Below are positions 1-64,000 of a stretch of 64,000 bases of DNA, one piece after another. Within the stretch, counting starts at the first letter, position 1. Every line of letters begins with the position of its first letter. The notes beneath the pieces were generated by a model. That model did not search any database. It worked only from the letters and a program-made list of their open reading frames with translations, and had not been told where the DNA came from. Source of the DNA: a virus. Taxonomy: Duplodnaviria > Caudoviricetes. Position numbers and translations under genes: made by a program. The stretch is taken from IMG/VR virus record IMGVR_UViG_3300002179_000002, positions 11,861-75,860 of that record; one strand, given 5' to 3'.

Positions 1-2
1 AT

Positions 3-1076
3 GATGAATCTGGAAAGATAAAAGCAGATGATCTTGAAGAGTTAATTACATATGCATTTACTAATAAAGAATTTGCAGAATTTTTACAGACAATACCTTC
101 AGATAGTGAAACTCCTACTGAGAAGAAAAGTATATTCTCTGAACTTAAAAATATTATAACAGGATTTATAAAGAAGTCATTTGGTAAGACTGCATTAGAT
201 GATATTGAAGAAGTAGTCAACAAATATTTCAATATTGATTGGAATGTTAACGAATATAAAGAAAGAAATGATAGATACTGGCATGAGAAGTTTAAAGTGT
301 CAGAACACATCAAAAAAGCCATTCAACTCGGTATCATTCCTACTGAGAAAGTAAATGAGATAGTAAAAGCATTAAATCACAAATATCTCAAAAAGGAGAT
401 GAAGAATGGGAAGTGGGTGTACACTTACTATGAGAATCAAAATGACCAAGCTGTTGAGCGGAAAGAAGATTTCTTAGATGATTTAAAACAGAATTATGTT
501 ATTGATTATGATAAAAAGGATAAAATCGTATTCAACAACTTCTATAGGAATTATCCTAATGAAATGTTAAGTCACCAATGTTCTGTAAAGGTGATTGGAG
601 CTTTGTCTAATAATCTACCTGAAAATATCGTTAGTCATTTGTCTAAAGCAAGACTACAGTTGGTTGATCAGAGTAAATACGAAAGAGAATCTAATGGATA
701 TTGGGTCGGAGCGTTTAATGAAGACTACAATGAAATAAGTATAAATAAGCAACTATACGATGAAATTGCAACAGATTGGTATGGTCAAGAGCAATATACA
801 AAAGTTATATTGCATGAATATGGACATAAGCTCTATAGAGATGATAAAATAACCGCTGAGAATTTGGTTGATCTATGGTATACGAAAGAAAGAGTATCTC
901 ATCAGGCAGAAATGGATGAAGAAGAGAATTGGTGTGAATCCTTTGCTGCATTCGTTATGGCATTGGGTGATGAAGGTGATACAGAAGATAATAGAGATTT
1001 GAAAGATCTTAAAGAAGAATTCCCTAAGACATATGAAATTATAAAGAACTTAATATCTGAAATGAATGAAAACTAA
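3..1076 (+). CDS. 5'-truncated multi-domain protein with zincin metallopeptidase domain(s); putative head-packaged cargo protein
   Basis: Frame 3 is open from base 3 into the listed 297..1076 ORF, so that ORF is only the C-terminus. HEYGH plus VSHQA...ENWCESF form a zincin; the upstream EELITYAFTNKEFAEFL resembles the tail of a second zincin; internal IVKA-LNHKY module. Confidence 0.7.
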   Translation, partial: DESGKIKADDLEELITYAFTNKEFAEFLQTIPSDSETPTEKKSIFSELKNIITGFIKKSFGKTALDDIEEVVNKYFNIDWNVNEYKERNDRYWHEKFKVSEHIKKAIQLGIIPTEKVNEIVKALNHKYLKKEMKNGKWVYTYYENQNDQAVERKEDFLDDLKQNYVIDYDKKDKIVFNNFYRNYPNEMLSHQCSVKVIGALSNNLPENIVSHLSKARLQLVDQSKYERESNGYWVGAFNEDYNEISINKQLYDEIATDWYGQEQYTKVILHEYGHKLYRDDKITAENLVDLWYTKERVSHQAEMDEEENWCESFAAFVMALGDEGDTEDNRDLKDLKEEFPKTYEIIKNLISEMNEN

Positions 1077-1503
1077 GATAGACACAAAACAAGTTCTTGA
1101 ACTGGATGGGTTCTTTAAAAGATTTAGTACAAAGAGTGACGATCCAAAGACAGAAGTTGTCGAAGAAAAAGACATAGAAAAAGCCTTCTCTCACATATCT
1201 GACCTCTATATAATGGATCAGATCAGTGATGAGATATACAATGCAGCAAAAGAGAGATATGAGATACAGAAAGCACAAAAAGAAAAGTTGATCGGTGGCA
1301 GAGCTGATGGTAAGACATTAGAAGATATAGCTGCACATCACAACATAGAGGTAAGTGCACTCCAGGAGCAGTACAAGATGGGTATGGAAGAAGAGAAAGA
1401 ACATACGAGTGATGAAGAAGAGAGAAGTGAGATAACAAAAGATCATCTGATGGAAGATAGTAAGTACTATACAAAACTAGAGAAGAACATCGTTAGTGAA
1501 TAA
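1066..1503 (+). CDS. DUF5661-like protein with IEKA/IQKA leader
   Basis: GGRADG...MGMEEEKEHT...KDHLMEDSKYYTKL motif; lies directly upstream of the prohead protease. Confidence 0.6.
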   Translation: MKTKIDTKQVLELDGFFKRFSTKSDDPKTEVVEEKDIEKAFSHISDLYIMDQISDEIYNAAKERYEIQKAQKEKLIGGRADGKTLEDIAAHHNIEVSALQEQYKMGMEEEKEHTSDEEERSEITKDHLMEDSKYYTKLEKNIVSE

Positions 1504-1515
1504 TAGATAAATAAA

Positions 1516-2340
1516 ATGGAAGATAATAAATTTAATTTCTTTGTCCCTATTAATGATGAATTATTAGAGAAAGCATCTAAATTACCAAAATCAGATAGAT
1601 ATAAAAATATGTTTCTTGAAGGGATGGCTTCTGATAATTCACAAGATATAGAAGGTGAAGTATTAGAACCTAACGGATATGAGATTGACCACTTTTTGAA
1701 AAATGGACTGATAAATTACGAACATTTGTCTAAAAGGAGCCCAAAATACTGGATTGGCTCTCCTGTTAAAGCTGAGATTAAAAATAATGAATTCCATATA
1801 AAAGCACAACTATGGGAGAACAGTGAAATAGCAAGAGACACTTGGGATAAGATTATTGAGATGAAAGAGTCTGGATCTGATAGAAAAGTCGGTTGGAGCA
1901 TCGAAGGAAAAGCACTGAATCGTTCTACTACTAATCCAAAACATATCACCAGGGCACTTATAACTAACTGTGCCATAACATTTTCCCCGGTTAACGGAAA
2001 TTCTTATGCGGATATAGCTAAAGGTCTTCAGAAGGAAGATTATATAGATCCTACCTACGATCAGGATTCAGATGAGAAAGAATATATTATGGAGTTTGAG
2101 AACAAAGGTAAGAAGTATAGGGTAGGTAAAGACTATAAAGTATTTGAGGTATTAACTAAATCTATGGATGTAGCTGCAGTAAAACCACTCACACCTGAAA
2201 GTTTAGATAAGAAACCAAAAAATATTAGCCTACCTGACATTAAAAAGGCATTAGATAATATATTGAAACATAAGAGTTTATTTGATGGAGACAGTGATTT
2301 TAAAAATAAAGTCATTAAATTAGTTAAAAATTCTTTGTAA
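1516..2340 (+). CDS. Prohead (capsid maturation) protease
   Basis: EGMASD..QDIEGE, INYEH and GWSIEG motifs of the Herelleviridae/HK97-type protease; position before scaffold and capsid genes. Confidence 0.9.
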   Translation: MEDNKFNFFVPINDELLEKASKLPKSDRYKNMFLEGMASDNSQDIEGEVLEPNGYEIDHFLKNGLINYEHLSKRSPKYWIGSPVKAEIKNNEFHIKAQLWENSEIARDTWDKIIEMKESGSDRKVGWSIEGKALNRSTTNPKHITRALITNCAITFSPVNGNSYADIAKGLQKEDYIDPTYDQDSDEKEYIMEFENKGKKYRVGKDYKVFEVLTKSMDVAAVKPLTPESLDKKPKNISLPDIKKALDNILKHKSLFDGDSDFKNKVIKLVKNSL

Positions 2341-2344
2341 ATAT

Positions 2345-2380
2345 TTTATTTATTCAAAATTATATTTTAATTTTATAAAC
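2345..2380 (+). promoter_or_regulatory. Putative promoter (TAATTTTA element at 2368-2375)
   Basis: Motif recurs in intergenic gaps and resembles the Bacteroidota TAnnTTTG element. Confidence 0.45.
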
Positions 2381-2423
2381 TTAATAGTTAGTTTAGTATT
2401 CTGAACATAGAAACGACACAAGA

Positions 2424-3281
2424 ATGGAAAATCAAATTAATATAATGTCTGTAGAGGAAGTTGATGAACTTAGAAAGTCATTGACTGATCTTGGCATGGA
2501 AGAAACAGAAGTCAACTCCTATATCGAAAAGGCTATGAAGGTCGAAAAGAAAGAAGAGAAAGAGTCTAGTTCAGAACAAACCATGGGAGAGAAAGCTGAA
2601 AAGACTGGCGAAGCAAATGAAACTTCTGCTGATGAAGCAAAAGAGACTCCTGCAGAACAAGCTGAAGAGAAAAAAGAAGGTGAAGAAAAACCTATAGTCA
2701 AGAGTGAAGATAAAGAAGAAGACTTAGAAAAATGTCTTACTGAGATGAAGTCCAAGAAAGCTGAGATTGAGAAATCAATTGATGAGATGGAACTGAAGAT
2801 GGGTAAGAAGAAACCAGAAGAGAAAAAGGAAGAAGAAATTCATAAATCAGTAGACATTGACATTGAGAAAGCCTTTGGTGAACGTTTCATGGACATTGAA
2901 AAGTCACTCACTGAGAAGTTCGAAGATAAGTTTGATGAACAGAACGAGATCATAAAGAGCCTACAGTCTGAGATCAAGAAGATAGGTGACACTCCTATGG
3001 GAACAAAATCAGTTATTACTAAGGCTACTTTCTTTGAAAAGAGTTTGAGTAATGAAGAAGACGTAGAGAATGCTGAGAACAAAACACTCTCTATTTCTGG
3101 TAACAAAGATGAAATTTTAAAGGGTATGGAAGACATGCTCAATAAAGAGAAAGATGCCGACGTTAGACAAGTAATCGAAAACGGTATTTTAGACTATACA
3201 GTTAATACACGTCCTACTGGACACGGCTACAAGGCACTTGCTCTTTTAGCACATAGAAAAAATATTACTCTGGAGCAGTAA
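2424..3281 (+). CDS. Capsid scaffolding protein
   Basis: Acidic coiled coil between protease and capsid genes, with many x-x-K-[S/A] sites (IEKA, IVKS, IEKS, IHKS, IIKS, FEKS). Confidence 0.8.
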   Translation: MENQINIMSVEEVDELRKSLTDLGMEETEVNSYIEKAMKVEKKEEKESSSEQTMGEKAEKTGEANETSADEAKETPAEQAEEKKEGEEKPIVKSEDKEEDLEKCLTEMKSKKAEIEKSIDEMELKMGKKKPEEKKEEEIHKSVDIDIEKAFGERFMDIEKSLTEKFEDKFDEQNEIIKSLQSEIKKIGDTPMGTKSVITKATFFEKSLSNEEDVENAENKTLSISGNKDEILKGMEDMLNKEKDADVRQVIENGILDYTVNTRPTGHGYKALALLAHRKNITLEQ

Positions 3282-3317
3282 TTTTTAGTATTTCGTTAGA
3301 TAATTAAATATAATAAT

Positions 3318-4808
3318 ATGTTTGACATTCATGATTCATTAGGCAAGAATGCTGAGAATTACTCCGATGAGGATATTATCAAAGCAATCGTTGCTGGTAG
3401 TCAGACAGGTCGCGATCTAACAGATACGCTATCGTCTGGACCTTCCCTGAAACCTGAGTCACTTGACCCAGTTGTAAAGGTGTTGGAAAATAAAGAAAAC
3501 CATATTGTACTTTGGAAATTACTTCCTAAAAAGAGTGTTTACAATACAGTACATGAGTATAACCAATTAACCAGTTATGGTGCTGATGTAGGAATCTTCA
3601 TGAATGAAGGTGAATCTCCAGAACAAACTGACTCTGTTTACAGACGTAAGGCTGCTCTTGTAAAGTATGCTGGTATCCAAGGTGAACTGACACAACAGTC
3701 AATGCTTGTTCGCCAGGCTGACGGTAAAGATCCGTACACTCGTGAGGTTGAAAATAAGACCTTGAAACTCTTAACCCAGTTGGATCAGAAACTTTCAGGT
3801 TCTGACAATGCTATGGTTCCTCAGGAATTTGATGGTATTTTCAAACAACATTATGCAGGTGTCCTTGACATCACTGCTGGAACAGGTTTGGATACTTATG
3901 CTAACGACCCTACTTTCATTGATGCTCGTGGTAAAGCATTGAAAGATTCTCATGTAGAAGATGCAGTACAGGCAGTTGTTAATGATCGTTTTGGTGAAGC
4001 AACCAAAATCATCTCCAACCCTGTTGTTTTCAATGACTATGTAAAACGTTTCCATGAAAGCAAACGTGTAATGGTTGGTGCACCTAGTTCAGCTACTGAA
4101 GGAGCTACTATGGGTCAGAAGGTTAATGATATCATGACTCAGTTTGGGAAAATTGATGTTGTCAATGATATCTTCTTCGATCGCAGAACTCCTAAGGCAT
4201 ACAATGCTGCAGCTGTTTCAGCTAAGGCTCCTGCCGTTCCTACTGCTGTGAATAACACCAGTTTGACTATCGCTTCTGCTGATACTTCAACCAAATTTAC
4301 TGATGCTGCAGGTGGATACTTCTATGGAGTAACTGCTCGTAATCAGTATGGTGAATCAGCAATGTGTGCAATGAACACTACTATCAAGGCTATCGCAGCT
4401 ACTGAATCTGTTGACTTAGTATTTGTTGCAGGTGTTGGTACTTATGCTGCTACTTCCTTTACTGTTTATCGTACTGAGAAGAACGTCGCTGTATATACAA
4501 CTGCTAAGTATTATCCATTGTTTGAAGTATCAGTAACACAATTAGCTGCTGCTTCAGGTTATGATGGTGCTGCTCAGTATGGTGTACGTGATCGTAACCG
4601 AGTAATTGGTAACACACATTCAGCACTTGTTTTAGATCCTAATTCAGATATGTGGGAATATATCCAGTTAGCTGCCACGATGAAAATCGACTTTGCTATC
4701 ACTACTTTGGCTCGTAGGTTTGCCGTAGTTAATTATGGTACTCCAGTTTTATATATGCCAGGTAAGATCGCCATCATCCATAATATTGGACGAGATATCA
4801 CTGCTTAA
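3318..4808 (+). CDS. Major capsid protein (SPO1/Twort-like)
   Basis: GPSLKPESLD, NTVHEYNQL..YG and EFDGI motifs; predicted propeptide ending at IIK/A (K22-A23). Confidence 0.93.
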   Translation: MFDIHDSLGKNAENYSDEDIIKAIVAGSQTGRDLTDTLSSGPSLKPESLDPVVKVLENKENHIVLWKLLPKKSVYNTVHEYNQLTSYGADVGIFMNEGESPEQTDSVYRRKAALVKYAGIQGELTQQSMLVRQADGKDPYTREVENKTLKLLTQLDQKLSGSDNAMVPQEFDGIFKQHYAGVLDITAGTGLDTYANDPTFIDARGKALKDSHVEDAVQAVVNDRFGEATKIISNPVVFNDYVKRFHESKRVMVGAPSSATEGATMGQKVNDIMTQFGKIDVVNDIFFDRRTPKAYNAAAVSAKAPAVPTAVNNTSLTIASADTSTKFTDAAGGYFYGVTARNQYGESAMCAMNTTIKAIAATESVDLVFVAGVGTYAATSFTVYRTEKNVAVYTTAKYYPLFEVSVTQLAAASGYDGAAQYGVRDRNRVIGNTHSALVLDPNSDMWEYIQLAATMKIDFAITTLARRFAVVNYGTPVLYMPGKIAIIHNIGRDITA

Positions 4809-4833
4809 ACAATAGACGTATCAACGAAGAAAT

Positions 4834-4870
4834 GACGGGAGGGGTAGATCTCCTTCCGTTTTTCTTTTTA
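4834..4870 (+). terminator. Rho-independent terminator after the capsid gene
   Basis: Stem gacgggagggg/ccttccgtt followed by a T-run. Confidence 0.75.
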
Positions 4871-4880
4871 TTCACATTTT

Positions 4881-4888
4881 TAATTTTG
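4881..4888 (+). promoter_or_regulatory. Bacteroidota-type -7 promoter element (TAATTTTG), 4 nt before an ATG
   Basis: Exact TAnnTTTG match immediately after the terminator. Confidence 0.55.
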
Positions 4889-4892
4889 TTAT

Positions 4893-5435
4893 ATGATTAA
4901 GATTAGCACAGCAGTTTCAAGTAATTTCGGGCATGAAGTTATTTTCGGAAGTTTAACATTGAAGTTTGATAAGTTAGGTAATGCAGAAGTCGCAGACCAG
5001 AAGATTGCAGACCAATTAACTACAAATTATGCAGGTTGGTTATTTCAGGGTGAAGTAACAATGAAAAAGGGTAATAAAGCAGTTGATGTAAATAATACCC
5101 AAATACAGGCTGATTTAGAAAGAGCACTTGAGAAAGTTGAATCTAGAGAATCAGTTATCAGTTCATTGGAGAATGAAGTGAAAGAGTGGAAAGAACAAGT
5201 AAACTTATATAAAGACAAATCTGAGAAGGCAGAAGCTGAGTTAGAGGGTTACAAAATCCAGAGTGATAAAATCATTAAAGAACTCGAATTGAAAGTTGGT
5301 TTAACCAGCAAAACTCAGAAGGAACTGGTTGAGTTCTGCATAAGACTGGAAATTCCAGAAGAAAGATACAAAAATCTTACTAACAAAGCCGAAATCATCA
5401 ACGTTATACTCGACGAATCAAGAATTAAAGAATAA
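4893..5435 (+). CDS. Hypothetical coiled-coil protein with C-terminal HeH/Rho-N-like motif
   Basis: Full ORF after the capsid gene; TQKELVEFC...KAEIINVIL at the C-terminus. Confidence 0.65.
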   Translation: MIKISTAVSSNFGHEVIFGSLTLKFDKLGNAEVADQKIADQLTTNYAGWLFQGEVTMKKGNKAVDVNNTQIQADLERALEKVESRESVISSLENEVKEWKEQVNLYKDKSEKAEAELEGYKIQSDKIIKELELKVGLTSKTQKELVEFCIRLEIPEERYKNLTNKAEIINVILDESRIKE

Positions 5436-5441
5436 GAAAAC

Positions 5442-6242
5442 ATGCCAACCATAACATATCAGGTTAGGTATCGAAAGAATGAAGGGCTTGTTATTTCACC
5501 AGAGGAACTAACAAGCCTTTATTTTTACGGTATAAGTACCAAGTCAAGAGATGGCTCAGAGATATCTAACGACTCTATGCGTATGTATATCTTGGCAGCA
5601 CAGCAAGAGATTGAGAAGTACCTTGAGATCAGGTTCAACAAGAAGTACATAGAACAGACAGTCACCTATTTCAAGGATGACTATTGGGGTGGATTCCCTA
5701 TCTTACCCACTAAATTGCCTGTTGCTAAGCCACTTTCTTTCATCGGTTACCTAAATGGTATAGAACAGATAAAGTACCCCTTAGATTGGCTTAATACAAA
5801 GAAAGACAACGAGGGTAACTACTATAAGAAGATACACCTCATACCTACAGGTTCTACAACAAGCAGGGCAAATGCTGACATAATATTAACAGGTATCACT
5901 GCCTATTTAGGTCTTACTAGTTATGGTCAGGTGCCAAACTACTTCAGCATACAATATGTGACAGGTTACAACTATGATGATGTGCCACTGGACTTAGTAA
6001 ACGTAGTAGGGAAGTTAGCTTCTATACCAATATTTGCCATGTTGGGTGATATCATTTTAGGTAGTCCAGGGGTAAATTCAATGTCGTTAGGTATAGATGG
6101 TTTATCACAATCCATCAATACAAATATGTCATCTGGGTCAGGTGGTTACTCAGGACGTATAAAACAGTATACAGAAGAGATCAATGAATGTCTTAAGAAA
6201 CTGAGACTATTCTATAAGTCAATAAATATATCCTCACTATAA
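5442..6242 (+). CDS. Head-tail adaptor / neck protein
   Basis: Position; AQQEIEKYL, YVTG and SLGIDGLSQS motifs typical of the Herelleviridae-like adaptor. Confidence 0.75.
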   Translation: MPTITYQVRYRKNEGLVISPEELTSLYFYGISTKSRDGSEISNDSMRMYILAAQQEIEKYLEIRFNKKYIEQTVTYFKDDYWGGFPILPTKLPVAKPLSFIGYLNGIEQIKYPLDWLNTKKDNEGNYYKKIHLIPTGSTTSRANADIILTGITAYLGLTSYGQVPNYFSIQYVTGYNYDDVPLDLVNVVGKLASIPIFAMLGDIILGSPGVNSMSLGIDGLSQSINTNMSSGSGGYSGRIKQYTEEINECLKKLRLFYKSINISSL

Positions 6243-7033
6243 TGAGCGGAAGTATCAGGACACAAGTGCCACCTAACATGGTTGGAGAACCTCAGATCAA
6301 TATATTTGACAGAGGAGACTTCAACCAATTGCTGTGGAATAGGGGATACGAAATCTCATTAGAAGAAGCTGTTGCATGTCCTTGTAAGGGTCAGAGTTCA
6401 GATAGCAGAACAACTTGTGGTAACTGCATGGGAACAGGCTGGGTATTTGTCAACCCTATTAATACTAAAGCAATATTGACCTCTATCAATAAGAATACGA
6501 AGTATAAGGACTGGTCTCCAGAGATGATAGGTACTATGGGAACGACATTTATGAATGTCAATAGGGTGTCATTTATGGATAAGATAACTTTACTCAAGAA
6601 TTTTGGGATGATGAGTGAAGTATTGAAAGTGAGAGATAGTGATAGTGACATATATCCCAAGTTCACTTTCTCCACCTATAAAATGATTGAAATAAGATCA
6701 GTATTTATATTCAATGGTGATACTAATGTTTTGATCAAGTTAGCTGCATCCGATTATAGGATTAACATGACTAATGGTTATGTTTTAGACATTAAAGCAG
6801 ATAATTTACCAAACGATTTTAATGGTAAGGTATCAGTCTCCTATAAACATCTTACGACGTACCATGTCATAGACATCCCTAATGACCTGAGAATCACGCA
6901 AGAATATTCTAATGCTGGTAAAAAAACAACAGAAGAAATGCCTGTACATGCTATAGCTCGTAAAGCTCAATATGAACTCGGAAGTGCTACAAATTATGAA
7001 GGAACTAACATTCTTAATAACTCCTATTTATAA
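6242..7033 (+). CDS. Head closure / neck protein
   Basis: ACPC...CGNCMGTGW Cys motif characteristic of the SPO1/Twort-like neck gene; synteny. Confidence 0.7.
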   Translation: MSGSIRTQVPPNMVGEPQINIFDRGDFNQLLWNRGYEISLEEAVACPCKGQSSDSRTTCGNCMGTGWVFVNPINTKAILTSINKNTKYKDWSPEMIGTMGTTFMNVNRVSFMDKITLLKNFGMMSEVLKVRDSDSDIYPKFTFSTYKMIEIRSVFIFNGDTNVLIKLAASDYRINMTNGYVLDIKADNLPNDFNGKVSVSYKHLTTYHVIDIPNDLRITQEYSNAGKKTTEEMPVHAIARKAQYELGSATNYEGTNILNNSYL

Positions 7034-7093
7034 TTTATATTCTTTATAAATAATAAATAAAAATATTTCGTATCAGTTTTAATATTAATTTTA
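7033..7093 (+). promoter_or_regulatory. Promoter with upstream 19-bp palindrome (7033-7051), TTCGTA box and TAATTTTA (7086-7093)
   Basis: The same architecture recurs at about 29.1, 41.8 and 52.6 kb. Confidence 0.6.
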
Positions 7094-7109
7094 ACAAAAA
7101 TTTAAAGCC

Positions 7110-8108
7110 ATGGACTTCCAACAGAAGATACGAGAAGAACAAATAAGAGATAAAATTAATATCATCAAGGCTACACTGCCAGAAATTGAAAAAGGTGGAG
7201 AAGGCAGTAGAGGGGGTAAAATTATTGGTAGAACTAAGAGTGGTCAACCTATTTATGCCAAGTCTCATAATATGCCATATGAAACTTATAGTAAGGAAGA
7301 CCATAAAGATGCTGCTGAAGCACATAGTTTTGAACATAGATCTGCAGAAGACAAATTGGAGAATACTCACGACCCTGTAAAAAGAAAGCAATTACAAGAG
7401 AGTATTAAAATGCATAGAGAAAATGCAGAGGGTCATATCCGAAGAGGTGATTCTATTCAAAAATCAGCGTTTGATGAGTTCGAACCAGACATGGAGAACA
7501 TAGAGAAGTCACTACATGTATTCGGTAAATATCTCGGTGAAGAAGAACTGGATAAGTTTGAGAAGTCAATCAACCATAAATATTTTAAGAGAGAGCCAGT
7601 AGCAGGTGGTGGATACAAGTACTACTACACTGAAGCTGATTATAAGAAGGAGAAGGGCGTTGGCGAGAATAAATCAGATGAGAGTGATAAATTAGTTAAT
7701 CTTGCAATAGCTTCTTTATTAAAAGAATACGGAAATCCATTGTCAACAAAACATCGATCAGATGGTTCAGTTTTGAACTATAAGAAAAATAAATTTTTTG
7801 TTGACTTAGAGGGTAATATTAAAGCAGAAAAGAAAAGGACGGGCGATAAGAAAGAAGAGAATGAACTTGAAAGCATTTTTCATAGATTAAATAAAGTTGA
7901 AGAGTCCAAGAATACAGAGAATAAGAGTGAAGAGAAATTTGATCATACATTTTTTGATGATTATTCTCTAACTGGTAAAGAAAGAGAAATCATTATGAGA
8001 GCTAAAGGAAAAGATAAAGATTTAAATGAATTACAAGATCTTCATGATAATTCTTCAAATATTGATCAAAAAGGAAGAGATTATATTAGAAAATTTATGC
8101 ATAAATAA
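7110..8108 (+). CDS. Putative head-packaged modular protein (IEKG-GEGSRGG and FEKS-INHKY modules)
   Basis: Several x-x-K-[A/S/G] sites; HKY module shared with ORF 3..1076. Confidence 0.65.
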   Translation: MDFQQKIREEQIRDKINIIKATLPEIEKGGEGSRGGKIIGRTKSGQPIYAKSHNMPYETYSKEDHKDAAEAHSFEHRSAEDKLENTHDPVKRKQLQESIKMHRENAEGHIRRGDSIQKSAFDEFEPDMENIEKSLHVFGKYLGEEELDKFEKSINHKYFKREPVAGGGYKYYYTEADYKKEKGVGENKSDESDKLVNLAIASLLKEYGNPLSTKHRSDGSVLNYKKNKFFVDLEGNIKAEKKRTGDKKEENELESIFHRLNKVEESKNTENKSEEKFDHTFFDDYSLTGKEREIIMRAKGKDKDLNELQDLHDNSSNIDQKGRDYIRKFMHK

Positions 8109-8124
8109 TTTATAAATATATCCA

Positions 8125-8886
8125 GTGCTCAACTTTTCAATAGATTTATCCGATACGGTAAAGGAGTTCTCACTACAACCAAGTGAGACTTCTGATCTGT
8201 GTTCTTACATCCTTGATCGTGTTTGCGACGAATATTTTGCTAAGTGGACTGAATTAGTTAATACCCTTAATACTTCAAGAGATGAATACAAAAGGGGGAT
8301 GTATTCAGAACGCCCTGACGATCATACTGCTATAATAGGATTAACTGGAAGAGATAGTAAACTTGCTATGATGGTTGAATCTGGGGCATCAAGTTTCGAC
8401 GAAAAGGATGGATTTTCTAATAGCAGTAAGAGAGTAATAAAGAGTGATGGTAAAGGTTGGTATCTAACTATACCATTCAGACACGGAACATCAGATGCTA
8501 TAATGTCAGAGATGGTACCAGATTATAAGATATCGGTATTAGACTTAATGAAAGCAGGAGAGACACTTGGGCAAGCCGATTTACCAGTAGGATTTAATGA
8601 AGTCAATACAAATAGAATAGAACTGAATGGTGGATCACTTATTACCTATAAACATAAATCTCCTATTTATGAAGGAATGCATCGTAGGGATATAAGTTCT
8701 ACTGAAAAAGAAAAGAGGGGTGGATATTTCACATTCAGAAGGGTATCAGACAAATCTGATGATCAATCATGGTTCCACCCAGGAATAGAAGCACATAATT
8801 TTATGGATAAAGCATTAGCAGAAGCACAACTTGATCTAACTGTAGATAATGCCGTTCAGGATTGGTTAGACGTTAAATTAGGATAA
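8125..8886 (+). CDS. Neck / tail completion protein
   Basis: GWYLTIPFRH, YFTFRRVSDKSD..SW.HPG motifs; synteny before the sheath gene. Confidence 0.7.
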   Translation: MLNFSIDLSDTVKEFSLQPSETSDLCSYILDRVCDEYFAKWTELVNTLNTSRDEYKRGMYSERPDDHTAIIGLTGRDSKLAMMVESGASSFDEKDGFSNSSKRVIKSDGKGWYLTIPFRHGTSDAIMSEMVPDYKISVLDLMKAGETLGQADLPVGFNEVNTNRIELNGGSLITYKHKSPIYEGMHRRDISSTEKEKRGGYFTFRRVSDKSDDQSWFHPGIEAHNFMDKALAEAQLDLTVDNAVQDWLDVKLG

Positions 8887-8887
8887 G

Positions 8888-9829
8888 ATGGAAGTATCTA
8901 TAGTTAAGTTAAAGAAAGTTGTAGGAGACCTATTAGAATGGGTAAGAGCAGATCTTATAGCACATACATCAACTCCTACTTTGAGTTGGTTGTATTTGGA
9001 ATTTCATGGAGTAGAAATAGATGGTAGAAACTTCTATACCGATTTAAAGTCATTGATTGAAAAAGATGATACAGATAGAAGGAAGTTGGAAGTAAGGTTA
9101 ATGTTTGATAAAGAAAGAGCTAACTTACCTACATTTCATATTCACTATCCTTCAGAAGATGGACAGTCAGGTGACAATACAGTAGGAACAGGCTACCAAA
9201 CTGGAGAAGATGAAAATGGTAATACAGTAAATCAATTCTCAAGATCATTCATAGGTCAATATGAGCTTATAATCACTGCAGGTAACTCGCTTGAAGTAGT
9301 TATGTTATATGAGTTCATAGATGCACTGTTAATAGCAGGAGCAGACACATTGACATATTACTTTGATATATTCAAGTTCTCAGGTAAGCAGTTAATGGCT
9401 AACCAAGAACTCATACCACTACCTATATTCTTCAGAGCAATAGGGATATCACTACAGTGTAAGAAAATAGTTAGATCACTTATACAACCAACAGTAGCTA
9501 CTGATATAGACTTCATTCCAGAGTTTTATGGAGATGATCAAGAACCTGCATTGTTAGAAGTATCAGTTTCAATAGCAGTTAATAATTTAACACCTCATAT
9601 TGGCAATACAGTTGTATTCACAGCAACGCCTATTAATAGTGGAGAAAGTCCAGTTTACAATTGGTATAAGGGCATAAATGTTATATCTGGGCAAACAGGT
9701 GGTACTCTATCATATCATTTTTCAACAGTAGAGACTATTGAAGTACATTGTCAAGTGACGAGTTCATTAGAATATTTAGCAGATAGAGAGGATGTTTCGA
9801 ATACAATAACTTTAACATCATTGACGTAA
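8888..9829 (+). CDS. Tail terminator-like virion protein with C-terminal Ig-like domain
   Basis: Synteny; C-terminal TVVFTATP...YNWYKG...VHCQVTS Ig/PKD-like pattern. Confidence 0.6.
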   Translation: MEVSIVKLKKVVGDLLEWVRADLIAHTSTPTLSWLYLEFHGVEIDGRNFYTDLKSLIEKDDTDRRKLEVRLMFDKERANLPTFHIHYPSEDGQSGDNTVGTGYQTGEDENGNTVNQFSRSFIGQYELIITAGNSLEVVMLYEFIDALLIAGADTLTYYFDIFKFSGKQLMANQELIPLPIFFRAIGISLQCKKIVRSLIQPTVATDIDFIPEFYGDDQEPALLEVSVSIAVNNLTPHIGNTVVFTATPINSGESPVYNWYKGINVISGQTGGTLSYHFSTVETIEVHCQVTSSLEYLADREDVSNTITLTSLT

Positions 9830-10035
9830 TGAAACTATTAGAACTAAAGAATTGTTATAAGCACAGATTGCTCGCTACTGAAAAAAGTATTGAAGTCTAT
9901 CATAAACGATTTGAAAGTGAAGAGTTTATTAATATTGAATTGTTACATAAGAAATTGTTATTAGAACATCAGGCAACACATCTGCGCAAATTTATTCAAG
10001 ATCTAAATTTAATAAATGATGAAGAAGAAGATTAA
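9829..10035 (+). CDS. Hypothetical protein
   Basis: Translationally coupled ORF (TAATG overlap). Confidence 0.5.
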   Translation: MKLLELKNCYKHRLLATEKSIEVYHKRFESEEFINIELLHKKLLLEHQATHLRKFIQDLNLINDEEED

Positions 10036-10195
10036 AATAGAAGAAGATTCTACAGAAACATTAAATGTATTTCAAGCCTGCAATCATTTTCAGTTAAATG
10101 GAAGGAATAGAAGGGTGGCAGAAAAGAAGTATCAAAATTCAGTAATGATTGAGTCAGATTGGGAACAGATATTGACTGCAGATAAATTATTATAA
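10016..10195 (+). CDS. Small hypothetical protein (59 aa; not in the ORF track)
   Basis: MMKKKIKIEEDSTETLNVFQACNHFQLNGRNRRVAEKKYQ... fills the gap before the sheath gene. Confidence 0.55.
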   Translation: MMKKKIKIEEDSTETLNVFQACNHFQLNGRNRRVAEKKYQNSVMIESDWEQILTADKLL

Positions 10196-10199
10196 GAAT

Positions 10200-10232
10200 T
10201 TTTGTTTTACAAAATTTTTATTTAATTTTATA
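10200..10232 (+). promoter_or_regulatory. Putative promoter (TTTG-N18-TAATTTTA)
   Basis: Recurrent motif upstream of the sheath gene. Confidence 0.45.
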
Positions 10233-10271
10233 AACAATATTATTTCGTTGAATAGATATACACTCACATAG

Positions 10272-12200
10272 ATGTCAACAAAAGTTCGCTTCGGCAATAA
10301 AATAGTTCAACTTCCAGGCACCTACTCTAGAATAGTAGCAGGACAGAATAATCCTCCTAGAGATTTAGATTATGGTAAGTTATTGATTATAGATAATCAA
10401 AACCTTAATGCGTCTCTTGCAAATAATGGCATGTTAGGCGGTGCTGGTATTGCTGGTACGCTTGTTTCAGGTAAGAATGCAGTTTACTCAGTAAAAGATA
10501 TTCAAGCATTTAGAGACTTTGTTGGTGCTGGTTGGTGGTATAAAGCCGCTGAAGGATTGTTTAATCCCGATGGCAACAATAATGGTGTATCCGAAATATT
10601 CATAGTTAAACCCGCCACTACAACCCCTGCTTTATTATCATTCATTCCTACTGGAGGTGGAGCGGCTGGTGGTACATTCAAAGTCAAAACAAAAGATGAA
10701 GGTACAGCAGCTAACGGTAATCCTGATGAGACAAGAGCAACTTCTACAGTGACAGTAACTGCTGCTGGATCAACTGCTGATAAAATCACAATTAAAGTAT
10801 CTGGAGTAACAGTAGCTGAATATACCAATGCTTCAAGTGATAGCATAGCAACTATGGTTGCAGGACTTGCTGCTAATATGACGTTATTGGGAATATGTTT
10901 AGTAGTATCTTCTACTTCTCCTGCATTAGCATTCAAAGCACCTGTTGGATATGGAGCAACAACAGTAACTCCTACAGTAACAGTAACAGGCGGTGCAACA
11001 GGTTCTGCAGTAGCATTTGCAGGTGGAGTAACAGCAACTAACCTTTTATCAGGTTATGCTTATAAGATTGAGACAGGTGTAGTTGATACAGCAAAATGGA
11101 TTTTCAAGATTTGGAGAGGTAATTATAAAGGTTTATATTCAGACAATATTCCTTATGATGAAATCACTTCAGCTAATTCAAGACCTACATTAGTAGCACA
11201 GTCACCAGAGTTCAATAATGTTCAGACATTGATTGATTGGGCTTTGACTGACAGTACATTTGGTAAATTATTTGTATTGGATGCCACTTCTGCTAAGACA
11301 GGTGCAGGAACAGTTACTTCAGCTGACATAACAGCTAACACTGGTTATAGGGTTGCTTCTACAGGTACTGCAACTTATGATTCTATTGATGATGCATTAG
11401 ACGCAATTAAAGACTTAAATTATAGTGCAATATTAACTACTTGTTCAACAGCTAACCCTTCAACTGATACTACTATTCTTAAGATAGTTGATCATATTGA
11501 AAACGAAGCTAAGTTCGACAAACATCTCTATATAGCAGGTGATGATAATGATGTTGATACTTCTGTTGGTTATGCTGAAACATTTGACTCAGAGAAAGTC
11601 ATATTGGTTCATGGTGCTATTCAAAAAGTAAGCAGATTAGCTGCTAGTGGCTTTAGAGTTTGGGAACAGTTCTTTCATACAGCCTATAATGTAGGTAGGG
11701 TATTAGGATTAGCTCCACAAGTACCTTTGACATTCAAATCACTTGATATTGATGGTTTAGTATCTCCACTGAATGTTAAAGACCAAGAGAAAGCTGATGC
11801 AGCAGGTGTATTGGTAACAGTATTTGATGAGGACTTTGGTAAGTTCATCAACCTACACGATGTAAACACATTACAGGATAGTGATTTTGTATTAACAAAT
11901 GCAGGTACTTCACACCTTATTCAGATAGAACGTATCAAAGCTCAGTTGAACAAGGAACTTATCATCAATGCTAAACTTGACCTGATGTCTGATCCTAACG
12001 GTGTCAATCGTTCTTCATTAACCGAAGAGGATGCTATTGAATGGACTAAAGGCTATTTAGGTCGTAAAATGGGAACCCTGATTGTAGCTTGGAGAAATGT
12101 TACTGCAACTACTTCTGGTGACTTCCTATTTGTAACTTATGAGGCATCTCCTAATACTGAGATTAAAGGTGTTTTCTTCACTGGTGGACTTTACATATAA
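10272..12200 (+). CDS. Contractile tail sheath protein
   Basis: 642 aa; LPGTYS N-terminus, PLTFKSL and DVNTLQ sheath motifs; followed by the tube gene. Confidence 0.9.
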   Translation: MSTKVRFGNKIVQLPGTYSRIVAGQNNPPRDLDYGKLLIIDNQNLNASLANNGMLGGAGIAGTLVSGKNAVYSVKDIQAFRDFVGAGWWYKAAEGLFNPDGNNNGVSEIFIVKPATTTPALLSFIPTGGGAAGGTFKVKTKDEGTAANGNPDETRATSTVTVTAAGSTADKITIKVSGVTVAEYTNASSDSIATMVAGLAANMTLLGICLVVSSTSPALAFKAPVGYGATTVTPTVTVTGGATGSAVAFAGGVTATNLLSGYAYKIETGVVDTAKWIFKIWRGNYKGLYSDNIPYDEITSANSRPTLVAQSPEFNNVQTLIDWALTDSTFGKLFVLDATSAKTGAGTVTSADITANTGYRVASTGTATYDSIDDALDAIKDLNYSAILTTCSTANPSTDTTILKIVDHIENEAKFDKHLYIAGDDNDVDTSVGYAETFDSEKVILVHGAIQKVSRLAASGFRVWEQFFHTAYNVGRVLGLAPQVPLTFKSLDIDGLVSPLNVKDQEKADAAGVLVTVFDEDFGKFINLHDVNTLQDSDFVLTNAGTSHLIQIERIKAQLNKELIINAKLDLMSDPNGVNRSSLTEEDAIEWTKGYLGRKMGTLIVAWRNVTATTSGDFLFVTYEASPNTEIKGVFFTGGLYI

Positions 12201-12234
12201 TCGTTTATAAAAAGACTTCAAATAACACAAAGAT

Positions 12235-12714
12235 ATGCCTGACGAAAAAACAATGACCGCAGCTAAAGCAATTATCAAAGTAAATGGTAAGGCTGTTGGC
12301 TTAATGAGTAACCTCAGAATAACAGAGAACAACCAATTGGGCTCAGTAATGGGACTAGGTAGATTAACTAAGGTTGAAGTACCTATTTTATCTATTACTT
12401 GCACATGGGCTTGTGACTTCTATATGATTGACCTTGTCAAGTCAGGTATTCCTGGTTTGGACAATAAAGCTGTACAATCACTTGATCAATATGTAGACAG
12501 CAAAGTACTTATCCCAAATGTGGTTGATATCGTTGTCTATAAGAAGGATGTCAAGACCATCACCAATGGTGTAGTAACTGCAACTAAAGGTAATGTATTG
12601 GCAGTTATCAGAGATGTATATCTTAATTCAACAGGTTGGAGTATCCAAGAAAATTCTATAACCATGATGCAACAGTCAGGGGAATATCTTACTCCAATAT
12701 TTCAAGCAATTTAA
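12235..12714 (+). CDS. Tail tube protein
   Basis: TAAKAIIKVNGKAVG...VMGLG; size and position. Confidence 0.85.
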   Translation: MPDEKTMTAAKAIIKVNGKAVGLMSNLRITENNQLGSVMGLGRLTKVEVPILSITCTWACDFYMIDLVKSGIPGLDNKAVQSLDQYVDSKVLIPNVVDIVVYKKDVKTITNGVVTATKGNVLAVIRDVYLNSTGWSIQENSITMMQQSGEYLTPIFQAI

Positions 12715-12747
12715 CAATCAATAATTTATAAACCTAAACAAGTAAAA

Positions 12748-13107
12748 GTGGAAAGTTTTAATTTCGTCATCAAAGGAAAATCTTATTCAACAAAACCATT
12801 AGTAGTTGGTAACGTGATTGATCTTTGGAGACTCAGATCAGCTCTGTCAGGTGGAACATATGGTCACCTATATCGTATGGCATTAGATGGTGCAGACCAA
12901 GCACTGGTTGCTATTGATATTGAAGCATTCGTTTCTATTTTCAGTCCTCCACAGTTATTGAAAGATCTAAAGGTAGAAAGTATTAGAGATTTAGGTATTG
13001 AAGACTACATGGAATTGAATGAGATTTATATCGAACAGATTAAACCTTGGCTGGATAAAGTTGAGGGCATGTTGAAGAAAAAAGAAGAGAAAACAGATAA
13101 TGAATAA
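12748..13107 (+). CDS. Tail assembly chaperone
   Basis: Position between tube and tape measure genes; size. Confidence 0.6.
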   Translation: MESFNFVIKGKSYSTKPLVVGNVIDLWRLRSALSGGTYGHLYRMALDGADQALVAIDIEAFVSIFSPPQLLKDLKVESIRDLGIEDYMELNEIYIEQIKPWLDKVEGMLKKKEEKTDNE

Positions 13108-13478
13108 TGTGGAATCCATTTCGAAAGAAGCAAGTAAAATCTGCTCCTATTATAATAAATGAGTTTGATGATGAATACATAAAAGACTTTGTATATAGAT
13201 GGTCAGAAAATTTCCCGATAGACATTTGGTGGAGAACGAAGCATAAAGTTGCTTTTAATTCATCTGTTCATCGGGAAGTTTCGTTATTTGATATGAGGTT
13301 TGAGTATGAAGAAGATCAGTTATTTGATAGGCAAGACAAGAATTATAAACCAGACACTGGTGATTGGATAGACATTGGACCTTCTATTATGGAAGATGAT
13401 ACTTTGACTGAGGAACAAAAGATTAACAAATTCAAGAAGGAGTTTGAAAATTTAGATTTAGATAGATACGACGACTAA
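13107..13478 (+). CDS. Hypothetical protein (second tail chaperone-like)
   Basis: Coupled ORF directly before the tape measure gene. Confidence 0.55.
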   Translation: MWNPFRKKQVKSAPIIINEFDDEYIKDFVYRWSENFPIDIWWRTKHKVAFNSSVHREVSLFDMRFEYEEDQLFDRQDKNYKPDTGDWIDIGPSIMEDDTLTEEQKINKFKKEFENLDLDRYDD

Positions 13479-15220
13479 TGGATTTAGATAAGAAAGTACG
13501 AATATCGGCAGATGCTAGTCAACTGGAAAGCACTTTTGATAGAATCAAGAGAGATGCTACTGAGTTGGCTTCTGGTATGATGCAGGATGCTGAGAAGAGA
13601 GTTAGTTCATCAAGAGAACTTATCAAGTCATTAAATGACGAGATAAAGTTGATGGAGAGACGTAATTCTCTTGATGTAGTTGAACGTAAGTCTGGGGCAC
13701 AAGATAGGCTTGATCGTAATCCACATGATGTTAATGCCAAAAGAGAGCTAAATAATATTAGTATTGAAGAAAAAGAAGCTAAGATACAAAATGAATTATT
13801 AAAGGATATACTTGAAGAGCTTAAAGGTGGCAAGGCTAAAGAACTTGATGAAAAGGAAAGAACAGAGAAAGAAACAATTGCTAATAAAAGACATGATCAA
13901 AAAGTACAAGATATTGATATAAGAGAGCAGGATAGAAGAGCTGGTAATTTTAAGAGTGGAGTACGTGGTTATGGGATGTCTATTATTGGGGCAAGAAATG
14001 GTGTTGATGCAGGTTTAAATATTGCAGGAGAGACAGGTGGAATGATGGCATCTGCCGAGGGTGCTGTTGGCGCAACAGGGGTAGCATTACTTATTGCTGC
14101 AGCTATTGGTAAACAAATAGTTTCTGCTGCTACTCCATACCTACAGGGCAAAGGGGACATCTATGCAGTAACTGGACAAAGATTACCTACTAATATACCA
14201 AATTATAATCAATATGGATATAATGAGACACAATATTTAAATACTGTACCAGGATTATCTAAAGCAAGAAGGTCATCAGTTGGAATATATAAGTCTGCTG
14301 AAGATCAGATGAAGTTTAAAAGAGGTATGGGTCTGGATGAAAGCACCTATTCTGATTTTGATAGAATGGCTTTGCTTGAAGGAACTACAGGGGCAAGTCA
14401 GTTACAACAAAGTATAGCAGGGTTACGAAGTGGTGGTGTTGTAAGAGGAGGAGATATGTCTTCAGCATCTGAATATTTAGGGATAATTGCAAACTTAGGT
14501 AAGGAACAAGTATCAAGGCTTGCTCGTATTGATCAAGGTATGAATACTCGAGTTGTGGCTTCACTTGCGAGTATGAATGATTTTCTTCAAAGATCTCCAG
14601 AAGCATTATCTTCCTTAGTAAGTGGATTACAGAGTGGATTAACACATGCTTCTTCACCACAACAAGAATCTGTGACAATGGCAATATTATCTAAGATTCA
14701 CCCTGAAATGAGTTTGTGGGATTTAAAGAAAGAAGAAGCAAGAGGGTTGACACCTGAGAGATTAAAAGGGGAAATGCAATGGGCAAAACAAGTTGGTGCT
14801 GGAAATAAGAATTCTGAGAGATGGAATCTTCAATCTAGATTTCCTGCATTGTCTGGACAACAAATAGATGAACTCATAGATGGTTCTCCTAAACTGATTA
14901 AATCTTTACAAGACAAGAGCTTAATGACAGGTAAAGGTGTAGATGTAGATATTAGGGGGCAGGAAGCAACAGGTGGAATGACTTCTGCAGGTGCTAAGTT
15001 TGGTCAATTTTGGATAGATTTTGTTAAAGCAGGTGAGAAGGCAATGGCAGCAGCTCACAAAAATTATTTAGCGGATCCAAATCCAATAGGTGGAAAACAG
15101 AGACAATCTGAAGAGAGAGCTTTAGATAAAGCAGCTGACTCTATGAATAGGGTGGCAGATTCTTTGAACAATGCAATAGGTAAACCAGATTCTAAGATCA
15201 TAAAAAAGAAAAATCAGTAA
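13478..15220 (+). CDS. Tape measure protein
   Basis: Helical, Ala/Gly-rich, with a hydrophobic segment; synteny. Confidence 0.7.
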   Translation: MDLDKKVRISADASQLESTFDRIKRDATELASGMMQDAEKRVSSSRELIKSLNDEIKLMERRNSLDVVERKSGAQDRLDRNPHDVNAKRELNNISIEEKEAKIQNELLKDILEELKGGKAKELDEKERTEKETIANKRHDQKVQDIDIREQDRRAGNFKSGVRGYGMSIIGARNGVDAGLNIAGETGGMMASAEGAVGATGVALLIAAAIGKQIVSAATPYLQGKGDIYAVTGQRLPTNIPNYNQYGYNETQYLNTVPGLSKARRSSVGIYKSAEDQMKFKRGMGLDESTYSDFDRMALLEGTTGASQLQQSIAGLRSGGVVRGGDMSSASEYLGIIANLGKEQVSRLARIDQGMNTRVVASLASMNDFLQRSPEALSSLVSGLQSGLTHASSPQQESVTMAILSKIHPEMSLWDLKKEEARGLTPERLKGEMQWAKQVGAGNKNSERWNLQSRFPALSGQQIDELIDGSPKLIKSLQDKSLMTGKGVDVDIRGQEATGGMTSAGAKFGQFWIDFVKAGEKAMAAAHKNYLADPNPIGGKQRQSEERALDKAADSMNRVADSLNNAIGKPDSKIIKKKNQ

Positions 15221-17953
15221 ATGAAAATTACAAAGGGCAGTAGAGTTCCATATCTATATGATAGTTCGCAAAACTATGTTATAGGAGACTTCTATCACAA
15301 TGGAGGTGAAACCCCTATTGGTACTTATGAACTTGATGATAGGATAATGAGAGCTATTGTCGAGATATTTCATTTTTTTACATGCTCGAATAAAGTGATG
15401 ATAATGTCTGCCTATAGATCTATTGAACACAATAAAGCAGTTGGTGGGTTAGATAAATCAGCTCATTTAAGGGGACAAGCAGTAGATTTTTATTTTCAGA
15501 AGAATAATAACTTTAGTAATACTGGTGCATTAGGTATTGTAAAAGATAATTTTGCAAAACAAGGAACACTATTCCGCATACTATTAAATTTAGGGATTGG
15601 GGAGATTGAATTTCATGAAACAACAATTCATATTGGTATAGTAAATCATGGGGGGTTAGTGTATGTAATAAATGAATATGCAAATACAAATCAAACTACA
15701 ATTGCTAAAAAAGAACAGAAAGCTATAGCATTACTGCCAATTTCAAAGGACTATAATGAGTATTATTATCAAGATTCAAGTTTAAACACTATAAATAAAC
15801 TATTTAGTGATAGTAACTCTATCATCTCAAGAACCCAGATTACACAGAAAGAGTTGCTTGAATACAAGAATAAAGATGGGGTTAGAAATTTAGATAGGAT
15901 ATGGGAATTATATACTGATACCCAGAAAAGTAAGTTTGCAGATGGATATAGCTTGTTAACGAATAATGATAAAAGAAAGTATAGGCCAACATATACTAAT
16001 GTTGACTATGATATGCCAGTAGGAGCACTATTGTCTATTCCAAACAATAGGATAAATCTTGAAGTGTTTTTTGCTACAGGTAAAAATTTATTTATGGAGC
16101 AACAAGATTTAAAAGCCTTCATGGGAGATGAATTAAAGACTCTTATTAATGATCCCACCTTTATTCAAACTCAGAAACTTACTATTGTCAATAACCAGTA
16201 TTCAGTCAACTATCTTTATATTGCATTTAGCGTTTGGATATATTTGAGAACTGAAGATAAGATATTGAATATCTCACCATTTGTTAAATCGGTAGATACT
16301 ACTGTTGCAGATGGTGGTGGTACCTTCAACATATCATTAAATGAAATTAACAGTTTAGAAGATATAAGAAAGTATTCAGAGACTTACTACTCTTATATTC
16401 AGAAGACAGAGAGTGGTAAATATAATTTGTCTTTCTTTGAGAAGAACGTCCAACAAAATGATATAGTGTGGATAAGATTTGAGAGACTGGATATTGAAGG
16501 TAAAGTAAATATAGATAGTTCTGTTGATTTGTTCGTAGATAAGTCTTCTATTTCTAATACAGAAAAGTCAATTAAAGTGTATGATATGATAGGACTTGTA
16601 GATATAAGTTCAGAGGCATACTCTTCTTCCACAAATGAGCCTATATTTAATGTATCAGGTAGAGATTTTACAAAGTTGTTAATAGAAGATAGTAGTATAT
16701 TTTTACCTTGGGCGTTAGTTAATGGTGCGCAAGATATGTTTTTAAATTTAGATGTACGCAATACAATATTTAAGAGAGTCAGTGCCGATAAGACTTATCA
16801 GACATTTTTTACTCAGGCATATAGGTCAATAAGGGATTCAATTGGATTTATTTTTAATCAATTAACTAATGTTGGGGTTTTACCAAAAGGGAATAATTTA
16901 TTCGACTCCTATAAGAATTCATACGATATTTTTAAGAAGATAACAACAGATAGAACTAGTGAAGTATATGATATAAGTAATGTAAAGAAAGATGTCATTA
17001 ATGAGTCTGAACAGAATGGAGTGTGGAAGATAATCAAAGCTATTGTTGATCATCAGATAGACGATAGAAGACTTAATAATGGAGAGTTGACAGCTCCTGA
17101 AGGTGCTATCATTGATTTAGTAATGAGAATGTGCCAAGAGCCATTTGTTGAATTTTGGGGTGATACCATTGGAGATCAATTTATATTTATGGCAAGACAA
17201 CCTCCATTCACAAGAAAACAGATAGAAGACTATTTTCAAAGTAATAATTATATTACAGTAACAGCAGATAAAGTAACGGACTTTGATTTATCATGGGATG
17301 AGACTTACTATACTATGTATCAACTTGATATATTGAATGGATTAGTTGGAGTTGGTGATTTGATAAGTGCTTCTAATATGCCATTAGTTTATTTTGAAGA
17401 ATATGCTAACTTGTTTGGTATGCACAAAAAAGTGGTTCCAGATAGTTATCTGACCTCTTCTGTATTGAGTGGTAGTAATAAGAATGAAAACTTGAATGTG
17501 TTTAGAATATCTTATGCCAATGATATGAAGTTTCTTATTGAAACCAATGCAATATTACCATTCACTAGAAAAGGTAGAATAGTTATTAGTGGTGGAGATA
17601 GGAGAATAAAAAAGGGGATGTGGATACTTTTTGAACCAACAAATGAGATATGTTATGTTAAATCAGTAACTAATTCAGTAAATGTGTCAGGAAATGATTT
17701 GAATAGAACTACAGTTTTGATAGTTGAAAGATGTATGCTTAAAGAATTTGTGCTTGGTGGTTCTGGAATAACAAATAAAACTAATGGCAAAGAGAACAAT
17801 TACTTTGATATTGTGAATATAGATGTTATTTATGAGGGTTTGATAGTAGGGACAAAAGATACAGTCAAAGTAGATAATAAGACAGCTACAAATAAAAAGT
17901 TAATAAACACAGAGTTATTTGAATTCTTTTCAAAAAGACAACAATGGAAGTAG
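15221..17953 (+). CDS. Baseplate hub / tail lysin with N-terminal peptidase M15 domain
   Basis: SAYRSIEHNKAVGG...SAHLRGQAVDF...IHIG (M15 zinc peptidase); VSGRDFTKLL and EPFVEFWGD hub motifs. Confidence 0.75.
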   Translation: MKITKGSRVPYLYDSSQNYVIGDFYHNGGETPIGTYELDDRIMRAIVEIFHFFTCSNKVMIMSAYRSIEHNKAVGGLDKSAHLRGQAVDFYFQKNNNFSNTGALGIVKDNFAKQGTLFRILLNLGIGEIEFHETTIHIGIVNHGGLVYVINEYANTNQTTIAKKEQKAIALLPISKDYNEYYYQDSSLNTINKLFSDSNSIISRTQITQKELLEYKNKDGVRNLDRIWELYTDTQKSKFADGYSLLTNNDKRKYRPTYTNVDYDMPVGALLSIPNNRINLEVFFATGKNLFMEQQDLKAFMGDELKTLINDPTFIQTQKLTIVNNQYSVNYLYIAFSVWIYLRTEDKILNISPFVKSVDTTVADGGGTFNISLNEINSLEDIRKYSETYYSYIQKTESGKYNLSFFEKNVQQNDIVWIRFERLDIEGKVNIDSSVDLFVDKSSISNTEKSIKVYDMIGLVDISSEAYSSSTNEPIFNVSGRDFTKLLIEDSSIFLPWALVNGAQDMFLNLDVRNTIFKRVSADKTYQTFFTQAYRSIRDSIGFIFNQLTNVGVLPKGNNLFDSYKNSYDIFKKITTDRTSEVYDISNVKKDVINESEQNGVWKIIKAIVDHQIDDRRLNNGELTAPEGAIIDLVMRMCQEPFVEFWGDTIGDQFIFMARQPPFTRKQIEDYFQSNNYITVTADKVTDFDLSWDETYYTMYQLDILNGLVGVGDLISASNMPLVYFEEYANLFGMHKKVVPDSYLTSSVLSGSNKNENLNVFRISYANDMKFLIETNAILPFTRKGRIVISGGDRRIKKGMWILFEPTNEICYVKSVTNSVNVSGNDLNRTTVLIVERCMLKEFVLGGSGITNKTNGKENNYFDIVNIDVIYEGLIVGTKDTVKVDNKTATNKKLINTELFEFFSKRQQWK

Positions 17954-18774
17954 GAGATGGCATTTATAAAGATTCTGATCCAACACTCAGAAAGTCTATT
18001 AACACAGGATATATCATAATACCTGAGAATGTAGATAGAGTGCAGTTTATAAAACAATGTCTTAGAACTGAATTGTTCTCTATTTTAGTTGAAGGCGGTG
18101 GAGGTATAGCACATAATTGTTATATCACTAAATCTGCACTTAGGGATGTTGAATTCCCTATTGAAAATAATACCCTTGGCAGTTGTGTAACTTTCTTTAC
18201 TGAACCATTTGGTGGTAAAGCTATTATAACAGGAGTAATATCAAAGGGTGAAGAAACTGGGTTAATTGAAGAGAGCACTATAGTATTTAAGAAGACTAAG
18301 AATGGAAACTATGCTTTATTATCAGTAGATGGTAATGGGCAGATAACAATTGATATAATAGGTACAGCACAACAGGGAAAACTCAATATTAATGTCAGGA
18401 ATGATGACTACTCTGCTGAAGTTAACTTACATGTAAAAGGTAACATTAATATTTACACTGAAGGAAACATAGATATCAACACAGTTGGTGGAGATATTAC
18501 AATGACAACAGATCAGACAATAAGTATGATGAATGGTGACAATTCAGTGGTAGTTGATAAGACAGGTATTTCAATAGATTCAGGTAAAAAGGACATTCTG
18601 ATATATAACGAGGATAGCAGTATAGGTATAACTGACTCAGGTATAGAACTTGATTCAAGCCAACCTATATTGATAAATGGTCAGAAGAATGTCCTCTATT
18701 CAAAAGTGCCAGATGCTACAGAGATATTAGATGTAAGCGAGATAGGAGTTTCAACAAAAGTAAAAGTAGGGTAA
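17944..18774 (+). CDS. Baseplate central spike (gpV/gp5-like)
   Basis: Repetitive beta-strand C-terminus (INIYTEGNIDINT...); position after the hub gene. Confidence 0.65.
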   Translation: MEVGDGIYKDSDPTLRKSINTGYIIIPENVDRVQFIKQCLRTELFSILVEGGGGIAHNCYITKSALRDVEFPIENNTLGSCVTFFTEPFGGKAIITGVISKGEETGLIEESTIVFKKTKNGNYALLSVDGNGQITIDIIGTAQQGKLNINVRNDDYSAEVNLHVKGNINIYTEGNIDINTVGGDITMTTDQTISMMNGDNSVVVDKTGISIDSGKKDILIYNEDSSIGITDSGIELDSSQPILINGQKNVLYSKVPDATEILDVSEIGVSTKVKVG

Positions 18775-18775
18775 G

Positions 18776-19162
18776 ATGAATCAAAAGATAAAGTTTCAGA
18801 AAGATTTAAAAGCTAAATTAGGTGTTACTATGACTCCTAATATGGGTGTAAAAGAGATTCTGAGTGCGTTTAACAGACTTTCTTCTCCAGCCTTGAATAA
18901 CCTACCGAGTAATATACAATCTATCGTTACAACTGCTAAAATCGCCTTGCAAACAGCTGAAACAGCAAGAACTGCATATGCTACTGCAAAAAAGACATAT
19001 GTAACTTGTCAAGCAGCAATTGAAACAGCTGCAGCAGTAACAGCAGGACAATTACAACAACCAGCTTTGAAGGCGGGAGCAATGATAGCAAAGGTAGCAG
19101 AGGTGAAGCAAGACGACATTATTTATGGCTTGGGTAATAAACTACTGGACTCTTTAAGTTAA
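18776..19162 (+). CDS. Hypothetical protein (baseplate region)
   Basis: Ala-rich helical ORF in the operon. Confidence 0.55.
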   Translation: MNQKIKFQKDLKAKLGVTMTPNMGVKEILSAFNRLSSPALNNLPSNIQSIVTTAKIALQTAETARTAYATAKKTYVTCQAAIETAAAVTAGQLQQPALKAGAMIAKVAEVKQDDIIYGLGNKLLDSLS

Positions 19163-19198
19163 TTTTAAAAGTAAAGAAAATTTAATTAATTTTATAAC

Positions 19199-19948
19199 AT
19201 GATTACTGATCAAATTTTCGGGGCAGCATCAAAGATTCTTTCACAAGTTGGGAAAGATGCTTTACACAATCAATATCCACGGGATTTTGAGGTGTATATG
19301 TGTGCTCTGGAATTAGTTGGTTATGATAATCACACTGTTGATTATTTCTCATTCCCTATTATGCCAAAGTCTATAACTAAGACTGAAGCAGAAGCTACCA
19401 CAATACAAACTTCTTTCTCAGGGATAACAGTATTTAATAAATCAGGATTTATCCCAAAAGAACTTAATATACAAGGAGATTTTGGGAGATCACTTAAACT
19501 CACTTCATTTGAACAGGATGCCTTCTCAAAAGGATATGCATATTCAATGGACATGGGATATTATACTGCGGATGATGTCAACTCAGGAAAGTCAAATAAG
19601 GTTAAAGAGTTTCCATTTGGAATAAAGACAGGATATGGGTGTAGTAAGGTGTTGCAGTCAATTATAGATAAAGCAAAAGCACACGATCCTTCAGGGCAGA
19701 CATACAAGCTGTTTTTTTATAATCCAGCACTTGGTGAATCCTATTTAGTAGTGCCTTCAAAGAATCCTTTGACTTGGTCACAGAATGAATCCACCAACAT
19801 GATATGGCAATATACTTTGAATCTTATTGCAATAGCTAATATGTCGGATGTAGGTGGTTTATATAAAAACAATAAGAAGTCTTTACAATACAGTTTTGGT
19901 TTAGATAAGGTGGTAAGAAGTCTCACTTCAATGAAAAACATATACTAA
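19199..19948 (+). CDS. Baseplate / tail tube initiator-like protein
   Basis: FSFPIMPKSI...IQGDFG and WQYTLNLIAI motifs; synteny. Confidence 0.6.
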   Translation: MITDQIFGAASKILSQVGKDALHNQYPRDFEVYMCALELVGYDNHTVDYFSFPIMPKSITKTEAEATTIQTSFSGITVFNKSGFIPKELNIQGDFGRSLKLTSFEQDAFSKGYAYSMDMGYYTADDVNSGKSNKVKEFPFGIKTGYGCSKVLQSIIDKAKAHDPSGQTYKLFFYNPALGESYLVVPSKNPLTWSQNESTNMIWQYTLNLIAIANMSDVGGLYKNNKKSLQYSFGLDKVVRSLTSMKNIY

Positions 19949-20850
19949 TGACTATTATAGAAAAGTTCACCAAAGTAACAAATTATGATCTGCAGAAATT
20001 CTTTGCAGACTATAATACTTTTCTGAGCAATGATATAAGTTCATTGGTATCATATTTTAAGGGTGGATCAAGTCTTAATAAGACAGCATTTTCAGAGCTT
20101 GTTAGATTAACTTCCGAATCAAATAAGATAGAACACATCATATCTATATTCAACACTGGACTCTCTGCTACTACAGAATTTTGGGACTTGATTGATAACT
20201 TATCAGAAGTAAAGACAAGACTTGAGACAACTATCAACTTAGCCAAGTGGACGCGTTCATCTTATGTTTATGGCTATGATGGACAGTCAAAGTTCAAATA
20301 CATATTGAAGCAGAATCAGACCTTTGAGAACTTATCCAAGGAGCTTGGTAATGCTGATCCTAATCAAGATTGGATTGATCTGGCAGTAGCAAATGGTGTG
20401 ATGGAACTAGATTATACTAGAGCAGGTGGGAATGTGTTAGACCTAAGTAAAACCGATAATACGCTATATAATATCACCACTGTTGTTGATGTGATGGTAG
20501 GAGATAATATTCTTGGTAAAGACATGCAAAGGAAAGTAGAGATATTGGATGATGACTTTGTATCACTCACTACTCAAGACACCATGGAGCAGTCAGCAGA
20601 GATTTGTTTAGGGGTGACTCAAGGCAGTGTTCCAGAATATCAGAGTCTTGGCTACCCTAAAGATTTAGTTGGCTCAAATATAAATGCATTGAGATTCAGT
20701 TCACTTATGAGAGATGTTCAGAATAATTTTAAGACTGATGATTCTTTTGCAAGTGTAGAAATGATAGATAACCAAGTTGATCAAGATGCAGCATTCTATA
20801 CATTTCAGATAACTTCTCGATTAAACAATCAGATAAATAAAACTTTATAA
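19948..20850 (+). CDS. Baseplate wedge protein (LysM-like plus gp25-like)
   Basis: YILKQNQTFENLS..LG...WIDLAVAN LysM-like segment; QGSVPEYQSLG gp25-like segment. Confidence 0.65.
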   Translation: MTIIEKFTKVTNYDLQKFFADYNTFLSNDISSLVSYFKGGSSLNKTAFSELVRLTSESNKIEHIISIFNTGLSATTEFWDLIDNLSEVKTRLETTINLAKWTRSSYVYGYDGQSKFKYILKQNQTFENLSKELGNADPNQDWIDLAVANGVMELDYTRAGGNVLDLSKTDNTLYNITTVVDVMVGDNILGKDMQRKVEILDDDFVSLTTQDTMEQSAEICLGVTQGSVPEYQSLGYPKDLVGSNINALRFSSLMRDVQNNFKTDDSFASVEMIDNQVDQDAAFYTFQITSRLNNQINKTL

Positions 20851-22025
20851 TGGTAGACAAGTTATTAACCAATGTACTCCCTATTCCAGACTTAAAGGAG
20901 ATCTATATAGAGACACTGTTAAATCACACAAGCAAGATCTCAAAGATATCAGATCTGTCTGTGGTGAACGCACATGCATTCGGTGTCTCTAAAATATTTC
21001 AAAAGAATTTAAAGGATGTGGCAATTTTGGAGTCACAGGTATTTCCAGAATTGAGTTCAGGAACATATTTGGATAATGCTGCCAAACTTGTAGGATCAAT
21101 ACAGAGACTATCGGCATCAGGGTCATCTACATTTGTTTTAGTAATAGCTGAACCAGCCACAGTATATGTCCCAGGAGAATCAAGTTTCACTTCAAATCAA
21201 GGTGTAGCATTCAGTATAACAGAGTTAATCGTAGTTGGAATTAATGGTTATGCTTATATCCCAGTAAGAAGCTATTCGGTTGGTGTTAATACAAATGTAA
21301 ATGCTCTGACAATAAATAGTATCACTTCACCTCCTATTGGCCATATAAGCTGTACTAACGAGTATTCTGCTACGGGAGGGCGAGATGCAGAGAATGATGA
21401 AGACTTTAAATTAAGAATCTCAACTTTTAGTCAATTTGCTGCTAAGAGCAATTTTGATAATATGATTGATAATCTGAGAACTTTAGATGCCGACATATTA
21501 GATATAAAGAGAGCAGGATATACTGAAGACGGGCAGATAAAACTGAATATAGTTACTTGTAATGGTAAGTCATTCACTGTCGATGAATTAAATGCATTTG
21601 AGAATCAGTTAAGTTCTTTTATGTCACTATCAGATGTAGATGAACAATCAGGGGTGCTAGGTGTGAAACTCGGTAATATTGAGTGGCATTCTGTAGGTGG
21701 AACAGGTGGTGTTGATTTTAGAATTGATCTTCAGTCTGGTTACTCAGAGACAGATGTAAGAAAAGCCATACAAGTACAGATGACTAAGTACTTTGATTTT
21801 AGATTCTGGACAAAGACAAAAATAGAGTGGGATGACCTGTTACAAATAGTCAAGAGTATTGCAGGAGTCAAATATGTGCCAGATGAATACTTCCTACCAC
21901 ATGTCGATACAAGTGTAGCTACAACTAAACTGCCAAGAGTGATTAAATTCATAATGAGAGACATGTTAGGCAATATATTGTATGATAACAATAGTGCAAT
22001 TTTACCTATTTATTACAACGTGTAA
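20850..22025 (+). CDS. Baseplate J-like protein
   Basis: SGTYLD and TNEYSATGGRDAENDEDFKLRI motifs. Confidence 0.88.
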   Translation: MVDKLLTNVLPIPDLKEIYIETLLNHTSKISKISDLSVVNAHAFGVSKIFQKNLKDVAILESQVFPELSSGTYLDNAAKLVGSIQRLSASGSSTFVLVIAEPATVYVPGESSFTSNQGVAFSITELIVVGINGYAYIPVRSYSVGVNTNVNALTINSITSPPIGHISCTNEYSATGGRDAENDEDFKLRISTFSQFAAKSNFDNMIDNLRTLDADILDIKRAGYTEDGQIKLNIVTCNGKSFTVDELNAFENQLSSFMSLSDVDEQSGVLGVKLGNIEWHSVGGTGGVDFRIDLQSGYSETDVRKAIQVQMTKYFDFRFWTKTKIEWDDLLQIVKSIAGVKYVPDEYFLPHVDTSVATTKLPRVIKFIMRDMLGNILYDNNSAILPIYYNV

Positions 22026-22906
22026 TGGAAGACATTCAAAAATCAATTCAAGACAGTTTCGATCTACAGAAAGAGTGGATTGAAAAATCTATTGAAGGAG
22101 TTGTTGGTGAAATCAGATTCTGGGGTGGTGAGAGATATCAGAAACAATCTGATAAATCTTGGAAGAGAATAAGTTTAAAAGATACTTTCGTTGAAATAGA
22201 TAATTTGACTGAAGGCAACTCAACACTTAGATGGTTATTTTATAATATGTCAATGTTTGATCAAACTTCAATACCATTCAAAAACAAAAAATTTATTTAC
22301 AAGTCAATTTATCCATTAAAATCAAAATATAAGATAAAGGGAGATAAATATTGGTTAATTGACTTGAATGATAACACTAAATATGCTGGGGCAAATAGTA
22401 ATACTATGGAACTTAATCCATATTATTTTATAGATCTTGATGCATTTGAAGTATTGATAGATAAAGATATTAGAGATAATCATCATCCTAAAGTCAAAAA
22501 TAAAATTCAATCGCTTATATATCATGAGTTTTCTCATTCTTTAACACAATCTGATATAAAGTTTAAAAGTGGTTCATTTAATGAACTATCTACTATTTAC
22601 AATGAATACGTAAGCGAAGTTGTGAGTGCTAGAAATAAAATTAAAGATGAGATAATCACTCTATCAAATACTATTACAACTTTGAGTTCAGGTACAGAAA
22701 GAGATACTTTAATCAGTGGTCTTAGAGTACTAAGTAGTGAACTTACAGAACTAACAATAAATAATAATCAATTTGTTTCTGAATACGCAGAACAAGATGT
22801 AGATGAGTTTACATCGGAATGTTTTGCAATGACAGCAGATTCAGATTGTAAGAATAAATATGCTTTGAAAGTTAAACAAGTAATCAATAAATACTATAAG
22901 AAATAA
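22025..22906 (+). CDS. Leader-bearing zincin metallopeptidase (putative packaged toxin/effector)
   Basis: HEFSH and FVSEYA....EFTSECFA motifs; leader is 15/22 identical to that of ORF 39797. Confidence 0.7.
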   Translation: MEDIQKSIQDSFDLQKEWIEKSIEGVVGEIRFWGGERYQKQSDKSWKRISLKDTFVEIDNLTEGNSTLRWLFYNMSMFDQTSIPFKNKKFIYKSIYPLKSKYKIKGDKYWLIDLNDNTKYAGANSNTMELNPYYFIDLDAFEVLIDKDIRDNHHPKVKNKIQSLIYHEFSHSLTQSDIKFKSGSFNELSTIYNEYVSEVVSARNKIKDEIITLSNTITTLSSGTERDTLISGLRVLSSELTELTINNNQFVSEYAEQDVDEFTSECFAMTADSDCKNKYALKVKQVINKYYKK

Positions 22907-23109
22907 TGTTTAGATCTCCAGATTGTTACGATTGTAAATATAAAATATGTCTTCATGGGATTCATATTTGTGAAGCTTTTTTTAATGGTATTCCTAATGA
23001 AATATTTTTTAAGGGAGTGAAACATGATAAAAAGATGTTTGATCAAACTAATGATCTTATTTTTGAATTAGAAGAAAAACCTGCTATCTCTGATGATAAA
23101 ACGATATAA
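22906..23109 (+). CDS. Small Cys/His-rich protein, candidate immunity partner
   Basis: CxxC...CEAFxxGIPxEI...H...IFE pattern; coupled to the peptidase gene. Confidence 0.6.
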   Translation: MFRSPDCYDCKYKICLHGIHICEAFFNGIPNEIFFKGVKHDKKMFDQTNDLIFELEEKPAISDDKTI

Positions 23110-24886
23110 CAAGACATCTTTGTCTGACTTCTTTAAGTACAATGACCCACAGATAGCTGCGTGGGCAGATAATGTATATGAGAAGATTAGACAATCAGGT
23201 GAATTGGCTAATTATATAGAAAGAGAGAAGGCAAGTAGGGAACATTTCACTGTGGTGGATGGAACAACTAATCCTCCTATTGAAGTGGTAGATGATAGAT
23301 TCACTTTTGGTCAAGCATATTCGGGAGATTTACTTACTATAGATAATAGTTTGAGAGAGAATATTGGCAGAATATATGATATAGAATTTGAACTCCTATT
23401 CAACGAGATAAGTTTTATTGATATATTTCTGATGGATAGTAATATAGTCATTCATAATACTCCGTCTATTGTCATACATGGATTGACCTTTAGCGGATTC
23501 ACTGCTTTCAATACAGGTCAGATTTATCAGATAAGAATATCAAGAGTAAACAATACAGTAAGTCTTTATATTGACAAAGTATTGATTGGGACAAGTCTTT
23601 TAAGTTCAGACATTGATACAGAATTCACTGTTTTATATAGTTCAGATCAAGGAGCACTACCAGACAACTTCACATTATCAGTAAACTCATTGACGCCTAA
23701 TAGTGGGGTTACTATAACTACTTCTAATCTCGACATAAACGGAGACTCAGACGGCAATACTCAATTCAATAGGATATATGCACATGGAACAGCTGTAACG
23801 TTCACAGCGCCTCTAACTACGCCAGATAACAACTTCAAACGTTGGATACTTGATGGGATAAATCAGCCACAGGGACTGAGAACAATGACTGTAATTATGA
23901 ACGCAAATCATACTATTACAGCATTATTCGTCATACCAACTCTATTTTATAATGCTGAGAGAAGTCAGACATTCACAAGAAACAATTGTATTGGGGGATT
24001 AATAGGTAGCGACGTACCATATGTAGTAGCGGCTGGTTCGTATTCATCTTTGATAAGCCAAGCAGATGCCGATGCTCAGGCTGCAGCAGATATCGCTTCT
24101 AACGGTCAGACTTATGCCAATGATAATGGTACTTGCTCAGTGGTTTATTGGAATGTAGAAGAATCACAAGCTTTCACAAGAAATGATTGTGAGATAGGTT
24201 ATTCTGGTTCATCAGAGACATATGTAGTAGCGGCACACACCTATTCATCATTTATAAGTCAGATAGACGCCAATAATCAAGCACTTGCTGAAATAGCTGT
24301 TAACGGTCAAATTTATGCAAATGTACACGGCACTTGTGGTATCTATTTCAATGTAGAAGTCTCAAACGAATATACGAGAGACGATTGTGGATCTGGTTAC
24401 GTAGGTTCAACAGAATTATATACTGTATCTGCGGGAACATATAGCTCAGCAATAAGTCAAGTTGATGCAGATAGTAAAGCAACTGCTGATATGGCAGTCA
24501 ATGGTCAGAACTACGCCAATACAAACGGAACTTGTACGGTGATGGTGATAGGCTTAGTCAATTGGTCGTTTGCAGCAGGGATGTCAACTCCAGATAAATA
24601 TCTGAAAGTCTGGATTAATGGAAATCCTGTTGTAAATGTTACAGAGACCGCTTCAAGTAATTTCCATCTATATGAAGGAGATATTGTAATCGTTGAAGCT
24701 AAATCAGCTAGTAGTGGAGATTTTTATGGTGAAAGCGTAGATTTAGTAATAACTGGAAGCGGAACATTTGTTAACTATAGCGAATCAATAGATGGTTTTA
24801 ATCAAATACTAACGCATACATTTACTTGGACAACCGCTAATGGCACCATAACAATATTAAGTAGAATACCAACAGTTTTAGAATAA
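23093..24886 (+). CDS. Tail/baseplate protein with three DUF5977-like repeats
   Basis: Three ~67-aa repeats (YN.E.SQ.FTRN.C...YSS.ISQ.DA...NGQ.YAN..GTC), plus LamG-like and Ig-like segments. Confidence 0.75.
   Translation: MIKRYNKTSLSDFFKYNDPQIAAWADNVYEKIRQSGELANYIEREKASREHFTVVDGTTNPPIEVVDDRFTFGQAYSGDLLTIDNSLRENIGRIYDIEFELLFNEISFIDIFLMDSNIVIHNTPSIVIHGLTFSGFTAFNTGQIYQIRISRVNNTVSLYIDKVLIGTSLLSSDIDTEFTVLYSSDQGALPDNFTLSVNSLTPNSGVTITTSNLDINGDSDGNTQFNRIYAHGTAVTFTAPLTTPDNNFKRWILDGINQPQGLRTMTVIMNANHTITALFVIPTLFYNAERSQTFTRNNCIGGLIGSDVPYVVAAGSYSSLISQADADAQAAADIASNGQTYANDNGTCSVVYWNVEESQAFTRNDCEIGYSGSSETYVVAAHTYSSFISQIDANNQALAEIAVNGQIYANVHGTCGIYFNVEVSNEYTRDDCGSGYVGSTELYTVSAGTYSSAISQVDADSKATADMAVNGQNYANTNGTCTVMVIGLVNWSFAAGMSTPDKYLKVWINGNPVVNVTETASSNFHLYEGDIVIVEAKSASSGDFYGESVDLVITGSGTFVNYSESIDGFNQILTHTFTWTTANGTITILSRIPTVLE
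23945..24537 (+). repeat. Three tandem DUF5977-like coding repeats
   Basis: Visible in the translation. Confidence 0.75.
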
Positions 24887-24890
24887 CAAT

Positions 24891-26882
24891 ATGTCAACAT
24901 ATATAGCTAACATAAAAGTAACAAGTCAAGATGTCATCAAGAACTGGTGGAAGCTCAACTATGTCAATATAGGTGATAAATTCACTGATGTTGGAGAGGG
25001 AGATGTTGACTTCTACACCTATTGGTATTCTATCTGTTATTATGCAGCAATGCTCAATGCCTACAAACAGATATTCAGAGATGTAAGTGAATATCAAGAG
25101 ATGATGCGAAGGTTCTTGCAGTCAAGAGATATCGCTTTCATTAATGATTCCGCATTAGATACTCTTGCTTATCTATATGATAATTGGGTTGAGGAAATAC
25201 AGAAGAGAGGGACGATAAAGGTAAATGACTTCAAAGGACAGTCTGAAGAGAATGGATTAACTGATTATACTGATGCTGGAGTAATTGCTGATGATACTTT
25301 CAATAATGAAGGAATAGGCCTATTTGTTGGTAGTAATAGTTTGGAGGGATTACTCTTGACAGGGATTGGCTTAGGAGAGTATCACTCAATACAATTTGAT
25401 ACTTTACTTTCAGATCCAAATGACGCACAGATAGCAATAAATGGCACCTTGCTCAATGGTTTAAACACCGGGATAACTATTCTAAACAATAATACTCCTA
25501 CAAATGGCATAGCTTCATACAATATCATTTATAAGTGCAATAGTATAAGTACGGCCTTCACTCTAAATTTAGATGTGAGAATATTAAACACTATTAAGTT
25601 TGTACGTAACTCAGATAAGATCTCATTATACGTCAATGGTTCATTCATCGAATCTAAGATAGCAGCTTTCACGGTCTTCTCACCGTTCGATGCAGCATAT
25701 CTATTTTTAGGTGTTCTACCTATTATAGCAAATATTGAGGTGGTACAGAAAGATATTGATTTCAATAACATCGCCACTACTACTTGGAAGTGTAATGAGG
25801 GTTCTGGATTCACATTAGAGAGTAATCACTCGCCCGTGAACTCAGCAGTGTTGAATATTGCTAATGATATAGACTGGGAGACGCTCTGGGTGAGAGATGG
25901 CAGACTGCAGAATACTAATTACATAGGCATAGATGGAGAATTAAAAAGGATATTGAATTATAGTTTTGGTGAATGCCTGAATGAACTTATCTCAACCTCT
26001 GAGATGGGATTGGTGCTAGATGTTAGTTCACCTATCTCAGAAGAAGCAAGTTGCTGGAATCTCAATAAAATGTATGGCAAAGGATCGGTTGATAGATTGA
26101 GTAAATTTCCTTTGATATTTTCTGCAGCTATTAAACCTTACATTGAGAATGACAGAATCAAATATGCTATCCCAGATTCTAATACAGACTTCTGGGGAAT
26201 AAATGCTCAATTAGTGACCCCTTCAGATTGGAAGACACTTGCGAGCATGAAGCCACTCGGAGCAATACCATTTATGCCAATACCTGTAGCTTCAGGATTG
26301 GATGAGATAGAGGGATATGAGATAAGTTTTGTTATACAATCGAGTGAGAATATAAATATCAAGTTTGGACTACTGCCGTATGACTCGGAATATGTGCTGA
26401 TGACAAACACCATGAAGGGCACCTCAGCAAGTCTGTTCAACAATATGTTTTTAGACGAGACTAATTTCAGTTTGTGCAAGAATAGAGATCTTTGGATCAG
26501 AGGAGTCTACACTTTGACACACGATGTCAACGTAAGCCAGAAGCTCAATATCAATTTTGGGACTAATCTATATAATATACTTGTCACGGATGATGTCAAA
26601 TTCCTGCTACCTATTATAGCATTCGCAGGAGTTAGTTTAGAGACATTTGACGAAACATTTGATCAGACATTTGATCAAGTACTGCACACAACGGTAGTTC
26701 AAATAAAAGACTTAGTATTTAGACCATTATCATTGAACACAAGTAAGGGAGTAGTTCAGAATAAGAATAAGATGATAAGCTTTATAAAGAATAATTCAGG
26801 GCAATCACAAGATTCGATAAGTAAGTTCATCAATGAGAAGTTGATACCATATAACTGCACAAACAATATTAAATATTTATAA
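24891..26882 (+). CDS. Baseplate / tail structural protein
   Basis: Large ORF in the tail operon; LamG-like insert; FDETFDQTFD motif near the C-terminus. Confidence 0.6.
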   Translation: MSTYIANIKVTSQDVIKNWWKLNYVNIGDKFTDVGEGDVDFYTYWYSICYYAAMLNAYKQIFRDVSEYQEMMRRFLQSRDIAFINDSALDTLAYLYDNWVEEIQKRGTIKVNDFKGQSEENGLTDYTDAGVIADDTFNNEGIGLFVGSNSLEGLLLTGIGLGEYHSIQFDTLLSDPNDAQIAINGTLLNGLNTGITILNNNTPTNGIASYNIIYKCNSISTAFTLNLDVRILNTIKFVRNSDKISLYVNGSFIESKIAAFTVFSPFDAAYLFLGVLPIIANIEVVQKDIDFNNIATTTWKCNEGSGFTLESNHSPVNSAVLNIANDIDWETLWVRDGRLQNTNYIGIDGELKRILNYSFGECLNELISTSEMGLVLDVSSPISEEASCWNLNKMYGKGSVDRLSKFPLIFSAAIKPYIENDRIKYAIPDSNTDFWGINAQLVTPSDWKTLASMKPLGAIPFMPIPVASGLDEIEGYEISFVIQSSENINIKFGLLPYDSEYVLMTNTMKGTSASLFNNMFLDETNFSLCKNRDLWIRGVYTLTHDVNVSQKLNINFGTNLYNILVTDDVKFLLPIIAFAGVSLETFDETFDQTFDQVLHTTVVQIKDLVFRPLSLNTSKGVVQNKNKMISFIKNNSGQSQDSISKFINEKLIPYNCTNNIKYL

Positions 26883-26883
26883 T

Positions 26884-28521
26884 ATGACACCAAATTTCAA
26901 TGGCAAACAAATAATCTCAAAGGAAGAGCTGACAGCTTGGGATGAATCTCTACGAGAACTCCTCGGGAACGTATTGTTTTATAATCGCAATACAGCTCAA
27001 GTTGGCGGTATACTTGATGCATATGACACTGATACACTTACATATATAAATGATTTCTTTAGTGTGAGTGTAGGATCCATACCAAGTAGTGGTTTCAATA
27101 CTCTGAAGATAGGTATTGGGAGAGGGGTTTTAGATGTCAAGAATACTACAACCGAAGAGATATCTGGGTTAGTCACAAATAATAATTCGCTAAAGAATTC
27201 GCTTGTCTCATTATTCAAATGGGCAGAGACTGACAATATAGTCATTGATGGAATATCTGGATATACTTCTGGTAATGTCATTTATTTTGGATTCATACCA
27301 GTTTGGAATCCACTTGAAGCTGGTTTATGCTCTATCACTTCAGCTAATCAAGTTAGCATCTCAGGAGGTGATTTCGATAAGGTAAGAGGACAGTCAACTA
27401 AGAACCCTACTAAAGTGCGCTTCTATCAAGAGAATGGTTCTCCCGCAAGTAATGATGATATATACGAGGTGATATCAGTTGATCATACTGCAAATACTTT
27501 GATTATCTCAGGCGCAGTCAATACAGAAGGCAATTTGAAGATGATGATAGTGGGATCATATGATCTATCAGCACAAGGCAGTTTGACTGATGTTTTTGCA
27601 TATGTAAAGGCAGAGGGCAAACTTACATTCTCAGCAACAGCAAGTGATATCACTGGAGTAGGTGGTTTTATAATTGGCAGTCTTACTTTTGGTTCAGCAG
27701 GAGCATTCACTATAAATGATTTACGTTCGGCAAATTTGTTCCAGTTCGCATACTCGCCTGACATTGTCTATAAGAGCCTTGACCAGACTATAACTGGACA
27801 GAAGACCTTTACTACCAAGAGTCCAGAATTTGGAATACCCGTTGTAGATATACCTAATACAGCTACTTTTGCTTCACCATTACTTTTAAATACAGTTAGT
27901 GGTAATCTGAAGACAATCACAATACCTACAACAGAGGGAAGTGTGTTTATGATTAAAGCAAATAGTATTAGTAATTTGAATATCTTAAAGTATATCAAAT
28001 TCGCAGGGACACTTGAGGCAGGTAAACGTTTCTACTTATTGATAGACCCAACAGGTTCTGACCTTATTATAGAGGCAAGCACTGACCAGTATGGCATTCT
28101 TAGTTATGATAATTTTGGTGCTCTCTCAGGACTGACAATAACGAGAGGTAATACATTAGAATTTTGGGCAGATTCTAATTTAATTTGGCATTTACACAAT
28201 GTGGTGTCACAGGCATTCTCAACGATATCTTTAGCAAAGGGATCATTCTTAGCTAGTGGAGCTGAGCATATAACAGACCCTGCTATAGCAACAGTTATTA
28301 CTATACCAATTGGTTCAACGCTTCCTACAATTAGTTATCAAGTATTTTTAACAGTAGTATCGAGATCATTAAGTGGTGGTAGCCCAAATCCCGGCAATGA
28401 TGATCTCGTTGCCCATGGAGTAAAGAATACATTGACATATACTTCTTTTGGAGTTTCATTTTTGGAATTCACTTCTAATGTTCAAGATGTAGACTTAGAA
28501 TGGATAATTTTTGCTAAATAA
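26884..28521 (+). CDS. Tail fibre-like protein
   Basis: DQTITGQKTF fibre motif; Gly/Ser/Thr-rich beta structure. Confidence 0.6.
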   Translation: MTPNFNGKQIISKEELTAWDESLRELLGNVLFYNRNTAQVGGILDAYDTDTLTYINDFFSVSVGSIPSSGFNTLKIGIGRGVLDVKNTTTEEISGLVTNNNSLKNSLVSLFKWAETDNIVIDGISGYTSGNVIYFGFIPVWNPLEAGLCSITSANQVSISGGDFDKVRGQSTKNPTKVRFYQENGSPASNDDIYEVISVDHTANTLIISGAVNTEGNLKMMIVGSYDLSAQGSLTDVFAYVKAEGKLTFSATASDITGVGGFIIGSLTFGSAGAFTINDLRSANLFQFAYSPDIVYKSLDQTITGQKTFTTKSPEFGIPVVDIPNTATFASPLLLNTVSGNLKTITIPTTEGSVFMIKANSISNLNILKYIKFAGTLEAGKRFYLLIDPTGSDLIIEASTDQYGILSYDNFGALSGLTITRGNTLEFWADSNLIWHLHNVVSQAFSTISLAKGSFLASGAEHITDPAIATVITIPIGSTLPTISYQVFLTVVSRSLSGGSPNPGNDDLVAHGVKNTLTYTSFGVSFLEFTSNVQDVDLEWIIFAK

Positions 28522-28527
28522 TAAGAT

Positions 28528-29106
28528 ATGAGATTATATTATACAGTTGCTTCGGCACCAGAAGATATACAGACCAAGACTAATCTGAGTCTTGGTGGCT
28601 ATAAATCAGTCAATCCAGTGCAGAATGCTGCCATTGGGAATATGTTCGGAGATATATCCATGTATACGGTTAAGAACTCTAATGGCAATAGGTATATAGG
28701 ACTAATACTCAAGAATGAGGGTTTATATGATGCCACAGATATTCTTGTATGGTTCGTGTATCCTACAGGCTGCTCTTCAAAGTTGAGTATAGCCGCAGTT
28801 GACCTCATCGCAGATGCAGAGAGCAATAAGTTCATGGAGCATATTCCAACAACAGAGAGCAAGCCATTATATGCAACATTTTCAGAAGCAGATGGGGAGA
28901 GCGATCAGGTCAATATTGGAGACTTAGATAAATTAGCTTTGCTTGGTATATGGATTGAGAGAGAACTTTTGTTAGATGATATTAAAGCTGAGCAGAATGC
29001 TATCTACACAGTTAACCCTAATGACCCCTATCGCTACAACGAAGTAGTGCTGGGGAAAGAAGACTTGATCGAGATTCATATTAGTTGGACAGACGTCACT
29101 CCTTAA
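28528..29106 (+). CDS. Virion structural protein (end of tail module)
   Basis: SLGGYKS...N.FGDIS...GIWIER pattern; synteny. Confidence 0.55.
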   Translation: MRLYYTVASAPEDIQTKTNLSLGGYKSVNPVQNAAIGNMFGDISMYTVKNSNGNRYIGLILKNEGLYDATDILVWFVYPTGCSSKLSIAAVDLIADAESNKFMEHIPTTESKPLYATFSEADGESDQVNIGDLDKLALLGIWIERELLLDDIKAEQNAIYTVNPNDPYRYNEVVLGKEDLIEIHISWTDVTP

Positions 29107-29165
29107 TTATAATCATTTTAAATTAAGCCAATTATTTTTTCGTATTACTATTTATATTAATTTTA
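29105..29165 (+). promoter_or_regulatory. Promoter with upstream palindrome (29105-29123), TTCGTA box and TAATTTTA (29158-29165)
   Basis: Recurrent architecture. Confidence 0.6.
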
Positions 29166-29221
29166 TGCCGTGTTAAGGAAATATAAGATTTATATTTCTG
29201 AATAAGTAACAAGAGAAGAAG

Positions 29222-29470
29222 ATGAATGAAATTAATTGGGAAGATGAATTAAAGAAAGTCAGTAGATATGATGAATATATGAAAATAATGCATAAACCAA
29301 CTCCACCAATAAGGTGCGCTGTTATAGTTGATTCAACAAAAGAAAGATGTCCTGAAGTTGGTGTTCACGATATGGGAGATGGTGATTATTTATGTGACAA
29401 ATGTTTCAGGGCATGGAATATCAGACATAAGAAAAGTAAAGAAGGTGAAATAAAGTATATTAAATTTTAA
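29222..29470 (+). CDS. Small zinc-finger protein
   Basis: C...C...CDKC pattern. Confidence 0.55.
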   Translation: MNEINWEDELKKVSRYDEYMKIMHKPTPPIRCAVIVDSTKERCPEVGVHDMGDGDYLCDKCFRAWNIRHKKSKEGEIKYIKF

Positions 29471-29947
29471 ATGAAGGAACTTCTATTCGATATATTCAAT
29501 CAAATTTATTTAAGAGTTTATGGTTCAGAATACACCTTTATAAACAAGAAGGTTCTGAAGTGTGTAGATGAGTTTCTTAAGAAAATACCAGAGGGAGCAG
29601 GTGAAGAGTGGTTGATGGACTATATGATATTCCAGTTCTCTTGGTACTCTACAATGAAGATGAGATTCGAAAGAGTATATGCTACTTGGATATTTGGACC
29701 TGCTGCATTACAACGATGGAATGAGAGAACAGAAGAACAATCCTATTTTGCTGGTAAGTATAAAGCTAATTTAGGCATTAAGAAAGAGTTTGAAAAGATT
29801 GAGATGAATGAATATGAAGAAACAGAGAGAGGAAGATTCGATGATATGAGCAGACAACTTATACATTGTAATGATCTCTCACTATTCTGGGAGAAAGCTG
29901 AAACGTGTAAAGAATGTGAATTATTTGAAATATGTAAAATAAGTTGA
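29471..29947 (+). CDS. Hypothetical protein with C-terminal Cys cluster
   Basis: Abutting ORF; CKEC...C. Confidence 0.6.
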   Translation: MKELLFDIFNQIYLRVYGSEYTFINKKVLKCVDEFLKKIPEGAGEEWLMDYMIFQFSWYSTMKMRFERVYATWIFGPAALQRWNERTEEQSYFAGKYKANLGIKKEFEKIEMNEYEETERGRFDDMSRQLIHCNDLSLFWEKAETCKECELFEICKIS

Positions 29948-29948
29948 T

Positions 29949-30185
29949 ATGAGTATGAAAAAGTATTTAATGATGGCTATGGGAATGGCTATGATTACTT
30001 CGGGTGGACAGAACAACAGTGGAGTATATTCTGAAGAATTAACCGATGAAGAGAAAGAAGAGAAACGAATCAAACTTTTAAAATCTAAAGGGATGAAACA
30101 GTTTTGGATTGAAGATACTGAAATCTGGGCAAGAGATGAAAAGAATGCTATTCGTAAATTTAATAATTTAAGGCACGAAATATGA
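29949..30185 (+). CDS. Hypothetical protein
   Basis: Operonic ORF. Confidence 0.55.
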   Translation: MSMKKYLMMAMGMAMITSGGQNNSGVYSEELTDEEKEEKRIKLLKSKGMKQFWIEDTEIWARDEKNAIRKFNNLRHEI

Positions 30186-30397
30186 AACACATCAAAAATG
30201 TATTATTAATTTGTGGTATAATAGCCTTTGTATTCTTTATGTGGCTATATGATAAGAGTAACAGGGCAACAGTCATTTATCAGGACTCAGTAGCAACACG
30301 ATTGGATTCTATAAGGATCAATGATTCAATTATAAACAGACAAGATTCAATCGATTTACTGGAACCAGATTCATTAAATAAACCAAAAGGAAGATGA
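30182..30397 (+). CDS. Small membrane protein
   Basis: One N-terminal TM helix; ATGA overlap. Confidence 0.55.
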   Translation: MKHIKNVLLICGIIAFVFFMWLYDKSNRATVIYQDSVATRLDSIRINDSIINRQDSIDLLEPDSLNKPKGR

Positions 30398-30648
30398 AAA
30401 AATTATTAATTGGACTTTCAATAATGACTTTGCTTTTTGTTGCCGTTTGGTATGGGTTTGCAGGTCTTGGTTATATAGGAATGAAGATTTTGCCAAAATT
30501 TCTTATAATGGATTTTCCATATTCAAATTACACAACAAATTGTTTTATGAATGGAATATTACCATTCTTAGGTCTATGTATAATTATTTTATTATTAATG
30601 GTATGCTATCAAATTGGAAGTGCAATTATAAAATATAAAACCAAATGA
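30394..30648 (+). CDS. Small two-TM membrane protein
   Basis: Two hydrophobic segments. Confidence 0.55.
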   Translation: MKKLLIGLSIMTLLFVAVWYGFAGLGYIGMKILPKFLIMDFPYSNYTTNCFMNGILPFLGLCIIILLLMVCYQIGSAIIKYKTK

Positions 30649-30983
30649 AAACATTGAAATTATTAATTGGTATTGCAATAGTATTAATTGTTTGCTATCT
30701 GTCATTTTTAAGCATAAGAAATGACATTCGTGAGAACAAAATTGGTGTACAAAAAGATAAAACTATTGATAGTTGCTTTTTAAAAATGGACGCTATAAAT
30801 AAAGAAGCAGATATCTATAATGACTCTATTTCATATTGGTCTAACAGATTGAAAGCAAGTTCTTATGCAAATAAGGAATATAAAAAGTATTTAGTCTTTA
30901 GAGATAGAAACGACGCACATCAAAAAATTAACAACAAAGAGTTTTGGGAACTTCAATCAATTTTTACAAAAGCAAACAAATGA
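30645..30983 (+). CDS. Membrane-anchored protein
   Basis: N-terminal TM helix followed by a helical region. Confidence 0.55.
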   Translation: MKTLKLLIGIAIVLIVCYLSFLSIRNDIRENKIGVQKDKTIDSCFLKMDAINKEADIYNDSISYWSNRLKASSYANKEYKKYLVFRDRNDAHQKINNKEFWELQSIFTKANK

Positions 30984-31639
30984 AAACACTAACATTTTTA
31001 TTACTGATAATGTCCTTAGTTGGATATGGTCAAAATAAATTACAGGTATTGGATAATAATACGCTTTATACAAAATCTGGTGAACCCTATTATAAGTGTC
31101 CCGTTTGTAAGATTGGGATAATGACAAAAATGGCACAGTATAAAGATAACCCATACATACACGCATTCCAGTGTGGAAAATGTGGCAATATGGCAGATGA
31201 AAAAATGTTAGTGTATAAAGCAAAGAAACCTGTTATTAAAACAAAACAACCAAACCGATTTGACAAAGAATTTAAGAAGGCAGATTCGACATTTGATATT
31301 GCAACCCCAAAACATTTATCTGATTTTACTATCAGTAGAACAAATTATGATAATAATTATCCTTCTATTGGTTCTTATAATTCAGATGTTAATACAGCAA
31401 AAGTAACCATTGAATCAAACGGTAAATTTACAATTAACCTTGATGGATTTAAAGTTACAGATACGATTTGGATAACAGCAGGAAAGCGAAAAGTGGGAAT
31501 ACCGGCATTTAAGTTTTTGGAATATTTTAAAGATGAACCAACTGTGATATGGAGTAATGGAAGTTTATTTAATCATATAACTCCTACAGATGGTCGGACA
31601 TTAGAATATAAAATAGTTACTGAACTACCAATTAAATAA
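30980..31639 (+). CDS. Secreted-type protein with zinc ribbon (start corrected to ATG 30980)
   Basis: Signal peptide MKTLTFLLLIMSLVGYG/Q; CPVC...CGKC. Confidence 0.55.
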   Translation: MKTLTFLLLIMSLVGYGQNKLQVLDNNTLYTKSGEPYYKCPVCKIGIMTKMAQYKDNPYIHAFQCGKCGNMADEKMLVYKAKKPVIKTKQPNRFDKEFKKADSTFDIATPKHLSDFTISRTNYDNNYPSIGSYNSDVNTAKVTIESNGKFTINLDGFKVTDTIWITAGKRKVGIPAFKFLEYFKDEPTVIWSNGSLFNHITPTDGRTLEYKIVTELPIK

Positions 31640-31641
31640 TT

Positions 31642-32184
31642 ATGGCTTGTCAATGTGGTTCAGAATATATAGTGAATAAGAAGTATAATTGTTGTCAAAG
31701 CTGCAATTTTTTACGAATTCATGGAAAAACGGAGTTTGAGGTATCTATAACGAAGGCAAAGCAAAAGATGAAGGATAATATCAATAAAGAAAGATCTATT
31801 GTTACACCTAAGAAAAAACGTGTTGATCATAGTAAATCTGATGCTACAAAGCTGAAAAGGCAGGAAGTGGTGAGAAAAGACAGAGAGACATATGAAGAAG
31901 TCTGGTTGAACAAGCCTAATGAATGTGAGAACTGCGGCAGTCCACTTCCATCTTTCTTTCTTGATGAAGAGGATAATATAAATGCTATCTGGCAGTATAG
32001 CCATATTTTGGGGAAGGGGAACTGCCCTGAGTTTAGACATAAGGTTGAAAATTTCAATCGATTATGTTTTAAATGTCATGGATTATGGGAGTTCGCACCT
32101 ATTGAAGAAAAGAAAAAGATGAAGATATATGAACCAAATCAAATAATTATTCAACAACTATATGATGAAAGGAACGGACTATGA
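31642..32184 (+). CDS. HNH-family (NinG-like) nuclease
   Basis: CENCG...SHILGKG...ENFNRLCFKCH. Confidence 0.7.
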   Translation: MACQCGSEYIVNKKYNCCQSCNFLRIHGKTEFEVSITKAKQKMKDNINKERSIVTPKKKRVDHSKSDATKLKRQEVVRKDRETYEEVWLNKPNECENCGSPLPSFFLDEEDNINAIWQYSHILGKGNCPEFRHKVENFNRLCFKCHGLWEFAPIEEKKKMKIYEPNQIIIQQLYDERNGL

Positions 32185-32600
32185 GAGAACATTTATTTAG
32201 AGGTAAAATATTTGCAAGCAATTTTTGGATTTCTGGATATTTTTATAAAATAAATGATTTACGCTATCTCAGATGGGGTGAAAGATCTCATCAGGTTATA
32301 CCAGAATCAGTTTGTGAATTCACTGGTAAGTATCTCAAGAAGAAACAGAAGCTATTTGAAAATGACATAGTTTTTGATGAAATAGAAGAGGATGAAGGTG
32401 ATAGAAGAATCTACTATGTTTGTAAGTATGTAGAAGCATGGGGCAAGTATGTATTCCTAACACAAGGAGATTTATATTGCTTAGAAGTTGGTGACCTTAG
32501 TAATGAACCAGAACTAGGTATAGACGACTCAGAAATGCTGCATTATGCAGGGACATATTTTGACAACCCAGAATTATTAGAAAATGGCCAACAAAATTGA
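32181..32600 (+). CDS. YopX-family protein
   Basis: MREHLFRGK...VCEFTG...FENDIV...FDNPELLE. Confidence 0.8.
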   Translation: MREHLFRGKIFASNFWISGYFYKINDLRYLRWGERSHQVIPESVCEFTGKYLKKKQKLFENDIVFDEIEEDEGDRRIYYVCKYVEAWGKYVFLTQGDLYCLEVGDLSNEPELGIDDSEMLHYAGTYFDNPELLENGQQN

Positions 32601-32796
32601 AATGAATTCGGCGTATGAATTTTTATCATATTTTACGTTGATAAGCACAGAAAAGAAGCGTAAATATTGGGATGATCTAATGCGTGCTGAATACTATAAG
32701 ATGGATAATGATCAGGTTGATTTAATGGTGTTTTATGGGATTTATGATAAGTTTGATAAACAAGTCAATTTATTGAGACAAATTAATCTGAATTAA
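32584..32796 (+). CDS. Hypothetical protein
   Basis: Operonic ORF. Confidence 0.5.
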   Translation: MANKIEMNSAYEFLSYFTLISTEKKRKYWDDLMRAEYYKMDNDQVDLMVFYGIYDKFDKQVNLLRQINLN

Positions 32797-32812
32797 GAAA
32801 ATAATAGAGGAT

Positions 32813-33343
32813 ATGAAGCAACATCTTAAAGAAGCTATTAAAAAATATAACAGAGAGGATAACAACAAACTCATCCACCCTATATCAGAGATAGACGGTC
32901 AAATAATAACTGAGATACTAGAGCTATTCAAGAAGATGAACTTTATAGCAGCTATTGACATAGTAGACAAGTGGAAGATGCAATCAGACGATGATACAGC
33001 ATTGGCGTTATTGGATCTTAACACCATCATAGCAAGAGAACAAGGAGACAATCCAGAGCAAGGAGATAAGGTAGTAAAGACTCCACCTATACCTGATAGG
33101 TTTGTACTGGCATTAGGGAGAAGACTTGACATGTGGTATGTATTGACCTACGACTGCATCGATTATATAGTGGGAGAAGAAATAAAATATTGTATCAAGC
33201 TCAACCCTACACCAGAGAATGTGAAACAAGTACCTATGTACAGCAATGAGCTGCTTATTTTTAAAAATGAAGAAGATAGAGAGGAAATACTTGAGATAAT
33301 GGATAGTTGGATGGAAACACATAGGGGTAAGTTCATAGGATAA
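32813..33343 (+). CDS. Hypothetical protein
   Basis: 176-aa ORF. Confidence 0.6.
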   Translation: MKQHLKEAIKKYNREDNNKLIHPISEIDGQIITEILELFKKMNFIAAIDIVDKWKMQSDDDTALALLDLNTIIAREQGDNPEQGDKVVKTPPIPDRFVLALGRRLDMWYVLTYDCIDYIVGEEIKYCIKLNPTPENVKQVPMYSNELLIFKNEEDREEILEIMDSWMETHRGKFIG

Positions 33344-33372
33344 TTTCGAAAGTAAAATAAAAAGATGAAAGA

Positions 33373-33576
33373 ATGTTTCTAAAGCAAAACATGACACTAC
33401 GAGTGTTCGTAAATTTTCTAAATAAAAATAAGGTGAAGAAGACAGGTAAACCATTCACTTCATCCGACGCACAAGCCTATTGTAGGAGAGGACACATACC
33501 CTTCTATTTGGGTGGTAATACGGTGACAGAGAACAGAAAGATTGAGGGATTAATTTTATATAATATTGAACAATGA
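33373..33576 (+). CDS. Small basic putative DNA-binding protein
   Basis: KKTGKPFTSSDAQAYCRRGHIP; the start may be at 33391. Confidence 0.5.
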   Translation: MFLKQNMTLRVFVNFLNKNKVKKTGKPFTSSDAQAYCRRGHIPFYLGGNTVTENRKIEGLILYNIEQ

Positions 33577-34004
33577 TAAAGGCAAGTGAATTACGAATTG
33601 GTAACTATGTATTTGACGACAAGGGATCAATACAAACCATTGAAGGAATAAGTAGAAAAGGGTCAATACATGAAGAGATAAGACTACTCTACTTTCATGG
33701 AGTTAAAGAACCAGACTTTGATAGAGCTTGTAACTCTATTCCATTAAATGAAGAATTAGTTCTAAAATTAGGTTTTATTGAAATCCCTGATGGATATTGG
33801 ACAGGGAGAGGAGATAAATCATTTAGGGCTTTTCAATTAGATGGTTTTAATCTAGTTTTAAATGATGAAGATAATTGTTTTTATACATGGAGCTATTGTG
33901 AAGATGAATGGTATTCTGAACTAGATATAAAAGTAGAGAGTGTGCATGATTTACAAAATACACACCATTCAAAATATAAGGAAGAAATTAAAATACAACT
34001 ATAA
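33573..34004 (+). CDS. Hypothetical phage protein (ELRIGN family)
   Basis: MIKASELRIGNYV...IPLNEE..LKLGF...VHDLQN, a pattern I associate with Bacteroidota phages. Confidence 0.65.
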   Translation: MIKASELRIGNYVFDDKGSIQTIEGISRKGSIHEEIRLLYFHGVKEPDFDRACNSIPLNEELVLKLGFIEIPDGYWTGRGDKSFRAFQLDGFNLVLNDEDNCFYTWSYCEDEWYSELDIKVESVHDLQNTHHSKYKEEIKIQL

Positions 34005-34007
34005 ATT

Positions 34008-34664
34008 ATGGATTCACCTTACAAGAATTGGATTTCTATTGACACAGAAACCGGAGGTTTGCCGAATGGTAAAGATAAAAAAGCCTTCTTGGATATAGCA
34101 TTAACGGAAATTGCGATGGTCTCTATTAATCAGAATTTAGAGATAGAAGACAAAGCATCATGGTTAGTCAAACCATATAAAGAAGGTTTGATTTATGACA
34201 AAGGGGCAGAAATAGCTTCAGGGATTTCGAAGCAGATGGTAGAGGAACAAGGTTATGATTTATCAATAGTTCTTAAAGGGATGATTGATTTCTTTAAGAA
34301 GAATAAGGTGGGAGGGAAATTACCTGTAGCATTTGGCCATAATTTTTGCAAATTTGACATGCCATTCATCATAAACATGTTTGAGTATTGTAAGGAAGAT
34401 CTTGGGAAGTACATCCAACCAGAAGTAGAAGATACTCTGAAGTGGGGAAGGATGTGCTGGACTGAGAGCAATAATTTCAAGTTGGGAACCTGCTGTGAGA
34501 ATGCAGGAATCACTTTAATGGACGCCCATCGTGCTGGCAGTGACACGCTAGCTACTGCAGAATTGATGATTTATTTTCAAAAAAGATTACGAGGCGAAGG
34601 GCAAGTAACTATATCAGAATCAACTACTACAACTAAAACATTCAGAGAACAATTCCAACTATGA
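34008..34664 (+). CDS. DEDDh 3'-5' exonuclease (DNA Pol III epsilon-like)
   Basis: IDTETGG, GHN..FD and AHRAGSD motifs. Confidence 0.9.
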   Translation: MDSPYKNWISIDTETGGLPNGKDKKAFLDIALTEIAMVSINQNLEIEDKASWLVKPYKEGLIYDKGAEIASGISKQMVEEQGYDLSIVLKGMIDFFKKNKVGGKLPVAFGHNFCKFDMPFIINMFEYCKEDLGKYIQPEVEDTLKWGRMCWTESNNFKLGTCCENAGITLMDAHRAGSDTLATAELMIYFQKRLRGEGQVTISESTTTTKTFREQFQL

Positions 34665-36349
34665 GCAAAGTAATAGATTTAGAGTCTAAGAATGTACCTC
34701 TCTCCAAACAACAAATTCTGAACGTTTATAAATACACTGGTGAGATCATTAACAACCTATCAGACAAGGCACTACAAGAACTGATGGATGGTTATAGTAA
34801 TGATTTGGACAAGTTGTTGAATGAAATGACTATCCAAGTAAGCAGTGTAATTAACTATAATTCAGCTACTTTAGAGAGTGAAAAGCTTGATTATCTTGAG
34901 TATCTGGAGAAGGCCATAGATGAGAATTTGAAGATAATGAACTTCTCATATTTCTGCACTACAGTGTTGACAAATTTCGTGATGCATACGCGTAACATCG
35001 AGTGGGCTAACTTAGTAGAGCTCTACCCCTGGTCAGCTTATTTATGTCAACGAGGGAGTGGGAAGAGTTTTCAGTTCTGTTACGCACTACCACTGTTTAA
35101 ACTTTACGGGTATAAGAGACCACACCCACTGATAGCAGAAACAAAAGTTGAGCATTTAAGAAAAGAAACATGTATAATTACTAACACCTCTATTTTAGGT
35201 GGTTTACATGTGGCTAAGATTGTGGAGGAGATAAATCTAAATGATATACTATCCTATAAGTTGAACCCAAATGGGAAAGCTAATCTAGGGAAGGAATCAA
35301 TAACAACAGAAACAGGGTCAATATTACACAGACGGTCAAAAGATTCCGCGCTCCGTGGCTTACATGTGGGTACAGCAATAACGGATGACTTTCTTGATAA
35401 GTCAAGTTTATATTCAAGAGAACAGCGTGAGAAGGTATTAGAAGTTTTCAATGCCGAAATTTGTAATATTGTCGATCAAGGTGGATCAAATATTGTCAGT
35501 GGTACACCATTTCACCAACAGGACTTATATTCATCGTTAAGAGATGGTAAATTATTTAAAGTATTCTCTTACCCTGGTATCATGCCTAATATGGAGTTAC
35601 TTGCACCAGATAGATTTTCTTTTGACTATTTAATGGATCTAAAGAAGTCTTTAGGTTCTATAGTATTTGCAAGAGAAATTCTTGTGTCTCCTATTTCAGA
35701 CTCTTCAACACTCTTCCCCTATGAGTATTTAATGCGAAGTACAATAGGAATGGAGAATATTAGATATGTAGAAAATATTGAGTCTTTTCCAATAAAAATG
35801 GAGAGAATAGCAGTAGGTTGTGATTTTGCAATATCAGGGGCAATAGGTGCTGACTCCTCAGTATTCTCAGTATTAGGCAGAGATAAGAATAAGAATATTT
35901 ATCTTCTCTCCTACTGGCGGGCTAAAGGCGCATCACATAATGAACAAGTGTCGCAGATTGTTTCTATTAATGATAGATTTAAACCTAATGTTATAGTAAT
36001 GGAGTCAAATGGCTTCCAGAAGATTCTCGCGGACATGGTCAAACAAAGAGGTGTAAGAAATGTAAAGGAATTCACTACCACTTCAGGTGTAAAACGAGAC
36101 TTGTATGTTGGTTTGCCAAGTATGTCAGCTGTTTTTGAACGTGGAGAGATAAAGATTCCTTATAACCCAGATGAAGAGACACAGGAGAAGACACAGTTAA
36201 TTTTCTCGGAATTTAATGGTGTTACGTTTAATGAGGATAGTGGTAAGTTGGAGAATTCTGTAGATCATGACGATTTGGTAATGTCCATTTTTATGGCTGC
36301 TACAGAGTTGAGAGAGAACAATAAAATGCTTGAAATGTTTATGGTTTAA
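34661..36349 (+). CDS. Terminase large subunit
   Basis: QRGSGKS Walker A, LRGLH...DDFL Walker B, GTPF coupling motif, GCDFA and HDDLVMS nuclease motifs. Confidence 0.9.
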   Translation: MSKVIDLESKNVPLSKQQILNVYKYTGEIINNLSDKALQELMDGYSNDLDKLLNEMTIQVSSVINYNSATLESEKLDYLEYLEKAIDENLKIMNFSYFCTTVLTNFVMHTRNIEWANLVELYPWSAYLCQRGSGKSFQFCYALPLFKLYGYKRPHPLIAETKVEHLRKETCIITNTSILGGLHVAKIVEEINLNDILSYKLNPNGKANLGKESITTETGSILHRRSKDSALRGLHVGTAITDDFLDKSSLYSREQREKVLEVFNAEICNIVDQGGSNIVSGTPFHQQDLYSSLRDGKLFKVFSYPGIMPNMELLAPDRFSFDYLMDLKKSLGSIVFAREILVSPISDSSTLFPYEYLMRSTIGMENIRYVENIESFPIKMERIAVGCDFAISGAIGADSSVFSVLGRDKNKNIYLLSYWRAKGASHNEQVSQIVSINDRFKPNVIVMESNGFQKILADMVKQRGVRNVKEFTTTSGVKRDLYVGLPSMSAVFERGEIKIPYNPDEETQEKTQLIFSEFNGVTFNEDSGKLENSVDHDDLVMSIFMAATELRENNKMLEMFMV

Positions 36350-36357
36350 ATTATATT

Positions 36358-36387
36358 TTTGTTTCTGAATTGAAAATATTAATTTTA
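36358..36387 (+). promoter_or_regulatory. Putative promoter (TTTG-N18-TAATTTTA)
   Basis: Recurrent motif upstream of the helicase gene. Confidence 0.5.
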
Positions 36388-36408
36388 TTGAATAATTAAA
36401 TTTCGTAA

Positions 36409-37800
36409 ATGGCCACTACCGCACTCTCAACAGTCTTCCTCGAGGAAACGCTAAGGTTGGCGTTCTTGAAGAAGAGCTTCTTAGAAAAAATCACTCCGCA
36501 TCTTAAATTCCAGTACTTACCTTCTCCCGAATTAAAGCAGATCTACAAGGATATCACTAACCACTATTCTCTGACTGGGACTCTACCTACTATAGGCACG
36601 ATCTATGAGAAGAATAAGGACAATGATAAGCTCCTGAATGTCTTAAATAGGATAAAGGAGAGCGAAATTGTTGATCCTCAAACGTTGCTTGTGCAACTGG
36701 AAAAGTATGTGAAAGATGTGCGTTTCGCTGAGCTGTGGGATAAAGTGATGCAGAAGCATCAGTCAGGCGAGAAGGAGCAGGCAGTCAAGATGATGGCCGA
36801 AGGCAGTCAAGAGATAGTTGAGTTCTCCATATTGAAAGACAATGGAAATTTCCTGAAGGTGTTCGAAGATTTCCAGAAAGTGCAACTGGAGAAACAGATA
36901 AAGAAAGAGGAGAACATTGTCAATTATGATAAAATACCTTTTGGCATATTACCATTAGACATAGTTACAGAAGGCGGAATGGATAGAAAAGACACTGTTC
37001 TTTTCATCCTACGTTCAGGAATAGGCAAGTCAACTGTATTGAAGTGGATAGGGATGTATGCCTGCAGATTAGGGTATGATGTTTTGCACATTCAACTTGA
37101 AGGAAGTTCTGAGGAATGCATGGATAAGTACACTCAAGTATGGTCTGCAATTAGTTATAGCGCAGCTAAAACTGGAAATATAGAGTCTGAGAAATATCAT
37201 AAACTTCTTTCTATTGCTCAAGATATGGTCGTCTTGAAACATGATATATCTATAAAATCATTTGAGTCTTTCGATGAGAGCACTATGGTCGATGTCAGAG
37301 ATGCAGTGGTCGAATATATAAAAGAGAGAGGCAAAGCTCCAGATTTATTGCTGTTTGATAGTATGGACTTAGCTGATCCTGGTGATGGAGTTAAGTATAG
37401 TGCTGATACTCAATCAGTTAAGATGAAAATTAACAACTCATCAAGGAAATTTAAAAATATATGTAATGAATTCGATATGCGAGGAATTACAGCTTTACAA
37501 GCATCTGAAGTAAAAGCTGAAGTTTGGAATGACCCAGGGAGAACAATCACTCGTAGTGACGCTGCTGGAGATAAGTCGGTAGCCAACTCGTATTCGATGG
37601 TTTTCACTGGAAATCAGACACTCGATGAGGAGAAGAGAAGAACAATGAGGATATATATCGACAAGATGCGTTATTATTCTATGAGGAATAGAACATATCC
37701 CATATGCACGAATTTTGCCATCGGACGCTTCTTTGATCTGCAGCGTACAAAACGCGTTTTTAAGGATATTTATTTCCAAAGTGAGGAAGACAAACAATAA
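36409..37800 (+). CDS. Replicative DNA helicase (DnaB/SF4-like)
   Basis: RSGIGKST Walker A, HIQLE, FDSMDL, TALQ and IDKMR motifs. Confidence 0.88.
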   Translation: MATTALSTVFLEETLRLAFLKKSFLEKITPHLKFQYLPSPELKQIYKDITNHYSLTGTLPTIGTIYEKNKDNDKLLNVLNRIKESEIVDPQTLLVQLEKYVKDVRFAELWDKVMQKHQSGEKEQAVKMMAEGSQEIVEFSILKDNGNFLKVFEDFQKVQLEKQIKKEENIVNYDKIPFGILPLDIVTEGGMDRKDTVLFILRSGIGKSTVLKWIGMYACRLGYDVLHIQLEGSSEECMDKYTQVWSAISYSAAKTGNIESEKYHKLLSIAQDMVVLKHDISIKSFESFDESTMVDVRDAVVEYIKERGKAPDLLLFDSMDLADPGDGVKYSADTQSVKMKINNSSRKFKNICNEFDMRGITALQASEVKAEVWNDPGRTITRSDAAGDKSVANSYSMVFTGNQTLDEEKRRTMRIYIDKMRYYSMRNRTYPICTNFAIGRFFDLQRTKRVFKDIYFQSEEDKQ

Positions 37801-37803
37801 AAT

Positions 37804-38835
37804 ATGGATTATCAGAAAATTTATGATCAAATAGTTATTAGAGCTAGATCTGAGAATAGAAAAAAGAAACAGGGAATTTACTACGAGAATCATCATATTT
37901 TGCCCAGAGGCTTAGGTGGTAGTGACATTGATGAAAATTTAGTTTTGCTTACTGCCAGGGAGCATTATATCTGTCATAGATTACTAGTTGAGATATATGT
38001 AGGAAATTCAACATTGGCTTATGCTTTGTGGATGATGGTTCATTCAAAGACAAAATTTCAACAACGAGATTATAAAATATCTTCGCGAGAATATGAGAGG
38101 CATCGAATTATGCATGCCGAGAATGTTTCTAAGAATCAAAGTGGAGAGAACTCGTCGTTTTATGGCGTTCATAGATATGGAGAGGATTCTTATAGATGGG
38201 GGATGACGCATACAGAAGAAACTAAATTAAAAATTAGTATTACTAAGACAGGGGTAACAATGTCTGTGGAAGTGAGAGAAGCAATAAGTAAAGGGCATTC
38301 GGGCGAGAAAAGCATATGGTTCGACGTTCATAGATATGGAGAAGATAATCCAAATTTTGGACATTTGTGGACAGAGGAAATGAAACTTAGAGATAAAGAA
38401 ATAATGCTGAATAAAGAAGATATTATTTGCCCCTACTGTGGCGTGTCTGGTCATCCCTCTATAATGAAAAGGTGGCATTTCGATAATTGCAAAATGAATC
38501 CCAATAGAGAGAAGAAATTATTATTTAAGTGTGATTGGTGCGATTATACTAGTGAAAACGAAGTTAACATACGTAGAAGGCATAATGATAAATGCAAAGA
38601 AAATCCAGATAGAATCATAACGATTTATGAGTGCGAATTCTGTGGGTTTACTTCAACTGAAAAAGGACACATTACTAATCATAAACGATTTTGTGAGTTA
38701 AATCCCGAAGGAAAAGCAAGACCCATAATAACTTGCGAATATTGTGGACTACAGAGTACTAATCAAGCTAATATGACACGCTTTCATGGAGACAAATGCC
38801 CCTCTCCAAACAACCCTTTAAATGAACAAGTCTAA
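37804..38835 (+). CDS. Free-standing HNH homing endonuclease with NUMOD3 motifs and four C-terminal CCHC fingers
   Basis: ENHHILPRGLGGSD..ENLVLLTAREHYICH; HTEETKLKIS; four CxxC...H...C units. Confidence 0.85.
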   Translation: MDYQKIYDQIVIRARSENRKKKQGIYYENHHILPRGLGGSDIDENLVLLTAREHYICHRLLVEIYVGNSTLAYALWMMVHSKTKFQQRDYKISSREYERHRIMHAENVSKNQSGENSSFYGVHRYGEDSYRWGMTHTEETKLKISITKTGVTMSVEVREAISKGHSGEKSIWFDVHRYGEDNPNFGHLWTEEMKLRDKEIMLNKEDIICPYCGVSGHPSIMKRWHFDNCKMNPNREKKLLFKCDWCDYTSENEVNIRRRHNDKCKENPDRIITIYECEFCGFTSTEKGHITNHKRFCELNPEGKARPIITCEYCGLQSTNQANMTRFHGDKCPSPNNPLNEQV

Positions 38836-39796
38836 GATCATATCTGAATTCTCCCTCACCACTTTCGGAAGTAAGGGGTTTCTTAAGGGTCAATTGTACT
38901 GTCCAGAATGCAGTCGTAATGATAAGTTTGGAATCCTATTCAAAGAGAACGGAGCTCTCTGTCACTGTTTCTACTGCTCGACATCATACTCCCTCAACAA
39001 GATACTGAGAGATATCGGCAGAACAGACCTGCTCGAGTACGACTTCGATTACGAGCCGACATCTTCGTTGGCTCCCCTCAAGAAAGAAGAGGAGATAGCA
39101 GATGACAAAGACACAAAGCTGCCTATTGGCTTTATGAGGATCAAGCAGGATGACTATCTCGATGCGAGAGGCTTCACGCCTGAGCAGTACGATCAGTTCC
39201 ATGTAGGGGTCGCTGAGTTGGACCCAAAGACTGAGGATAAGATAGTATTCCAACTGTATCAGCACGACGTCCCTGCTGGATGGATGGCGAGGTCCAGGAA
39301 GTCCAAGGAGTGGCATCATGAGAATCTTAGGCGGCACAGAGAGCTTGGAGAGCCACTCGTGCTGAGATACAGGAACTCAAACAATGACTTCAGCAGGATG
39401 CTTGGCGGATTGGACGAGATAATGAAAGACACTCATACTCTGATCTTGGTCGAGGGCATCATGGACAAAGCCAACATAGATCGGTTGATGCATCTGAATG
39501 AGCAGCAGGAGATAAAGTGCTGCTTCACATTCGGCTCTGACCTTAGCATCAACCAGATAGACCTCATTCCAGAGTCAGTAGATACGGTCATACTGATGTA
39601 TGACGCTGGGACCATAAAGATGATGAAGCTGGCTGGAGGCAGGTTGATGTCAAGCTTTGATGTCCAAGTGGCGCTGATAGAGGGCAGAGATGCAGACCCT
39701 GGCAGCATATCTGAAAAAGAATTGTCGAAATTACTTTCTAATCTGAAAAGTTTTATTTATTTTTATAGCTTCCTAGACAACTTCAAGACAATTTAG
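38822..39796 (+). CDS. DNA primase
   Basis: CPEC...CFYC zinc finger; LVEGIMD and MYD TOPRIM motifs; DPG. Confidence 0.88.
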   Translation: MNKSKIISEFSLTTFGSKGFLKGQLYCPECSRNDKFGILFKENGALCHCFYCSTSYSLNKILRDIGRTDLLEYDFDYEPTSSLAPLKKEEEIADDKDTKLPIGFMRIKQDDYLDARGFTPEQYDQFHVGVAELDPKTEDKIVFQLYQHDVPAGWMARSRKSKEWHHENLRRHRELGEPLVLRYRNSNNDFSRMLGGLDEIMKDTHTLILVEGIMDKANIDRLMHLNEQQEIKCCFTFGSDLSINQIDLIPESVDTVILMYDAGTIKMMKLAGGRLMSSFDVQVALIEGRDADPGSISEKELSKLLSNLKSFIYFYSFLDNFKTI

Positions 39797-41308
39797 ATGG
39801 AAGATATTTTTAAATCGATTCAAGAGGGTATTAATTTACAGAGAGAGTGGATCGCGAAGTCGTTTACGATCAATATTGATATCGAAAAGGGAAAGAAGTC
39901 TCCTATTGGAGCTATTCACGTTAATAAACAAGGAACTTGGGTCAAAGTATCTGATACTGGTAATGGTCACAAGGATTGGGTTTTGGAGAAAAAAGTTAAG
40001 TCTGAATCTAAAATCGAAGAGAAGGAAGAGTGTTCAAAATCAGAATTAAAATCAGAGAAAATTAAAATGAATGAGAGTTTCCCGAAAAATTTTAATATTG
40101 CTAGGGAGAATCTGACGACATCAGAAATGTTTCAAAAAACATCAAAAGGAAAATTTAAAGATCAAAATGAACTATATGATAAATTAGGAGGCAAAGAGAA
40201 TTTAGAGAAAAAATTAAAAAGTTTTATTAATGACAGTGCCGTTTATATGGCTATTAAGAGTGGAACGCTTATTAGAGAGATTATTAATAAATCAGACGCA
40301 TTTAAAAATAGTCTTGAAACGGGAAAAGGGTCTTTTAAAACGATTGGAGAAGAGAGAACGCTGAAAGAGAAGTTTATTTTTGGCATAGATACAGAAGCTA
40401 ATTCAAGCGAAGCAGATAATTTTCCAAAATACGGATTTATTTCTTCAAAAGAAGAGATGAGTTATGAACCTATCTCCGAAGGAAATTATGGAAATGCATA
40501 TGTAAAATTTAAGACATCTGCTGTCAAAGATAGAACTAGTATTACTTTGGGAGATTCGTTCAATGATAATGGTTCTATCTCGTATAAAGGTCAAATAGAT
40601 TTAACTTCTGTAGCGCCCCCTACTAAATTAAATGATGTAGATGATAAACTCATTTGGGGCATTAATAATAATGATCCTAACTCAGATATGTGGAATAAAA
40701 TAAATGAAGCTAAAAATATTGATGAATTTACAGAAGCATCTGTTTCTTCATATATGGAAGCTCAAATATATGGGAAGCTGTCTATAGATGATGTTGATAG
40801 CATTTTTGTAAGTTCTATAAAGGAAGCAGATTCTTTTAACGCAGCGTTGAAAAAGGCAGGTAGAGAAATAAAAGTTTTGCCTTGTAAATTTGATAATAGA
40901 TTAAACAATCTTGTGGGTGGTTATCATAGAGGGGATGGTCCTAGATATCGCGCTTCATTAAATCCAAGTGATATTGATAATCTTGGCGATTATTACATAG
41001 ATATATTAGCTAATAAATGGCTTGCTGAGTCAGAAGTTGAAGTTAAGCATAATGCATTACCCTCTGGACTAGTTTTACTTGCTAAAAAATATAATCAGTT
41101 TACTAAAGATGAGCAAGGTCGTAAGGTAAGAATTCATTCAGATATAAGTATGGAAGACAAAAGAAATTGGCTTAAGAAATTCTACGAACTAATGTCTAAT
41201 GGAGATGATGGAGGAATGCCTTTCTTTTGGCGTGAAGATTATAGAAAAACAATAGGAGGATTCACTGATGATGTGATGAATAAGAAACTATTGATAAAAT
41301 ATAAATAA
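39797..41308 (+). CDS. Leader-bearing DUF3626-like protein (possible ADP-ribosyltransferase fold), putative packaged effector
   Basis: FKNSLETG...PKYG...YG...KDRTSITLGDS...YMEAQIYG; leader and module shared with ORFs 22025 and 42152. Confidence 0.65.
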   Translation: MEDIFKSIQEGINLQREWIAKSFTINIDIEKGKKSPIGAIHVNKQGTWVKVSDTGNGHKDWVLEKKVKSESKIEEKEECSKSELKSEKIKMNESFPKNFNIARENLTTSEMFQKTSKGKFKDQNELYDKLGGKENLEKKLKSFINDSAVYMAIKSGTLIREIINKSDAFKNSLETGKGSFKTIGEERTLKEKFIFGIDTEANSSEADNFPKYGFISSKEEMSYEPISEGNYGNAYVKFKTSAVKDRTSITLGDSFNDNGSISYKGQIDLTSVAPPTKLNDVDDKLIWGINNNDPNSDMWNKINEAKNIDEFTEASVSSYMEAQIYGKLSIDDVDSIFVSSIKEADSFNAALKKAGREIKVLPCKFDNRLNNLVGGYHRGDGPRYRASLNPSDIDNLGDYYIDILANKWLAESEVEVKHNALPSGLVLLAKKYNQFTKDEQGRKVRIHSDISMEDKRNWLKKFYELMSNGDDGGMPFFWREDYRKTIGGFTDDVMNKKLLIKYK

Positions 41309-41336
41309 AATGATTAGACGAACATAGATAAATAAA

Positions 41337-41837
41337 ATGGAACAACCAGTAACCAAGTCAAGGGATCTTTCGTTAATAGACTTCTATTCTGTACTTCAAC
41401 AAGAATTCATCTCCTATTATGTACGTTCGAAGATCTACCCGAAACCTTTCTCAGAGAAGTATAAGAACTATTGTATCTGCAAGAGGGACAAGATTGAGAA
41501 GATAAGTGAGAAGAATAACTTGCCTTCTATCTTCAACAGCAACAGCACAAAAGAACGATGTATCAGAGAGTTTTTTGCTGAGTATGGCCTCCCTAATTTT
41601 GAGTATAGAGATGAGAAGTCAAAGTCTATAATGGGACGTTGGGACTCAATCTATTTCTTCCGAGAGGGAGTGAAAGTGAGGATCAAACTCGACAGTGAAT
41701 ATCTCGACCTGCCCGTCATTAAGAATATGTTCTCAGATAATAGCGTCACAGTAAAAGTAAAGGGAGAATTGGAGCAGTTCAATTACTCCTATGTATCTAG
41801 AATACTGACTGACTCGTTGGTCGATTGGGACATCTAA
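41337..41837 (+). CDS. Hypothetical protein
   Basis: 166-aa ORF with an A-rich leader. Confidence 0.6.
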   Translation: MEQPVTKSRDLSLIDFYSVLQQEFISYYVRSKIYPKPFSEKYKNYCICKRDKIEKISEKNNLPSIFNSNSTKERCIREFFAEYGLPNFEYRDEKSKSIMGRWDSIYFFREGVKVRIKLDSEYLDLPVIKNMFSDNSVTVKVKGELEQFNYSYVSRILTDSLVDWDI

Positions 41838-41907
41838 TCAATAACGATTATAAATTATGAGAAATATAAGATTTATATTTTTCGTATCAGTTTAATTATT
41901 AATTTTA
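41837..41907 (+). promoter_or_regulatory. Promoter with upstream palindrome (41837-41855), TTCGTA box and TAATTTTA (41900-41907)
   Basis: Recurrent architecture. Confidence 0.6.
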
Positions 41908-41930
41908 TGGCAAATTAAAAAGAGAAGATC

Positions 41931-42107
41931 ATGAAACCATTTGAAATTGATATTGAATTGGAAACTGTTACAATTAAACTTTTTGCCAAAAATAAAACTG
42001 AAGCCAAAAAGAAAGCTCTATTAAAGTTGAGTAAAATTAATCCCACTAAACTTATTAGTAAAAGCTGGCCTGATAAAAAGAAAAACATTGATGTAAACGA
42101 AGTGTAA
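41931..42107 (+). CDS. Small basic hypothetical protein (58 aa; not in the ORF track)
   Basis: MKPFEIDIELETVTIKLFAKNKTEAKKKAL... lies directly downstream of the promoter. Confidence 0.6.
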   Translation: MKPFEIDIELETVTIKLFAKNKTEAKKKALLKLSKINPTKLISKSWPDKKKNIDVNEV

Positions 42108-42151
42108 TGAATTTTAATTAATAATTTTAACGCTACAAAATATTCAACAAA

Positions 42152-43411
42152 ATGAGCATAGAAGACGACATCCGCAAAGCACAAGAACAACAGAAAGAGA
42201 TACTAAAATCTTTTTATGGCAGTGAGGCCACTCCCGATCTTGTGAAGAGAGTAGAGACTGATATCGAGAAGGCTAAGAAATCTCCCATCGGGACGATCCA
42301 CGTGAACTCAGCCGGGACATGGAAGAAGATGACAGACACTGGCGATGGCCATAAAGACTGGGTAAGAGTTAAGAAAGGTGACAAAGATCATCCTGAAACA
42401 CCTAAGACTGAAGAAAAGAAAGAAGAACCTAAGAAAATTGATTGGGCTGCTAGAACTGCTCCTGAAGAGAAACCTACATATGATTTTAAAGTTGGAGATA
42501 AGGTTAAATTAGGCGATGATATTAATCTAGTGTCTTTATCTGATTTAAAAGGAAAAACATTAGAAGTAGTTGGGGAAGAGAAAACAGATTTGATTAGTCA
42601 ACCTACTTTTATTAAAGTTAAACTTCCTGATGGTGAAGTAAAGTCATTTAGTCCAGACTATCTGAAGAAGTTTGATGAGAAGGAAGAGAAAAGTAAAGAA
42701 GAGAAAGATGAATTTTATATGAAAAGGGAATTAATATCTTCTATAGATAATTCAGAACATGAAAAAGTTTCAGAACTTTCAGATAGAGATTTAAAATATC
42801 GTTTAGACACCCTTACTTCTATATCCAGACATACAATTCTTAATGCTTCAGCTTCAAAAATGTTGCGTTCATTAATTCAAGAAAAACAGTCTAGGTATGC
42901 TAAGTCTGAACCCAAGAAAGAAGAAGAATTCAAAGTTGAAGTTCCCAAGGAAGAAATTGTTTTATTAAATAAAATTAACGCATTAGATAAAGAATTTAAA
43001 GCAAAAAATATTAAGAGTGATTATGATTATTTTATGACAAGTGAAGGAGTGAAAGCTAAAGATAAAATTGATGAGTTGAGAGTTAAATATAATGATTTAA
43101 GAGTTAAAAGATTCATTGCATTATTAGCTGATAGTAAAGCTAAGCCTGAACCCAAGAAAGAAGAAGTAAAACCAGTAGAAGAGAAGAAGGAAGACAATTC
43201 ACTTGAAGAAGCTAACAGGGAATTTAGAGATCGTAAGAAATCTCTTTATAAAACATTTGCTGCAATGTCATCTAATCAATGCAGTATCAAGGCAGCTAAA
43301 GAAGTAGCAAAGAAATTCAAAATCAGATATCAAGACATTCTTAAAACCAAAACTCCTGATAATAATCTTGAAGGAGATAAAGGGTGGGATAAGAATGGAG
43401 ATATTAAATAA
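42152..43411 (+). CDS. Leader-bearing modular protein with KOW/SH3-like domain, putative packaged cargo
   Basis: 39-aa module 29/39 identical to ORF 39797; FKVGDKVKL KOW-like segment; EPKKEE linkers. Confidence 0.65.
   Translation: MSIEDDIRKAQEQQKEILKSFYGSEATPDLVKRVETDIEKAKKSPIGTIHVNSAGTWKKMTDTGDGHKDWVRVKKGDKDHPETPKTEEKKEEPKKIDWAARTAPEEKPTYDFKVGDKVKLGDDINLVSLSDLKGKTLEVVGEEKTDLISQPTFIKVKLPDGEVKSFSPDYLKKFDEKEEKSKEEKDEFYMKRELISSIDNSEHEKVSELSDRDLKYRLDTLTSISRHTILNASASKMLRSLIQEKQSRYAKSEPKKEEEFKVEVPKEEIVLLNKINALDKEFKAKNIKSDYDYFMTSEGVKAKDKIDELRVKYNDLRVKRFIALLADSKAKPEPKKEEVKPVEEKKEDNSLEEANREFRDRKKSLYKTFAAMSSNQCSIKAAKEVAKKFKIRYQDILKTKTPDNNLEGDKGWDKNGDIK
42899..43166 (+). repeat. 28-bp direct repeat (42899-42926 and 43139-43166, one mismatch)
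   Basis: gctaag[t/c]ctgaacccaagaaagaagaag, 240 bp apart and in frame. Confidence 0.8.
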
Positions 43412-43434
43412 ATAATCAAACCCAATTTCGCAAT

Positions 43435-43509
43435 ATGCTCGTAAAATTCAAAGAACTTCGTGAAGGTTTTGTCTTACCTAAAAAGCATTTGATACTGAAC
43501 GTCACATGA
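43435..43509 (+). pseudogene. Probable remnant of a trimeric dUTPase N-terminus
   Basis: MLVKFKELREGFVLPK, continuing AFDT after a one-base shift, resembles the dUTPase start (VKxKKL...LPxKA..TDAG); the rest of the gene is absent. Confidence 0.45.
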
Positions 43510-43532
43510 GCAGATACTCTTCTGCTCATTTC
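43506..43532 (+). terminator. Hairpin / putative terminator
   Basis: Perfect 9-bp stem atgagcaga/tctgctcat with only a short T tail. Confidence 0.5.
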
Positions 43533-43539
43533 AACTATT

Positions 43540-43612
43540 ATCTATAATCTTTACAAATTTCACTTTTATTTTATATCATTTGTAAAATAGAAGTATAAAT
43601 GTTATACTTTTA
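43540..43612 (+). promoter_or_regulatory. Promoter with upstream palindrome (43540-43558) and TACTTTTA (43605-43612)
   Basis: Variant of the recurrent architecture; heads the modification cluster. Confidence 0.5.
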
Positions 43613-43639
43613 CAGAGTCACAACTATAAGATATCAACC

Positions 43640-44476
43640 ATGAGAACTGACAGAGAATTGAGAAACATGACCACCATCCAGTTGGGGAAAGAAGCAACAC
43701 TATTAGGAATAACAAAAACAGGAATAATGGATAAAGTTAAATTAATCGAGAAGATCAAAGTAGCTCAGGCTGCAACGCCAGCATCTGATGAATACACTGA
43801 TCGCAACAGCGATATCATCGCAGCAGATGACAGGGCAAATTTCAGGGTAGGGGGCAAGTGGTTCCCTGGCACAATTACAAAATTCAAATCAATCGAGGAC
43901 GACCAGTATGCGTATGCTCTGCTGGACGGAAGCGAAAAAGTAAAGATGTTCCACACTATGGACGTCGAATTGGACAAGAACGCAAAATCTAAAAGCAATA
44001 TGAAGAAGAAAGAAGTTCCTCAGGAGCAAGTTGAGGAAGTAAAGAAAGAATCAAAGAAGGCAGTGCTCGCTGAGCTCCTTGAGCAGCCATCAGTTGAAGA
44101 ACAGGAAGTAGAACAGGTAGAAGAGCAAGAAGTTGCCCCTATTGAAGTAAAAACATCTACTCGTACCTCGCTGCCTCCAGCATCCATGAAGATCGCAAAA
44201 GCAGACGCTCCAGTCATCAAGACGAAAGAGGCTGATAAGAACATTGCCAAAGACAAGAAAGCTCCTGCAGCATCGTCAGATGACATGCTTGCATGTATTT
44301 TCGCCAAGGGCGATGATGTGACATTCACATCTGCCAAGAACTCCAAGCTGGCTTCTAATCAGGAGCTGAAGGGCAAAGTTGTATCTGTCAAGACTGATAA
44401 GGGCAAGTACTGGCTGTCCATCAAAGTAGAGGGCTTGGGACACTTCATGAAAGAGGCATCTAAATGCCAGAAGTAA
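43640..44476 (+). CDS. Hypothetical protein (Rho-N/HeH-like N-terminus, two SH3-like domains, acidic linker)
   Basis: MTTIQLGKEATLLGI...KVKLIEKI; two beta-barrel-like segments. Confidence 0.6.
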   Translation: MRTDRELRNMTTIQLGKEATLLGITKTGIMDKVKLIEKIKVAQAATPASDEYTDRNSDIIAADDRANFRVGGKWFPGTITKFKSIEDDQYAYALLDGSEKVKMFHTMDVELDKNAKSKSNMKKKEVPQEQVEEVKKESKKAVLAELLEQPSVEEQEVEQVEEQEVAPIEVKTSTRTSLPPASMKIAKADAPVIKTKEADKNIAKDKKAPAASSDDMLACIFAKGDDVTFTSAKNSKLASNQELKGKVVSVKTDKGKYWLSIKVEGLGHFMKEASKCQK

Positions 44477-44781
44477 ATCAGATCACGGTGACTCCTGACT
44501 CATCCAAACTGGGCCAGGAGTTCCTAGATGCTCTCGATAGAGTGCTCATCACCAGAGCAGATAGAGCAGATCAGTATGGAGACACCTATCTCGGAGACGA
44601 CTATATGTTCCTCTACTATCAGGTGCTCAACAAGATGAAGCGATTCAAGCTCCAGATGAGCATGGAGAGCGGACAAGAGCAGATAATCAACAGAGAGGTG
44701 GCTCTGGACTCAGCCATCGATTGCGCAAACTATGCAATATTCATAATAGCAAAGATTCTGAAAGATGAGAGTGAGAGATAA
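44464..44781 (+). CDS. Nucleotide-modification-associated domain protein (DUF1599/NMAD-like)
   Basis: RADQYGD...KMKR...DSAIDCANYAIF. Confidence 0.7.
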   Translation: MPEVNQITVTPDSSKLGQEFLDALDRVLITRADRADQYGDTYLGDDYMFLYYQVLNKMKRFKLQMSMESGQEQIINREVALDSAIDCANYAIFIIAKILKDESER

Positions 44782-46006
44782 CTATATCCTCGGCGCAGGC
44801 ATAAGCGGCCTAATATACGCTTACTACAACAGAGATTTCACGATCATATCCCCAGATATCGGGGGCAAGCTCAACAACAAATTCTTCGAGAACATATTCT
44901 ACCTACACGCCACTCCATTCACCGAGAGGCTGCTCGAGGACCTCAAGCTCCCAATAGTAAAGAAGACGCAGCTCATAAAATATGTCAAGTCTGACAAGAT
45001 ATTGACAAAGCTCACGATAGAGGACAAGAAGAAGTTCATATCGAAGAAGCTCAACGACCCTGAGTTCGACGCTAAAGACCTCTCGCTCAGCACCAGCGAC
45101 AACTTCATCTCAGTCTTCGAAGTATCGTTCCAGGACATCCTATCCAGACTGAGAGAGGGAGTAGAGGTCATAAATGAGACGGTCATCAAGATAACTGAGA
45201 CAGAGATCATCACTCACGACACTCGATACAAATATGACAAGCTGGTCTCGACTATCAGCGCCAGAGCATTCTGGGGCATGTACTACCAGCAGAGGACCGA
45301 GGAGCTGAAATCTGAGACGATAACCTTCCTATTGTGCGATAAGCTACCTGATTGCCTCTCGAAAGAGAAGTTCGACCTCGCTTATTTTGTGGACGCAGAT
45401 GTCAAGTACACCAGAATATCAAAGCGTAGGAGGGACCAGTCTGACGCATTCCTATATGAGTTCTCAGGGAGGCTATCTCAAGAGGACTGCGTAGAGCATC
45501 TCCCTACTGGAGCAGCAGTGTTGGACTTCTATCACGAGATCGATGGACTCATATTCTCTGACAGCAATAACATACCTCCTAACAGAGTGGAGTTTGTGGG
45601 CAGGTTCGCCACTTGGGACCACTCATTCAAGCAGCAGGATGTCATTGAGAAGGCTCTATCATCATTCGATATGTCCAACATCTGGAACATGCAGAAGAGA
45701 TTCACTTCCAATTTCGTGGACTTCAACAGCCTGACCGAGACTCATCAGAGGGAATCGCTCACGAAGGACTACTTCACAGCCATGATCATAGAGCTATCCG
45801 AAGTGATGAATGAGATTAACTACAAGCAGCACAAGCCGAAGAAGACGGTGGACATAGATCTATTATCCGAAGAGCTCATAGATGCGTTCAAGTACTTCGT
45901 CAACATCTGCCTGATGTGGGACATAACTCCCCAGAAGTTCATTGAGTTATTCGAGATGAAATCAAAGAAAGTCACAGAGAGATATGAGAAACAAAAACAG
46001 CAGTAA
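44765..46006 (+). CDS. FAD-dependent oxidoreductase (UDP-galactopyranose mutase/HemY-like) fused to an all-alpha dUTPase/dCTPase domain
   Basis: ILGAGISGL, YDKLVSTI and GRFATW; C-terminal ELSEVMNEINYKQH...EELIDAFKY. Confidence 0.8.
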   Translation: MRVRDNYILGAGISGLIYAYYNRDFTIISPDIGGKLNNKFFENIFYLHATPFTERLLEDLKLPIVKKTQLIKYVKSDKILTKLTIEDKKKFISKKLNDPEFDAKDLSLSTSDNFISVFEVSFQDILSRLREGVEVINETVIKITETEIITHDTRYKYDKLVSTISARAFWGMYYQQRTEELKSETITFLLCDKLPDCLSKEKFDLAYFVDADVKYTRISKRRRDQSDAFLYEFSGRLSQEDCVEHLPTGAAVLDFYHEIDGLIFSDSNNIPPNRVEFVGRFATWDHSFKQQDVIEKALSSFDMSNIWNMQKRFTSNFVDFNSLTETHQRESLTKDYFTAMIIELSEVMNEINYKQHKPKKTVDIDLLSEELIDAFKYFVNICLMWDITPQKFIELFEMKSKKVTERYEKQKQQ

Positions 46007-46008
46007 AA

Positions 46009-46893
46009 ATGAAAATAGAGAAGATAAAGAGAATGTTTGAGATTAAACAAGGAGAGATACCGAAGACTAAGTTCATCGACAACCTATCTGCAGTCCAAGT
46101 GGACATGATCGACTGGCCAGATCCAGAGAGATTGAAACGAGTATTCGTGAACATGAGCCAGGCATCTTGGTTTGAGAACTTCTACGACAATGCTACTCCA
46201 GAAGACAGGGACGAAGTGGTCAATGACCTATTCTCGGGAAAGATACTCGGCCAGGGCATGGAGCACCCTCAGTTCTGCTTCATAGTCAAGGGACTCTCCC
46301 TGCACGGAACGCACGCCCTAGTCAGGAACAGGATAGGCATAGCATACATGCAGCAGTCACAGGCTGTGAAGGATTTTAGGCACTCAGATGTGCTTGTCCC
46401 GAGGGCATTCACCAAGCTACCCGACATGCTCAAACGATACGAAGAATGGGTCCAACAGGGAAAGAGGCTGTACGCCGACATGCTCGACTCTGGAGAGATA
46501 GCAAACACTGACGCAAGGTTCTGCCTCCCTAAGACGATACCTTCTTGGATATACGTAGCAGTCGCTCTGCCCACCCTACTGTCGATCTATGGCAAGCGTA
46601 CCGACTCCCAAGAGGAGCACCCAGAGATGAATGCCATGGCTGAGCAGATGAGGAATCTGATAGTAGATAAATTCCCATACATGGCGTCCTATTTCGTGTC
46701 GCACGATGACAATGGCAAGTGCCTGCATCTTAGAAAGGGGTACGCCGCAAACTGCATCTTCAAACGAGATGAGGATCACGCTATCGAGGGATATACAGAT
46801 GAGTGGACATTACACGATAAGACTAAGCAGGAGCTCATGCTCGACTGCGAGAAGTATAAGGGCTCATACTACATAGGAGGTGATAAGATATGA
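46009..46893 (+). CDS. Divergent ThyX-like flavoprotein
   Basis: MEH..F.F..KG, THALVRNRIGIAYMQQS and DARFCLP; the canonical RHRxxSxxxxSxR motif is altered. Confidence 0.75.
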   Translation: MKIEKIKRMFEIKQGEIPKTKFIDNLSAVQVDMIDWPDPERLKRVFVNMSQASWFENFYDNATPEDRDEVVNDLFSGKILGQGMEHPQFCFIVKGLSLHGTHALVRNRIGIAYMQQSQAVKDFRHSDVLVPRAFTKLPDMLKRYEEWVQQGKRLYADMLDSGEIANTDARFCLPKTIPSWIYVAVALPTLLSIYGKRTDSQEEHPEMNAMAEQMRNLIVDKFPYMASYFVSHDDNGKCLHLRKGYAANCIFKRDEDHAIEGYTDEWTLHDKTKQELMLDCEKYKGSYYIGGDKI

Positions 46894-47747
46894 TGATACA
46901 AGACATATACAGGCGCGAGCCATGGAAGATGCTCGTCTGCTGCATCCTGCTCAACCAGACTACTGGAGTGCAAGTCAAGAAGATGATGAGAGAGTTCTTC
47001 AGGACGTTTCCTACTCTCAATGACTTAAGGGACATAGATGAGAATACTCTGGCAGGAGAGATTGAGAGTTTGGGGATGCAGAATGTGAAGGCAAAGAGAA
47101 TAAAAGCTTTCGTAGCATCTTTCACTGAAGATGTAGATGTTATGAAGGACTCAGTCATAGGGTATCCTGGACTAGGGAGCTATGCTTGCGAATCAGCAGA
47201 TGTCTTCATATGCAGGAATAATGATGTCAAGCCAGAAGACAAAGAGATCTCATCCTATCTCTCAAAGATTGAGACGGGAGATGTGTTCGTAGAGGGAATG
47301 AGAAAGTATCTAGAATTATGCGGAGTCGAGAGAGTCACTGTTGGTTGTAGAGTCAAAGAGATACTGAACCACTCGTATCATTTCTTCTCCAACGTATTCT
47401 GGCGCATCACAGATGATAGACTTCCCTATGTGAAGGATAAGTTGATCATGTATAGAACTGCTCTAAGAGACGCCATAAAGCGACTTGAGAGAGACAATAC
47501 GAGTCGACAGGCGATCATTCAGTTCGATCAGAGCGATCCATTGCCAAACTGCACAGTATCTATTCAGTTCCAGATCAAAGACGACATCCTATTCACCACA
47601 GTCTACCAGAGGTCTCAGGACATTGATAAAGTGGAGATGGACTGCGAGATATTCGCTCTCATGTCTCTCGAAGTCATAAAAGCTATTGAGGGCGTTGATG
47701 ATTATCGAGTTGCAGTATTTGTTGGAAACTTTCATCTATATCTATAG
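46890..47747 (+). CDS. MBD4-like HhH-GPD DNA glycosylase fused to a thymidylate synthase/dCMP hydroxymethylase-like domain
   Basis: PWKMLVCCILLNQT...PGLGSYA..S..VF....VKPED; C-terminal SRQAI...PNCT..IQF...YQRSQD...GNFHLY. Confidence 0.8.
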   Translation: MMIQDIYRREPWKMLVCCILLNQTTGVQVKKMMREFFRTFPTLNDLRDIDENTLAGEIESLGMQNVKAKRIKAFVASFTEDVDVMKDSVIGYPGLGSYACESADVFICRNNDVKPEDKEISSYLSKIETGDVFVEGMRKYLELCGVERVTVGCRVKEILNHSYHFFSNVFWRITDDRLPYVKDKLIMYRTALRDAIKRLERDNTSRQAIIQFDQSDPLPNCTVSIQFQIKDDILFTTVYQRSQDIDKVEMDCEIFALMSLEVIKAIEGVDDYRVAVFVGNFHLYL

Positions 47748-47748
47748 G

Positions 47749-50700
47749 ATGGAGAAACTGATAAGACATCTAGAGGACAACAAGCTGGACTATGAGACTC
47801 TCGAGATCAAGAGCAAGTTCAAGATAGCAGATCAGACTTTCGAGTTCATCTGGCCAGACTCCACTGGCAGGCTATTCGATGATGACCTGCATCTACAAGC
47901 AGATGATACAGACTGCGACAATTATGCATTTAGATTCGGTGGGGACTACTACTACATAAACAAAGCAGACAAGGATAAACCGACATTCAAAGAGCTCAGA
48001 TATATTGGCCAGTCGAAGAGAGAGATAGAGACTGATGCTTTTCTTGGAGTCAGAGGGGCGTATGAGATACTCAATGGCTCTAGAATCTATGAGGACTGGT
48101 GCGCTAAAGCAAAGTTCTTGGGAGTCAAATCTCTCGGCATCATAGAGAAGAACACATTGGCTGGAGCTCTCAAGTTTCAGATTGAGTGCAAGAACCTCGA
48201 TATCAAGCCGATACTTGGAGCGACTTACACTGTCGTCAGGAAGGGCGAAGATTACAAGCAGGATATCAAGTGCTTCGCAAAGTCAGAGACTGGCTGGACC
48301 AACCTACTGATGATCAACAAAGAGGTCAATGTCATCAACAACAAGTTCATATACGAGGATAGGTTCATAGAGCTCTTGGAGGATGTGATAGTGATCGTAG
48401 ATCCAAAGAGTGGATCATATGATAAATTGGGCAGGATGAGGAGCTACATGAAGTACTATCAGCTGGATACTGTCATATATAATGATCAGTCCAAAGATCA
48501 GGAGTATCTTCTGAATCTAAAGGCGTTTGTCAGAGATGGCAGCCTGAAGCCGATATTCATATGCGATGCATTCTACCTAGATAGGGATCACAGCCACATA
48601 AAGAAGACGCTGAATGGGATATCTGGAGTCAGGGAGTATGAGTCATCCAACCAGTATTTCAAAGACGCCGATGACTATCTGGCAGAGTTAGAGCTGTTAT
48701 TCTCTACAGAGGATGAGTCGTTCTACGATATAGCATCAAAAGCCATCAAGAATGCCAACACACTGTCTGAGATCTGCAACTTCCAGATCGATACAGAGCA
48801 CTTCTATCTGCCTGACTATGTACTAACAGAGGAGCAGTTAACGAAGTATAAGGATAAGATAGACCTATTCTGGGGCCTCATAGGCGAGGGGATGGATGAG
48901 AAATGCTCGGACGAGGACAGAGAGAAATATCTGGACAGGATTGAGATAGAGTATTCAGTCATCATGAAGGGCCAGAATCTGATTGATTACTTCCTCATCC
49001 TATGGGATATCATAGACTGGTGCGGCAAACAGAACATATTAGTCGGATATGGCCGAGGATCATCTGCTGGAAGTCTCATCGCATACCTATTGGGGATAAC
49101 CAACATCGATCCATTCGAGTACGACCTCCTGTTCGAGAGGTTCTTGAATGAGAATAGGGTCAAGAAATCAATCCCTGACATTGACTCAGACTTTGAGGGA
49201 CTGAGAAGGGATGAGGTAAAGCACTATATGGAGCAGAGATTCGGATACGATCAGGTGTGCTCTGTAGGGACATACGGCAACCTGAAACTGAAGATGATAT
49301 TCACAGACCTTGCAAAACGTAGCAACATTCCTATTCAGGAGGTCAAGATGATGACAAGCATACTCGGAGAGGGAGAGAAGGACGGCACCGATTGGTCTGA
49401 GATATTCCATCTTGCATCTAAGTCTCAGAAACTGAAGGACTTTGTGATGCGCAATCCAGACATAGTTCACGACGCTAAATTGTGTCTGATGCAGCCTAGA
49501 TCTGGATCAGTCCATGCATGCGCCACCATCATCACTCCAGCAGACAAGGACATCTATCACTGGTTCCCAGTCAAGAAGGTCCTATCTAAAGATGGAGAGG
49601 AGCTGCTCGTCAGCGAGTGGGAGGGCATTCAGCTGGACAAAGCAGGATTCTTAAAAGAAGATATATTAGGTATTCAACAATTGGATAAGTTCGCCAGCTG
49701 CATAAAGCTCATAGAGGAGAACAAGGGGATAAAGATCGACTTCAAGAAGATACCATTAGATGACGATGCTGTATATAGGTACTTTGGAAAGGGGTGGAAC
49801 TCTGATGTGTTCCAGTTCGGGACTCAGGGACTGAAGAAATATACTAAAGAATTGAAGCCTGATTCGATGGAAGAGCTCAGCGCAACCAATGCATTATATC
49901 GTCCTGGCGCCATGAAATCTAATGCTCACAATGACTTTGTGATGATTAAATGGGGTATGAAAGAGCCTGAATACGACTATATGCTTGAAAGTGTGACTAA
50001 AAAGACTTACGGTCTATATATCTACCAAGAACAGACAATGAGGGCTGCTCAGGTACTTGGCGGATTCACTTTAGTTGAGGCAGACATGATGAGAAAAGTG
50101 ATGCTTGGCAGGGGAAAGAAACAGTTTAGAGATCAGTTCTATATCTATCATGATAAATTTGTTTTGGGAGCTGTAGCAAATGGATGCGAAGCAAGTGTTG
50201 CAGAAAAGATCTGGGATAAGCTAGAAGCGTTTGCGGGTTACGGGTTTAATGCCAGCCATGCGGCTGCCTATGCGATAACTGGGTATATTAGTCAGTGGTT
50301 TAAGGTCAATCACCCAATCGAATTCTGGACTACAGCATTCAAGTTTGCTAAAGATGAATTGGTAGCTGATTTCATATCTGAGATCCATGCCACTGGAGCC
50401 ATAAAGATATCTCCACCAGACATAAATGAGTCGCTGTTCGATATGACTTCGAACTTCAAGAAGAACACCATCTACTGGGCGCTCACGAGCATCAAGTCAG
50501 TCGGTGGAGTTGCTGCTGAGCAGATCATGAAAGATAGGGATGAGAATGGACCATATTTCAGCTTCGAGGAGTTCCTGAGCAGGCACACTTTCAAGGGCAG
50601 CAAGGTCAACAAGACTCATGTAGAGAATCTCATATTCTCAGGTGCATTCGACAAGGTCGAGGAGATAGAGGACTCTCTCAAGCGCAAGCGACTGATAGAC

Positions 50701-51189
50701 TTCTACCGGACTGAGAAGAAGACTAAGATAGATGCCGAGAAGGATCTCATGACGCTGAGCGAGAAGGACATCTCCGATGACTGGTGGTGGGACCTCAGGC
50801 AGAAGAGGCTGACTGGCATAGCATTCTTCGACTACAAGACTATGTGCGACAAGTATCTGACAGATGGAAAGTATCTCGATCAGGATGAGTGGCAGTCAGA
50901 GTCGCTAAGTAACATCTACTACTCGATAGGCGGCTACATAGTAGAGGTGATTGAGCGGACATCCAAGAAGAGTGGCAAATACTGCTCGATCAGGATTGAG
51001 AGCAACTACACATTCATCTGGGTGTCTATATTTCCCTGCCAGTATCAGCAGCTCACAAAATCTGGCATCGAGCTGATAGGACAGGAGGGCAACATCCTAC
51101 TGCTCACAGGGATGATCAAACTCGACACCTACAAGAAAGAGAACGCATGCAAGTTCTGGGACAACAGCGAATTAGTAATCTTAAAATAA
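47749..51189 (+). CDS. dnaE: DNA polymerase III alpha subunit (start corrected to ATG 47749)
   Basis: GYGRGSSAGSL, LLFERFLN, PDIDSDF, KEDILG, LYRPG and YGFNASHAAAY motifs; PHP domain. Confidence 0.95.
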   Translation: MEKLIRHLEDNKLDYETLEIKSKFKIADQTFEFIWPDSTGRLFDDDLHLQADDTDCDNYAFRFGGDYYYINKADKDKPTFKELRYIGQSKREIETDAFLGVRGAYEILNGSRIYEDWCAKAKFLGVKSLGIIEKNTLAGALKFQIECKNLDIKPILGATYTVVRKGEDYKQDIKCFAKSETGWTNLLMINKEVNVINNKFIYEDRFIELLEDVIVIVDPKSGSYDKLGRMRSYMKYYQLDTVIYNDQSKDQEYLLNLKAFVRDGSLKPIFICDAFYLDRDHSHIKKTLNGISGVREYESSNQYFKDADDYLAELELLFSTEDESFYDIASKAIKNANTLSEICNFQIDTEHFYLPDYVLTEEQLTKYKDKIDLFWGLIGEGMDEKCSDEDREKYLDRIEIEYSVIMKGQNLIDYFLILWDIIDWCGKQNILVGYGRGSSAGSLIAYLLGITNIDPFEYDLLFERFLNENRVKKSIPDIDSDFEGLRRDEVKHYMEQRFGYDQVCSVGTYGNLKLKMIFTDLAKRSNIPIQEVKMMTSILGEGEKDGTDWSEIFHLASKSQKLKDFVMRNPDIVHDAKLCLMQPRSGSVHACATIITPADKDIYHWFPVKKVLSKDGEELLVSEWEGIQLDKAGFLKEDILGIQQLDKFASCIKLIEENKGIKIDFKKIPLDDDAVYRYFGKGWNSDVFQFGTQGLKKYTKELKPDSMEELSATNALYRPGAMKSNAHNDFVMIKWGMKEPEYDYMLESVTKKTYGLYIYQEQTMRAAQVLGGFTLVEADMMRKVMLGRGKKQFRDQFYIYHDKFVLGAVANGCEASVAEKIWDKLEAFAGYGFNASHAAAYAITGYISQWFKVNHPIEFWTTAFKFAKDELVADFISEIHATGAIKISPPDINESLFDMTSNFKKNTIYWALTSIKSVGGVAAEQIMKDRDENGPYFSFEEFLSRHTFKGSKVNKTHVENLIFSGAFDKVEEIEDSLKRKRLIDFYRTEKKTKIDAEKDLMTLSEKDISDDWWWDLRQKRLTGIAFFDYKTMCDKYLTDGKYLDQDEWQSESLSNIYYSIGGYIVEVIERTSKKSGKYCSIRIESNYTFIWVSIFPCQYQQLTKSGIELIGQEGNILLLTGMIKLDTYKKENACKFWDNSELVILK

Positions 51190-51193
51190 ATAT

Positions 51194-51517
51194 ATGACAA
51201 ATCAAGAATTTCTAACCTATCACCAAGAGTGTTTAGATAAACTCAAATCTATCGTGGCGTCCAAGAATCACGACTATGCTGGCTTCAGCAAGGACGACTG
51301 TTTCGCCAATTTCAAGCTGGTCGAGAATATCGGTATAGCGTCCGCAGAACAGGGCTTCCTGACTCGGATGATGGATAAGGTGTCTCGAGTCAATTCGTTC
51401 GTCCAGCAGGGCGTGCTTAACGTAGCAGACGAGAAGATCGAGGACACATTGTTGGACCTCGCAAACTACTCGATATTGATGGCTGGCTATATCAAATCAA
51501 AGAAAGAGGGAATATGA
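51194..51517 (+). CDS. Nucleotide-modification-associated domain protein (DUF1599-like)
   Basis: KNHDYA...FANF...RMMDKVSR...EDTLLDLANYSIL. Confidence 0.8.
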   Translation: MTNQEFLTYHQECLDKLKSIVASKNHDYAGFSKDDCFANFKLVENIGIASAEQGFLTRMMDKVSRVNSFVQQGVLNVADEKIEDTLLDLANYSILMAGYIKSKKEGI

Positions 51518-51843
51518 AGATCTATCTAGCAATACCCTATAGTGGCTTCGAAGAGGAGAGCTTCTCAGTAGCCAATAAGATCGCAGCAGAACTCATGCTA
51601 GAGGGTCACATCGTCTTCTCTCCCATCTCGCACACTCATCCCATTGCTTTATCGGGAGATCTTCCCAAAGGATGGCAGTACTGGAAGACTTTCGATGAAT
51701 CATTTATCGAGTGGTGCGACCAATTGGCCGTAGTCATAATGAAGAATCAGGGCGAGGAGAGAGTTAGAAATAGTCAAGGAATTGCTGGAGAATTGACTCT
51801 AGCAGATGTTTATAATAAACCAATCTACTACATAAAAGAATGA
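51514..51843 (+). CDS. DUF1937 / nucleoside 2-deoxyribosyltransferase-like protein
   Basis: IYLAIPYS...VFSPISHTHPI...WCD...SQG...E. Confidence 0.75.
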   Translation: MKIYLAIPYSGFEEESFSVANKIAAELMLEGHIVFSPISHTHPIALSGDLPKGWQYWKTFDESFIEWCDQLAVVIMKNQGEERVRNSQGIAGELTLADVYNKPIYYIKE

Positions 51844-52556
51844 GACTAATAAAACCATATTTCGAGATCATCACTCCTATTAATGGAGAACAGATTCTGA
51901 ATCAAATTGAACTAGCAGCAAGAACCTGTTATAAGTCAGAAGATAGAATAGCTCCTGGTTCTGCTGAAAAACTTATCAAGAATGTTTTAATGGCTAGAGG
52001 ACATAATGCCATGCTTGAATTCGGTGGAATGATTACAGTCAAATTTGTCTGCGACAGAGGCGTATCACATGAATTAGTTCGGCATAGATTAGCTTCTTTT
52101 GCTCAAGAAAGCACAAGATTCTGCAATTATACAGATGATAAGTTCAGTAATGGGGAAGTTACTTTTATCATTCCATGTTGGCTAAATATTCCAGAAGGAC
52201 AATATGTCTGGTGGGATGGCGACTATTGCGACGTATCAAAAATGGAGATAATGGTGTCAAATGAACAAATGAAAGAAGACACTAAGCTTAATTCATTTTT
52301 AGTTGCATTAGATCAATGTGAAAGTTCTTATAAAATGATGGTTAATACTGGCTGGACTCCTCAGCAGGCTAGAGCAGTATTACCTAACTCTCTAAAGACT
52401 GAGATTAATATGTCAGCCAATATCCGGGAGTGGAGAGAAATATTCAGACAAAGAACTGCCAACGCTGCTCATCCACAGATGCAAGAACTGATGAGACCTC
52501 TATTGAAAGAGTTCCAGAATAGAATCTCTATCTTATTTGACGATATAACTTATTAA
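51840..52556 (+). CDS. thyX: FAD-dependent thymidylate synthase
   Basis: Canonical HELVRHRLASFAQESTR, ARAVLP and AHPQM motifs. Confidence 0.95.
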   Translation: MRLIKPYFEIITPINGEQILNQIELAARTCYKSEDRIAPGSAEKLIKNVLMARGHNAMLEFGGMITVKFVCDRGVSHELVRHRLASFAQESTRFCNYTDDKFSNGEVTFIIPCWLNIPEGQYVWWDGDYCDVSKMEIMVSNEQMKEDTKLNSFLVALDQCESSYKMMVNTGWTPQQARAVLPNSLKTEINMSANIREWREIFRQRTANAAHPQMQELMRPLLKEFQNRISILFDDITY

Positions 52557-52573
52557 CTTCGTCTTAAGCGATA

Positions 52574-52644
52574 GTTTATACTCTATATAAATAATCTAGA
52601 AGTATAAAATTTATATTTTCGTAAGGATTTAATTTGTAATTTTA
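52574..52644 (+). promoter_or_regulatory. Promoter with upstream palindrome (52574-52592), TTCGTA box and TAATTTTA (52637-52644)
   Basis: Recurrent architecture. Confidence 0.6.
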
Positions 52645-52663
52645 CATCGTAAAAATAATTTAA

Positions 52664-52849
52664 ATGAAAGATTTAGAAAGTAAAGTTCAAAAGTATCTTA
52701 ATAAAGGAATAGACTGGGATACGTTCAAAAACAAATTCCCAGAATCAGCAGTTCTAATTGAGATAGCTATGAAAGACATAGCCATCGATTATTGGAGCAG
52801 GTATAAAAATAGAAAAAATGAGCAAAGTAGTAGTTCCCTTCGGGGGTAA
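52664..52849 (+). CDS. Hypothetical protein
   Basis: First ORF after the promoter. Confidence 0.5.
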   Translation: MKDLESKVQKYLNKGIDWDTFKNKFPESAVLIEIAMKDIAIDYWSRYKNRKNEQSSSSLRG

Positions 52850-53366
52850 AGCAGTGATTCTTTCATTCGGTGATTTTGATGAAGAAATAGATGTTGATGA
52901 ACTGACATCTATCCAATATGATAATCTCTTTGGAGAGATAGTCACAGTATCAGCACTCCTCAATCGTATAGGTATTCTAAAGGCAGAAACTGAAGCAGCT
53001 TATTCACATAAGAAACTTGAGTGTGATATATATGAAGCTAACCTTGCAAAACAGTACCGTAGGGAAGCAAATATTAACTCGGGGAAGTTTACTATACCCG
53101 ATGGTATTGGTGAGACTTCTATAAAACTTACAGAGGAGTCACTCAAATCAGCTATATTGCTTGATATAGCCTACCAGAATAAGAAAAAGGGAGTGATAGA
53201 AGCACAGAAGAATCTTGCTTTCATGGATTCCCTATATTGGTCAATACAATCTAAGGATAAGAAGCTATCAGTCATAATGAAACCTACTACCCCTGCTGAT
53301 TTTTGCAATGAGATAATTGAGGGATCAGTTAATGGTATAATGATTAAGAAAGTAACACTTGAATAA
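52818..53366 (+). CDS. UvsY-like recombination mediator
   Basis: Helical ORF with KLTEESLKSAI..D..YQ...KDKKL; lies near SSB and RecA. Confidence 0.55.
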   Translation: MSKVVVPFGGKAVILSFGDFDEEIDVDELTSIQYDNLFGEIVTVSALLNRIGILKAETEAAYSHKKLECDIYEANLAKQYRREANINSGKFTIPDGIGETSIKLTEESLKSAILLDIAYQNKKKGVIEAQKNLAFMDSLYWSIQSKDKKLSVIMKPTTPADFCNEIIEGSVNGIMIKKVTLE

Positions 53367-53373
53367 AATGACA

Positions 53374-53565
53374 ATAAAAGAAAGAAGTTCAGAACAAACA
53401 GATGAAGATGGAAGCGCTGTTATGAATGCATTAAATATTGCATTGAAATACGGTCTAACCGTAGAAGTCGTTCTTATGGCTTTATATGAAGCACAAGAAA
53501 ATCCAGAAATCAGTATATCTAAAATAATGCAAGGCGCACTAGAAGATTGGGATATTAGCGAATAA
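53374..53565 (+). CDS. Hypothetical protein
   Basis: Operonic ORF; the start is probably an ATG a few codons into the listed ORF (approximate). Confidence 0.45.
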   Translation: MKERSSEQTDEDGSAVMNALNIALKYGLTVEVVLMALYEAQENPEISISKIMQGALEDWDISE

Positions 53566-53619
53566 AGAGACTCAGACGAGTAAACAAATATAATTAATAA
53601 ACAATTTAATATAATTAAA

Positions 53620-55017
53620 ATGGCAGAAGTTTTTAACAGAAATAGGTTCCAAGGTGGGACGATCAATTCAATCAAGGAAGAGGAGAAGAGAGCAGAGGCT
53701 GCTATCCCTCAGTCCGGCAATTACTCGGGACGAGCAGGATTCTTCAACATCGAGGATGGCAAGAACGTATTTCGCATTGCTCCATCACACAACACAAATG
53801 AGCCAGCCTATCGTGCTAAGTCAACAGTCATCTTAGAGTGTGAAGTTTCCGAGATTGACAATGATGGCAAAGAGACTGGCAAGAAAGAGATGAAGAGGAA
53901 AAACATCTTCATAGCTACCCAACATTCTACTACACTTCAGAGTGACCCTATCCTGCTCTACATTGAGTTCGTCAACAAGAGAGCTACCGATGAGATCCAA
54001 GATAAAGATGAGAGATCAAAGTTCTTATCGCCTATCACAGGATGGAGAGGTAAAGACAAGAAGTGGAACTGGGGCATCAAACCCTCTGTGACATACGTAT
54101 GCTATGTATGGAACTCAAAGGGTGAGCTTGGACGTCTTGAACTTTACCCTTCTATCTTAGATGATATGAAGAAAGTATCAGTAGCACAAGCAGATGATGA
54201 TGCTGAGATTATTCCTGATATCTTTACTGCACCCGATGAGGGATATCCACTTATTATTATCAAAGAGAAGAACGATAAAGATAAGATGGAATATAATGTG
54301 TCTTGTGAACTTCCTACTAAGAAAGAATCCTGGGATGACTTCTTCAAGAGGACACAGCTTAACGATGACCAATTAATTGAATTTCTAACTAAAGAAACAC
54401 TTGCTGAGCTTTACAAAGATGTCTATACTACCAGGGACTTCAGTCTTGCTTTAGATGGTCTACAGAGATTTGATAAGCAATACAAGTTTGAGATCTTTGA
54501 GAATGAAGAGTTCCTTGAGAAACTTACTGAACTTAAAAAACTTGTCCCTGAATATAAAAGTAGAGATGAGAAAGAAGTAGGTGAGATGATTAAAGAGAAA
54601 CCTGCAGAGACTAAATCTAACAAACCTGCTCCTGCTTCCAACACTAATGTTCCTGCTCCTACTAATAATGCTTCTCCAGTAAGCTCTACACCTGTTCCAG
54701 CTATGAAACGTATCATCAAAGAATACATTGCTGAGAATTATGGTGCTGATTATTCATTACCTGAACTTTCTAAGGAAGACCTAATAGTATGGTATGATTT
54801 AGTACAACAAGGTGAAGAATTACCTTTTGATCTTGATCAATCAGAAGAGAAACTTGAAGAGCAAGCTACTCAAAAAGTAGAGAAAGCATATCAGGATATT
54901 GCTGCAAAAGAGGTAAAGAAAGAAGAAGTGAAACCTGAACCTAAATCTGTAGTCAATGTTCCTGAGAACGATGAACGGGCTGCTCAGATAGCTGCATTAA
55001 GAAAACGTAGAGGATAG
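53620..55017 (+). CDS. Single-stranded DNA-binding protein (gp32-like)
   Basis: GKNVFRIAP, DIFTAPDEGYPLII and YNVS motifs; acidic extension; replication context. Confidence 0.7.
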   Translation: MAEVFNRNRFQGGTINSIKEEEKRAEAAIPQSGNYSGRAGFFNIEDGKNVFRIAPSHNTNEPAYRAKSTVILECEVSEIDNDGKETGKKEMKRKNIFIATQHSTTLQSDPILLYIEFVNKRATDEIQDKDERSKFLSPITGWRGKDKKWNWGIKPSVTYVCYVWNSKGELGRLELYPSILDDMKKVSVAQADDDAEIIPDIFTAPDEGYPLIIIKEKNDKDKMEYNVSCELPTKKESWDDFFKRTQLNDDQLIEFLTKETLAELYKDVYTTRDFSLALDGLQRFDKQYKFEIFENEEFLEKLTELKKLVPEYKSRDEKEVGEMIKEKPAETKSNKPAPASNTNVPAPTNNASPVSSTPVPAMKRIIKEYIAENYGADYSLPELSKEDLIVWYDLVQQGEELPFDLDQSEEKLEEQATQKVEKAYQDIAAKEVKKEEVKPEPKSVVNVPENDERAAQIAALRKRRG

Positions 55018-55033
55018 ACATTTCGCAAACACA

Positions 55034-55066
55034 AAGGGAGAGGTAGAACAACTCTCCCTTAATTTT
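55034..55066 (+). terminator. Rho-independent terminator
   Basis: Stem aagggagag/ctctccctt followed by aatttt. Confidence 0.7.
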
Positions 55067-55076
55067 AATCTTCATT

Positions 55077-55274
55077 ATGAACAAAGAAACAAAAGAAATA
55101 ACTCGTAGCGATATAAAAGAAGATGTTAAACGATATAAGAAATATATAAATGCTATAGAATCAGCTCCACATAAATATCGGAATGATTCTACAGTCAAAA
55201 ATGTCTTATCGTTTAGAGATAAAAATGGATATAATTTTGTTTCTGATGAAAATGGAATAAAAATAATAGAATAA
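55077..55274 (+). CDS. Hypothetical protein
   Basis: Short ORF before the nuclease gene. Confidence 0.5.
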   Translation: MNKETKEITRSDIKEDVKRYKKYINAIESAPHKYRNDSTVKNVLSFRDKNGYNFVSDENGIKIIE

Positions 55275-55283
55275 ACAATTATT

Positions 55284-56330
55284 ATGAAACATCCTATTAC
55301 AATCATTTCGACAGACTGGCATCTGAAACAAGATAATATTAAGCAACTCAAGTTCCTCATTACACAGAAATGCGAATTAGCTCAAGAATTAGGAGTTAAA
55401 ACAGTATTCTGCTTAGGCGATATCTTTGAGAGCAGAACAGGGCAACAACAAGAGACATTGGCTTCATTGAGTGAGATACTTGAAATATTTGAAGAGTATC
55501 AGATTACACTTATTGCTATACCCGGAAATCATGATAAAAATTTTTATACAAGTGCTAAAAGTTATTTAATTCCATACAAACACCATCCCTATTTTCATTT
55601 AGTAAGTGAATCAATGGATTTTGCAATTGAAGATGTGAACTTTTGTCTTCTACCTTATTTTAAAGAAAATCTTTGGTTAGAGAAGTATAAAAATTTAACC
55701 CTTCCAGAAGTAGCATTGATGAGAAAAGGATTAAAAAACATATTCCTTTCTCACATCGCGATGAATGGATCAGTCAACAATGATGGTTCAAAAGTATCTT
55801 GTAATATATCAGTAGGCAACTTCAAAGAATGGGACTTGGTATTACTTGGCCATTATCATAATGCGCAACAGGTAGGGGTCAACGTCTTTCATATACCTTC
55901 TATTCAACAAAACAACTTTGGTGAGGATGCCGATAAAGGCTTTACGGTGGTTTATGATGATTGTTCTACTGAAATGGTTAAGTCTGATTTCAGGGAATTT
56001 GAAAAGATCACTATCAATCTAGACACTATTTCAAAGACTGATTTTAATACCTTGGTCAAAACACATTCCAACAGTGAAAAGAATATCAGGTTCGAATTGA
56101 TAGGTTCTACTGATAAAGTAAAGTCAATCAATAAAGAGGAACTTGGTGCACTTGGTATATCTGTTTCTATTAAGATAAAAGAAATTGAGGACACCATCGA
56201 ATATGCAGAACAGGAGATTAAAGAATTCAACAGCACTAACATCATAGATGAATTTGCTGAGTTCTGCAAGGAAAAAGAAAAGGACTATGATAAGGGAGTA
56301 ATTTACTTACAAAAGAAATTAGCAGTATAA
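55284..56330 (+). CDS. SbcD/Mre11-like recombination nuclease subunit
   Basis: TDWH, LGDIF, GNHD and GHYH metallophosphoesterase motifs. Confidence 0.9.
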
Positions 56331-57313
56331 TGGATGAAAAAGCACAGAAAATAATCTCTACTGCTATTGACAGTATTGAGAAGAAATTCGGACGAGGAAG
56401 TATCGTAAACTTTGAAGAGAATGTAGAAGGAGTTGAATTTTCTTCTACTGGCTCCTTGGGACTTGATTATGCTCTGGGCGGAGGTTTTCCAAAGGGACGT
56501 ATTATTGAAATCTATGGCCCTGAGAGCTCAGGAAAGTCAACTTTAGCACTACACGCTATTGCAGAAGTGCATAAGAATGGAGGCGTAGCTGCCTATATTG
56601 ATGCTGAAAATGCTTTTGATAAAGTATATGCTAAGAACTTAGGAGTTGATCTTTCAAAGGAAGCATTCCTATTCTGCCAACCAGATAATGGAGAGCAAGC
56701 ACTTGAAATCACAGAGACATTGATAAGAACTGGAGAAATTGATATTATTGTTATTGATTCAGTGGCAGCATTAGTTCCTAAGGCTGAAATAGATGGGGAA
56801 ATGGGTGATTCTAAAATGGGGTTACATGCAAGGCTGATGGGACAGGCAATGAGGAAACTTGTAGGGTGTGTTAATAAGACACACACTATAGTAATATTTA
56901 TTAACCAACTGCGTGATAAACTGGGAGTTATATATGGGAGCCATGAAACTACAACTGGAGGGAATGCTCTTAAATTCTATGCTTCTCAAAGATTAGACAT
57001 CAGACGTATAGCTACTAATAAGATAGGAGAAGAATCTGTATCGAATAGAGTTAAAGTGAAAGTCATAAAAAACAAAGTTGCTCCCCCTCTAAGACTTGCT
57101 GAATTTGATATTTTATTCGGAATCGGAATTGATAGATTGGCAGAATTAATTGACTTGGCTACTGAACTTGAAATTATTAAGAAATCAGGTAGCTGGTATA
57201 GTTATGAAACGACCAAGTTAGGCCAAGGTGGAGAAAAGGTCAAAGAACTCTTACTTGACAATGAAGAGTTAGTTGAAGAGATTGAAATAAGAGTTAAAAA
57301 ACTATTAAAGTAA
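56330..57313 (+). CDS. recA: Recombinase RecA
   Basis: [21 protein letters not shown] and [10 protein letters not shown] motifs. Confidence 0.97.
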
Positions 57314-57318
57314 GATAA

Positions 57319-57633
57319 ATGGAACACAATTTTGAAAGTTTATTCGAAAGGGTATCAGAATTCCAGGATAAAGTATTTAAAGATCAAACTGCTTTAAGTA
57401 AATCTATTCATTTACAAAGAGAAGCCAAAGAATTAACTGAGTCTCTAAATGGTTATGATTTTAATGAAACTAAAATGGAATTAGCTGATTGTCTTATTCT
57501 ATTATTGGGGACAGCCAAGAAACTTGGACTTAGTGCAAACGAATTAATTGAAGATAGTTTTATCAAACTTATTATCTGTGAACATAGAGAGTGGGATAAA
57601 GCTGATGAACAAGGAGTATATCACCATAAATAA
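57319..57633 (+). CDS. DUF550/MazG-like dNTP pyrophosphohydrolase
   Basis: HLQREAKEL...ELADC...K....REW......HHK. Confidence 0.75.
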   Translation: MEHNFESLFERVSEFQDKVFKDQTALSKSIHLQREAKELTESLNGYDFNETKMELADCLILLLGTAKKLGLSANELIEDSFIKLIICEHREWDKADEQGVYHHK

Positions 57634-57640
57634 TATATAA

Positions 57641-59659
57641 ATGGAATTAATTTCGATAACAGCCAAGAACTTCCAGTCCTTTCAGGAACTTGAATATACT
57701 TTTCTAAGTGGAGAGCCTGTACTTATATTGGGCGAAAATCTCTCGGATAGCGGGCAGCAGAGTAACGGGAGTGGAAAATCAGTATTAGTATCAGTGATCG
57801 AATTTGCTCTGTTACACACCACTTCTAAGAAAGCTAATGACAAAGATTTAGTGACATGGGGTGAGATTGAAAGTAATATTTCCCTCACTATCCATTGTCC
57901 TATTCGTAAGGAAACTATGCTTATTGAAAGAATCATTTCAATTAAGAATGGTGGTCAATCTCAGTTATCTATTAATGGTATAATCAAATATGCTTTTGAA
58001 GATAACATGGTAAGAGAAATAGATCGTTTTATCATAGATTGGATAGGGATTTCAGCAGAGGACTTACAGAACTTCTTCATCCTATCTAAGTTCAAGTATA
58101 AATCATTCTTTGATGCTTCAAATACTCAACTTGTCCAACTAATAGGTCGCTTTTCCAACTCTTCTATTATAGATGGTATTGATAAAGACATTATCAAAGA
58201 GACTGAAGAGAAAGAGAAAGTGTTACTCAAAAAGAACGATGAGAAGAATGAGATTTTTGGCATGATTAAAGTTCATGAAGAGAATCTCAACATAGAACTC
58301 ACTACCGATAAAAAGGAACTTGTTGAAAATGAAATTAGAAGAATTGACTATTTAATAATTGATGAAGGTGAAAAAATCGGTAATTTTGATCAGAAAATAT
58401 TAGACAATATCACCCTCATCACTACTTATGAAGACAAATTACTCGATCAACTATCATCCCTACAGAAAGCCAACCTGGAAATACAGAAGTTAAACAAAGA
58501 CACTACTGACTTCGAACTTAGATTCAAAGAGGTTGATAATAAAGTTGTTCAAACTAAGGAAGAGAAGGAGAAATATGAACTAAAGAAATCAACCTTATCT
58601 AAGGACTATTCAGAAGTTTCTACTATCCTTACTGAGATTGATCTCAACATCAGAGGATCAGTAACCTGCCCCAAGTGTCAACACCAGTTCATAGTAGGTA
58701 AAGAAGACATTGATATTGAAGAAGAGAAAGTAGCTCATAAACAGACTTCGGCTATCCTAGAGGAACTTAATAAGTCATTGGCTGAAGTTAAGGTAACTAT
58801 TGAAGCTTTTGACCCTACACTAAGGAATTTACGTAGGGACAGAGTGGTTATAGAAACTGAAGAGAATGAATTGAGAACCCAGAAGAGAAACATACAAAAT
58901 TCTATTATTAACTTGGAAAGAGAAAAGGGTTCACTGGAGAATAATATACAACTATGTAAAGATAAGAATGAGACTATCAAGTCATCTATTAAAGATTGCA
59001 AAGCTAAAATCAAAGAACTTGAACTATCTAAAGTCACAGTAACTGTCGATAAGTTTGATAACAAAGCACGAATTGCTTCTATCAAAGAGAATATAATTTT
59101 GTGTAACAATAAAATCAAGCAAATTGAAACAGAATCTATTACTATCAATGATGAAATATTTGAGATTAAGAAGTGGTCATTTACTTTTAAGGAGTTTATC
59201 CAATTCCTTTCAGCCAAGACCCTCAAAATCCTCGAAGGATATGCCAACAAATTCCTATTCGATATACACTCAGACTTGAGGGTTGAGCTGTCGGGTTATA
59301 AAATGAAAGCAGATGGCACACTTTCAGATAAGATCACTGCTACTGTTATAAGGGATGGTGAATCACATGGTATAGGTACTTTCTCTGGGGGAGAACACGA
59401 TCGACTTGAGGCTGCTATGATTGAATGCGTTGCGCACGCTATTAACTCTACACATCCTTATGGTGGTCTATCCTTTCTTTCTTTAGATGAAATTTTCAAT
59501 TCGTCGGATGGCTTAGGGATCAAGCTATTAACTGATTCTTATTTGGAATTAAGGAAGAATGTACTTATTACGACACATGTCCCACATAACCAATATGGAT
59601 GTCAGGTGTTGAAAGTAACCAAAGAAAACAGGGTGTCTTCTATACAATATATTAATTAA
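57641..59659 (+). CDS. SbcC/Rad50-like ATPase
   Basis: NGSGKS Walker A, CPKC zinc hook, FSGGE signature, LDE and TTH. Confidence 0.92.
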   Translation: MELISITAKNFQSFQELEYTFLSGEPVLILGENLSDSGQQSNGSGKSVLVSVIEFALLHTTSKKANDKDLVTWGEIESNISLTIHCPIRKETMLIERIISIKNGGQSQLSINGIIKYAFEDNMVREIDRFIIDWIGISAEDLQNFFILSKFKYKSFFDASNTQLVQLIGRFSNSSIIDGIDKDIIKETEEKEKVLLKKNDEKNEIFGMIKVHEENLNIELTTDKKELVENEIRRIDYLIIDEGEKIGNFDQKILDNITLITTYEDKLLDQLSSLQKANLEIQKLNKDTTDFELRFKEVDNKVVQTKEEKEKYELKKSTLSKDYSEVSTILTEIDLNIRGSVTCPKCQHQFIVGKEDIDIEEEKVAHKQTSAILEELNKSLAEVKVTIEAFDPTLRNLRRDRVVIETEENELRTQKRNIQNSIINLEREKGSLENNIQLCKDKNETIKSSIKDCKAKIKELELSKVTVTVDKFDNKARIASIKENIILCNNKIKQIETESITINDEIFEIKKWSFTFKEFIQFLSAKTLKILEGYANKFLFDIHSDLRVELSGYKMKADGTLSDKITATVIRDGESHGIGTFSGGEHDRLEAAMIECVAHAINSTHPYGGLSFLSLDEIFNSSDGLGIKLLTDSYLELRKNVLITTHVPHNQYGCQVLKVTKENRVSSIQYIN

Positions 59660-60012
59660 TGAATAAGCCAATTCATGTAAAACCAAGCTTCTATTCTTTT
59701 ATTTTTGAAGATGCAAAAATAATAGCTAAAGAATTTGGGTATAATTTAGTACTACATGGTAGTATGAATAGAGACCTTGATTTAATTGCTATCCCATGGG
59801 TTGATGATCCTAAAGATGAATTTGAATTAATACAGGCTTTAGATCTTCATCTTACAGGATTAGTTCGTAATACAAAAGAACAATATATGTATAGTATATT
59901 ACCAGGAAACAGGCACTCTTATGTAATAAATCTTAATCGTGGAGGGTATTGGAATTTCCACGAAGATAAACTATTCTACCTTGACATATCAATAACACCT
60001 TTTAATAATTAA
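59659..60012 (+). CDS. Minimal nucleotidyltransferase-like protein
   Basis: LHGSMNRDLDLIA (GS..DxD) motif. Confidence 0.6.
   Translation: MNKPIHVKPSFYSFIFEDAKIIAKEFGYNLVLHGSMNRDLDLIAIPWVDDPKDEFELIQALDLHLTGLVRNTKEQYMYSILPGNRHSYVINLNRGGYWNFHEDKLFYLDISITPFNN

Positions 60013-64000: not shown

Follow-up and report, generated by a model that had tools for sequence, protein, structure and literature searches.

Polyvalent-type cargo domains of a tailed phage, placed as solo genes at variable sites and opened by a tag resembling the predicted capsid maturation site

The window is a stretch of 64,000 nucleotides (positions 11,861 to 75,860 of the IMG/VR record IMGVR_UViG_3300002179_000002) from a virus of the Caudoviricetes (Duplodnaviria), apparently a large, lytic myovirus similar to SPO1 and not a prophage. 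An earlier note on this DNA named six ORFs, 3..1076, 1066..1503, 7110..8108, 22025..22906, 39797..41308, and 42152..43411, as a family sharing its parts in a mix-and-match way. All six are present at these coordinates. The sharing holds for five of them, but not for 1066..1503, which is without the leader or module of the other five and, in comparison within the window, has only the site motif in common with them. The features are as follows (a slash after K marks the predicted cut; modules are described below).

3..1076, + strand: C-terminal 357 aa of a polyvalent protein of 845 aa, its ORF cut by the window edge (whole ORF: G000 10399-12936)
285..452, + strand: second junction and NHKY module of this protein (..HIKK/A..EIVK/ALNHKYLKKEMKNGKWVYTYYE), first row of profile A3
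813..827, + strand: HEYGH zincin motif in its second metallopeptidase-like domain (SprT-like match, E 0.005, below the cut-off)
1066..1503, + strand: solo DUF5661 protein (Pfam 1.5e-11; 44.9 bits, above the cut-off of 27 bits)
1516..2340, + strand: prohead protease (phrog_1028, 7.4e-38), with tag-like DIAK/G (K169) and DIKK/A (K244) in its C-terminal tail
2424..3281, + strand: scaffold protein with seven strict tag sites
3318..4808, + strand: major capsid protein, MCP (phrog_752, 1.4e-62)
3372-3386, + strand: propeptide junction of the MCP, DEDIIK/A after K22, predicted from conservation
7110..8108, + strand: solo protein with leader sites NIIK/A and EIEK/G, a degenerate module A, FEK/S and an NHKY module (7485-7652), and an uncharacterised tail
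22025..22906, + strand: solo protein with leader MEDIQK/S..WIEK/S (22025-22090), module A (22076-22213), and a zincin-like cargo
22523-22537, + strand: HEFSH motif of this cargo
39797..41308, + strand: solo protein with leader MEDIFK/S..WIAK/S..DIEK/G (39797-39889) and module A (39878-40015)
residues 120-503 of 39797..41308: DUF3626-like cargo
42152..43411, + strand: solo protein with leader sites DIRK/A, EILK/S, and DIEK/A, module A (42260-42397), and a Lys/Glu-rich cargo

ORF 3..1076, listed in the earlier note, is not a whole ORF: it is the tail of a protein with a NUDIX and two zincin-like domains. From the N-terminus, the 845-aa protein consists of a coiled region with tag sites, the NUDIX domain (PF00293, 5.2e-23 in Pfam), a tag with an NHKY module, a first HExxH domain, a second tag with a second copy of the NHKY module, and a second HExxH domain. 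At least two domains of disparate activity, NUDIX and two HExxH, are thus present in one ORF, as is characteristic of polyvalent proteins. Orthologs of this protein conserve residues 1–330 up to ..I.K/A and diverge from there on, continuing with HKY, GNAT, and Kinase-PolyVal, with DUF5661, or with DUF5661 and a DUF3626-like segment, or simply stopping. In L009 the continuation includes Kinase-PolyVal (PF18762, 2.4e-31), a hallmark polyvalent family; in L010 the ortholog is split into two genes at the tag point; and in L011 and L012 DUF5661 segments are fused into polyvalent proteins. Domains are swapped at the tag, and variable C-terminal cargo behind it, which had been set as a test, is found between these orthologs.

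Just outside the window lies a MuF-like gene of 304 aa, separated by 40 bases from the 845-aa ORF downstream of it, so that the statement that no MuF domain is evident is correct inside the window but not for its immediate neighbourhood. The product matches minor head protein phrog_115 at 4.9e-4 and Pfam-confirmed MuF proteins at 90.3% in hhalign (E 1.5e-6 over 112 columns including HP.CRC), while it has no Pfam match at E<=0.1 and hence no direct Phage_Mu_F match. The 845-aa protein beside it is of the classical polyvalent type. The order of genes is MuF-like gene, 845-aa ORF, DUF5661 gene, protease, scaffold, and MCP. Polyvalent genes lie beside virion or late genes, often with MuF, and this is the case for 3..1076, 1066..1503, and 7110..8108, and not for 39797..41308 and 42152..43411, which lie in the replication region. 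None of the six candidates has Phage_Mu_F at E<=0.1 in Pfam; the arrangement of MuF toxins, in which MuF and toxin share a polypeptide, is not found in them.

The other five ORFs are single cargo domains freed as solo genes and placed at variable genome sites; because each holds one cargo, they are solo forms and not polyvalent proteins. The slot of 7110 is variable among relatives. In the relative G001, the 22025 gene is missing from the corresponding slot, no 39797 gene is present between the primase and the next gene, and the slot of 42152 is filled by five unrelated ORFs. In 1066..1503, tag sites DIEK/A (K39) and EIQK/A (K69) precede a cargo whose description as DUF5661-like is confirmed by the Pfam match. 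For the DUF3626-like cargo, the score of 39797 itself (23.7 bits) is below the cut-off of 27 bits, whereas eight of 26 homologs scanned exceed 27 bits and 14 of 26 reach E<=1e-3. The cargo has 43 homolog clusters, nine of which carry Phage_Mu_F in precomputed Pfam assignments, and the alignment consensus of the homologs bears the HPxCxC MuF signature. Most of the homologs are MuF fusions, the usual place of this cargo being at the C-terminal end of a MuF protein. DUF3626 is also the domain of Salmonella SopF (PMC6682159). The nearest Atlas structure to 22025 comes from a cluster with 99% Phage_Mu_F members (TM 0.63), and this structural neighbour gives a lead, and a lead only, that the 22025 cargo may likewise be a domain fused to MuF elsewhere. 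The cargo of 42152 has no family in Pfam or the phrog profiles and no phage match, and the label “KOW-like” given to it is unsupported.

Three types of module are found behind the leaders: A (IGE.R.W.G..Y.K...G.W..V), B (HKY.KRE..G.Y.Y.Y, the NHKY module), and a helical C. Neither A nor B has a match in Pfam, including its LPD families, and the two are not detectably related to each other (1.2% in hhalign). It is very improbable that the shared pieces arise merely by chance or from low complexity in Lys/Glu-rich ORFs, with no family behind them. Such an explanation could appeal to 3..1076 and 7110, whose NHKY modules match pairwise at only E 0.1 (47 aa, 32%), and to 1066, which matches none of the other candidates, but it is already contradicted by other pairwise and by profile matches. 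Between 39797 and 42152, the 39-aa module is identical at 29 of 39 positions, as the earlier note had counted, within an N-terminal match of 77 aa with 49% identity (BLASTP, E 3e-15). Likewise, the 15/22 identity between the leaders of 22025 and 39797 stands, at E 1.6e-4 in BLASTP against the 91 + strand ORFs of the window. In relatives, additional copies of module A are matched by its profile at E 1e-12 to 1e-24. The NHKY module claimed for 3..1076 and 7110, weak as a pair, is real as a profile: junction and module B together match 268 representative proteins (protein clusters) at E<=1e-3, and 29 proteins at E<=1e-10 among 1.84 billion. The enrichment tests in the window and in G001 (below) also speak against chance.

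Among the large module-B matches scanned, 15 of 42 carry MuF or families of the polyvalent-protein paper, namely Phage_Mu_F, MuF_C, PBECR2, ddrB-ParB, Kinase-PolyVal, ART-PolyVal, and LPD1; the NHKY module serves canonical polyvalent proteins as a general linker. A system apart from MuF and polyvalent proteins, as had been proposed, is not supported, since 3..1076 is polyvalent beside a MuF-like gene and its NHKY module is such a linker. The six ORFs belong to the known class of phage polyvalent and MuF cargo, and what is new in them is that domains have become solo genes in variable positions, with a tag like the predicted capsid maturation site opening each. Furthermore, in 154 of the 195 modules, taken from very diverse proteins, h-x-K-[A/S] stands at a fixed distance from HKY, four residues ahead of it, a count biased by the inclusion of the h-x-K-[A/S] columns in the profile. 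This site is part of a widespread module, ruling it out as a feature peculiar to this phage, and its fixed spacing means that it could be a structural part of the module and not a cleavage site. On that basis, tag and modules might be mere structural linkers, a helix end and a beta-hairpin that derive from polyvalent-type proteins; the solo proteins would then be ordinary phage enzymes of the infected cell, made in early or mid-infection, that do not enter the head and are not cut by its protease, and the density of the motif in the scaffold would reflect a similar helical, Lys/Glu-rich composition. We regard this as unlikely, though as the most serious of the alternatives. It agrees with the small module-B proteins, 81 of 88 of which have no recognisable domain, and with the position of 39797, which abuts the primase gene, beginning one base past its stop, and of 42152, also among replication genes; this position is as compatible with early expression in the cytoplasm as with packaging. 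It agrees less well with the fusion of cargo homologs to the virion protein MuF and with G001, where module-A genes flank the portal gene.

The distribution of the motif also bears on the linker explanation. A strict tag motif, [DE]-[IL]-x-K/[A/S/G], was derived from protease, scaffold, and MCP alone (10 sites in 1055 aa). It occurs at 12 sites in the 2537 aa of the six candidates and at nine sites in the 20658 aa of 77 other ORFs, an about 11-fold enrichment (p=3.6e-5, Fisher test per lysine), as the proposal of enrichment over background had required. When the candidate sequences are shuffled 1000 times with their composition kept, the mean is 1.5 strict sites and the maximum 6, against the 12 observed. 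Other coiled or Lys-rich proteins have few sites or none (none in 4893, one in the putative tape measure 13478), again contrary to an effect of composition. The nine sites in other ORFs include ones in the terminase and an SbcC-like protein, and therefore the motif alone is not diagnostic. The narrower motif [DEN]I.K[ASG] is present in nine of 77 proteins, exactly the three head proteins and the six candidates. In the five solo proteins every strict site lies within residues 6–69, while it is mid-chain in other proteins. The enrichment is repeated in G001 (94 kb), where three proteins picked by module match have eight sites in 1207 aa against 11 sites in 27071 aa of the 107 other ORFs (p=2e-5).

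In the head proteins, the motif claimed to be common to the candidates, the scaffold, and the capsid propeptide junction is indeed found, and in the protease tail as well, a placement that speaks against the linker explanation. The capsid junction is kept in seven of the seven close relatives listed, with ..LK/A or ..QK/A in three distant ones; scaffold orthologs have five to eight tag sites each; and the sites in the protease tail are conserved in relatives. In the Herelleviridae phages SPO1L5 and YungSlug, sites at the capsid junction, in the protease tail, and in the scaffold are likewise present, with a prohead protease adjoining the capsid and scaffold proteins, and the capsid proteins bear ..LNK/AL.. 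at the corresponding place. Such sites are also seen in two further phages with HKY proteins, L028 and L033. Beyond the tag motif, leaders and scaffold have no similarity in comparison within the window. From this pattern, we infer that the prohead protease may cut after Lys. In a literature search no Lys-specific prohead protease was found, including the cut of SPO1/Twort-like capsids after a Lys near residue 23 that the earlier note had given as established.

The reading toward which we lean, if only somewhat, is that the six ORFs are one functional set, a phage polyvalent-type head cargo that would be tagged, loaded into the head, cut by the protease, and injected. Because capsid, scaffold, and protease have the Lys motif in common with them, the tagged proteins are probably head-loaded, cut, and injected with the DNA. 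The cassette opening each cargo would be an amphipathic leader or linker with one to three [DE]-[IL]-x-K/[A/S/G] sites plus a small beta-hairpin-like module. Its scaffold-like leader would take the protein, together with MuF, into the prohead during assembly; the prohead protease, which would cleave itself as well as the capsid and scaffold proteins behind this Lys motif, would also trim the leaders and split the polyvalent protein into separate enzymes; and the matured enzymes (NUDIX, zincin-like peptidases, the DUF3626/SopF-family domain, DUF5661, and others) would stay in the head and reach the host with the DNA.

Alternatively, the proteins may be packaged but cut by the zincin-like peptidase domains of the cargo set itself, the likeness to capsid and scaffold sites being secondary; we consider this quite improbable. 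There are three HExxH domains, two in the 845-aa protein and one in 22025, each directly after a tag and module, and Iyer et al. (2017; PMC5512222) propose that zincin peptidases (MPTase domains), and not a prohead protease, process polyvalent proteins. The zincins named in the earlier note are, however, present as HExxH motifs with sub-threshold SprT-like matches, as in the 845-aa ORF; in the Pfam scan of the candidates none reaches threshold and none matches MPTase-PolyVal. Moreover, many module-B proteins and orthologs, including L009, L011, and L012, are tagged with no zincin in the same chain, and the Herelleviridae proteins have the same motif beside a prohead protease. The identity of the cassette motif with that of capsid, scaffold, and protease points to the prohead protease rather than to MPTase, as the preferred reading of head-loaded, protease-cut cargo supposes.

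Among known systems, polyvalent proteins as described by Iyer et al. (PMC5512222) are encoded near virion genes, have solo forms of their domains, and are predicted to be injected with DNA. The phage here is similar in its multi-enzyme protein adjoining MuF and virion genes, in the NUDIX, zincin, Kinase-PolyVal, ART, and DUF5661 domains of orthologs and module-B matches, and in its solo forms. It differs in that the cargo is to a large extent scattered over the genome in solo genes whose positions vary, two of these genes lying in the replication region, and in that every cargo is opened by a cassette with the Lys motif of capsid, scaffold, and protease; no such tag linker is named in the passages of that paper considered here. 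In MuF polymorphic toxins (Jamet et al., 2017; PMC5576092), variable C-terminal domains similarly ride on a head protein, and members of the 39797 cargo family occur as MuF fusions. Here, MuF is a separate 304-aa gene carried by none of the six, and the phage looks lytic and SPO1-like, unlike the temperate phages of those toxins; the terms “linker” and “cleav” are absent from the text of that paper. In giant phages of the SPN3US/phiKZ kind, the prohead protease processes head and ejection proteins, whose propeptides it cuts at a single motif (PMC10052503), found across capsid, portal, protease, and ejection proteins, in several copies per propeptide and in paralog families, much as here. The protease motif is a different one, the propeptides there are long while the leaders here are short, and modular domain swapping at the motif is not described in the passages considered. 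Finally, T4 internal proteins have a capsid targeting sequence removed by the head protease (PMC3012670), and P1 DarB has an N-terminal packaging signal (PMC9024508). These resemble what is proposed for the tagged proteins, a short N-terminal signal common to otherwise unrelated proteins and diverse, anti-host cargo, but they have no sequence relation to them, and the motif here is after Lys, not Glu. Unlike in T4 and P1, a conserved module follows the predicted cut here, so that it would remain on the mature protein, and the same cassette doubles as an internal linker.

The sequence derives from a 75,860-base IMG/VR virus record (bases 11861–75860; estimated completeness 69%), and its + strand holds every long ORF of the window, arranged as follows.

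1516, 2424 and 3318 (+): head module, with protease, scaffold and major capsid protein, respectively
To about 29 kb (+): neck, tail and baseplate genes, with small genes next
34661 (+): large terminase
After the terminase, in order (+): DnaB-like helicase, homing endonuclease, primase
After the primase (+): nucleotide metabolism, DNA polymerase, SbcCD and UvsX-like genes

Capsid proteins from Bacteroides phages DAC16-23 share 34–35% identity with the one encoded in the window, the Chryseobacterium phage MA9V-3 protein shares 33.5%, and Bacillus Herelleviridae counterparts share about 30%. The homing endonuclease gene (37804–38835; phrog_655, 4.9e-54) lies between helicase and primase. G+C is 0.44–0.46 across 44001–52000, a region with thymidylate-synthase-like ORFs and the DNA polymerase, versus 0.33–0.39 in the remaining window.

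An earlier note had described six scattered ORFs as a family of leader, K-[A/S/G] site, small module and variable cargo, and as candidates for packaging in the capsid; its observation is partly confirmed and its interpretation partly supported. ORF calling recovers all six.

3–1076 (+): C-terminal 357 aa of an ORF of 845 aa, truncated by the window edge
1066–1503 (+): DUF5661-like solo protein, as claimed (Pfam DUF5661, 1.5e-11)
7110–8108 (+): solo protein without Pfam family
22025–22906 (+): solo protein without Pfam family
39797–41308 (+): solo protein scoring 23.7 bits against Pfam DUF3626 (cut-off 27 bits)
42152–43411 (+): solo protein without Pfam family

The leaders of 22025 and 39797 do share 15/22 residues, and 39797 and 42152 agree at 29 of 39 positions in their 39-aa module; BLASTP among the window's own 91 + strand ORFs matches the two leaders at E 1.6e-4, and 39797 to 42152 over 77 aa at E 3e-15. 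Sharing of parts by all six holds for such pairwise leader and module matches but not for 1066, which matches none of the other five. The label "KOW-like" for the 42152 cargo is unsupported, because Pfam finds nothing in this protein. Homology searches with residues 1–75 of 39797 (leader plus module A, IGE.R.W.G..Y.K...G.W..V) and with a three-row alignment of module B (HKY.KRE..G.Y.Y.Y) retrieved the window's own proteins only. No match was obtained by tblastn of 39797, 22025, 42152 and 7110 against 50,697 phage records, and no relative by word-based IMG/VR scans with 39797, 42152 and 22025. For 39797, 22025 and the protease, the PDB yielded no sequence match below E 0.1. The ESM Atlas model of 7110 is of low confidence, with no usable neighbour, and no mention of DUF5661 was found in the literature searched.

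The 845-aa ORF encodes a polyvalent protein, in which the modules stand between domains (the slash marks the predicted cut after Lys).

Part 1: coiled N-terminus
Part 2: NUDIX domain (PF00293, 5.2e-23)
Part 3: ..LQK/ALNHKYIRKE..KWGYIYEE
Part 4: HETLH domain
Part 5: ..IVK/ALNHKYLKKE..KWVYTYYE
Part 6: HEYGH domain

A gene for a 304-aa protein ends 40 bases upstream of this ORF. The protein matches phrog_115 "minor head protein" (4.9e-4), and hhalign places its six-row profile on the MuF region of proteins confirmed as MuF by Pfam (probability 90.3%, E 1.5e-6, 112 columns including HP.CRC), while it has no Pfam match and pairwise BLASTP against MuF proteins was uninformative. The statement that no MuF domain is present thus holds within the window but is an effect of the window boundary, since a MuF-like gene lies just upstream. 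In Chryseobacterium phage MA9V-3, a 1459-aa protein whose gene precedes the NUDIX gene was considered as another polyvalent protein and rejected, being fibre/depolymerase-like with few sites.

BLASTP and Pfam comparison of nine related IMG/VR loci (capsids 74–85% identical) showed that residues 1–330 of the 845-aa protein are common to its orthologs, up to the junction PQVKIIRKA..G.IP.E.V..I.K/A, and that the orthologs differ beyond it.

L008/L009 (1397 aa): HKY module, weak GNAT, Kinase-PolyVal (2.4e-31), further domains
L011: HKY module and DUF5661
L012: DUF5661 directly, and later a DUF3626-like domain matching the 39797 cargo
L010: stop; the next gene opens with a fresh leader and HKY module
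L014: C-terminal helical module common to 1066, then module A

The mix-and-match is therefore real and occurs at the tag, and the claim of unrelated cargos following it is borne out by these different domains. The slot of 7110 is likewise occupied in relatives by different tagged proteins; for example, the L013 protein in this slot (6355–7473) combines a MADIYK/S leader, DUF6496, module A and module B. Gene-by-gene comparison with G001, a 94-kb relative, extends this to whole genes. There the fibre gene directly follows the baseplate wedge gene and the homolog of 41337 directly follows the primase, so that G001 is without 22025 and without 39797, and the 42152 slot holds five unrelated ORFs. 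Two module-A proteins, one of 323 and the other of 512 aa, are encoded on either side of the G001 portal gene (phrog_12, 5.3e-32). Solo genes are inserted in the genome at positions that vary.

All hydrophobic-x-K-[A/S/G] sites were listed, and the fuller pattern [DE]-[IL]-x-K/[A/S/G] was recognised from this listing. The form tried first, [DEN]I.K[ASG], picks out nine of 77 proteins, exactly the protease, scaffold, capsid protein and six candidates, but it was chosen post hoc with the candidates already inspected. A fairer test uses [DE][IL].K[ASG], defined from protease, scaffold and capsid protein only (10 sites in 1055 aa). By this pattern, 12 sites fall in the 2537 aa of the candidates (4.73 per 1000) and 9 in the 20658 aa of 77 other ORFs (0.44 per 1000; Fisher per lysine, p=3.6e-5), and 1000 composition-keeping shuffles of the candidates gave a mean of 1.5 and a maximum of 6 sites. 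The strict sites of the five solo proteins all fall at residues 6–69, and the nine sites of other ORFs are mid-chain. The enrichment is replicated in G001, where three proteins, selected because they match the module A profile, contain 8 sites within 1207 aa, versus 11 in the 27071 aa of 107 other ORFs (p=2e-5).

Head proteins conserve the same motif. DEDI[IVL]K/A at the capsid junction is kept in 7 of 7 close relatives among the matches listed, and reads ..VLK/AMEAG, ..LQK/AMEAG and ..LQK/AMQAG in three distant ones; relatives also keep the protease tail site ..IKK/A and 5–8 scaffold sites. Bacteroides phage DAC19 and Chryseobacterium phage MA9V-3 share the capsid junction. In the Herelleviridae phages SPO1L5 and YungSlug, ..LNK/AL.AG is found at the same capsid position, and their scaffolds have 10 and 14 h-x-K/[S/A/G] sites, respectively. 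Two phages reached via a small module-B protein, L028 and L033, have capsid junctions ..LMK/ALSAG and ..LQK/ALEAG and scaffolds with 10 and 13 sites. The junction Lys of Herelleviridae/SPO1-like capsid proteins is presumably the cleavage site; literature searches for a Lys-specific prohead protease or a Herelleviridae capsid cut site found nothing.

The NHKY module said to be common to 3–1076 and 7110 has a pairwise E of just 0.1, but a profile of junction plus module (56 positions, six rows) searched against 1.84 billion representatives matched 268 proteins at E<=1e-3, 29 of them at E<=1e-10. These range from 68 to 3105 aa and carry as many as four copies each. Of 60 matches of at least 500 aa among those listed, 42 were scanned for families: 15 carry Phage_Mu_F, MuF_C, PBECR2, ddrB-ParB, Kinase-PolyVal, ART-PolyVal or LPD1, and the 42 also include NUDIX (12), DUF5661 (5), Zeta_toxin (3), RelA_SpoT (2), SNF2 (2) and 11 without family. 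Below 500 aa, 81 of 88 are without family, many consisting of a leader, ..LEK/A.GHKYFKREG.PGNYKYYYTE and then an unknown tail. Neither module A nor B matches a Pfam family, even at E 5, and merging the two into a single family was rejected (hhalign 1.2%). As a linker of polyvalent proteins, module B is both widespread and uncatalogued. In 154 of 195 copies, K stands four residues before H with A/S/G next to it, and in 169 of 195 a hydrophobic residue is two before that K, counts biased upward because the profile contained those columns. K-[A/S] may occupy this constant position in module B for structural reasons, which speaks against the proteins being packaged and cut.

The cargos belong with MuF proteins. 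That of 39797 (residues 120–503) has 43 homolog clusters at E<=1e-3, 31–40% identical and most covering >90%, with precomputed Pfam assignments of Phage_Mu_F in 9/43 and DUF3626 in 7/43. A Pfam scan of 26 of the 43 found Phage_Mu_F in four, DUF3626 in 14 (8 above cut-off), and ADPrib_exo_Tox and DRAT in one each. Pfam-blank homologs of 826–856 aa have N-termini with ..RLAR.EINMAYRTAE.. and GWHPNC.C, and the consensus of a 35-row alignment retains HPxCxC. The Salmonella type III effector SopF has ADP-ribosyltransferase activity. DUF3626 is the domain of this effector (PMC6682159). For 22025, the nearest cluster to the Atlas model (pTM 0.68) consists of 99% Phage_Mu_F members (TM 0.63, residues 56–293), a predicted neighbour that offers a lead towards MuF.

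Very probably, the whole set belongs to the phage polyvalent/MuF-cargo class (polyvalent proteins, Iyer et al., 2017). Genes for such proteins are described as lying next to virion genes, MuF fusions and solo forms are noted, and processing of the proteins into units has been proposed (PMC5512222). New here are a cassette equal to the capsid/scaffold/protease motif at every domain boundary and solo protein, and the scattering of solo cargo genes by insertion, with two located in the replication region. Judged from sequence patterns, packaging and cutting of the set as a whole is somewhat favoured, while packaging of the three dispersed solo proteins has slightly less than an even chance. That 39797 adjoins the primase gene argues against the reading as packaged and cut proteins. 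In the simplest mechanism, the motif would be read by the prohead protease, and the leader or module would be the loading signal. A comparable role is played in T4 by gp21, which reads the motif of internal proteins (PMC3012670), and in SPN3US by gp245, which reads that of head and ejection proteins (PMC10052503); the loading signal of P1 DarB (PMC9024508) parallels the proposed leader or module. Alternatively, cutting could be performed by the zincin domains instead of the prohead protease, whose own sequence, like those of scaffold and capsid protein, carries the motif.

Reading by the prohead protease would, in a more general form, make the cassette "h-x-K/[A/S] plus small hairpin module" a portable, protease-read address label in phages with SPO1-like heads, which we consider a tentative and rather less probable proposal. 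If it is true, any gene that gains the cassette, wherever it lies in the genome, would send its product into the prohead for trimming and injection, and a giant protein labelled between its domains would come apart in the capsid as a set of individual enzymes. What thousands of uncultured phages inject could then be deduced from sequence, and foreign proteins could be directed into phage heads by means of the label. Proteins injected with phage DNA are mostly unknown beyond a few model phages, and they decide the first minutes of infection, counter-defence included. If the tag is read by the head protease and the assembling head, it would give a sequence rule listing injected effectors in a large, mostly uncultured group, with a reach indicated by the 268 representative clusters carrying module B; it would also explain how polyvalent proteins come apart, and how cargo genes move in the genome yet reach the capsid. 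Were the tag just a linker, the finding would shrink to a linker module of polyvalent proteins that is new and uncatalogued.

Several other features accompany these loci. A promoter-like motif, TTTCGT-N8-20-TAATTTTA, occurs at 7066–7093, 29138–29165, 41880–41907 and 52617–52644 (+), all in intergenic gaps, versus 0.01 occurrences expected from shuffles, and is absent from all fetched relatives. One copy is 17 nt upstream of 7110, and another precedes a short ORF (41930–42110, start ATGAAACC, <60 aa) that begins just past it in the 314-base gap before 42152. A sigma-70/terminator scan of 38.5–44 kb found fewer promoter-like sites than in shuffles and no terminator. In L010, a GIY-YIG/NUMOD3 endonuclease (10756–11502) lies in the variable slot ahead of the 7110-like gene. 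In relatives, the slot that the DUF5661 gene fills in the window phage, immediately upstream of the head protease, holds a ferritin-like gene (L009 5757–6248, Pfam Ferritin 1.7e-20; by eye, L006 2784–3269, L007 71–562 and L014 608–1096), which recalls encapsulin cargo. Seven consecutive genes for proteins of 176–886 aa in L029 (1096–11362), and the same genes in L030, have a common leader ending ..HYGILGQKWG.RR.Q and then diverge, which looks like a second, unrelated family of tag plus variable cargo. In Bacillus phage YungSlug (L023, record 49344–51953), an ORF annotated "PARP polymerase" (1–167) sits immediately upstream of the portal gene and may represent a further ADP-ribosylation cargo of the head module.

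Follow-up and report, generated by a model that had tools for sequence, protein, structure and literature searches.

Our analysis identifies a four-gene core, in the fixed order small helical protein, FAD-MazG fusion, rewired ThyX paralogue (ThyX-div) and glycosylase-mini-TS fusion, which is repeated in six other distinct metagenomic phage loci (L002, L003, L004 (=L008), L005, L007 and L009) and for which we give an even chance to one reading of its sequences and models: pre-replicative C5 modification of dCMP via flavin chemistry, with coupled mismatch repair. This pathway reading is built on which genes are present and in what conserved order, on their folds and on conserved residues. The source is an uncultured phage from peat with a genome of roughly 110 kb, represented by a record of 75.9 kb (69% complete); all cassette loci are metagenomic. 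Within the 64,000-nucleotide stretch that was analysed (the window), positions 43640-52556 hold nine tightly packed + strand genes in an operon-like block (Table 1). Adjacent genes overlap by 4-17 nt or are separated by 1-4 nt, given a dnaE start at ATG 47749, which is likely the true start though the ORF is open from TTG 47686. A preliminary description of this DNA had named eight of these genes and counted three thymidylate-synthase-type domains, only one of them canonical. The ORF list and translations place all eight on the + strand at the positions given here, and Pfam bears out the count, with two Thy1 matches and one Thymidylat_synt match, the intact motif occurring only in the ThyX at 51840-52556.

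Table 1. Genes and domains of the block, in window positions.
Feature	Position	Strand	Basis
Lys/Glu-rich protein, 278 aa	43640..44476	+	ORF
Small helical protein, 105 aa, first cassette gene	44464..44781	+	distant, subthreshold DUF1599/NMAD1-like
FAD domain-MazG fusion, 413 aa	44765..46006	+	Pfam, PHROG, structure model
Rewired ThyX paralogue (ThyX-div), 294 aa	46009..46893	+	Pfam Thy1 8.7e-23, 81.5 bits
MBD4-like HhH-GPD DNA glycosylase domain, N-terminal ~127 aa	46890..47270	+	Pfam HhH-GPD 2.4e-10
Mini thymidylate-synthase-fold domain (mini-TS), about 155-158 aa, dCMP type	47271..47747	+	Pfam Thymidylat_synt
DnaE-type DNA polymerase III alpha subunit	47749..51189	+	Pfam PHP, DNA_pol3_alpha, DNA_pol3_finger, HHH_6
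DUF1599 (NMAD1) protein, 107 aa	51194..51517	+	Pfam DUF1599 25.9 bits, cut-off 25
DUF1937 protein, nucleoside 2-deoxyribosyltransferase-like, 109 aa	51514..51843	+	Pfam DUF1937 5.4e-12
Canonical ThyX, flavin-dependent thymidylate synthase	51840..52556	+	Pfam Thy1 3.3e-37, 128.6 bits

Because the same four-gene order is found in six other distinct loci, the arrangement is not due to chance. Three of the four core genes are visible in L003, where the contig begins inside the cassette. A lack of co-occurrence in other genomes had been named beforehand as refuting the proposal, but in these loci the genes do co-occur. Several relatives carry additional genes inserted in the cassette: a dCMP deaminase (L009), rSAM-SPASM genes (L004 and L005), SDR epimerase/dehydratase genes (L002, L003 and L005) and a UDP-glucose dehydrogenase gene (L005), all of kinds characteristic of pathways that tailor nucleotides or bases; the surroundings of the L005 sugar-nucleotide genes yielded no glycosyltransferase. 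The cassette is absent from the cultured phages in the phage records searched, and searches of these records and of the literature found no description of the combination, consistent with the earlier impression that it had not been described.

Base composition sets canonical thyX apart. Its GC3 is 0.305, the phage's own low-GC composition, against 0.46-0.66 in the eight genes that precede it. The GC-rich block begins within the 43640-44476 gene (GC3 0.48), the first gene after the sole sizeable intergenic gap (43412-43639). Four promoter-like hexamer pairs lie at 43489-43608, in a region where their count is not above that of shuffles. The 43640-44476 protein has no Pfam or PHROG family above threshold; over the C-terminal 88 aa it shares 39% identity with an ORF ahead of the L002 cassette.

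ThyX-div resembles the canonical ThyX/FDTS enzymes of T. maritima, M. tuberculosis and PBCV-1 in matching Thy1 well over threshold and in keeping the equivalents of Arg78, Arg80, Ser88 and two downstream arginines together with the HPxM stretch. However, in comparison with C. glutamicum and M. tuberculosis ThyX, RHR has become RNR (His79 to Asn), a one-residue insertion is present, the first Ser is Ala with the second retained, and Arg90-Tyr91 is Ala-Val. Arg90 is one of four ThyX residues that hydrogen-bond dUMP (PMC3498832). The downstream pair, R170 and R197, is invariant in the homologue alignment. Unlike canonical ThyX, the paralogue carries an extra, conserved Cys/His-bearing C-terminal extension (C238, H240, C249, H257 and H269, each at least 90% conserved) and coexists with a canonical copy, which aligns to solved ThyX chains (1.2e-15) and has an intact RHR..S....S.R motif, RHRLASFAQESTR in its translation. 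Homologues of ThyX-div fall into 70 clusters at 35-83% identity, and a tblastn search of deposited phage genomes gave no close relative. Because two uracil-pocket arginines are kept, the substrate of ThyX-div is, to judge from its sequence, more likely uracil-type than cytosine-type. The same arginines count against a pathway confined to cytosine, part of which would be uracil-type.

In the glycosylase-mini-TS fusion (285 aa; Pfam HhH-GPD 41.1 bits and Thymidylat_synt 24.8 bits), the pairing of an MBD4-like HhH-GPD domain with the mini-TS is one found in 18 of 22 matches. The glycosylase domain shares sequence and fold with MBD4/Mig-type G:T mismatch glycosylases (MBD4 4ew4, phmmer 7.5e-10; 4ofa, VIA Z 17.5, rmsd 2.3 over 131 residues); unlike MBD4, it lacks a methyl-CpG-binding domain and has a TS fold attached. 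At the position of the Asp of the MBD4 PED motif, human D560 in a numbering re-derived from alignment offsets, 17 of 18 fusion proteins have Asp, and at that of the Arg of LNRTSG, the Arg468 finger of MBD4, 15 of the 18 have Gln. No C5 DNA methyltransferase that might otherwise account for a T:G glycosylase was found in the record. In a further protein, P0150, the fusion partner of the mini-TS is a UDG-superfamily domain, closest among solved structures to family-4 UDGs, and this is a second, independent link of the mini-TS to enzymes that excise deaminated cytosine.

The mini-TS itself (model pLDDT 92.4; Pfam match at fusion residues 192-284, profile positions 112-211 of 266) is without about 100 residues of normal TS, among them folate-contacting segments. 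In a HMMER alignment to TS chains it keeps Cys146, Arg166, Ser167, Asp169 and His207, and Asn177 is replaced by Asp. Its best structural match is 9iqc, a flavin-dependent dCMP monooxygenase (VIA Z 15.5, rmsd 2.2 over 157 residues); with ordinary TS (6auj) at Z 14.5, a difference within 1 Z unit, the two are tied. The flavin-dependent 5-hydroxy-dCMP synthases (RB69 gp48, DLP3 gp80, HY126 AfhB; PDB 9iqc, 9iqu) and the mini-TS both have the dCMP-type Asp and shortened TS folds, but the mini-TS is about 60-80 aa shorter still, and each known enzyme is a single protein that lacks a ThyX paralogue or FAD-MazG partner. In one study, N177D confers dCMP preference on TS homologues, flavin can replace folate and does so in the known 5-hydroxy-dCMP synthases, and two signatures predict the product, D169N for 5hodCMP synthases and Asp or Glu at position 143 for hydroxymethylases (PMC13326640). 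The mini-TS carries neither of these known signatures: position 169 is Asp rather than Asn (11/11 cassette proteins and 121 of the best 150 mini-TS relatives) and position 143 is Leu. Having lost about 100 TS residues, it might serve for binding and have no enzymatic role.

The FAD-MazG fusion (model pLDDT 89.9) combines an FAD-binding amine-oxidase/PPO/UGM fold with a GxGxxG N-terminus (residues 1 to ~295) and an all-alpha MazG/dUTPase_2 nucleoside-triphosphate pyrophosphatase domain (residues ~296-413; dUTPase_2 at 303-404, 27.4 bits, cut-off 22.9), and is assigned to phrog_173, NTP pyrophosphohydrolase. With the 413-aa model, Foldseek retrieved renalase (4zcc, E 4.8e-12), UGM and amine oxidases, and VIA aligned it to UGM 4dsg (Z 22.5) and PPO 4ivm (Z 19.9). 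The Atlas contains stand-alone viral proteins of about 305 aa that resemble the FAD part. Among 26 fusion homologues, G10, G12, G15 and the MazG acidic tetrad (E343, E346, E370 and D373) are at least 90% conserved.

The T-even system of cytosine replacement comprises T4 gp56 dCTPase, gp42 dCMP hydroxymethylase, gp1 dNMP kinase and glucosyltransferases. The cassette likewise pairs an all-alpha dNTP pyrophosphatase with a neighbouring TS-fold enzyme that has the dCMP-type Asp at 177, lies next to replication genes and has a separate enzyme for dTMP. It differs in its reduced TS fold of about 155 aa with Leu at 143, where hydroxymethylases have Asp or Glu (PMC13326640), in the fusion of its pyrophosphatase to an FAD domain, and in including a ThyX paralogue and a glycosylase. 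As noted earlier for the window, no glycosyltransferase or dNMP kinase is recognisable: no thymidylate-kinase-type dNMP kinase, GT1/GT2 glycosyltransferase or dCMP deaminase was found among the 40 window proteins scanned or in the 75.9-kb, 69% complete record.

In a unifying model, the four-gene core would modify a deoxypyrimidine nucleotide at C5, dCMP being the likeliest substrate, and the adjacent DnaE polymerase would incorporate the product. By analogy with T4 gp56, and given its conserved acidic residues, the MazG domain is predicted to cleave a canonical pyrimidine dNTP, either or both of dCTP and dUTP, to the monophosphate, which would both keep that dNTP out of DNA and feed the pathway. 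The residues of the mini-TS predict that it binds dCMP through its Asn177-to-Asp pocket and that the conserved Cys attacks C6 and so activates C5. Since folate-contacting segments are missing, the flavin chemistry of the ThyX paralogue and/or the FAD domain might, more speculatively, provide both the reducing power and the group to be added, be it one-carbon or oxygen. The ThyX paralogue, with its uracil-pocket arginines, may have dUMP or a deaminated intermediate as its substrate instead of dCMP, and canonical ThyX would make ordinary dTMP. After deamination of modified cytosine, the MBD4-like domain would remove thymine- or uracil-like bases opposite G. The preliminary description had proposed a pathway of this kind, in which canonical ThyX supplies dTMP and the other enzymes modify dCMP or dUMP, remove the unwanted triphosphate and repair deamination products. 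Co-occurrence, the dCMP-type Asp, the MazG tetrad, the MBD4 Asp and the composition of canonical thyX count in its favour; the more probably uracil-type ThyX-div and the weak NMAD assignment (see below) do not.

It is rather unlikely that the block merely boosts or cleans the ordinary pyrimidine supply and repairs uracil, no non-canonical base being made. The MazG domain would then be a dUTPase (dUTPase_2 is the best Pfam match of this domain), ThyX-div a second dTMP synthase (it retains the R78, R80, S88, R147 and R174 equivalents) with the FAD domain as its dedicated flavin reductase, the mini-TS a degenerate TS remnant or dCMP-binding regulator, and the glycosylase an ordinary repair enzyme for U:G and T:G. 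Housekeeping counterparts exist for every domain, and the missing kinase, glycosyltransferase and product signatures also fit such roles. However, canonical ThyX coexists with ThyX-div in the same operon of the window and adjoins it in L005, which argues against redundancy, and the altered motif of ThyX-div (RNR, Ala, Ala-Val) is fixed in 32 aligned homologues, down to 33% identity. Conservation of Cys146, Arg166, Ser167 and His207 in 141-148 of the best 150 mini-TS family members, and of Asp at the Asn177 position in 147 of them, is not expected of a remnant, and the rSAM, SDR and UDP-glucose dehydrogenase genes added in relatives also speak against a purely housekeeping role.

Quite improbable, in our view, is a conflict over the nucleotide pool. 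The cassette would then serve counter-defence, or be a phage-borne kin of bacterial defence systems that use the same domains, and its target would be the dNTP pool, remodelled or shielded from host defences such as dCTP deaminases and dNTPases, with the phage DNA itself left unchanged. DefensePredictor validates bacterial defence systems with TS, dNMP kinase and NMAD domains and predicts further ones with MazG, dUTPase, NMAD and UDG (PMC13092281). Yet the genes lie in a replication module, with dnaE abutting the cassette in four of the seven loci (the window, L004, L007 and L009), the patterns tried retrieved no relatives of ThyX-div from 185,579 species-representative genomes, and the glycosylase fusions point to DNA and not to the pool alone. 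Very improbable is modification or deamination on the polymer. The glycosylase fold would then bind DNA and flip out cytosines for the mini-TS, whose Cys would attack the flipped base at C6. The mini-TS does occur with two different DNA-glycosylase folds as fusion partners, and enzymes of glycosylase fold that carry an active-site thiolate are shown to modify DNA pyrimidines (PMC8989533), but 54 of the 75 strongest mini-TS relatives are of stand-alone size (150-174 aa), the domain stands alone inside the cassettes of L005 and L007, it retains Arg166, Ser167 and Arg126, the phosphate-binding residues of mononucleotide enzymes, the MazG domain and the L009 dCMP deaminase act on free nucleotides, and the MBD4-like domain retains its own catalytic Asp.

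The dnaE product belongs to phrog_405 (8e-202). The first cassette gene had been described as NMAD/DUF1599-like; a distant likeness stands, but the assignment is weak, at 13.2 bits against a Pfam DUF1599 cut-off of 25, with a DUF1599 match at E<=1 in 3/6 members of its family and an hhalign probability of 22.5% over 47 columns against the 51194-51517 protein. The latter belongs to phrog_1485 (2.7e-15), and a PDB sequence search gave no match for either protein. Homologues of the first gene head the cassette in L002, L004, L005, L007 and L009. The DUF1937 protein also has a weak Pfam Nuc_deoxyrib_tr match and a phrog_355 match, and a homologue comes after the fusion gene in L003.

The genes around dnaE are organised as one tightly spaced unit, which includes a compact four-gene core of 3.3 kb (see table). 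Genes run on the + strand throughout the window, and a 229-nt gap precedes a nine-gene block (43640-52556) within which neighbouring genes overlap by 4-17 nt or are separated by 1-4 nt. Promoter-like hexamers are found in this gap (43489-43608), their region-wide number being no higher than expected by chance. The gene list of the preliminary description was sustained for seven genes, which are matched by Pfam or PHROG, but not for the first gene, proposed to encode a DUF1599/NMAD-like protein, which has no family at the default threshold. This small helical protein scored 13.2 bits against a Pfam cut-off of 25 for DUF1599/NMAD1, and hhalign gave a probability of 22.5% when it was compared with the DUF1599 protein of the window, suggesting a likeness that is real but weak and below threshold. 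A PDB sequence search with the two small helical proteins returned zero matches.

Genes of the four-gene core and of the adjoining downstream block (window positions)
Product	Position	Strand	Features and source
Small helical protein, 105 aa	44464-44781	+	
FAD-MazG fusion, 413 aa	44765-46006	+	GxGxxG N-terminus; dUTPase_2/MazG at 303-404 (Pfam, PHROG)
ThyX paralogue (Thy1), 294 aa	46009-46893	+	Pfam, PHROG
Glycosylase/mini-TS fusion, 285 aa	46890-47747	+	HhH-GPD at 16-109; partial Thymidylat_synt at 192-284
DnaE	47749-51189	+	Pfam, PHROG
DUF1599	51194-51517	+	Pfam, PHROG
DUF1937	51514-51843	+	Pfam, PHROG
Canonical ThyX, 238 aa	51840-52556	+	Pfam, PHROG

The gene arrangement is not peculiar to this phage. 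Scans of viral and metagenome contigs recovered six other distinct loci (L002, L003, L004, L005, L007 and L009), all in the same order of small helical protein, FAD-MazG fusion, ThyX paralogue and mini-TS, the shortened thymidylate synthase (TS)-fold domain. The proposal of a common pathway would have been undone if these genes did not co-occur in other genomes, and their presence together in six more loci therefore removes that objection. The alignment-based scans gave L002 to L011; L006 was left out as a weak TS-like match only, and L008, L010 and L011 were not counted separately, being repeats of L004 (L008) and L007. The L003 contig begins within the cassette, so that three of the four core genes are visible. 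Homologues form 22 clusters for the glycosylase/mini-TS fusion, 27 for the FAD-MazG fusion and 70 for the ThyX paralogue, all from metagenomic and viral data; species-representative genomes yielded no relative of the ThyX paralogue, and in single-protein scans of viral contigs there was no match to the glycosylase/mini-TS fusion, to the ThyX paralogue or to P0150, a homologous mini-TS protein.

The neighbourhood is also partly shared. dnaE abuts the cassette in the window and in L004, L007 and L009; an SDR epimerase/dehydratase gene lies within or beside the core in L002, L003 and L005; radical-SAM/SPASM genes are found inside the cassettes of L004 (6798-7706) and L005 (2530-3492); and in L009 the genes for the FAD-MazG fusion and the ThyX paralogue have a dCMP deaminase gene between them. 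In or near its core, L005 further encodes an RNase T-type exonuclease, a canonical ThyX and a UDP-glucose dehydrogenase. Glycosylation in the relatives was considered and set aside: L005 has sugar-nucleotide genes (the UDP-glucose dehydrogenase and the SDR), yet no glycosyltransferase was detected beside them among the 10 neighbours scanned. Two further genes were seen at these loci, a sulfotransferase-family gene upstream of dnaE in L004 (1463-2317) and an N6/N4 DNA methylase gene 650 nt 3' of the cassette in L009 (5415-6326).

The model of the 285-aa fusion (22 homologues; pLDDT 92.4) places residues 128-285, the mini-TS, on TS-fold enzymes by both VIA and Foldseek structure comparison; the top match is 9iqc (Z 15.5, rmsd 2.2, 157 residues), within 1 Z unit of ordinary thymidylate synthases (Z 14.5-14.3; 6auj 14.5). 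9iqc is a flavin-dependent dCMP monooxygenase. HMMER alignment to TS chains equates the phage cysteine with the catalytic Cys146, QRSQD with QRSCD (Arg166, Ser167, Asp169) and GN.H with GD.H (His207), and puts Asp at the Asn177 site. Fold, Cys146, Arg166, Ser167 and His207 together place the domain in the TS superfamily (ThyA fold). It is much reduced, however: the domain ends shortly after the His207-Tyr209 stretch, 152-157 of its residues align inside TS spans of about 210 residues, and at about 158 aa it therefore lacks some 100 residues of a normal TS. A dTMP-forming ThyA is thus not indicated, with Asp instead of Asn at 177 and about 158 aa against about 264 for the full-length enzyme, a length that includes the folate-contacting N- and C-terminal segments.

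Of the 1.84 billion representatives searched with a profile, 861 matched at E<=1e-3, and 75 of them reached E<=1e-10; 54 of these 75 strongest relatives measure 150-174 aa. Among the best 150 relatives, Cys146 and Arg166 are each kept in 148, Ser167 in 146 and His207 in 141; Asp occupies position 177 in 147, and position 169 is Asp in 121 and Asn in 9. Given these lengths and residue counts, we regard the mini-TS as a sizeable, mostly stand-alone family of the predicted dCMP-type branch. The family (at least 75 clusters at 50% identity, E<=1e-10) appears unstudied. According to PMC13326640, N177D confers dCMP preference, an acidic residue at 143 accompanies hydroxymethylation and D169N marks flavin-dependent 5-hydroxylation. 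The window protein has the N177D change and Leu at 143, which departs from a T4-type dCMP hydroxymethylase; Leu is also the commonest residue there in the 75 relatives of E<=1e-10 (L 24, K 10, M 8). The D169N change of flavin-dependent 5hodCMP synthases is likewise absent, position 169 being Asp (QRSQD) in 11/11 cassette proteins. Because of Leu at 143 and Asp at 169, the mini-TS fits none of the known product signatures.

The domains to which the mini-TS is fused are glycosylase-like. Residues 1-134 of the fusion fit the glycosylase domain of MBD4 (Z 17.5, rmsd 2.3, 131 residues), and the MBD4-type HhH-GPD assignment is borne out by a Pfam score of 41.1 bits (cut-off 26.2) and an MBD4 match at 7.5e-10. 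The hairpin glycines G94 and G96 are conserved in 17/18 fusion proteins, the residue aligned to the Asp of the MBD4 PED motif is Asp in 17/18, and the Arg of LNRTSG lines up with Gln in 15/18; from the alignment offsets we take these two positions to correspond to human D560 (the catalytic Asp) and R468 (the Arg finger). The Glu of 'ACES' had been entertained as the residue equivalent to the catalytic Asp of MBD4, and was abandoned since the offsets point to the conserved PED Asp instead. In P0150 the mini-TS is fused C-terminally to a UDG-superfamily domain (Pfam 9.5e-15) with GINPS replacing the usual family-4 motif. The nearest solved relatives of this domain are family-4 uracil-DNA glycosylases, and a MUG/TDG-like assignment based on GINPS was dropped for that reason. 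Since one protein carries an MBD4-like and the other a UDG-like domain, the same mini-TS is joined to two unrelated predicted glycosylase folds of the kind that excise deaminated cytosine. No C5 DNA methyltransferase was found in the record.

The ThyX paralogue is the best-conserved cassette member (57-80% identity between loci) and belongs to the Thy1 family by a wide score (81.5 bits; Pfam cut-off 24.8). Its motif was read from a 32-homologue profile set against the ThyX sequences of C. glutamicum and M. tuberculosis. In place of RHR it has RNR (His79 to Asn) with a one-residue insertion, the first motif Ser is replaced by Ala, the second is retained, and the next Arg-Tyr becomes Ala-Val (A119 and V120, at least 90% conserved among the 32 homologues). 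Two later arginines, R170 and R197, are invariant; R197 is presumably the arginine of the uracil cavity. PMC3498832 reports that the uracil cavity of ThyX contains an Arg that is strictly conserved, and that Arg78, Arg80, Ser88 and Arg90 (T. maritima numbering) form hydrogen bonds with dUMP. On alignment of the motif with these dUMP residues, the equivalents of Arg78, Arg80 and Ser88 are retained and Arg90 is Ala, so the paralogue appears to keep most of the pyrimidine pocket while having lost Arg90. A paralogue-specific C-terminal extension (residues 238-280) has conserved C238, H240, C249, H257 and H269, possibly forming a metal site, and some relatives reach 359-409 aa through a further 65-115 C-terminal residues without a Pfam match (P0057 and P0070). 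The second ThyX of the window, by comparison, is canonical, with 128.6 bits, an intact RHR..S....S.R motif and an alignment to 3ge9 at 1.2e-15.

The 413-aa fusion was modelled from 26 homologues (mean pLDDT 89.9). Residues 1 to about 295 adopt an amine-oxidase/protoporphyrinogen-oxidase (PPO)/UDP-galactopyranose-mutase (UGM)/renalase fold (Foldseek E 4.8e-12; VIA Z 22.5 against UGM 4dsg and 19.9 against PPO), a two-domain fold with an N-terminal GxGxxG in which G10, G12 and G15 are at least 90% conserved among the homologues. Zero Pfam families match these residues, and the predicted FAD part is therefore placed at fold level, with UGM, PPO and renalase all possible subfamilies. In the ESM Atlas, the nearest look-alikes of this part are numerous viral proteins that stand alone, are about 305 aa long and belong to no Pfam family, which we mention as a lead only. 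The remainder (about 296-413) scores 27.4 bits for dUTPase_2 (cut-off 22.9). All-alpha NTP pyrophosphatases have a paired acidic motif, ExxE ... ExxD, and E343, E346, E370 and D373 are at least 90% conserved among the 26 homologues. A complex prediction for this fusion and the 105-aa protein gave a score of 0.00, which weighs neither for nor against an interaction.

Going beyond folds and residues, we infer that a C5-modified dCMP made through flavin-based delivery is the most likely product and mechanism, at about even chances. The MazG part would supply the monophosphate and keep out the canonical triphosphate, the TS-fold enzyme with its cytosine pocket would activate C5 through its Cys, flavin chemistry would deliver the C5 substituent, a separate enzyme would make dTMP, and the fused glycosylase would remove the matching uracil-type base opposite G after deamination. 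Flavin is favoured as the source because TS homologues have changed from folate to flavin, as reported in PMC13326640. Together, the retained uracil pocket of the ThyX paralogue and the dCMP deaminase gene of L009 suggest a route that runs in part through a uracil-type nucleotide. More tentative is the full scheme, in which a folate-independent minimal TS core of 155 aa, a rewired ThyX and the FAD-dNTPase would install the C5 group on dCMP by a chemistry hitherto undescribed in both TS families, the phage DnaE would incorporate the product, and the G:T-type glycosylase would police its deamination.

The cassette resembles cytosine replacement in T-even phages in combining a dNTP pyrophosphatase, a TS-fold enzyme with a cytosine pocket and a separate dTMP enzyme, but its TS fold lacks the folate-contacting parts and is paired with two flavoproteins. 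T-even-type systems as a whole also comprise a cognate dNMP kinase and one or more DNA glycosyltransferases, and place a non-canonical base in virion DNA. That neither a glycosyltransferase nor a dNMP kinase is recognisable in the window was noted previously, and we agree, having found neither of them, nor a dCMP deaminase, among 40 window proteins scanned. The 75.9-kb record, which is 69% complete, had no match to PF02223, PF00534 or PF00535. A thymidylate-kinase-type kinase (PF02223, the type that the kinase search covered), a GT1/GT2 glycosyltransferase and a dCMP deaminase were not found in it. These absences, and that of a glycosyltransferase beside the sugar-nucleotide genes of L005, speak against a modified dCMP, though a third of the genome is missing from the record.

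Three other roles can be weighed against a modified dCMP. We think housekeeping, that is dTMP supply, dUTP cleaning and uracil repair, unlikely. A part in nucleotide-pool conflict or counter-defence is more doubtful still; it is prompted by bacterial defence systems built of TS, NMAD, MazG and UDG domains (PMC13092281). A post-replicative role on DNA is the least probable of all.

The preliminary description knew of no earlier account of this combination of genes, and in our literature search neither the cassette nor the mini-TS nor this ThyX subfamily was found to have been described; the supplementary homologue list of PMC13326640 may bear on mini-TS assays. Among 50,697 deposited phage records, the 8.1-kb stretch had no megablast match and neither the FAD-MazG protein nor the mini-TS a tblastn match, and the best tblastn match of the ThyX paralogue had 24.5% identity. 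We class the cassette as a putative case of pre-replicative modification of pyrimidines. Its new element is three enzyme forms that are uncharacterised and here found together: a TS core of minimal size and dCMP type, a ThyX paralogue whose substrate loop is rewritten and an FAD-dNTPase fusion. To our knowledge, all known pre-replicative pyrimidine modifications begin with a full-size ThyA-fold enzyme. Whether a phage can be cut by restriction enzymes and CRISPR depends on its DNA modifications, which are also a source of new nucleic-acid enzymes. If the full scheme is true, the cassette would provide modified cytosine DNA by a new route, so far in uncultured phages only. The repeated fusion of the mini-TS, to glycosylase folds that are unrelated to each other, ties the synthesis of a modified cytosine to the repair of its decay products in a way that can be tested.

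The window covers bases 11861-75860 of a linear 75.9-kb virus record, and the stretch is present as contigs in four peat-metagenome runs, with no RNA runs among the listed holders. GC3 is 0.46-0.66 across 43640-51843 (cassette, dnaE, DUF1599 and DUF1937) and 0.18-0.35 in the majority of flanking genes. Because canonical thyX has a GC3 of 0.305, the cassette and dnaE look like a block differing from the resident thyX in origin or codon regime. The primase gene (38822-39796) is GC3-rich too (0.59), suggesting that it and the block form a module for replication and modification whose origin or codon regime is different. The observed/expected ratio of CpG is 0.65 in the GC-rich block, against 0.46-0.49 in the flanks (1-43600 and 52600-64000); TG and CA stand at 1.08-1.22 in the same dinucleotide count, and these values are uncalibrated against low-GC phages. 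Elsewhere in the window, the DnaB-like helicase and primase genes have a homing-endonuclease-like gene between them (37804-38835; phrog_655, 4.9e-54), and 34008-34664 encodes a 218-aa RNase T/DnaQ-type exonuclease similar to that within the L005 cassette. A further all-alpha pyrophosphatase, stand-alone and 104 aa long (57319-57633), matching dATP/dGTP pyrophosphohydrolase, MazG and PRA-PH, directly follows a UvsX-like recombinase gene, and a 329-aa DUF932 protein (2.4e-43) is encoded at 62192-63181.

Follow-up and report, generated by a model that had tools for sequence, protein, structure and literature searches.

How a phage would use a single polypeptide that joins an MBD4-like DNA glycosylase to a minimal thymidylate-synthase (TS) fold is the question raised by one gene in a 64,000-nucleotide stretch of the Caudoviricetes record IMGVR_UViG_3300002179_000002 (hereafter, the window). 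The gene occupies positions 46890..47747 (plus strand, as do all features given here) and encodes 285 amino acids followed by a stop codon, as delimited by Pfam, phmmer, AlphaFold2 modelling, structural superposition and the start/stop context. A Shine-Dalgarno-like AGGAGG lies 7-8 nt 5' of the start, the ATG shares bases with the stop of the upstream gene (ATGA), and the stop codon falls 1 nt ahead of the ATG of dnaE, which encodes the DNA polymerase III alpha subunit (47749..51189); the fusion gene and its neighbours are translationally coupled, and it abuts dnaE. AlphaFold2 modelled the 285-residue protein with a pLDDT of 92.4 and a pTM of 0.89. The open reading frame is confirmed as a real gene with two confident domains, its product is a genuine and conserved phage enzyme made of two domains, and superposition of the model placed each half on the fold that the first-pass annotation had expected for it.

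The N-terminal domain (residues 1-127; 46890..47270) is shown by alignment and by the predicted model to be an MBD4-type monofunctional DNA glycosylase of the HhH-GPD group, with a minor-groove Asn and a wedge Leu/Met. Residues 16-109 matched Pfam HhH-GPD (PF00730) at E 2.4e-10 (41.1 bits, where the cut-off is 26.2), the top phmmer match in the PDB was the MBD4 glycosylase domain (4ew4, E 7.5e-10, residues 2-123), and residues 1-134 of the model superposed on MBD4 with Z 17.6 and an rmsd of 2.4 Å over 128 residues. The fold is that of the C-terminal glycosylase domain of mouse and human MBD4 (4ew4, 4evv and 3iho; 128 of 138 residues, 24-26% identity), whereas the phage protein is viral, has no methyl-CpG-binding domain and continues into a TS fold. 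The motifs proposed earlier for the first ~125 residues align as claimed, with V.PED falling on the catalytic Asp. The Fe-S cluster motif is absent from this half. The Arg finger of MBD4 (Arg442), which fills the space vacated by the flipped base, is not kept: the query and its clade have Gln (Q23), and among 12 aligned members the column holds Arg in five and Lys in one. Gln at this position is usual in EndoIII and MutY.

The other functional residues of mouse MBD4 were matched in the phmmer alignment, namely Gln423 by Q4 (codon 46899..46901), Asn441 by N22, Leu482 by M63, Tyr514 by Y98 (codon 47181-47183) and Asp534 by D117 (codon 47238..47240), and they are kept in 11/12 divergent fusion members. 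The D117 column is Asp in 17/18 relatives in one alignment and in 11/12 divergent fusion members in another; PMC3458566 gives Asp534 as the catalytic residue. The same paper describes Gln423 as reading the flipped thymine through its O2 and N3-H, Gln423 and Tyr514 together as hydrogen-bonding O2 and N3-H of thymine or uracil to the exclusion of cytosines, and G:U as the fastest MBD4 substrate (PMC3458566). From these correspondences we infer that the glycosylase half would flip and excise uracil-type bases (U, T and 5-substituted U) opposite G. An HhH glycosylase-like fold has also been described (PMC8989533) for the aGPT-Pplases of thymidine-hypermodifying phages, which take part in pyrimidine C5 modification. 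Those enzymes excise no base and act on 5-phosphomethyl-dU in DNA, whereas the phage N-half matches MBD4 at the E-value given above with the catalytic Asp kept, and no aGPT-Pplase appeared among its Pfam matches at E up to 1, an absence that does not by itself prove non-membership.

The C-terminal domain (residues 128-285; 47271..47744) is a minimal TS fold, here called mini-TS, with a sheet core and three helices, identified by Pfam, secondary structure, superposition and profile comparison with the PDB. Pfam Thymidylat_synt (PF00303) matched residues 192-284 to model positions 112-211 of 266 at E 1.5e-5 (24.8 bits, just above the cut-off of 24.3), and a family profile matched TS entries in the PDB at E 5.5e-10. 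Residues 128-285 superposed on TS-fold enzymes with Z 15-16.1 and an rmsd of 2.2-2.5 Å over ~157 residues, which stretch across residues 1-262 of L. casei TS, a 262-residue span. SRQ, PNC, RS.D and the His of HLY had been singled out as retained, and all are invariant in 22/22 family members, in which R206, Q207, N220, C221, Q240, R241, S242, D244, K247, D251, N280 and H282 are identical; in 23/23 free-standing and fused mini-TS sequences R206, P219, C221, R241, S242, D251 and H282 are identical. C221 (codon 47550..47552), invariant in both sets, aligns with the TS nucleophile Cys146. The phosphate ligands R241 (Arg166), S242 (Ser167) and R206 (Arg126') are kept, the Arg127' equivalent is Gln (Q207), the Arg21 equivalent is not conserved, and H282 corresponds to the His with which TS holds the 3'-OH. 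Also kept is the central sheet, through which TS dimerises, and this together with the Arg126' equivalent leads us to infer that mini-TS would work as a homodimer with shared active sites. In TS the residue equivalent to R206 is contributed by the partner subunit.

D169 in TS contacts the pterin; its equivalent here, D244, is invariant in 22/22. The position of L143 is L218 in the query and L, F, I or M in 22/22, never Asp or Glu. The first-pass annotation had placed an Asp at the Asn177/Asp179 specificity position by allowing a one-residue gap, and this placement holds at the family level: D251, the Asp of VEMD (codon 47640..47642), is invariant in 23/23 mini-TS sequences, and in the profile alignment its column coincides, with no gap, with the Asn in PFN of TS (Asn177, Asp179 in T4 gp42), the query itself having a one-residue deletion there. 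N177D selects dCMP, and the Asp at this position in T4 gp42 and MilA goes with a cytosine nucleotide substrate (PMC13326640, section 24).

What mini-TS lacks is more extensive than had been noted. The middle folate segment, an insert of ~58 residues, is absent as described, and the C-terminal TS lid of ~55 residues, which the earlier description had missed, is gone as well, the protein stopping one residue past HLY. In TS the missing insert carries E58, W80 and W83 (E. coli numbering). The general acid/base residues of TS are absent too. Since the folate-contacting segments and the lid are all missing, chemistry of the T4 gp42 kind is impossible as such, and mini-TS cannot be a classical folate-dependent synthase. 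A truncated or pseudogene TS was ruled out, because the short length and the end right past the His are common to 22/22 relatives, with the catalytic residues invariant; the C-terminal end lies 1-24 residues beyond the His in all relatives. Residues 128-285 are shown to represent a previously undescribed minimal branch (~155-165 aa) of the ThyA/dCMP-hydroxymethylase fold.

Two kinds of cytosine-directed TS-fold enzyme provide the closest comparisons. T4 gp42 dCMP hydroxymethylase (1b49, 1b5d) and the CMP hydroxymethylase MilA (5b6e) share with mini-TS the fold, the Cys nucleophile and the Asp at the Asn177 position, whereas they are full-size (246 and 318+ aa) and folate-dependent and mini-TS has ~157 aa with neither folate segment nor lid. 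The dCMP and CMP hydroxymethylases carry Asp or Glu at the L143 position (PMC13326640, section 24), where mini-TS has Leu. The flavin-dependent 5-hydroxy-dCMP synthases (HY126 AfhB, 9iqu/9iqc; RB69 gp48; DLP3 gp80) resemble mini-TS in having a shortened TS fold taken off folate chemistry and an Asp at N177. D169N is reported for all tested members of that group (PMC13326640, section 28); AfhB, at 217-234 aa, binds flavin itself, whereas mini-TS is ~60 residues shorter and has no D169N.

A search for the same fusion elsewhere, as had been proposed, recovered about 25 metagenomic proteins with the MBD4-like and mini-TS halves in one chain. Seventeen full-length homologues have 46-59% identity to the query and four others are free-standing C-halves; among the best 150 of 949 matches (representatives) there were 9 fusions, 19 free-standing mini-TS proteins, which are about 160 aa long, and one mini-TS joined to a uracil-DNA glycosylase (UDG) domain. 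This last protein (P0151), a single sequence from one contig, combines an intact mini-TS with a domain of the unrelated UDG superfamily (E 9.5e-15 in Pfam; E 1.8e-6 to the family-4 UDG 4zbx). In the MBD4-type fusion the two halves are similarly conserved, at 47-61% for the C-half and 37-61% for the N-half. In 3/12 aligned fusion lineages (P0027, P0029 and P0042) the glycosylase residues are all kept and R206, R241, S242 and H282 are lost, P0029 and P0042 having lost the Cys nucleophile too; in one further lineage (P0018/P0175) an intact mini-TS stands beside a decayed glycosylase. Judged from these substitutions, one half can die while the fusion is maintained.

Among cultured phages (tblastn, 50,697 phage records) only single-domain partial matches were obtained, with 0/6 records covering 80% of the query, and megablast of the 44-52 kb region against cultured phages gave no match; the same phage-record search returned no match for the neighbouring flavoprotein fusion described below and matches at ≤28% identity for the altered ThyX. 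A BFVD structure search gave no two-domain match (best TMq 0.47), the fusion was not found in GTDB species genomes, and the IMG/VR search yielded one locus with the fusion (L002). Neither the free-standing mini-TS sub-alignments (A4, A5) nor P0151 matched anything when IMG/VR was scanned, and searches for longer proteins matching the C-domain or mini-TS profile retrieved no fusions other than those with MBD4, alongside TS homologues of ordinary length (P0172-P0174). No description of such a protein was found in the literature searched; as far as that search reaches, the pairing of an MBD4-type glycosylase with a stripped-down cytosine-type TS fold is undescribed.

The fusion gene is embedded in a group of nucleotide-metabolism genes. 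Immediately upstream are an altered ThyX paralogue (46009..46893), in which RNR replaces RHR and QQSQA replaces QES.R and which bears a Cys/His C-terminal extension, and a gene (44765..46006) whose product, by Pfam, joins an amine-oxidase/protoporphyrinogen-oxidase-like flavoprotein domain to an all-alpha NTP pyrophosphatase (dUTPase_2/MazG-like). These two genes adjoin mini-TS in 4/4 related loci (L002, L003, L004 and L005); a further locus, L006, was left out of this count, its TS homologue being of ordinary length. A small conserved ORF of 105 aa with no Pfam match (44464..44781) precedes them, as it does in L002, L004 and L005. Downstream of dnaE, Pfam identified DUF1599 (nucleotide modification associated domain 1), DUF1937 (nucleoside 2-deoxyribosyltransferase-like) and a canonical ThyX (51194..52556). 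Screening 37 ORFs of the window with Pfam revealed neither a dNMP kinase nor a dCMP deaminase nor a DNA glycosyltransferase; the window comes from a record that is 69% complete. In L005 the module has a free mini-TS with no MBD4-like domain within 19.9 kb, and an NAD-dependent sugar epimerase/dehydratase lies directly 3' of the module. A 187-aa ORF of L005 was considered as a glycosylase and ruled out; its C-terminal end is weakly like the first half of mini-TS (hhalign probability 11%).

Our best explanation, which we hold tentatively and at slightly less than even confidence, is a two-domain enzyme in which mini-TS helps to make a C5-altered dCMP and the glycosylase half removes its deamination product. 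In outline, a mini-TS dimer would bind dCMP or another cytosine mononucleotide, Cys221 would add to C6 and Asp251 would protonate N3. Since mini-TS has no folate site, the reaction partner of the activated C5 would have to come from elsewhere, most likely from the two flavoenzymes encoded next to it (the altered ThyX and the flavoprotein of amine-oxidase type), while the NTP pyrophosphatase fused to the flavoprotein could supply dCMP from dCTP. The product would be a C5-altered dCMP destined for phage DNA, and the glycosylase half might remove the deamination product of the altered base, or of C, opposite G, like Vsr beside Dcm. In this way the protein probably links the making of an altered cytosine for phage DNA with the removal of its deaminated product.

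Dcm is a cytosine-5 methyltransferase that acts on DNA with SAM, Vsr is a T:G mismatch endonuclease, and their genes overlap. A C5 modifier is there paired with the remover of a deamination product, and the likeness to the phage fusion is one of functional analogy only: the folds are unrelated, Vsr is an endonuclease and not a glycosylase, and Dcm and Vsr are the products of two genes rather than parts of one polypeptide. The Dcm/Vsr-like reading offered at the outset, of cytosine modification tied to repair of the deamination product, is plausible, and it survives in part. Functional coupling of the two activities is supported by the independent fusion of mini-TS to the unrelated UDG-fold glycosylase of P0151; the absence of the folate segments and lid, of L143D/E and of D169N, and the lineages with one dead half, tell against the reading. 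Because one half has been lost catalytically in some lineages, a pairing of writing and repair is not the whole story.

Several further observations weigh on the preferred explanation. With the folate segments and the general acid/base residues gone, mini-TS may complete no C5 transfer, and it has the marks of neither known cytosine-type TS branch, L218 being neither Asp nor Glu and D244 not being Asn. Besides the lineages with one dead half, L005 carries no MBD4-like domain in 19.9 kb and P0151 is one sequence; the glycosylase has Q23 for the MBD4 Arg finger, and the 37 screened ORFs contain none of the accessory enzymes named above. The 4-mer palindrome pattern of the genome, as weak evidence, points the same way.

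A more specific form of the preferred explanation, to which we give roughly a one-in-four standing and hence regard as possible though doubtful, casts mini-TS as a folate-independent 'C5 activator'. Its lid-less site would expose the C5 carbanion of the C6 adduct of dCMP, formed with Cys221 and Asp251, to an electrophile made by one of the neighbouring flavoenzymes (the altered ThyX, or else the amine-oxidase-like protein). A new cytosine modification would follow, and the fused glycosylase would proof-read its deaminated form, an arrangement that would have been invented twice, with the MBD4 and the UDG folds. If this is true, the protein is a single-polypeptide 'write and repair' enzyme.

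The alternative that survives best, though we think it improbable, takes the glycosylase as the only enzyme, with mini-TS as a non-catalytic partner, either a scaffold that dimerises through the TS sheet or a regulatory domain that senses dCMP or another dNMP. P0027, P0029 and P0042, which keep the glycosylase residues and lose those of TS, would fit such a role, as would the missing folate site and lid and the high pTM, which suggests rigid packing of the two halves in the predicted model. It is set against a catalytic set identical in 22/22 close members and 23/23 mini-TS sequences, a C-half as conserved as the N-half, the intact mini-TS beside a decayed glycosylase in P0018/P0175, and the 19 or more free-standing proteins that have no glycosylase to regulate.

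Quite unlikely in our estimate is a flavin/O2-dependent 5-hydroxy-dCMP synthase of the AfhB/RB69 gp48 kind, which would take flavin from the neighbouring flavoproteins and lead to DNA with 5-hydroxycytosine, possibly glycosylated, from which the glycosylase removes 5-hydroxyuracil opposite G. The top structural match of mini-TS is indeed the dCMP hydroxylase AfhB of phage HY126 (9iqu, Z 16.1, rmsd 2.2 Å, 157 residues; with dCMP and FAD, 9iqc, Z 15.5), but AfhB is about level with ordinary TS (Z 15.6), and ~60 AfhB residues beyond the mini-TS core are missing here. The Asp on the N177 position agrees with this chemistry, whereas the diagnostic D169N is missing (D244 in 22/22), as is L143E (L218). 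Two flavoenzyme genes are adjacent and L005 adds the sugar epimerase/dehydratase directly 3', yet no glycosyltransferase occurs among the screened ORFs.

An equally slim chance attaches to a cofactor-free enzyme that uses the Cys-C6 adduct only, whether to deaminate dCMP and so feed dUMP to the phage ThyX, or to remove or exchange a C5 group, with the glycosylase handling uracil in DNA. The elements that survive in mini-TS are only those that form the adduct (the Cys, the Asp that would protonate N3, and the residues binding phosphate and sugar), and Cys adducts of the C5-methyltransferase type promote cytosine deamination. A canonical ThyX and an NTP pyrophosphatase lie in the same operon, no zinc dCMP deaminase is present among the 37 screened ORFs of the window, and the genome is AT-rich (GC 0.36). 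Against these points, we know of no TS-fold deaminase, and the proposal leaves both the invariant D169-equivalent and the link to the altered ThyX unexplained.

The least probable alternative, for which we see very little room, has both halves acting on DNA, the lid-less mini-TS deaminating or modifying a flipped cytosine in the polymer and the glycosylase processing the product, as a 'deaminate and excise' device that wrecks host DNA or as polymer modification like that of the aGPT-Pplases; although both independent fusion partners are DNA enzymes and lid loss leaves the site open, the ligands for a free mononucleotide are kept (the 3'-OH His, and Arg and Ser on the 5'-phosphate), free-standing mini-TS proteins exist, aGPT-Pplase families are absent from the Pfam matches at E up to 1, and no TS-fold enzyme is known to us to act on polymers. 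G:U as the fastest substrate of MBD4 (PMC3458566) and the precedent of glycosylase-like HhH folds with C5 chemistry on DNA (PMC8989533) do speak for it.

Whether restriction, CRISPR and glycosylase defences are effective against a phage depends on the base modifications of its DNA, which are also a source of enzymes for biotechnology. On the preferred explanation, a core of ~157 aa that retains only the nucleotide clamp, the Cys and the cytosine-type Asp would be the smallest known TS-fold enzyme and would point to a third route of C5 chemistry. To our knowledge, the known pre-replicative pyrimidine modifications all begin with a full-size TS homologue that uses folate or, in work of 2025-26, flavin. 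The fusion to two unrelated uracil-type glycosylases further suggests dedicated repair of deamination products in cytosine-altering phages, which has so far been undescribed.

Genome composition was also considered. CpG is observed at 0.50 and TpG at 1.13 of expectation, and a CpG-deamination footprint was dropped as evidence, other carriers of the module (L002-L005) having CpG ratios of 1.06-1.59. The 4-mer palindromes are all under-represented, those made of A/T only included, which is weak evidence that the phage DNA is not broadly restriction-proof. The 285-residue protein itself is small and soluble-looking.

The 285-aa fusion protein is encoded on the plus strand at 46890-47747 and joins an MBD4-type DNA glycosylase (residues 1-127) to a minimal thymidylate synthase (TS) fold, here called mini-TS (residues 128-285). 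An AGGAGG ribosome-binding site lies upstream of the ORF, its ATG overlaps the stop codon of the preceding gene (ATGA), and its TAG stop is placed 1 base ahead of the ATG of the DNA polymerase III alpha gene (dnaE); the fusion gene is therefore one cistron within a tightly coupled operon. Each half is a member of a known superfamily. AlphaFold2 modeled the whole protein with a pLDDT of 92.4 and a pTM of 0.89.

The first-pass annotation had read the N-terminal half as an MBD4 catalytic domain carrying the catalytic Asp, and this was confirmed by both sequence and structure. Pfam placed HhH-GPD at residues 16-109 (E 2.4e-10), and the top match among all PDB sequences was 4ew4 (E 7.5e-10, residues 2-123). 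MBD4 glycosylase domains made up 15 of the 16 best distinct sequences, the exception, in 11th place, being an archaeal G-T mismatch glycosylase; EndoIII and MutY ranked far lower. The glycosylase half of the model superposed on MBD4 over 128 residues with a Z score of 17.6 and an rmsd of 2.4 A.

Through the PDB sequence alignment, we transferred to the phage protein the residue roles given for mouse MBD4 by Hashimoto et al. (2012, PMC3458566). Gln423, which reads O2 and N3-H, corresponds to Q4; Tyr514, which reads O2 and whose Y514F substitution nearly abolishes activity, to Y98; and the catalytic Asp534, inactive as D534N, to D117. The minor-groove residue Asn441 aligns with N22, the wedge Leu482 with M63, and the finger Arg442 with Q23; five of the 12 fusion proteins aligned carry Arg at this position. 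Apart from this variable finger, the mapped residues were retained in all but one of 12 divergent fusion proteins. Because the hydrogen-bond pattern described for MBD4 admits thymine- and uracil-type bases and shuts out cytosines (PMC3458566), the phage domain is predicted to excise U, T or 5-substituted U opposite G.

In the C-terminal half, Pfam Thymidylat_synt covered residues 192-284 (model positions 112-211 of 266) with a score barely above the curated cut-off (24.8 vs 24.3 bits). Judged from the predicted model, the TS assignment is far clearer by structure comparison, in which residues 128-285 matched TS-fold enzymes with Z scores of 15-16.1 and rmsd values of 2.2-2.5 A over ~157 residues, which extend across positions 1-262 of L. 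casei TS (316 residues). Of the TS fold, the modeled secondary structure retains three helices (the N-terminal one, a long one and the one that follows RS.D), the first hairpin, three more strands of the sheet and the final strand, which ends in HLY. Missing, in E. coli TS numbering, are presumably ~58 middle residues, among them E58, W80 and W83, and all ~55 residues after His207; the lack of the middle segment had been anticipated from the sequence, and the C-terminal loss adds to it.

An alignment of 23 mini-TS sequences, comprising the domain and its free-standing relatives, contained seven invariant residues in whole-protein numbering: R206, P219, C221, R241, S242, D251 and H282. Its profile matched TS in the PDB (E 5.5e-10); E values were 4.6e-8 for the phage HY126 flavin-dependent dCMP hydroxylase AfhB, 5.7e-8 for E. 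coli TS and 4.7e-7 for T4 dCMP hydroxymethylase. In this comparison the mini-TS Cys aligned on the TS nucleophile, RS.D on Arg166, Ser167 and Asp169, and the invariant Asp, gap-free, on the PFN Asn. The fusion protein itself is 1 residue shorter between D244 and D251, precisely the one-residue gap that the earlier proposal of an Asp at the specificity position had allowed. Lee et al. (2026, PMC13326640) give three sequence marks: dCMP is preferred when position N177 of the TS fold is Asp, Asp or Glu at L143 accompanies hydroxymethyl-type products, and Asn at D169 marks new flavin-dependent 5-hydroxy-dCMP synthases. The mini-TS family carries Asp, Leu and Asp at these positions, respectively. 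It thus looks cytosine-specific but, by these sequence marks, lies outside both known cytosine branches of the fold, differing from the hydroxymethylase-type enzymes at L143 and from the 5-hydroxy-dCMP synthases at D169. AfhB-like hydroxylation by mini-TS is an unlikely rival reading: AfhB is the closest structural match of the C-terminal half, but the Asp at D169 speaks against it.

The fusion recurs elsewhere. A word-indexed search recovered 17 homologues of full length, 258-299 aa long and 46-59% identical, and four free-standing C-halves of ~160 aa. An exhaustive phmmer search gave 949 matches at E <= 0.001, the best 150 of which comprised nine fusions (one incomplete), 19 free-standing mini-TS proteins (89-170 aa), 121 proteins matching the glycosylase half only, and one mini-TS with a different partner. 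The last, P0151, is a 346-aa metagenomic protein known from one sequence, on a 22-kb contig. It has an intact N-terminal mini-TS and a C-terminal UDG-superfamily domain (PF03167, E 9.5e-15; family-4 UDG 4zbx, E 1.8e-6) in which a Cys cluster is present and the first motif reads GINPS. With this UDG singleton counted, mini-TS appears to have two kinds of fusion partner, both uracil-type DNA glycosylases but unrelated to each other in structure. Two small, uncharacterized viral proteins in BFVD, A0A3G1L3Q7 (151 aa, from Synechococcus phage S-CBWM1) and W8CQ29 (174 aa), resembled the model weakly in structure (E values of 0.033 and 0.0098, respectively; TMt 0.52-0.53) and may represent unfused mini-TS in cultured phages.

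Some lineages have one decayed half. In P0027, P0029 and P0042 the TS ligands are lost, along with the Cys in two of the three, and every glycosylase residue is retained; in P0018/P0175 the glycosylase residues G62, G96, Y98 and D117 are lost and every mini-TS residue is retained. Such patterns tell against the notion that both halves always work.

The fusion gene is preceded by a small conserved ORF (44464-44781), a 413-aa flavoprotein::NTP pyrophosphatase (44765-46006) and an altered ThyX (46009-46893). The first 300 residues of the 413-aa protein adopt an amine-oxidase/protoporphyrinogen-oxidase-like flavoprotein fold (TM 0.79-0.85 to Atlas structures), and the C-terminal part belongs to the all-alpha NTP pyrophosphatases (dUTPase_2, E 4.8e-6; phrog_173); the combination had no match among 50,697 phage records. 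Viral homologues of ~300 aa that correspond to the flavoprotein part alone make up several Atlas clusters, none with a known function. The altered ThyX matched Thy1 (E 8.7e-23) under the NCBIfam equivalog cut-off, with RNR instead of RHR, QQSQA instead of QES.R, and a C-terminal extension of ~65 residues with conserved C238, H240, C249 and H257; it is 55-74% identical among three aligned loci (L002, L004 and L005). The flavoprotein::pyrophosphatase and altered ThyX genes adjoined mini-TS in all four related loci carrying it (these three and L003). L005 encodes mini-TS as a separate protein, and its 19.9 kb contained no MBD4-like domain; mini-TS, not the glycosylase, is therefore the constant member of the module.

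In L004 a gene for a radical SAM/SPASM protein (6798-7706) separates the small conserved ORF from the flavoprotein::pyrophosphatase gene. In L005 an NAD-dependent sugar epimerase/dehydratase (10198-11391; Pfam E 1.7e-47) lies directly downstream of mini-TS, and the end of the upstream ORF (9349-9912) weakly resembles the first half of mini-TS, possibly as a duplication remnant. Downstream of the fusion gene and dnaE, two small genes occupy 51194-51843: one matches DUF1599, the nucleotide modification associated domain 1 (E 1.3e-5), and the other matches DUF1937 (E 5.4e-12) and, less strongly, nucleoside 2-deoxyribosyltransferase. A canonical ThyX follows (51840-52556, E 3.3e-37). A DUF1937-like ORF likewise lies 3' of the fusion gene in L003.

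In the literature searched, whose coverage excludes the 2013 phage DNA-modification survey of Iyer et al., and in the 50,697 phage records, BFVD and GTDB species genomes, we found no description of the ~157-aa TS core as a family, of its fusion to MBD4-type or UDG-type glycosylases, or of its fixed association with altered ThyX.

The comparisons establish that both active sites look intact and that the fusion and its neighbors are conserved. Tentatively, and as a reading that falls just short of probable, we propose that cytosine C5 is altered via mini-TS and that the deaminated form is removed by the fused glycosylase. The NTP pyrophosphatase would turn dCTP into dCMP, a product that T4 gp56 also makes from dCTP. 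A mini-TS dimer would bind dCMP, Asp251 protonating N3 and Cys221 adding to C6. Because mini-TS is without the folate site, the activated C5 would react with an electrophile or cofactor supplied by a partner protein, the obvious candidates being the altered ThyX and the flavoprotein. Cofactor-free deamination or exchange by mini-TS, an unlikely rival, would leave the link to the altered ThyX without explanation. Under the C5-alteration proposal, the modified product would be incorporated into phage DNA, and the glycosylase would take out its deaminated, uracil-type form opposite G. A further unlikely rival has both halves acting on DNA; the two kinds of glycosylase joined to mini-TS are DNA enzymes, but mini-TS retains residues suited to a free mononucleotide. 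A non-catalytic TS module, also less likely than the main proposal, would suit the lineages that lost TS ligands and sits poorly with the seven invariant residues.

The source IMG/VR record, of which the window is a part, is 75.9 kb and rated 69% complete. All large ORFs in the window lie on the same strand, including baseplate, terminase, DnaB-like helicase, RecA and DnaE genes; a 503-aa protein (39797-41308) matches DUF3626 below threshold (23.7 bits vs a cut-off of 27; E 2.8e-5). GC content is 0.44-0.46 in the nucleotide-metabolism/dnaE block (44000-52000) vs 0.30-0.38 in most of the remaining window, and 0.37-0.54 in other module carriers; the block could have been gained from a GC-richer phage or reflect a different codon regime. 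Across the whole record (the window plus 11.8 kb upstream), CpG observed/expected was 0.50 (0.27-0.67 by 8-kb windows) and TpG/CpA 1.13. CpG depletion was ruled out as a footprint of the module because other carriers show CpG ratios of 1.06-1.59; it is lineage- or host-specific. All 4-mer palindromes were rarer than expected in the record, among them CTAG (70 observed vs 195 expected), GGCC (28 vs 65) and GATC (240 vs 323).
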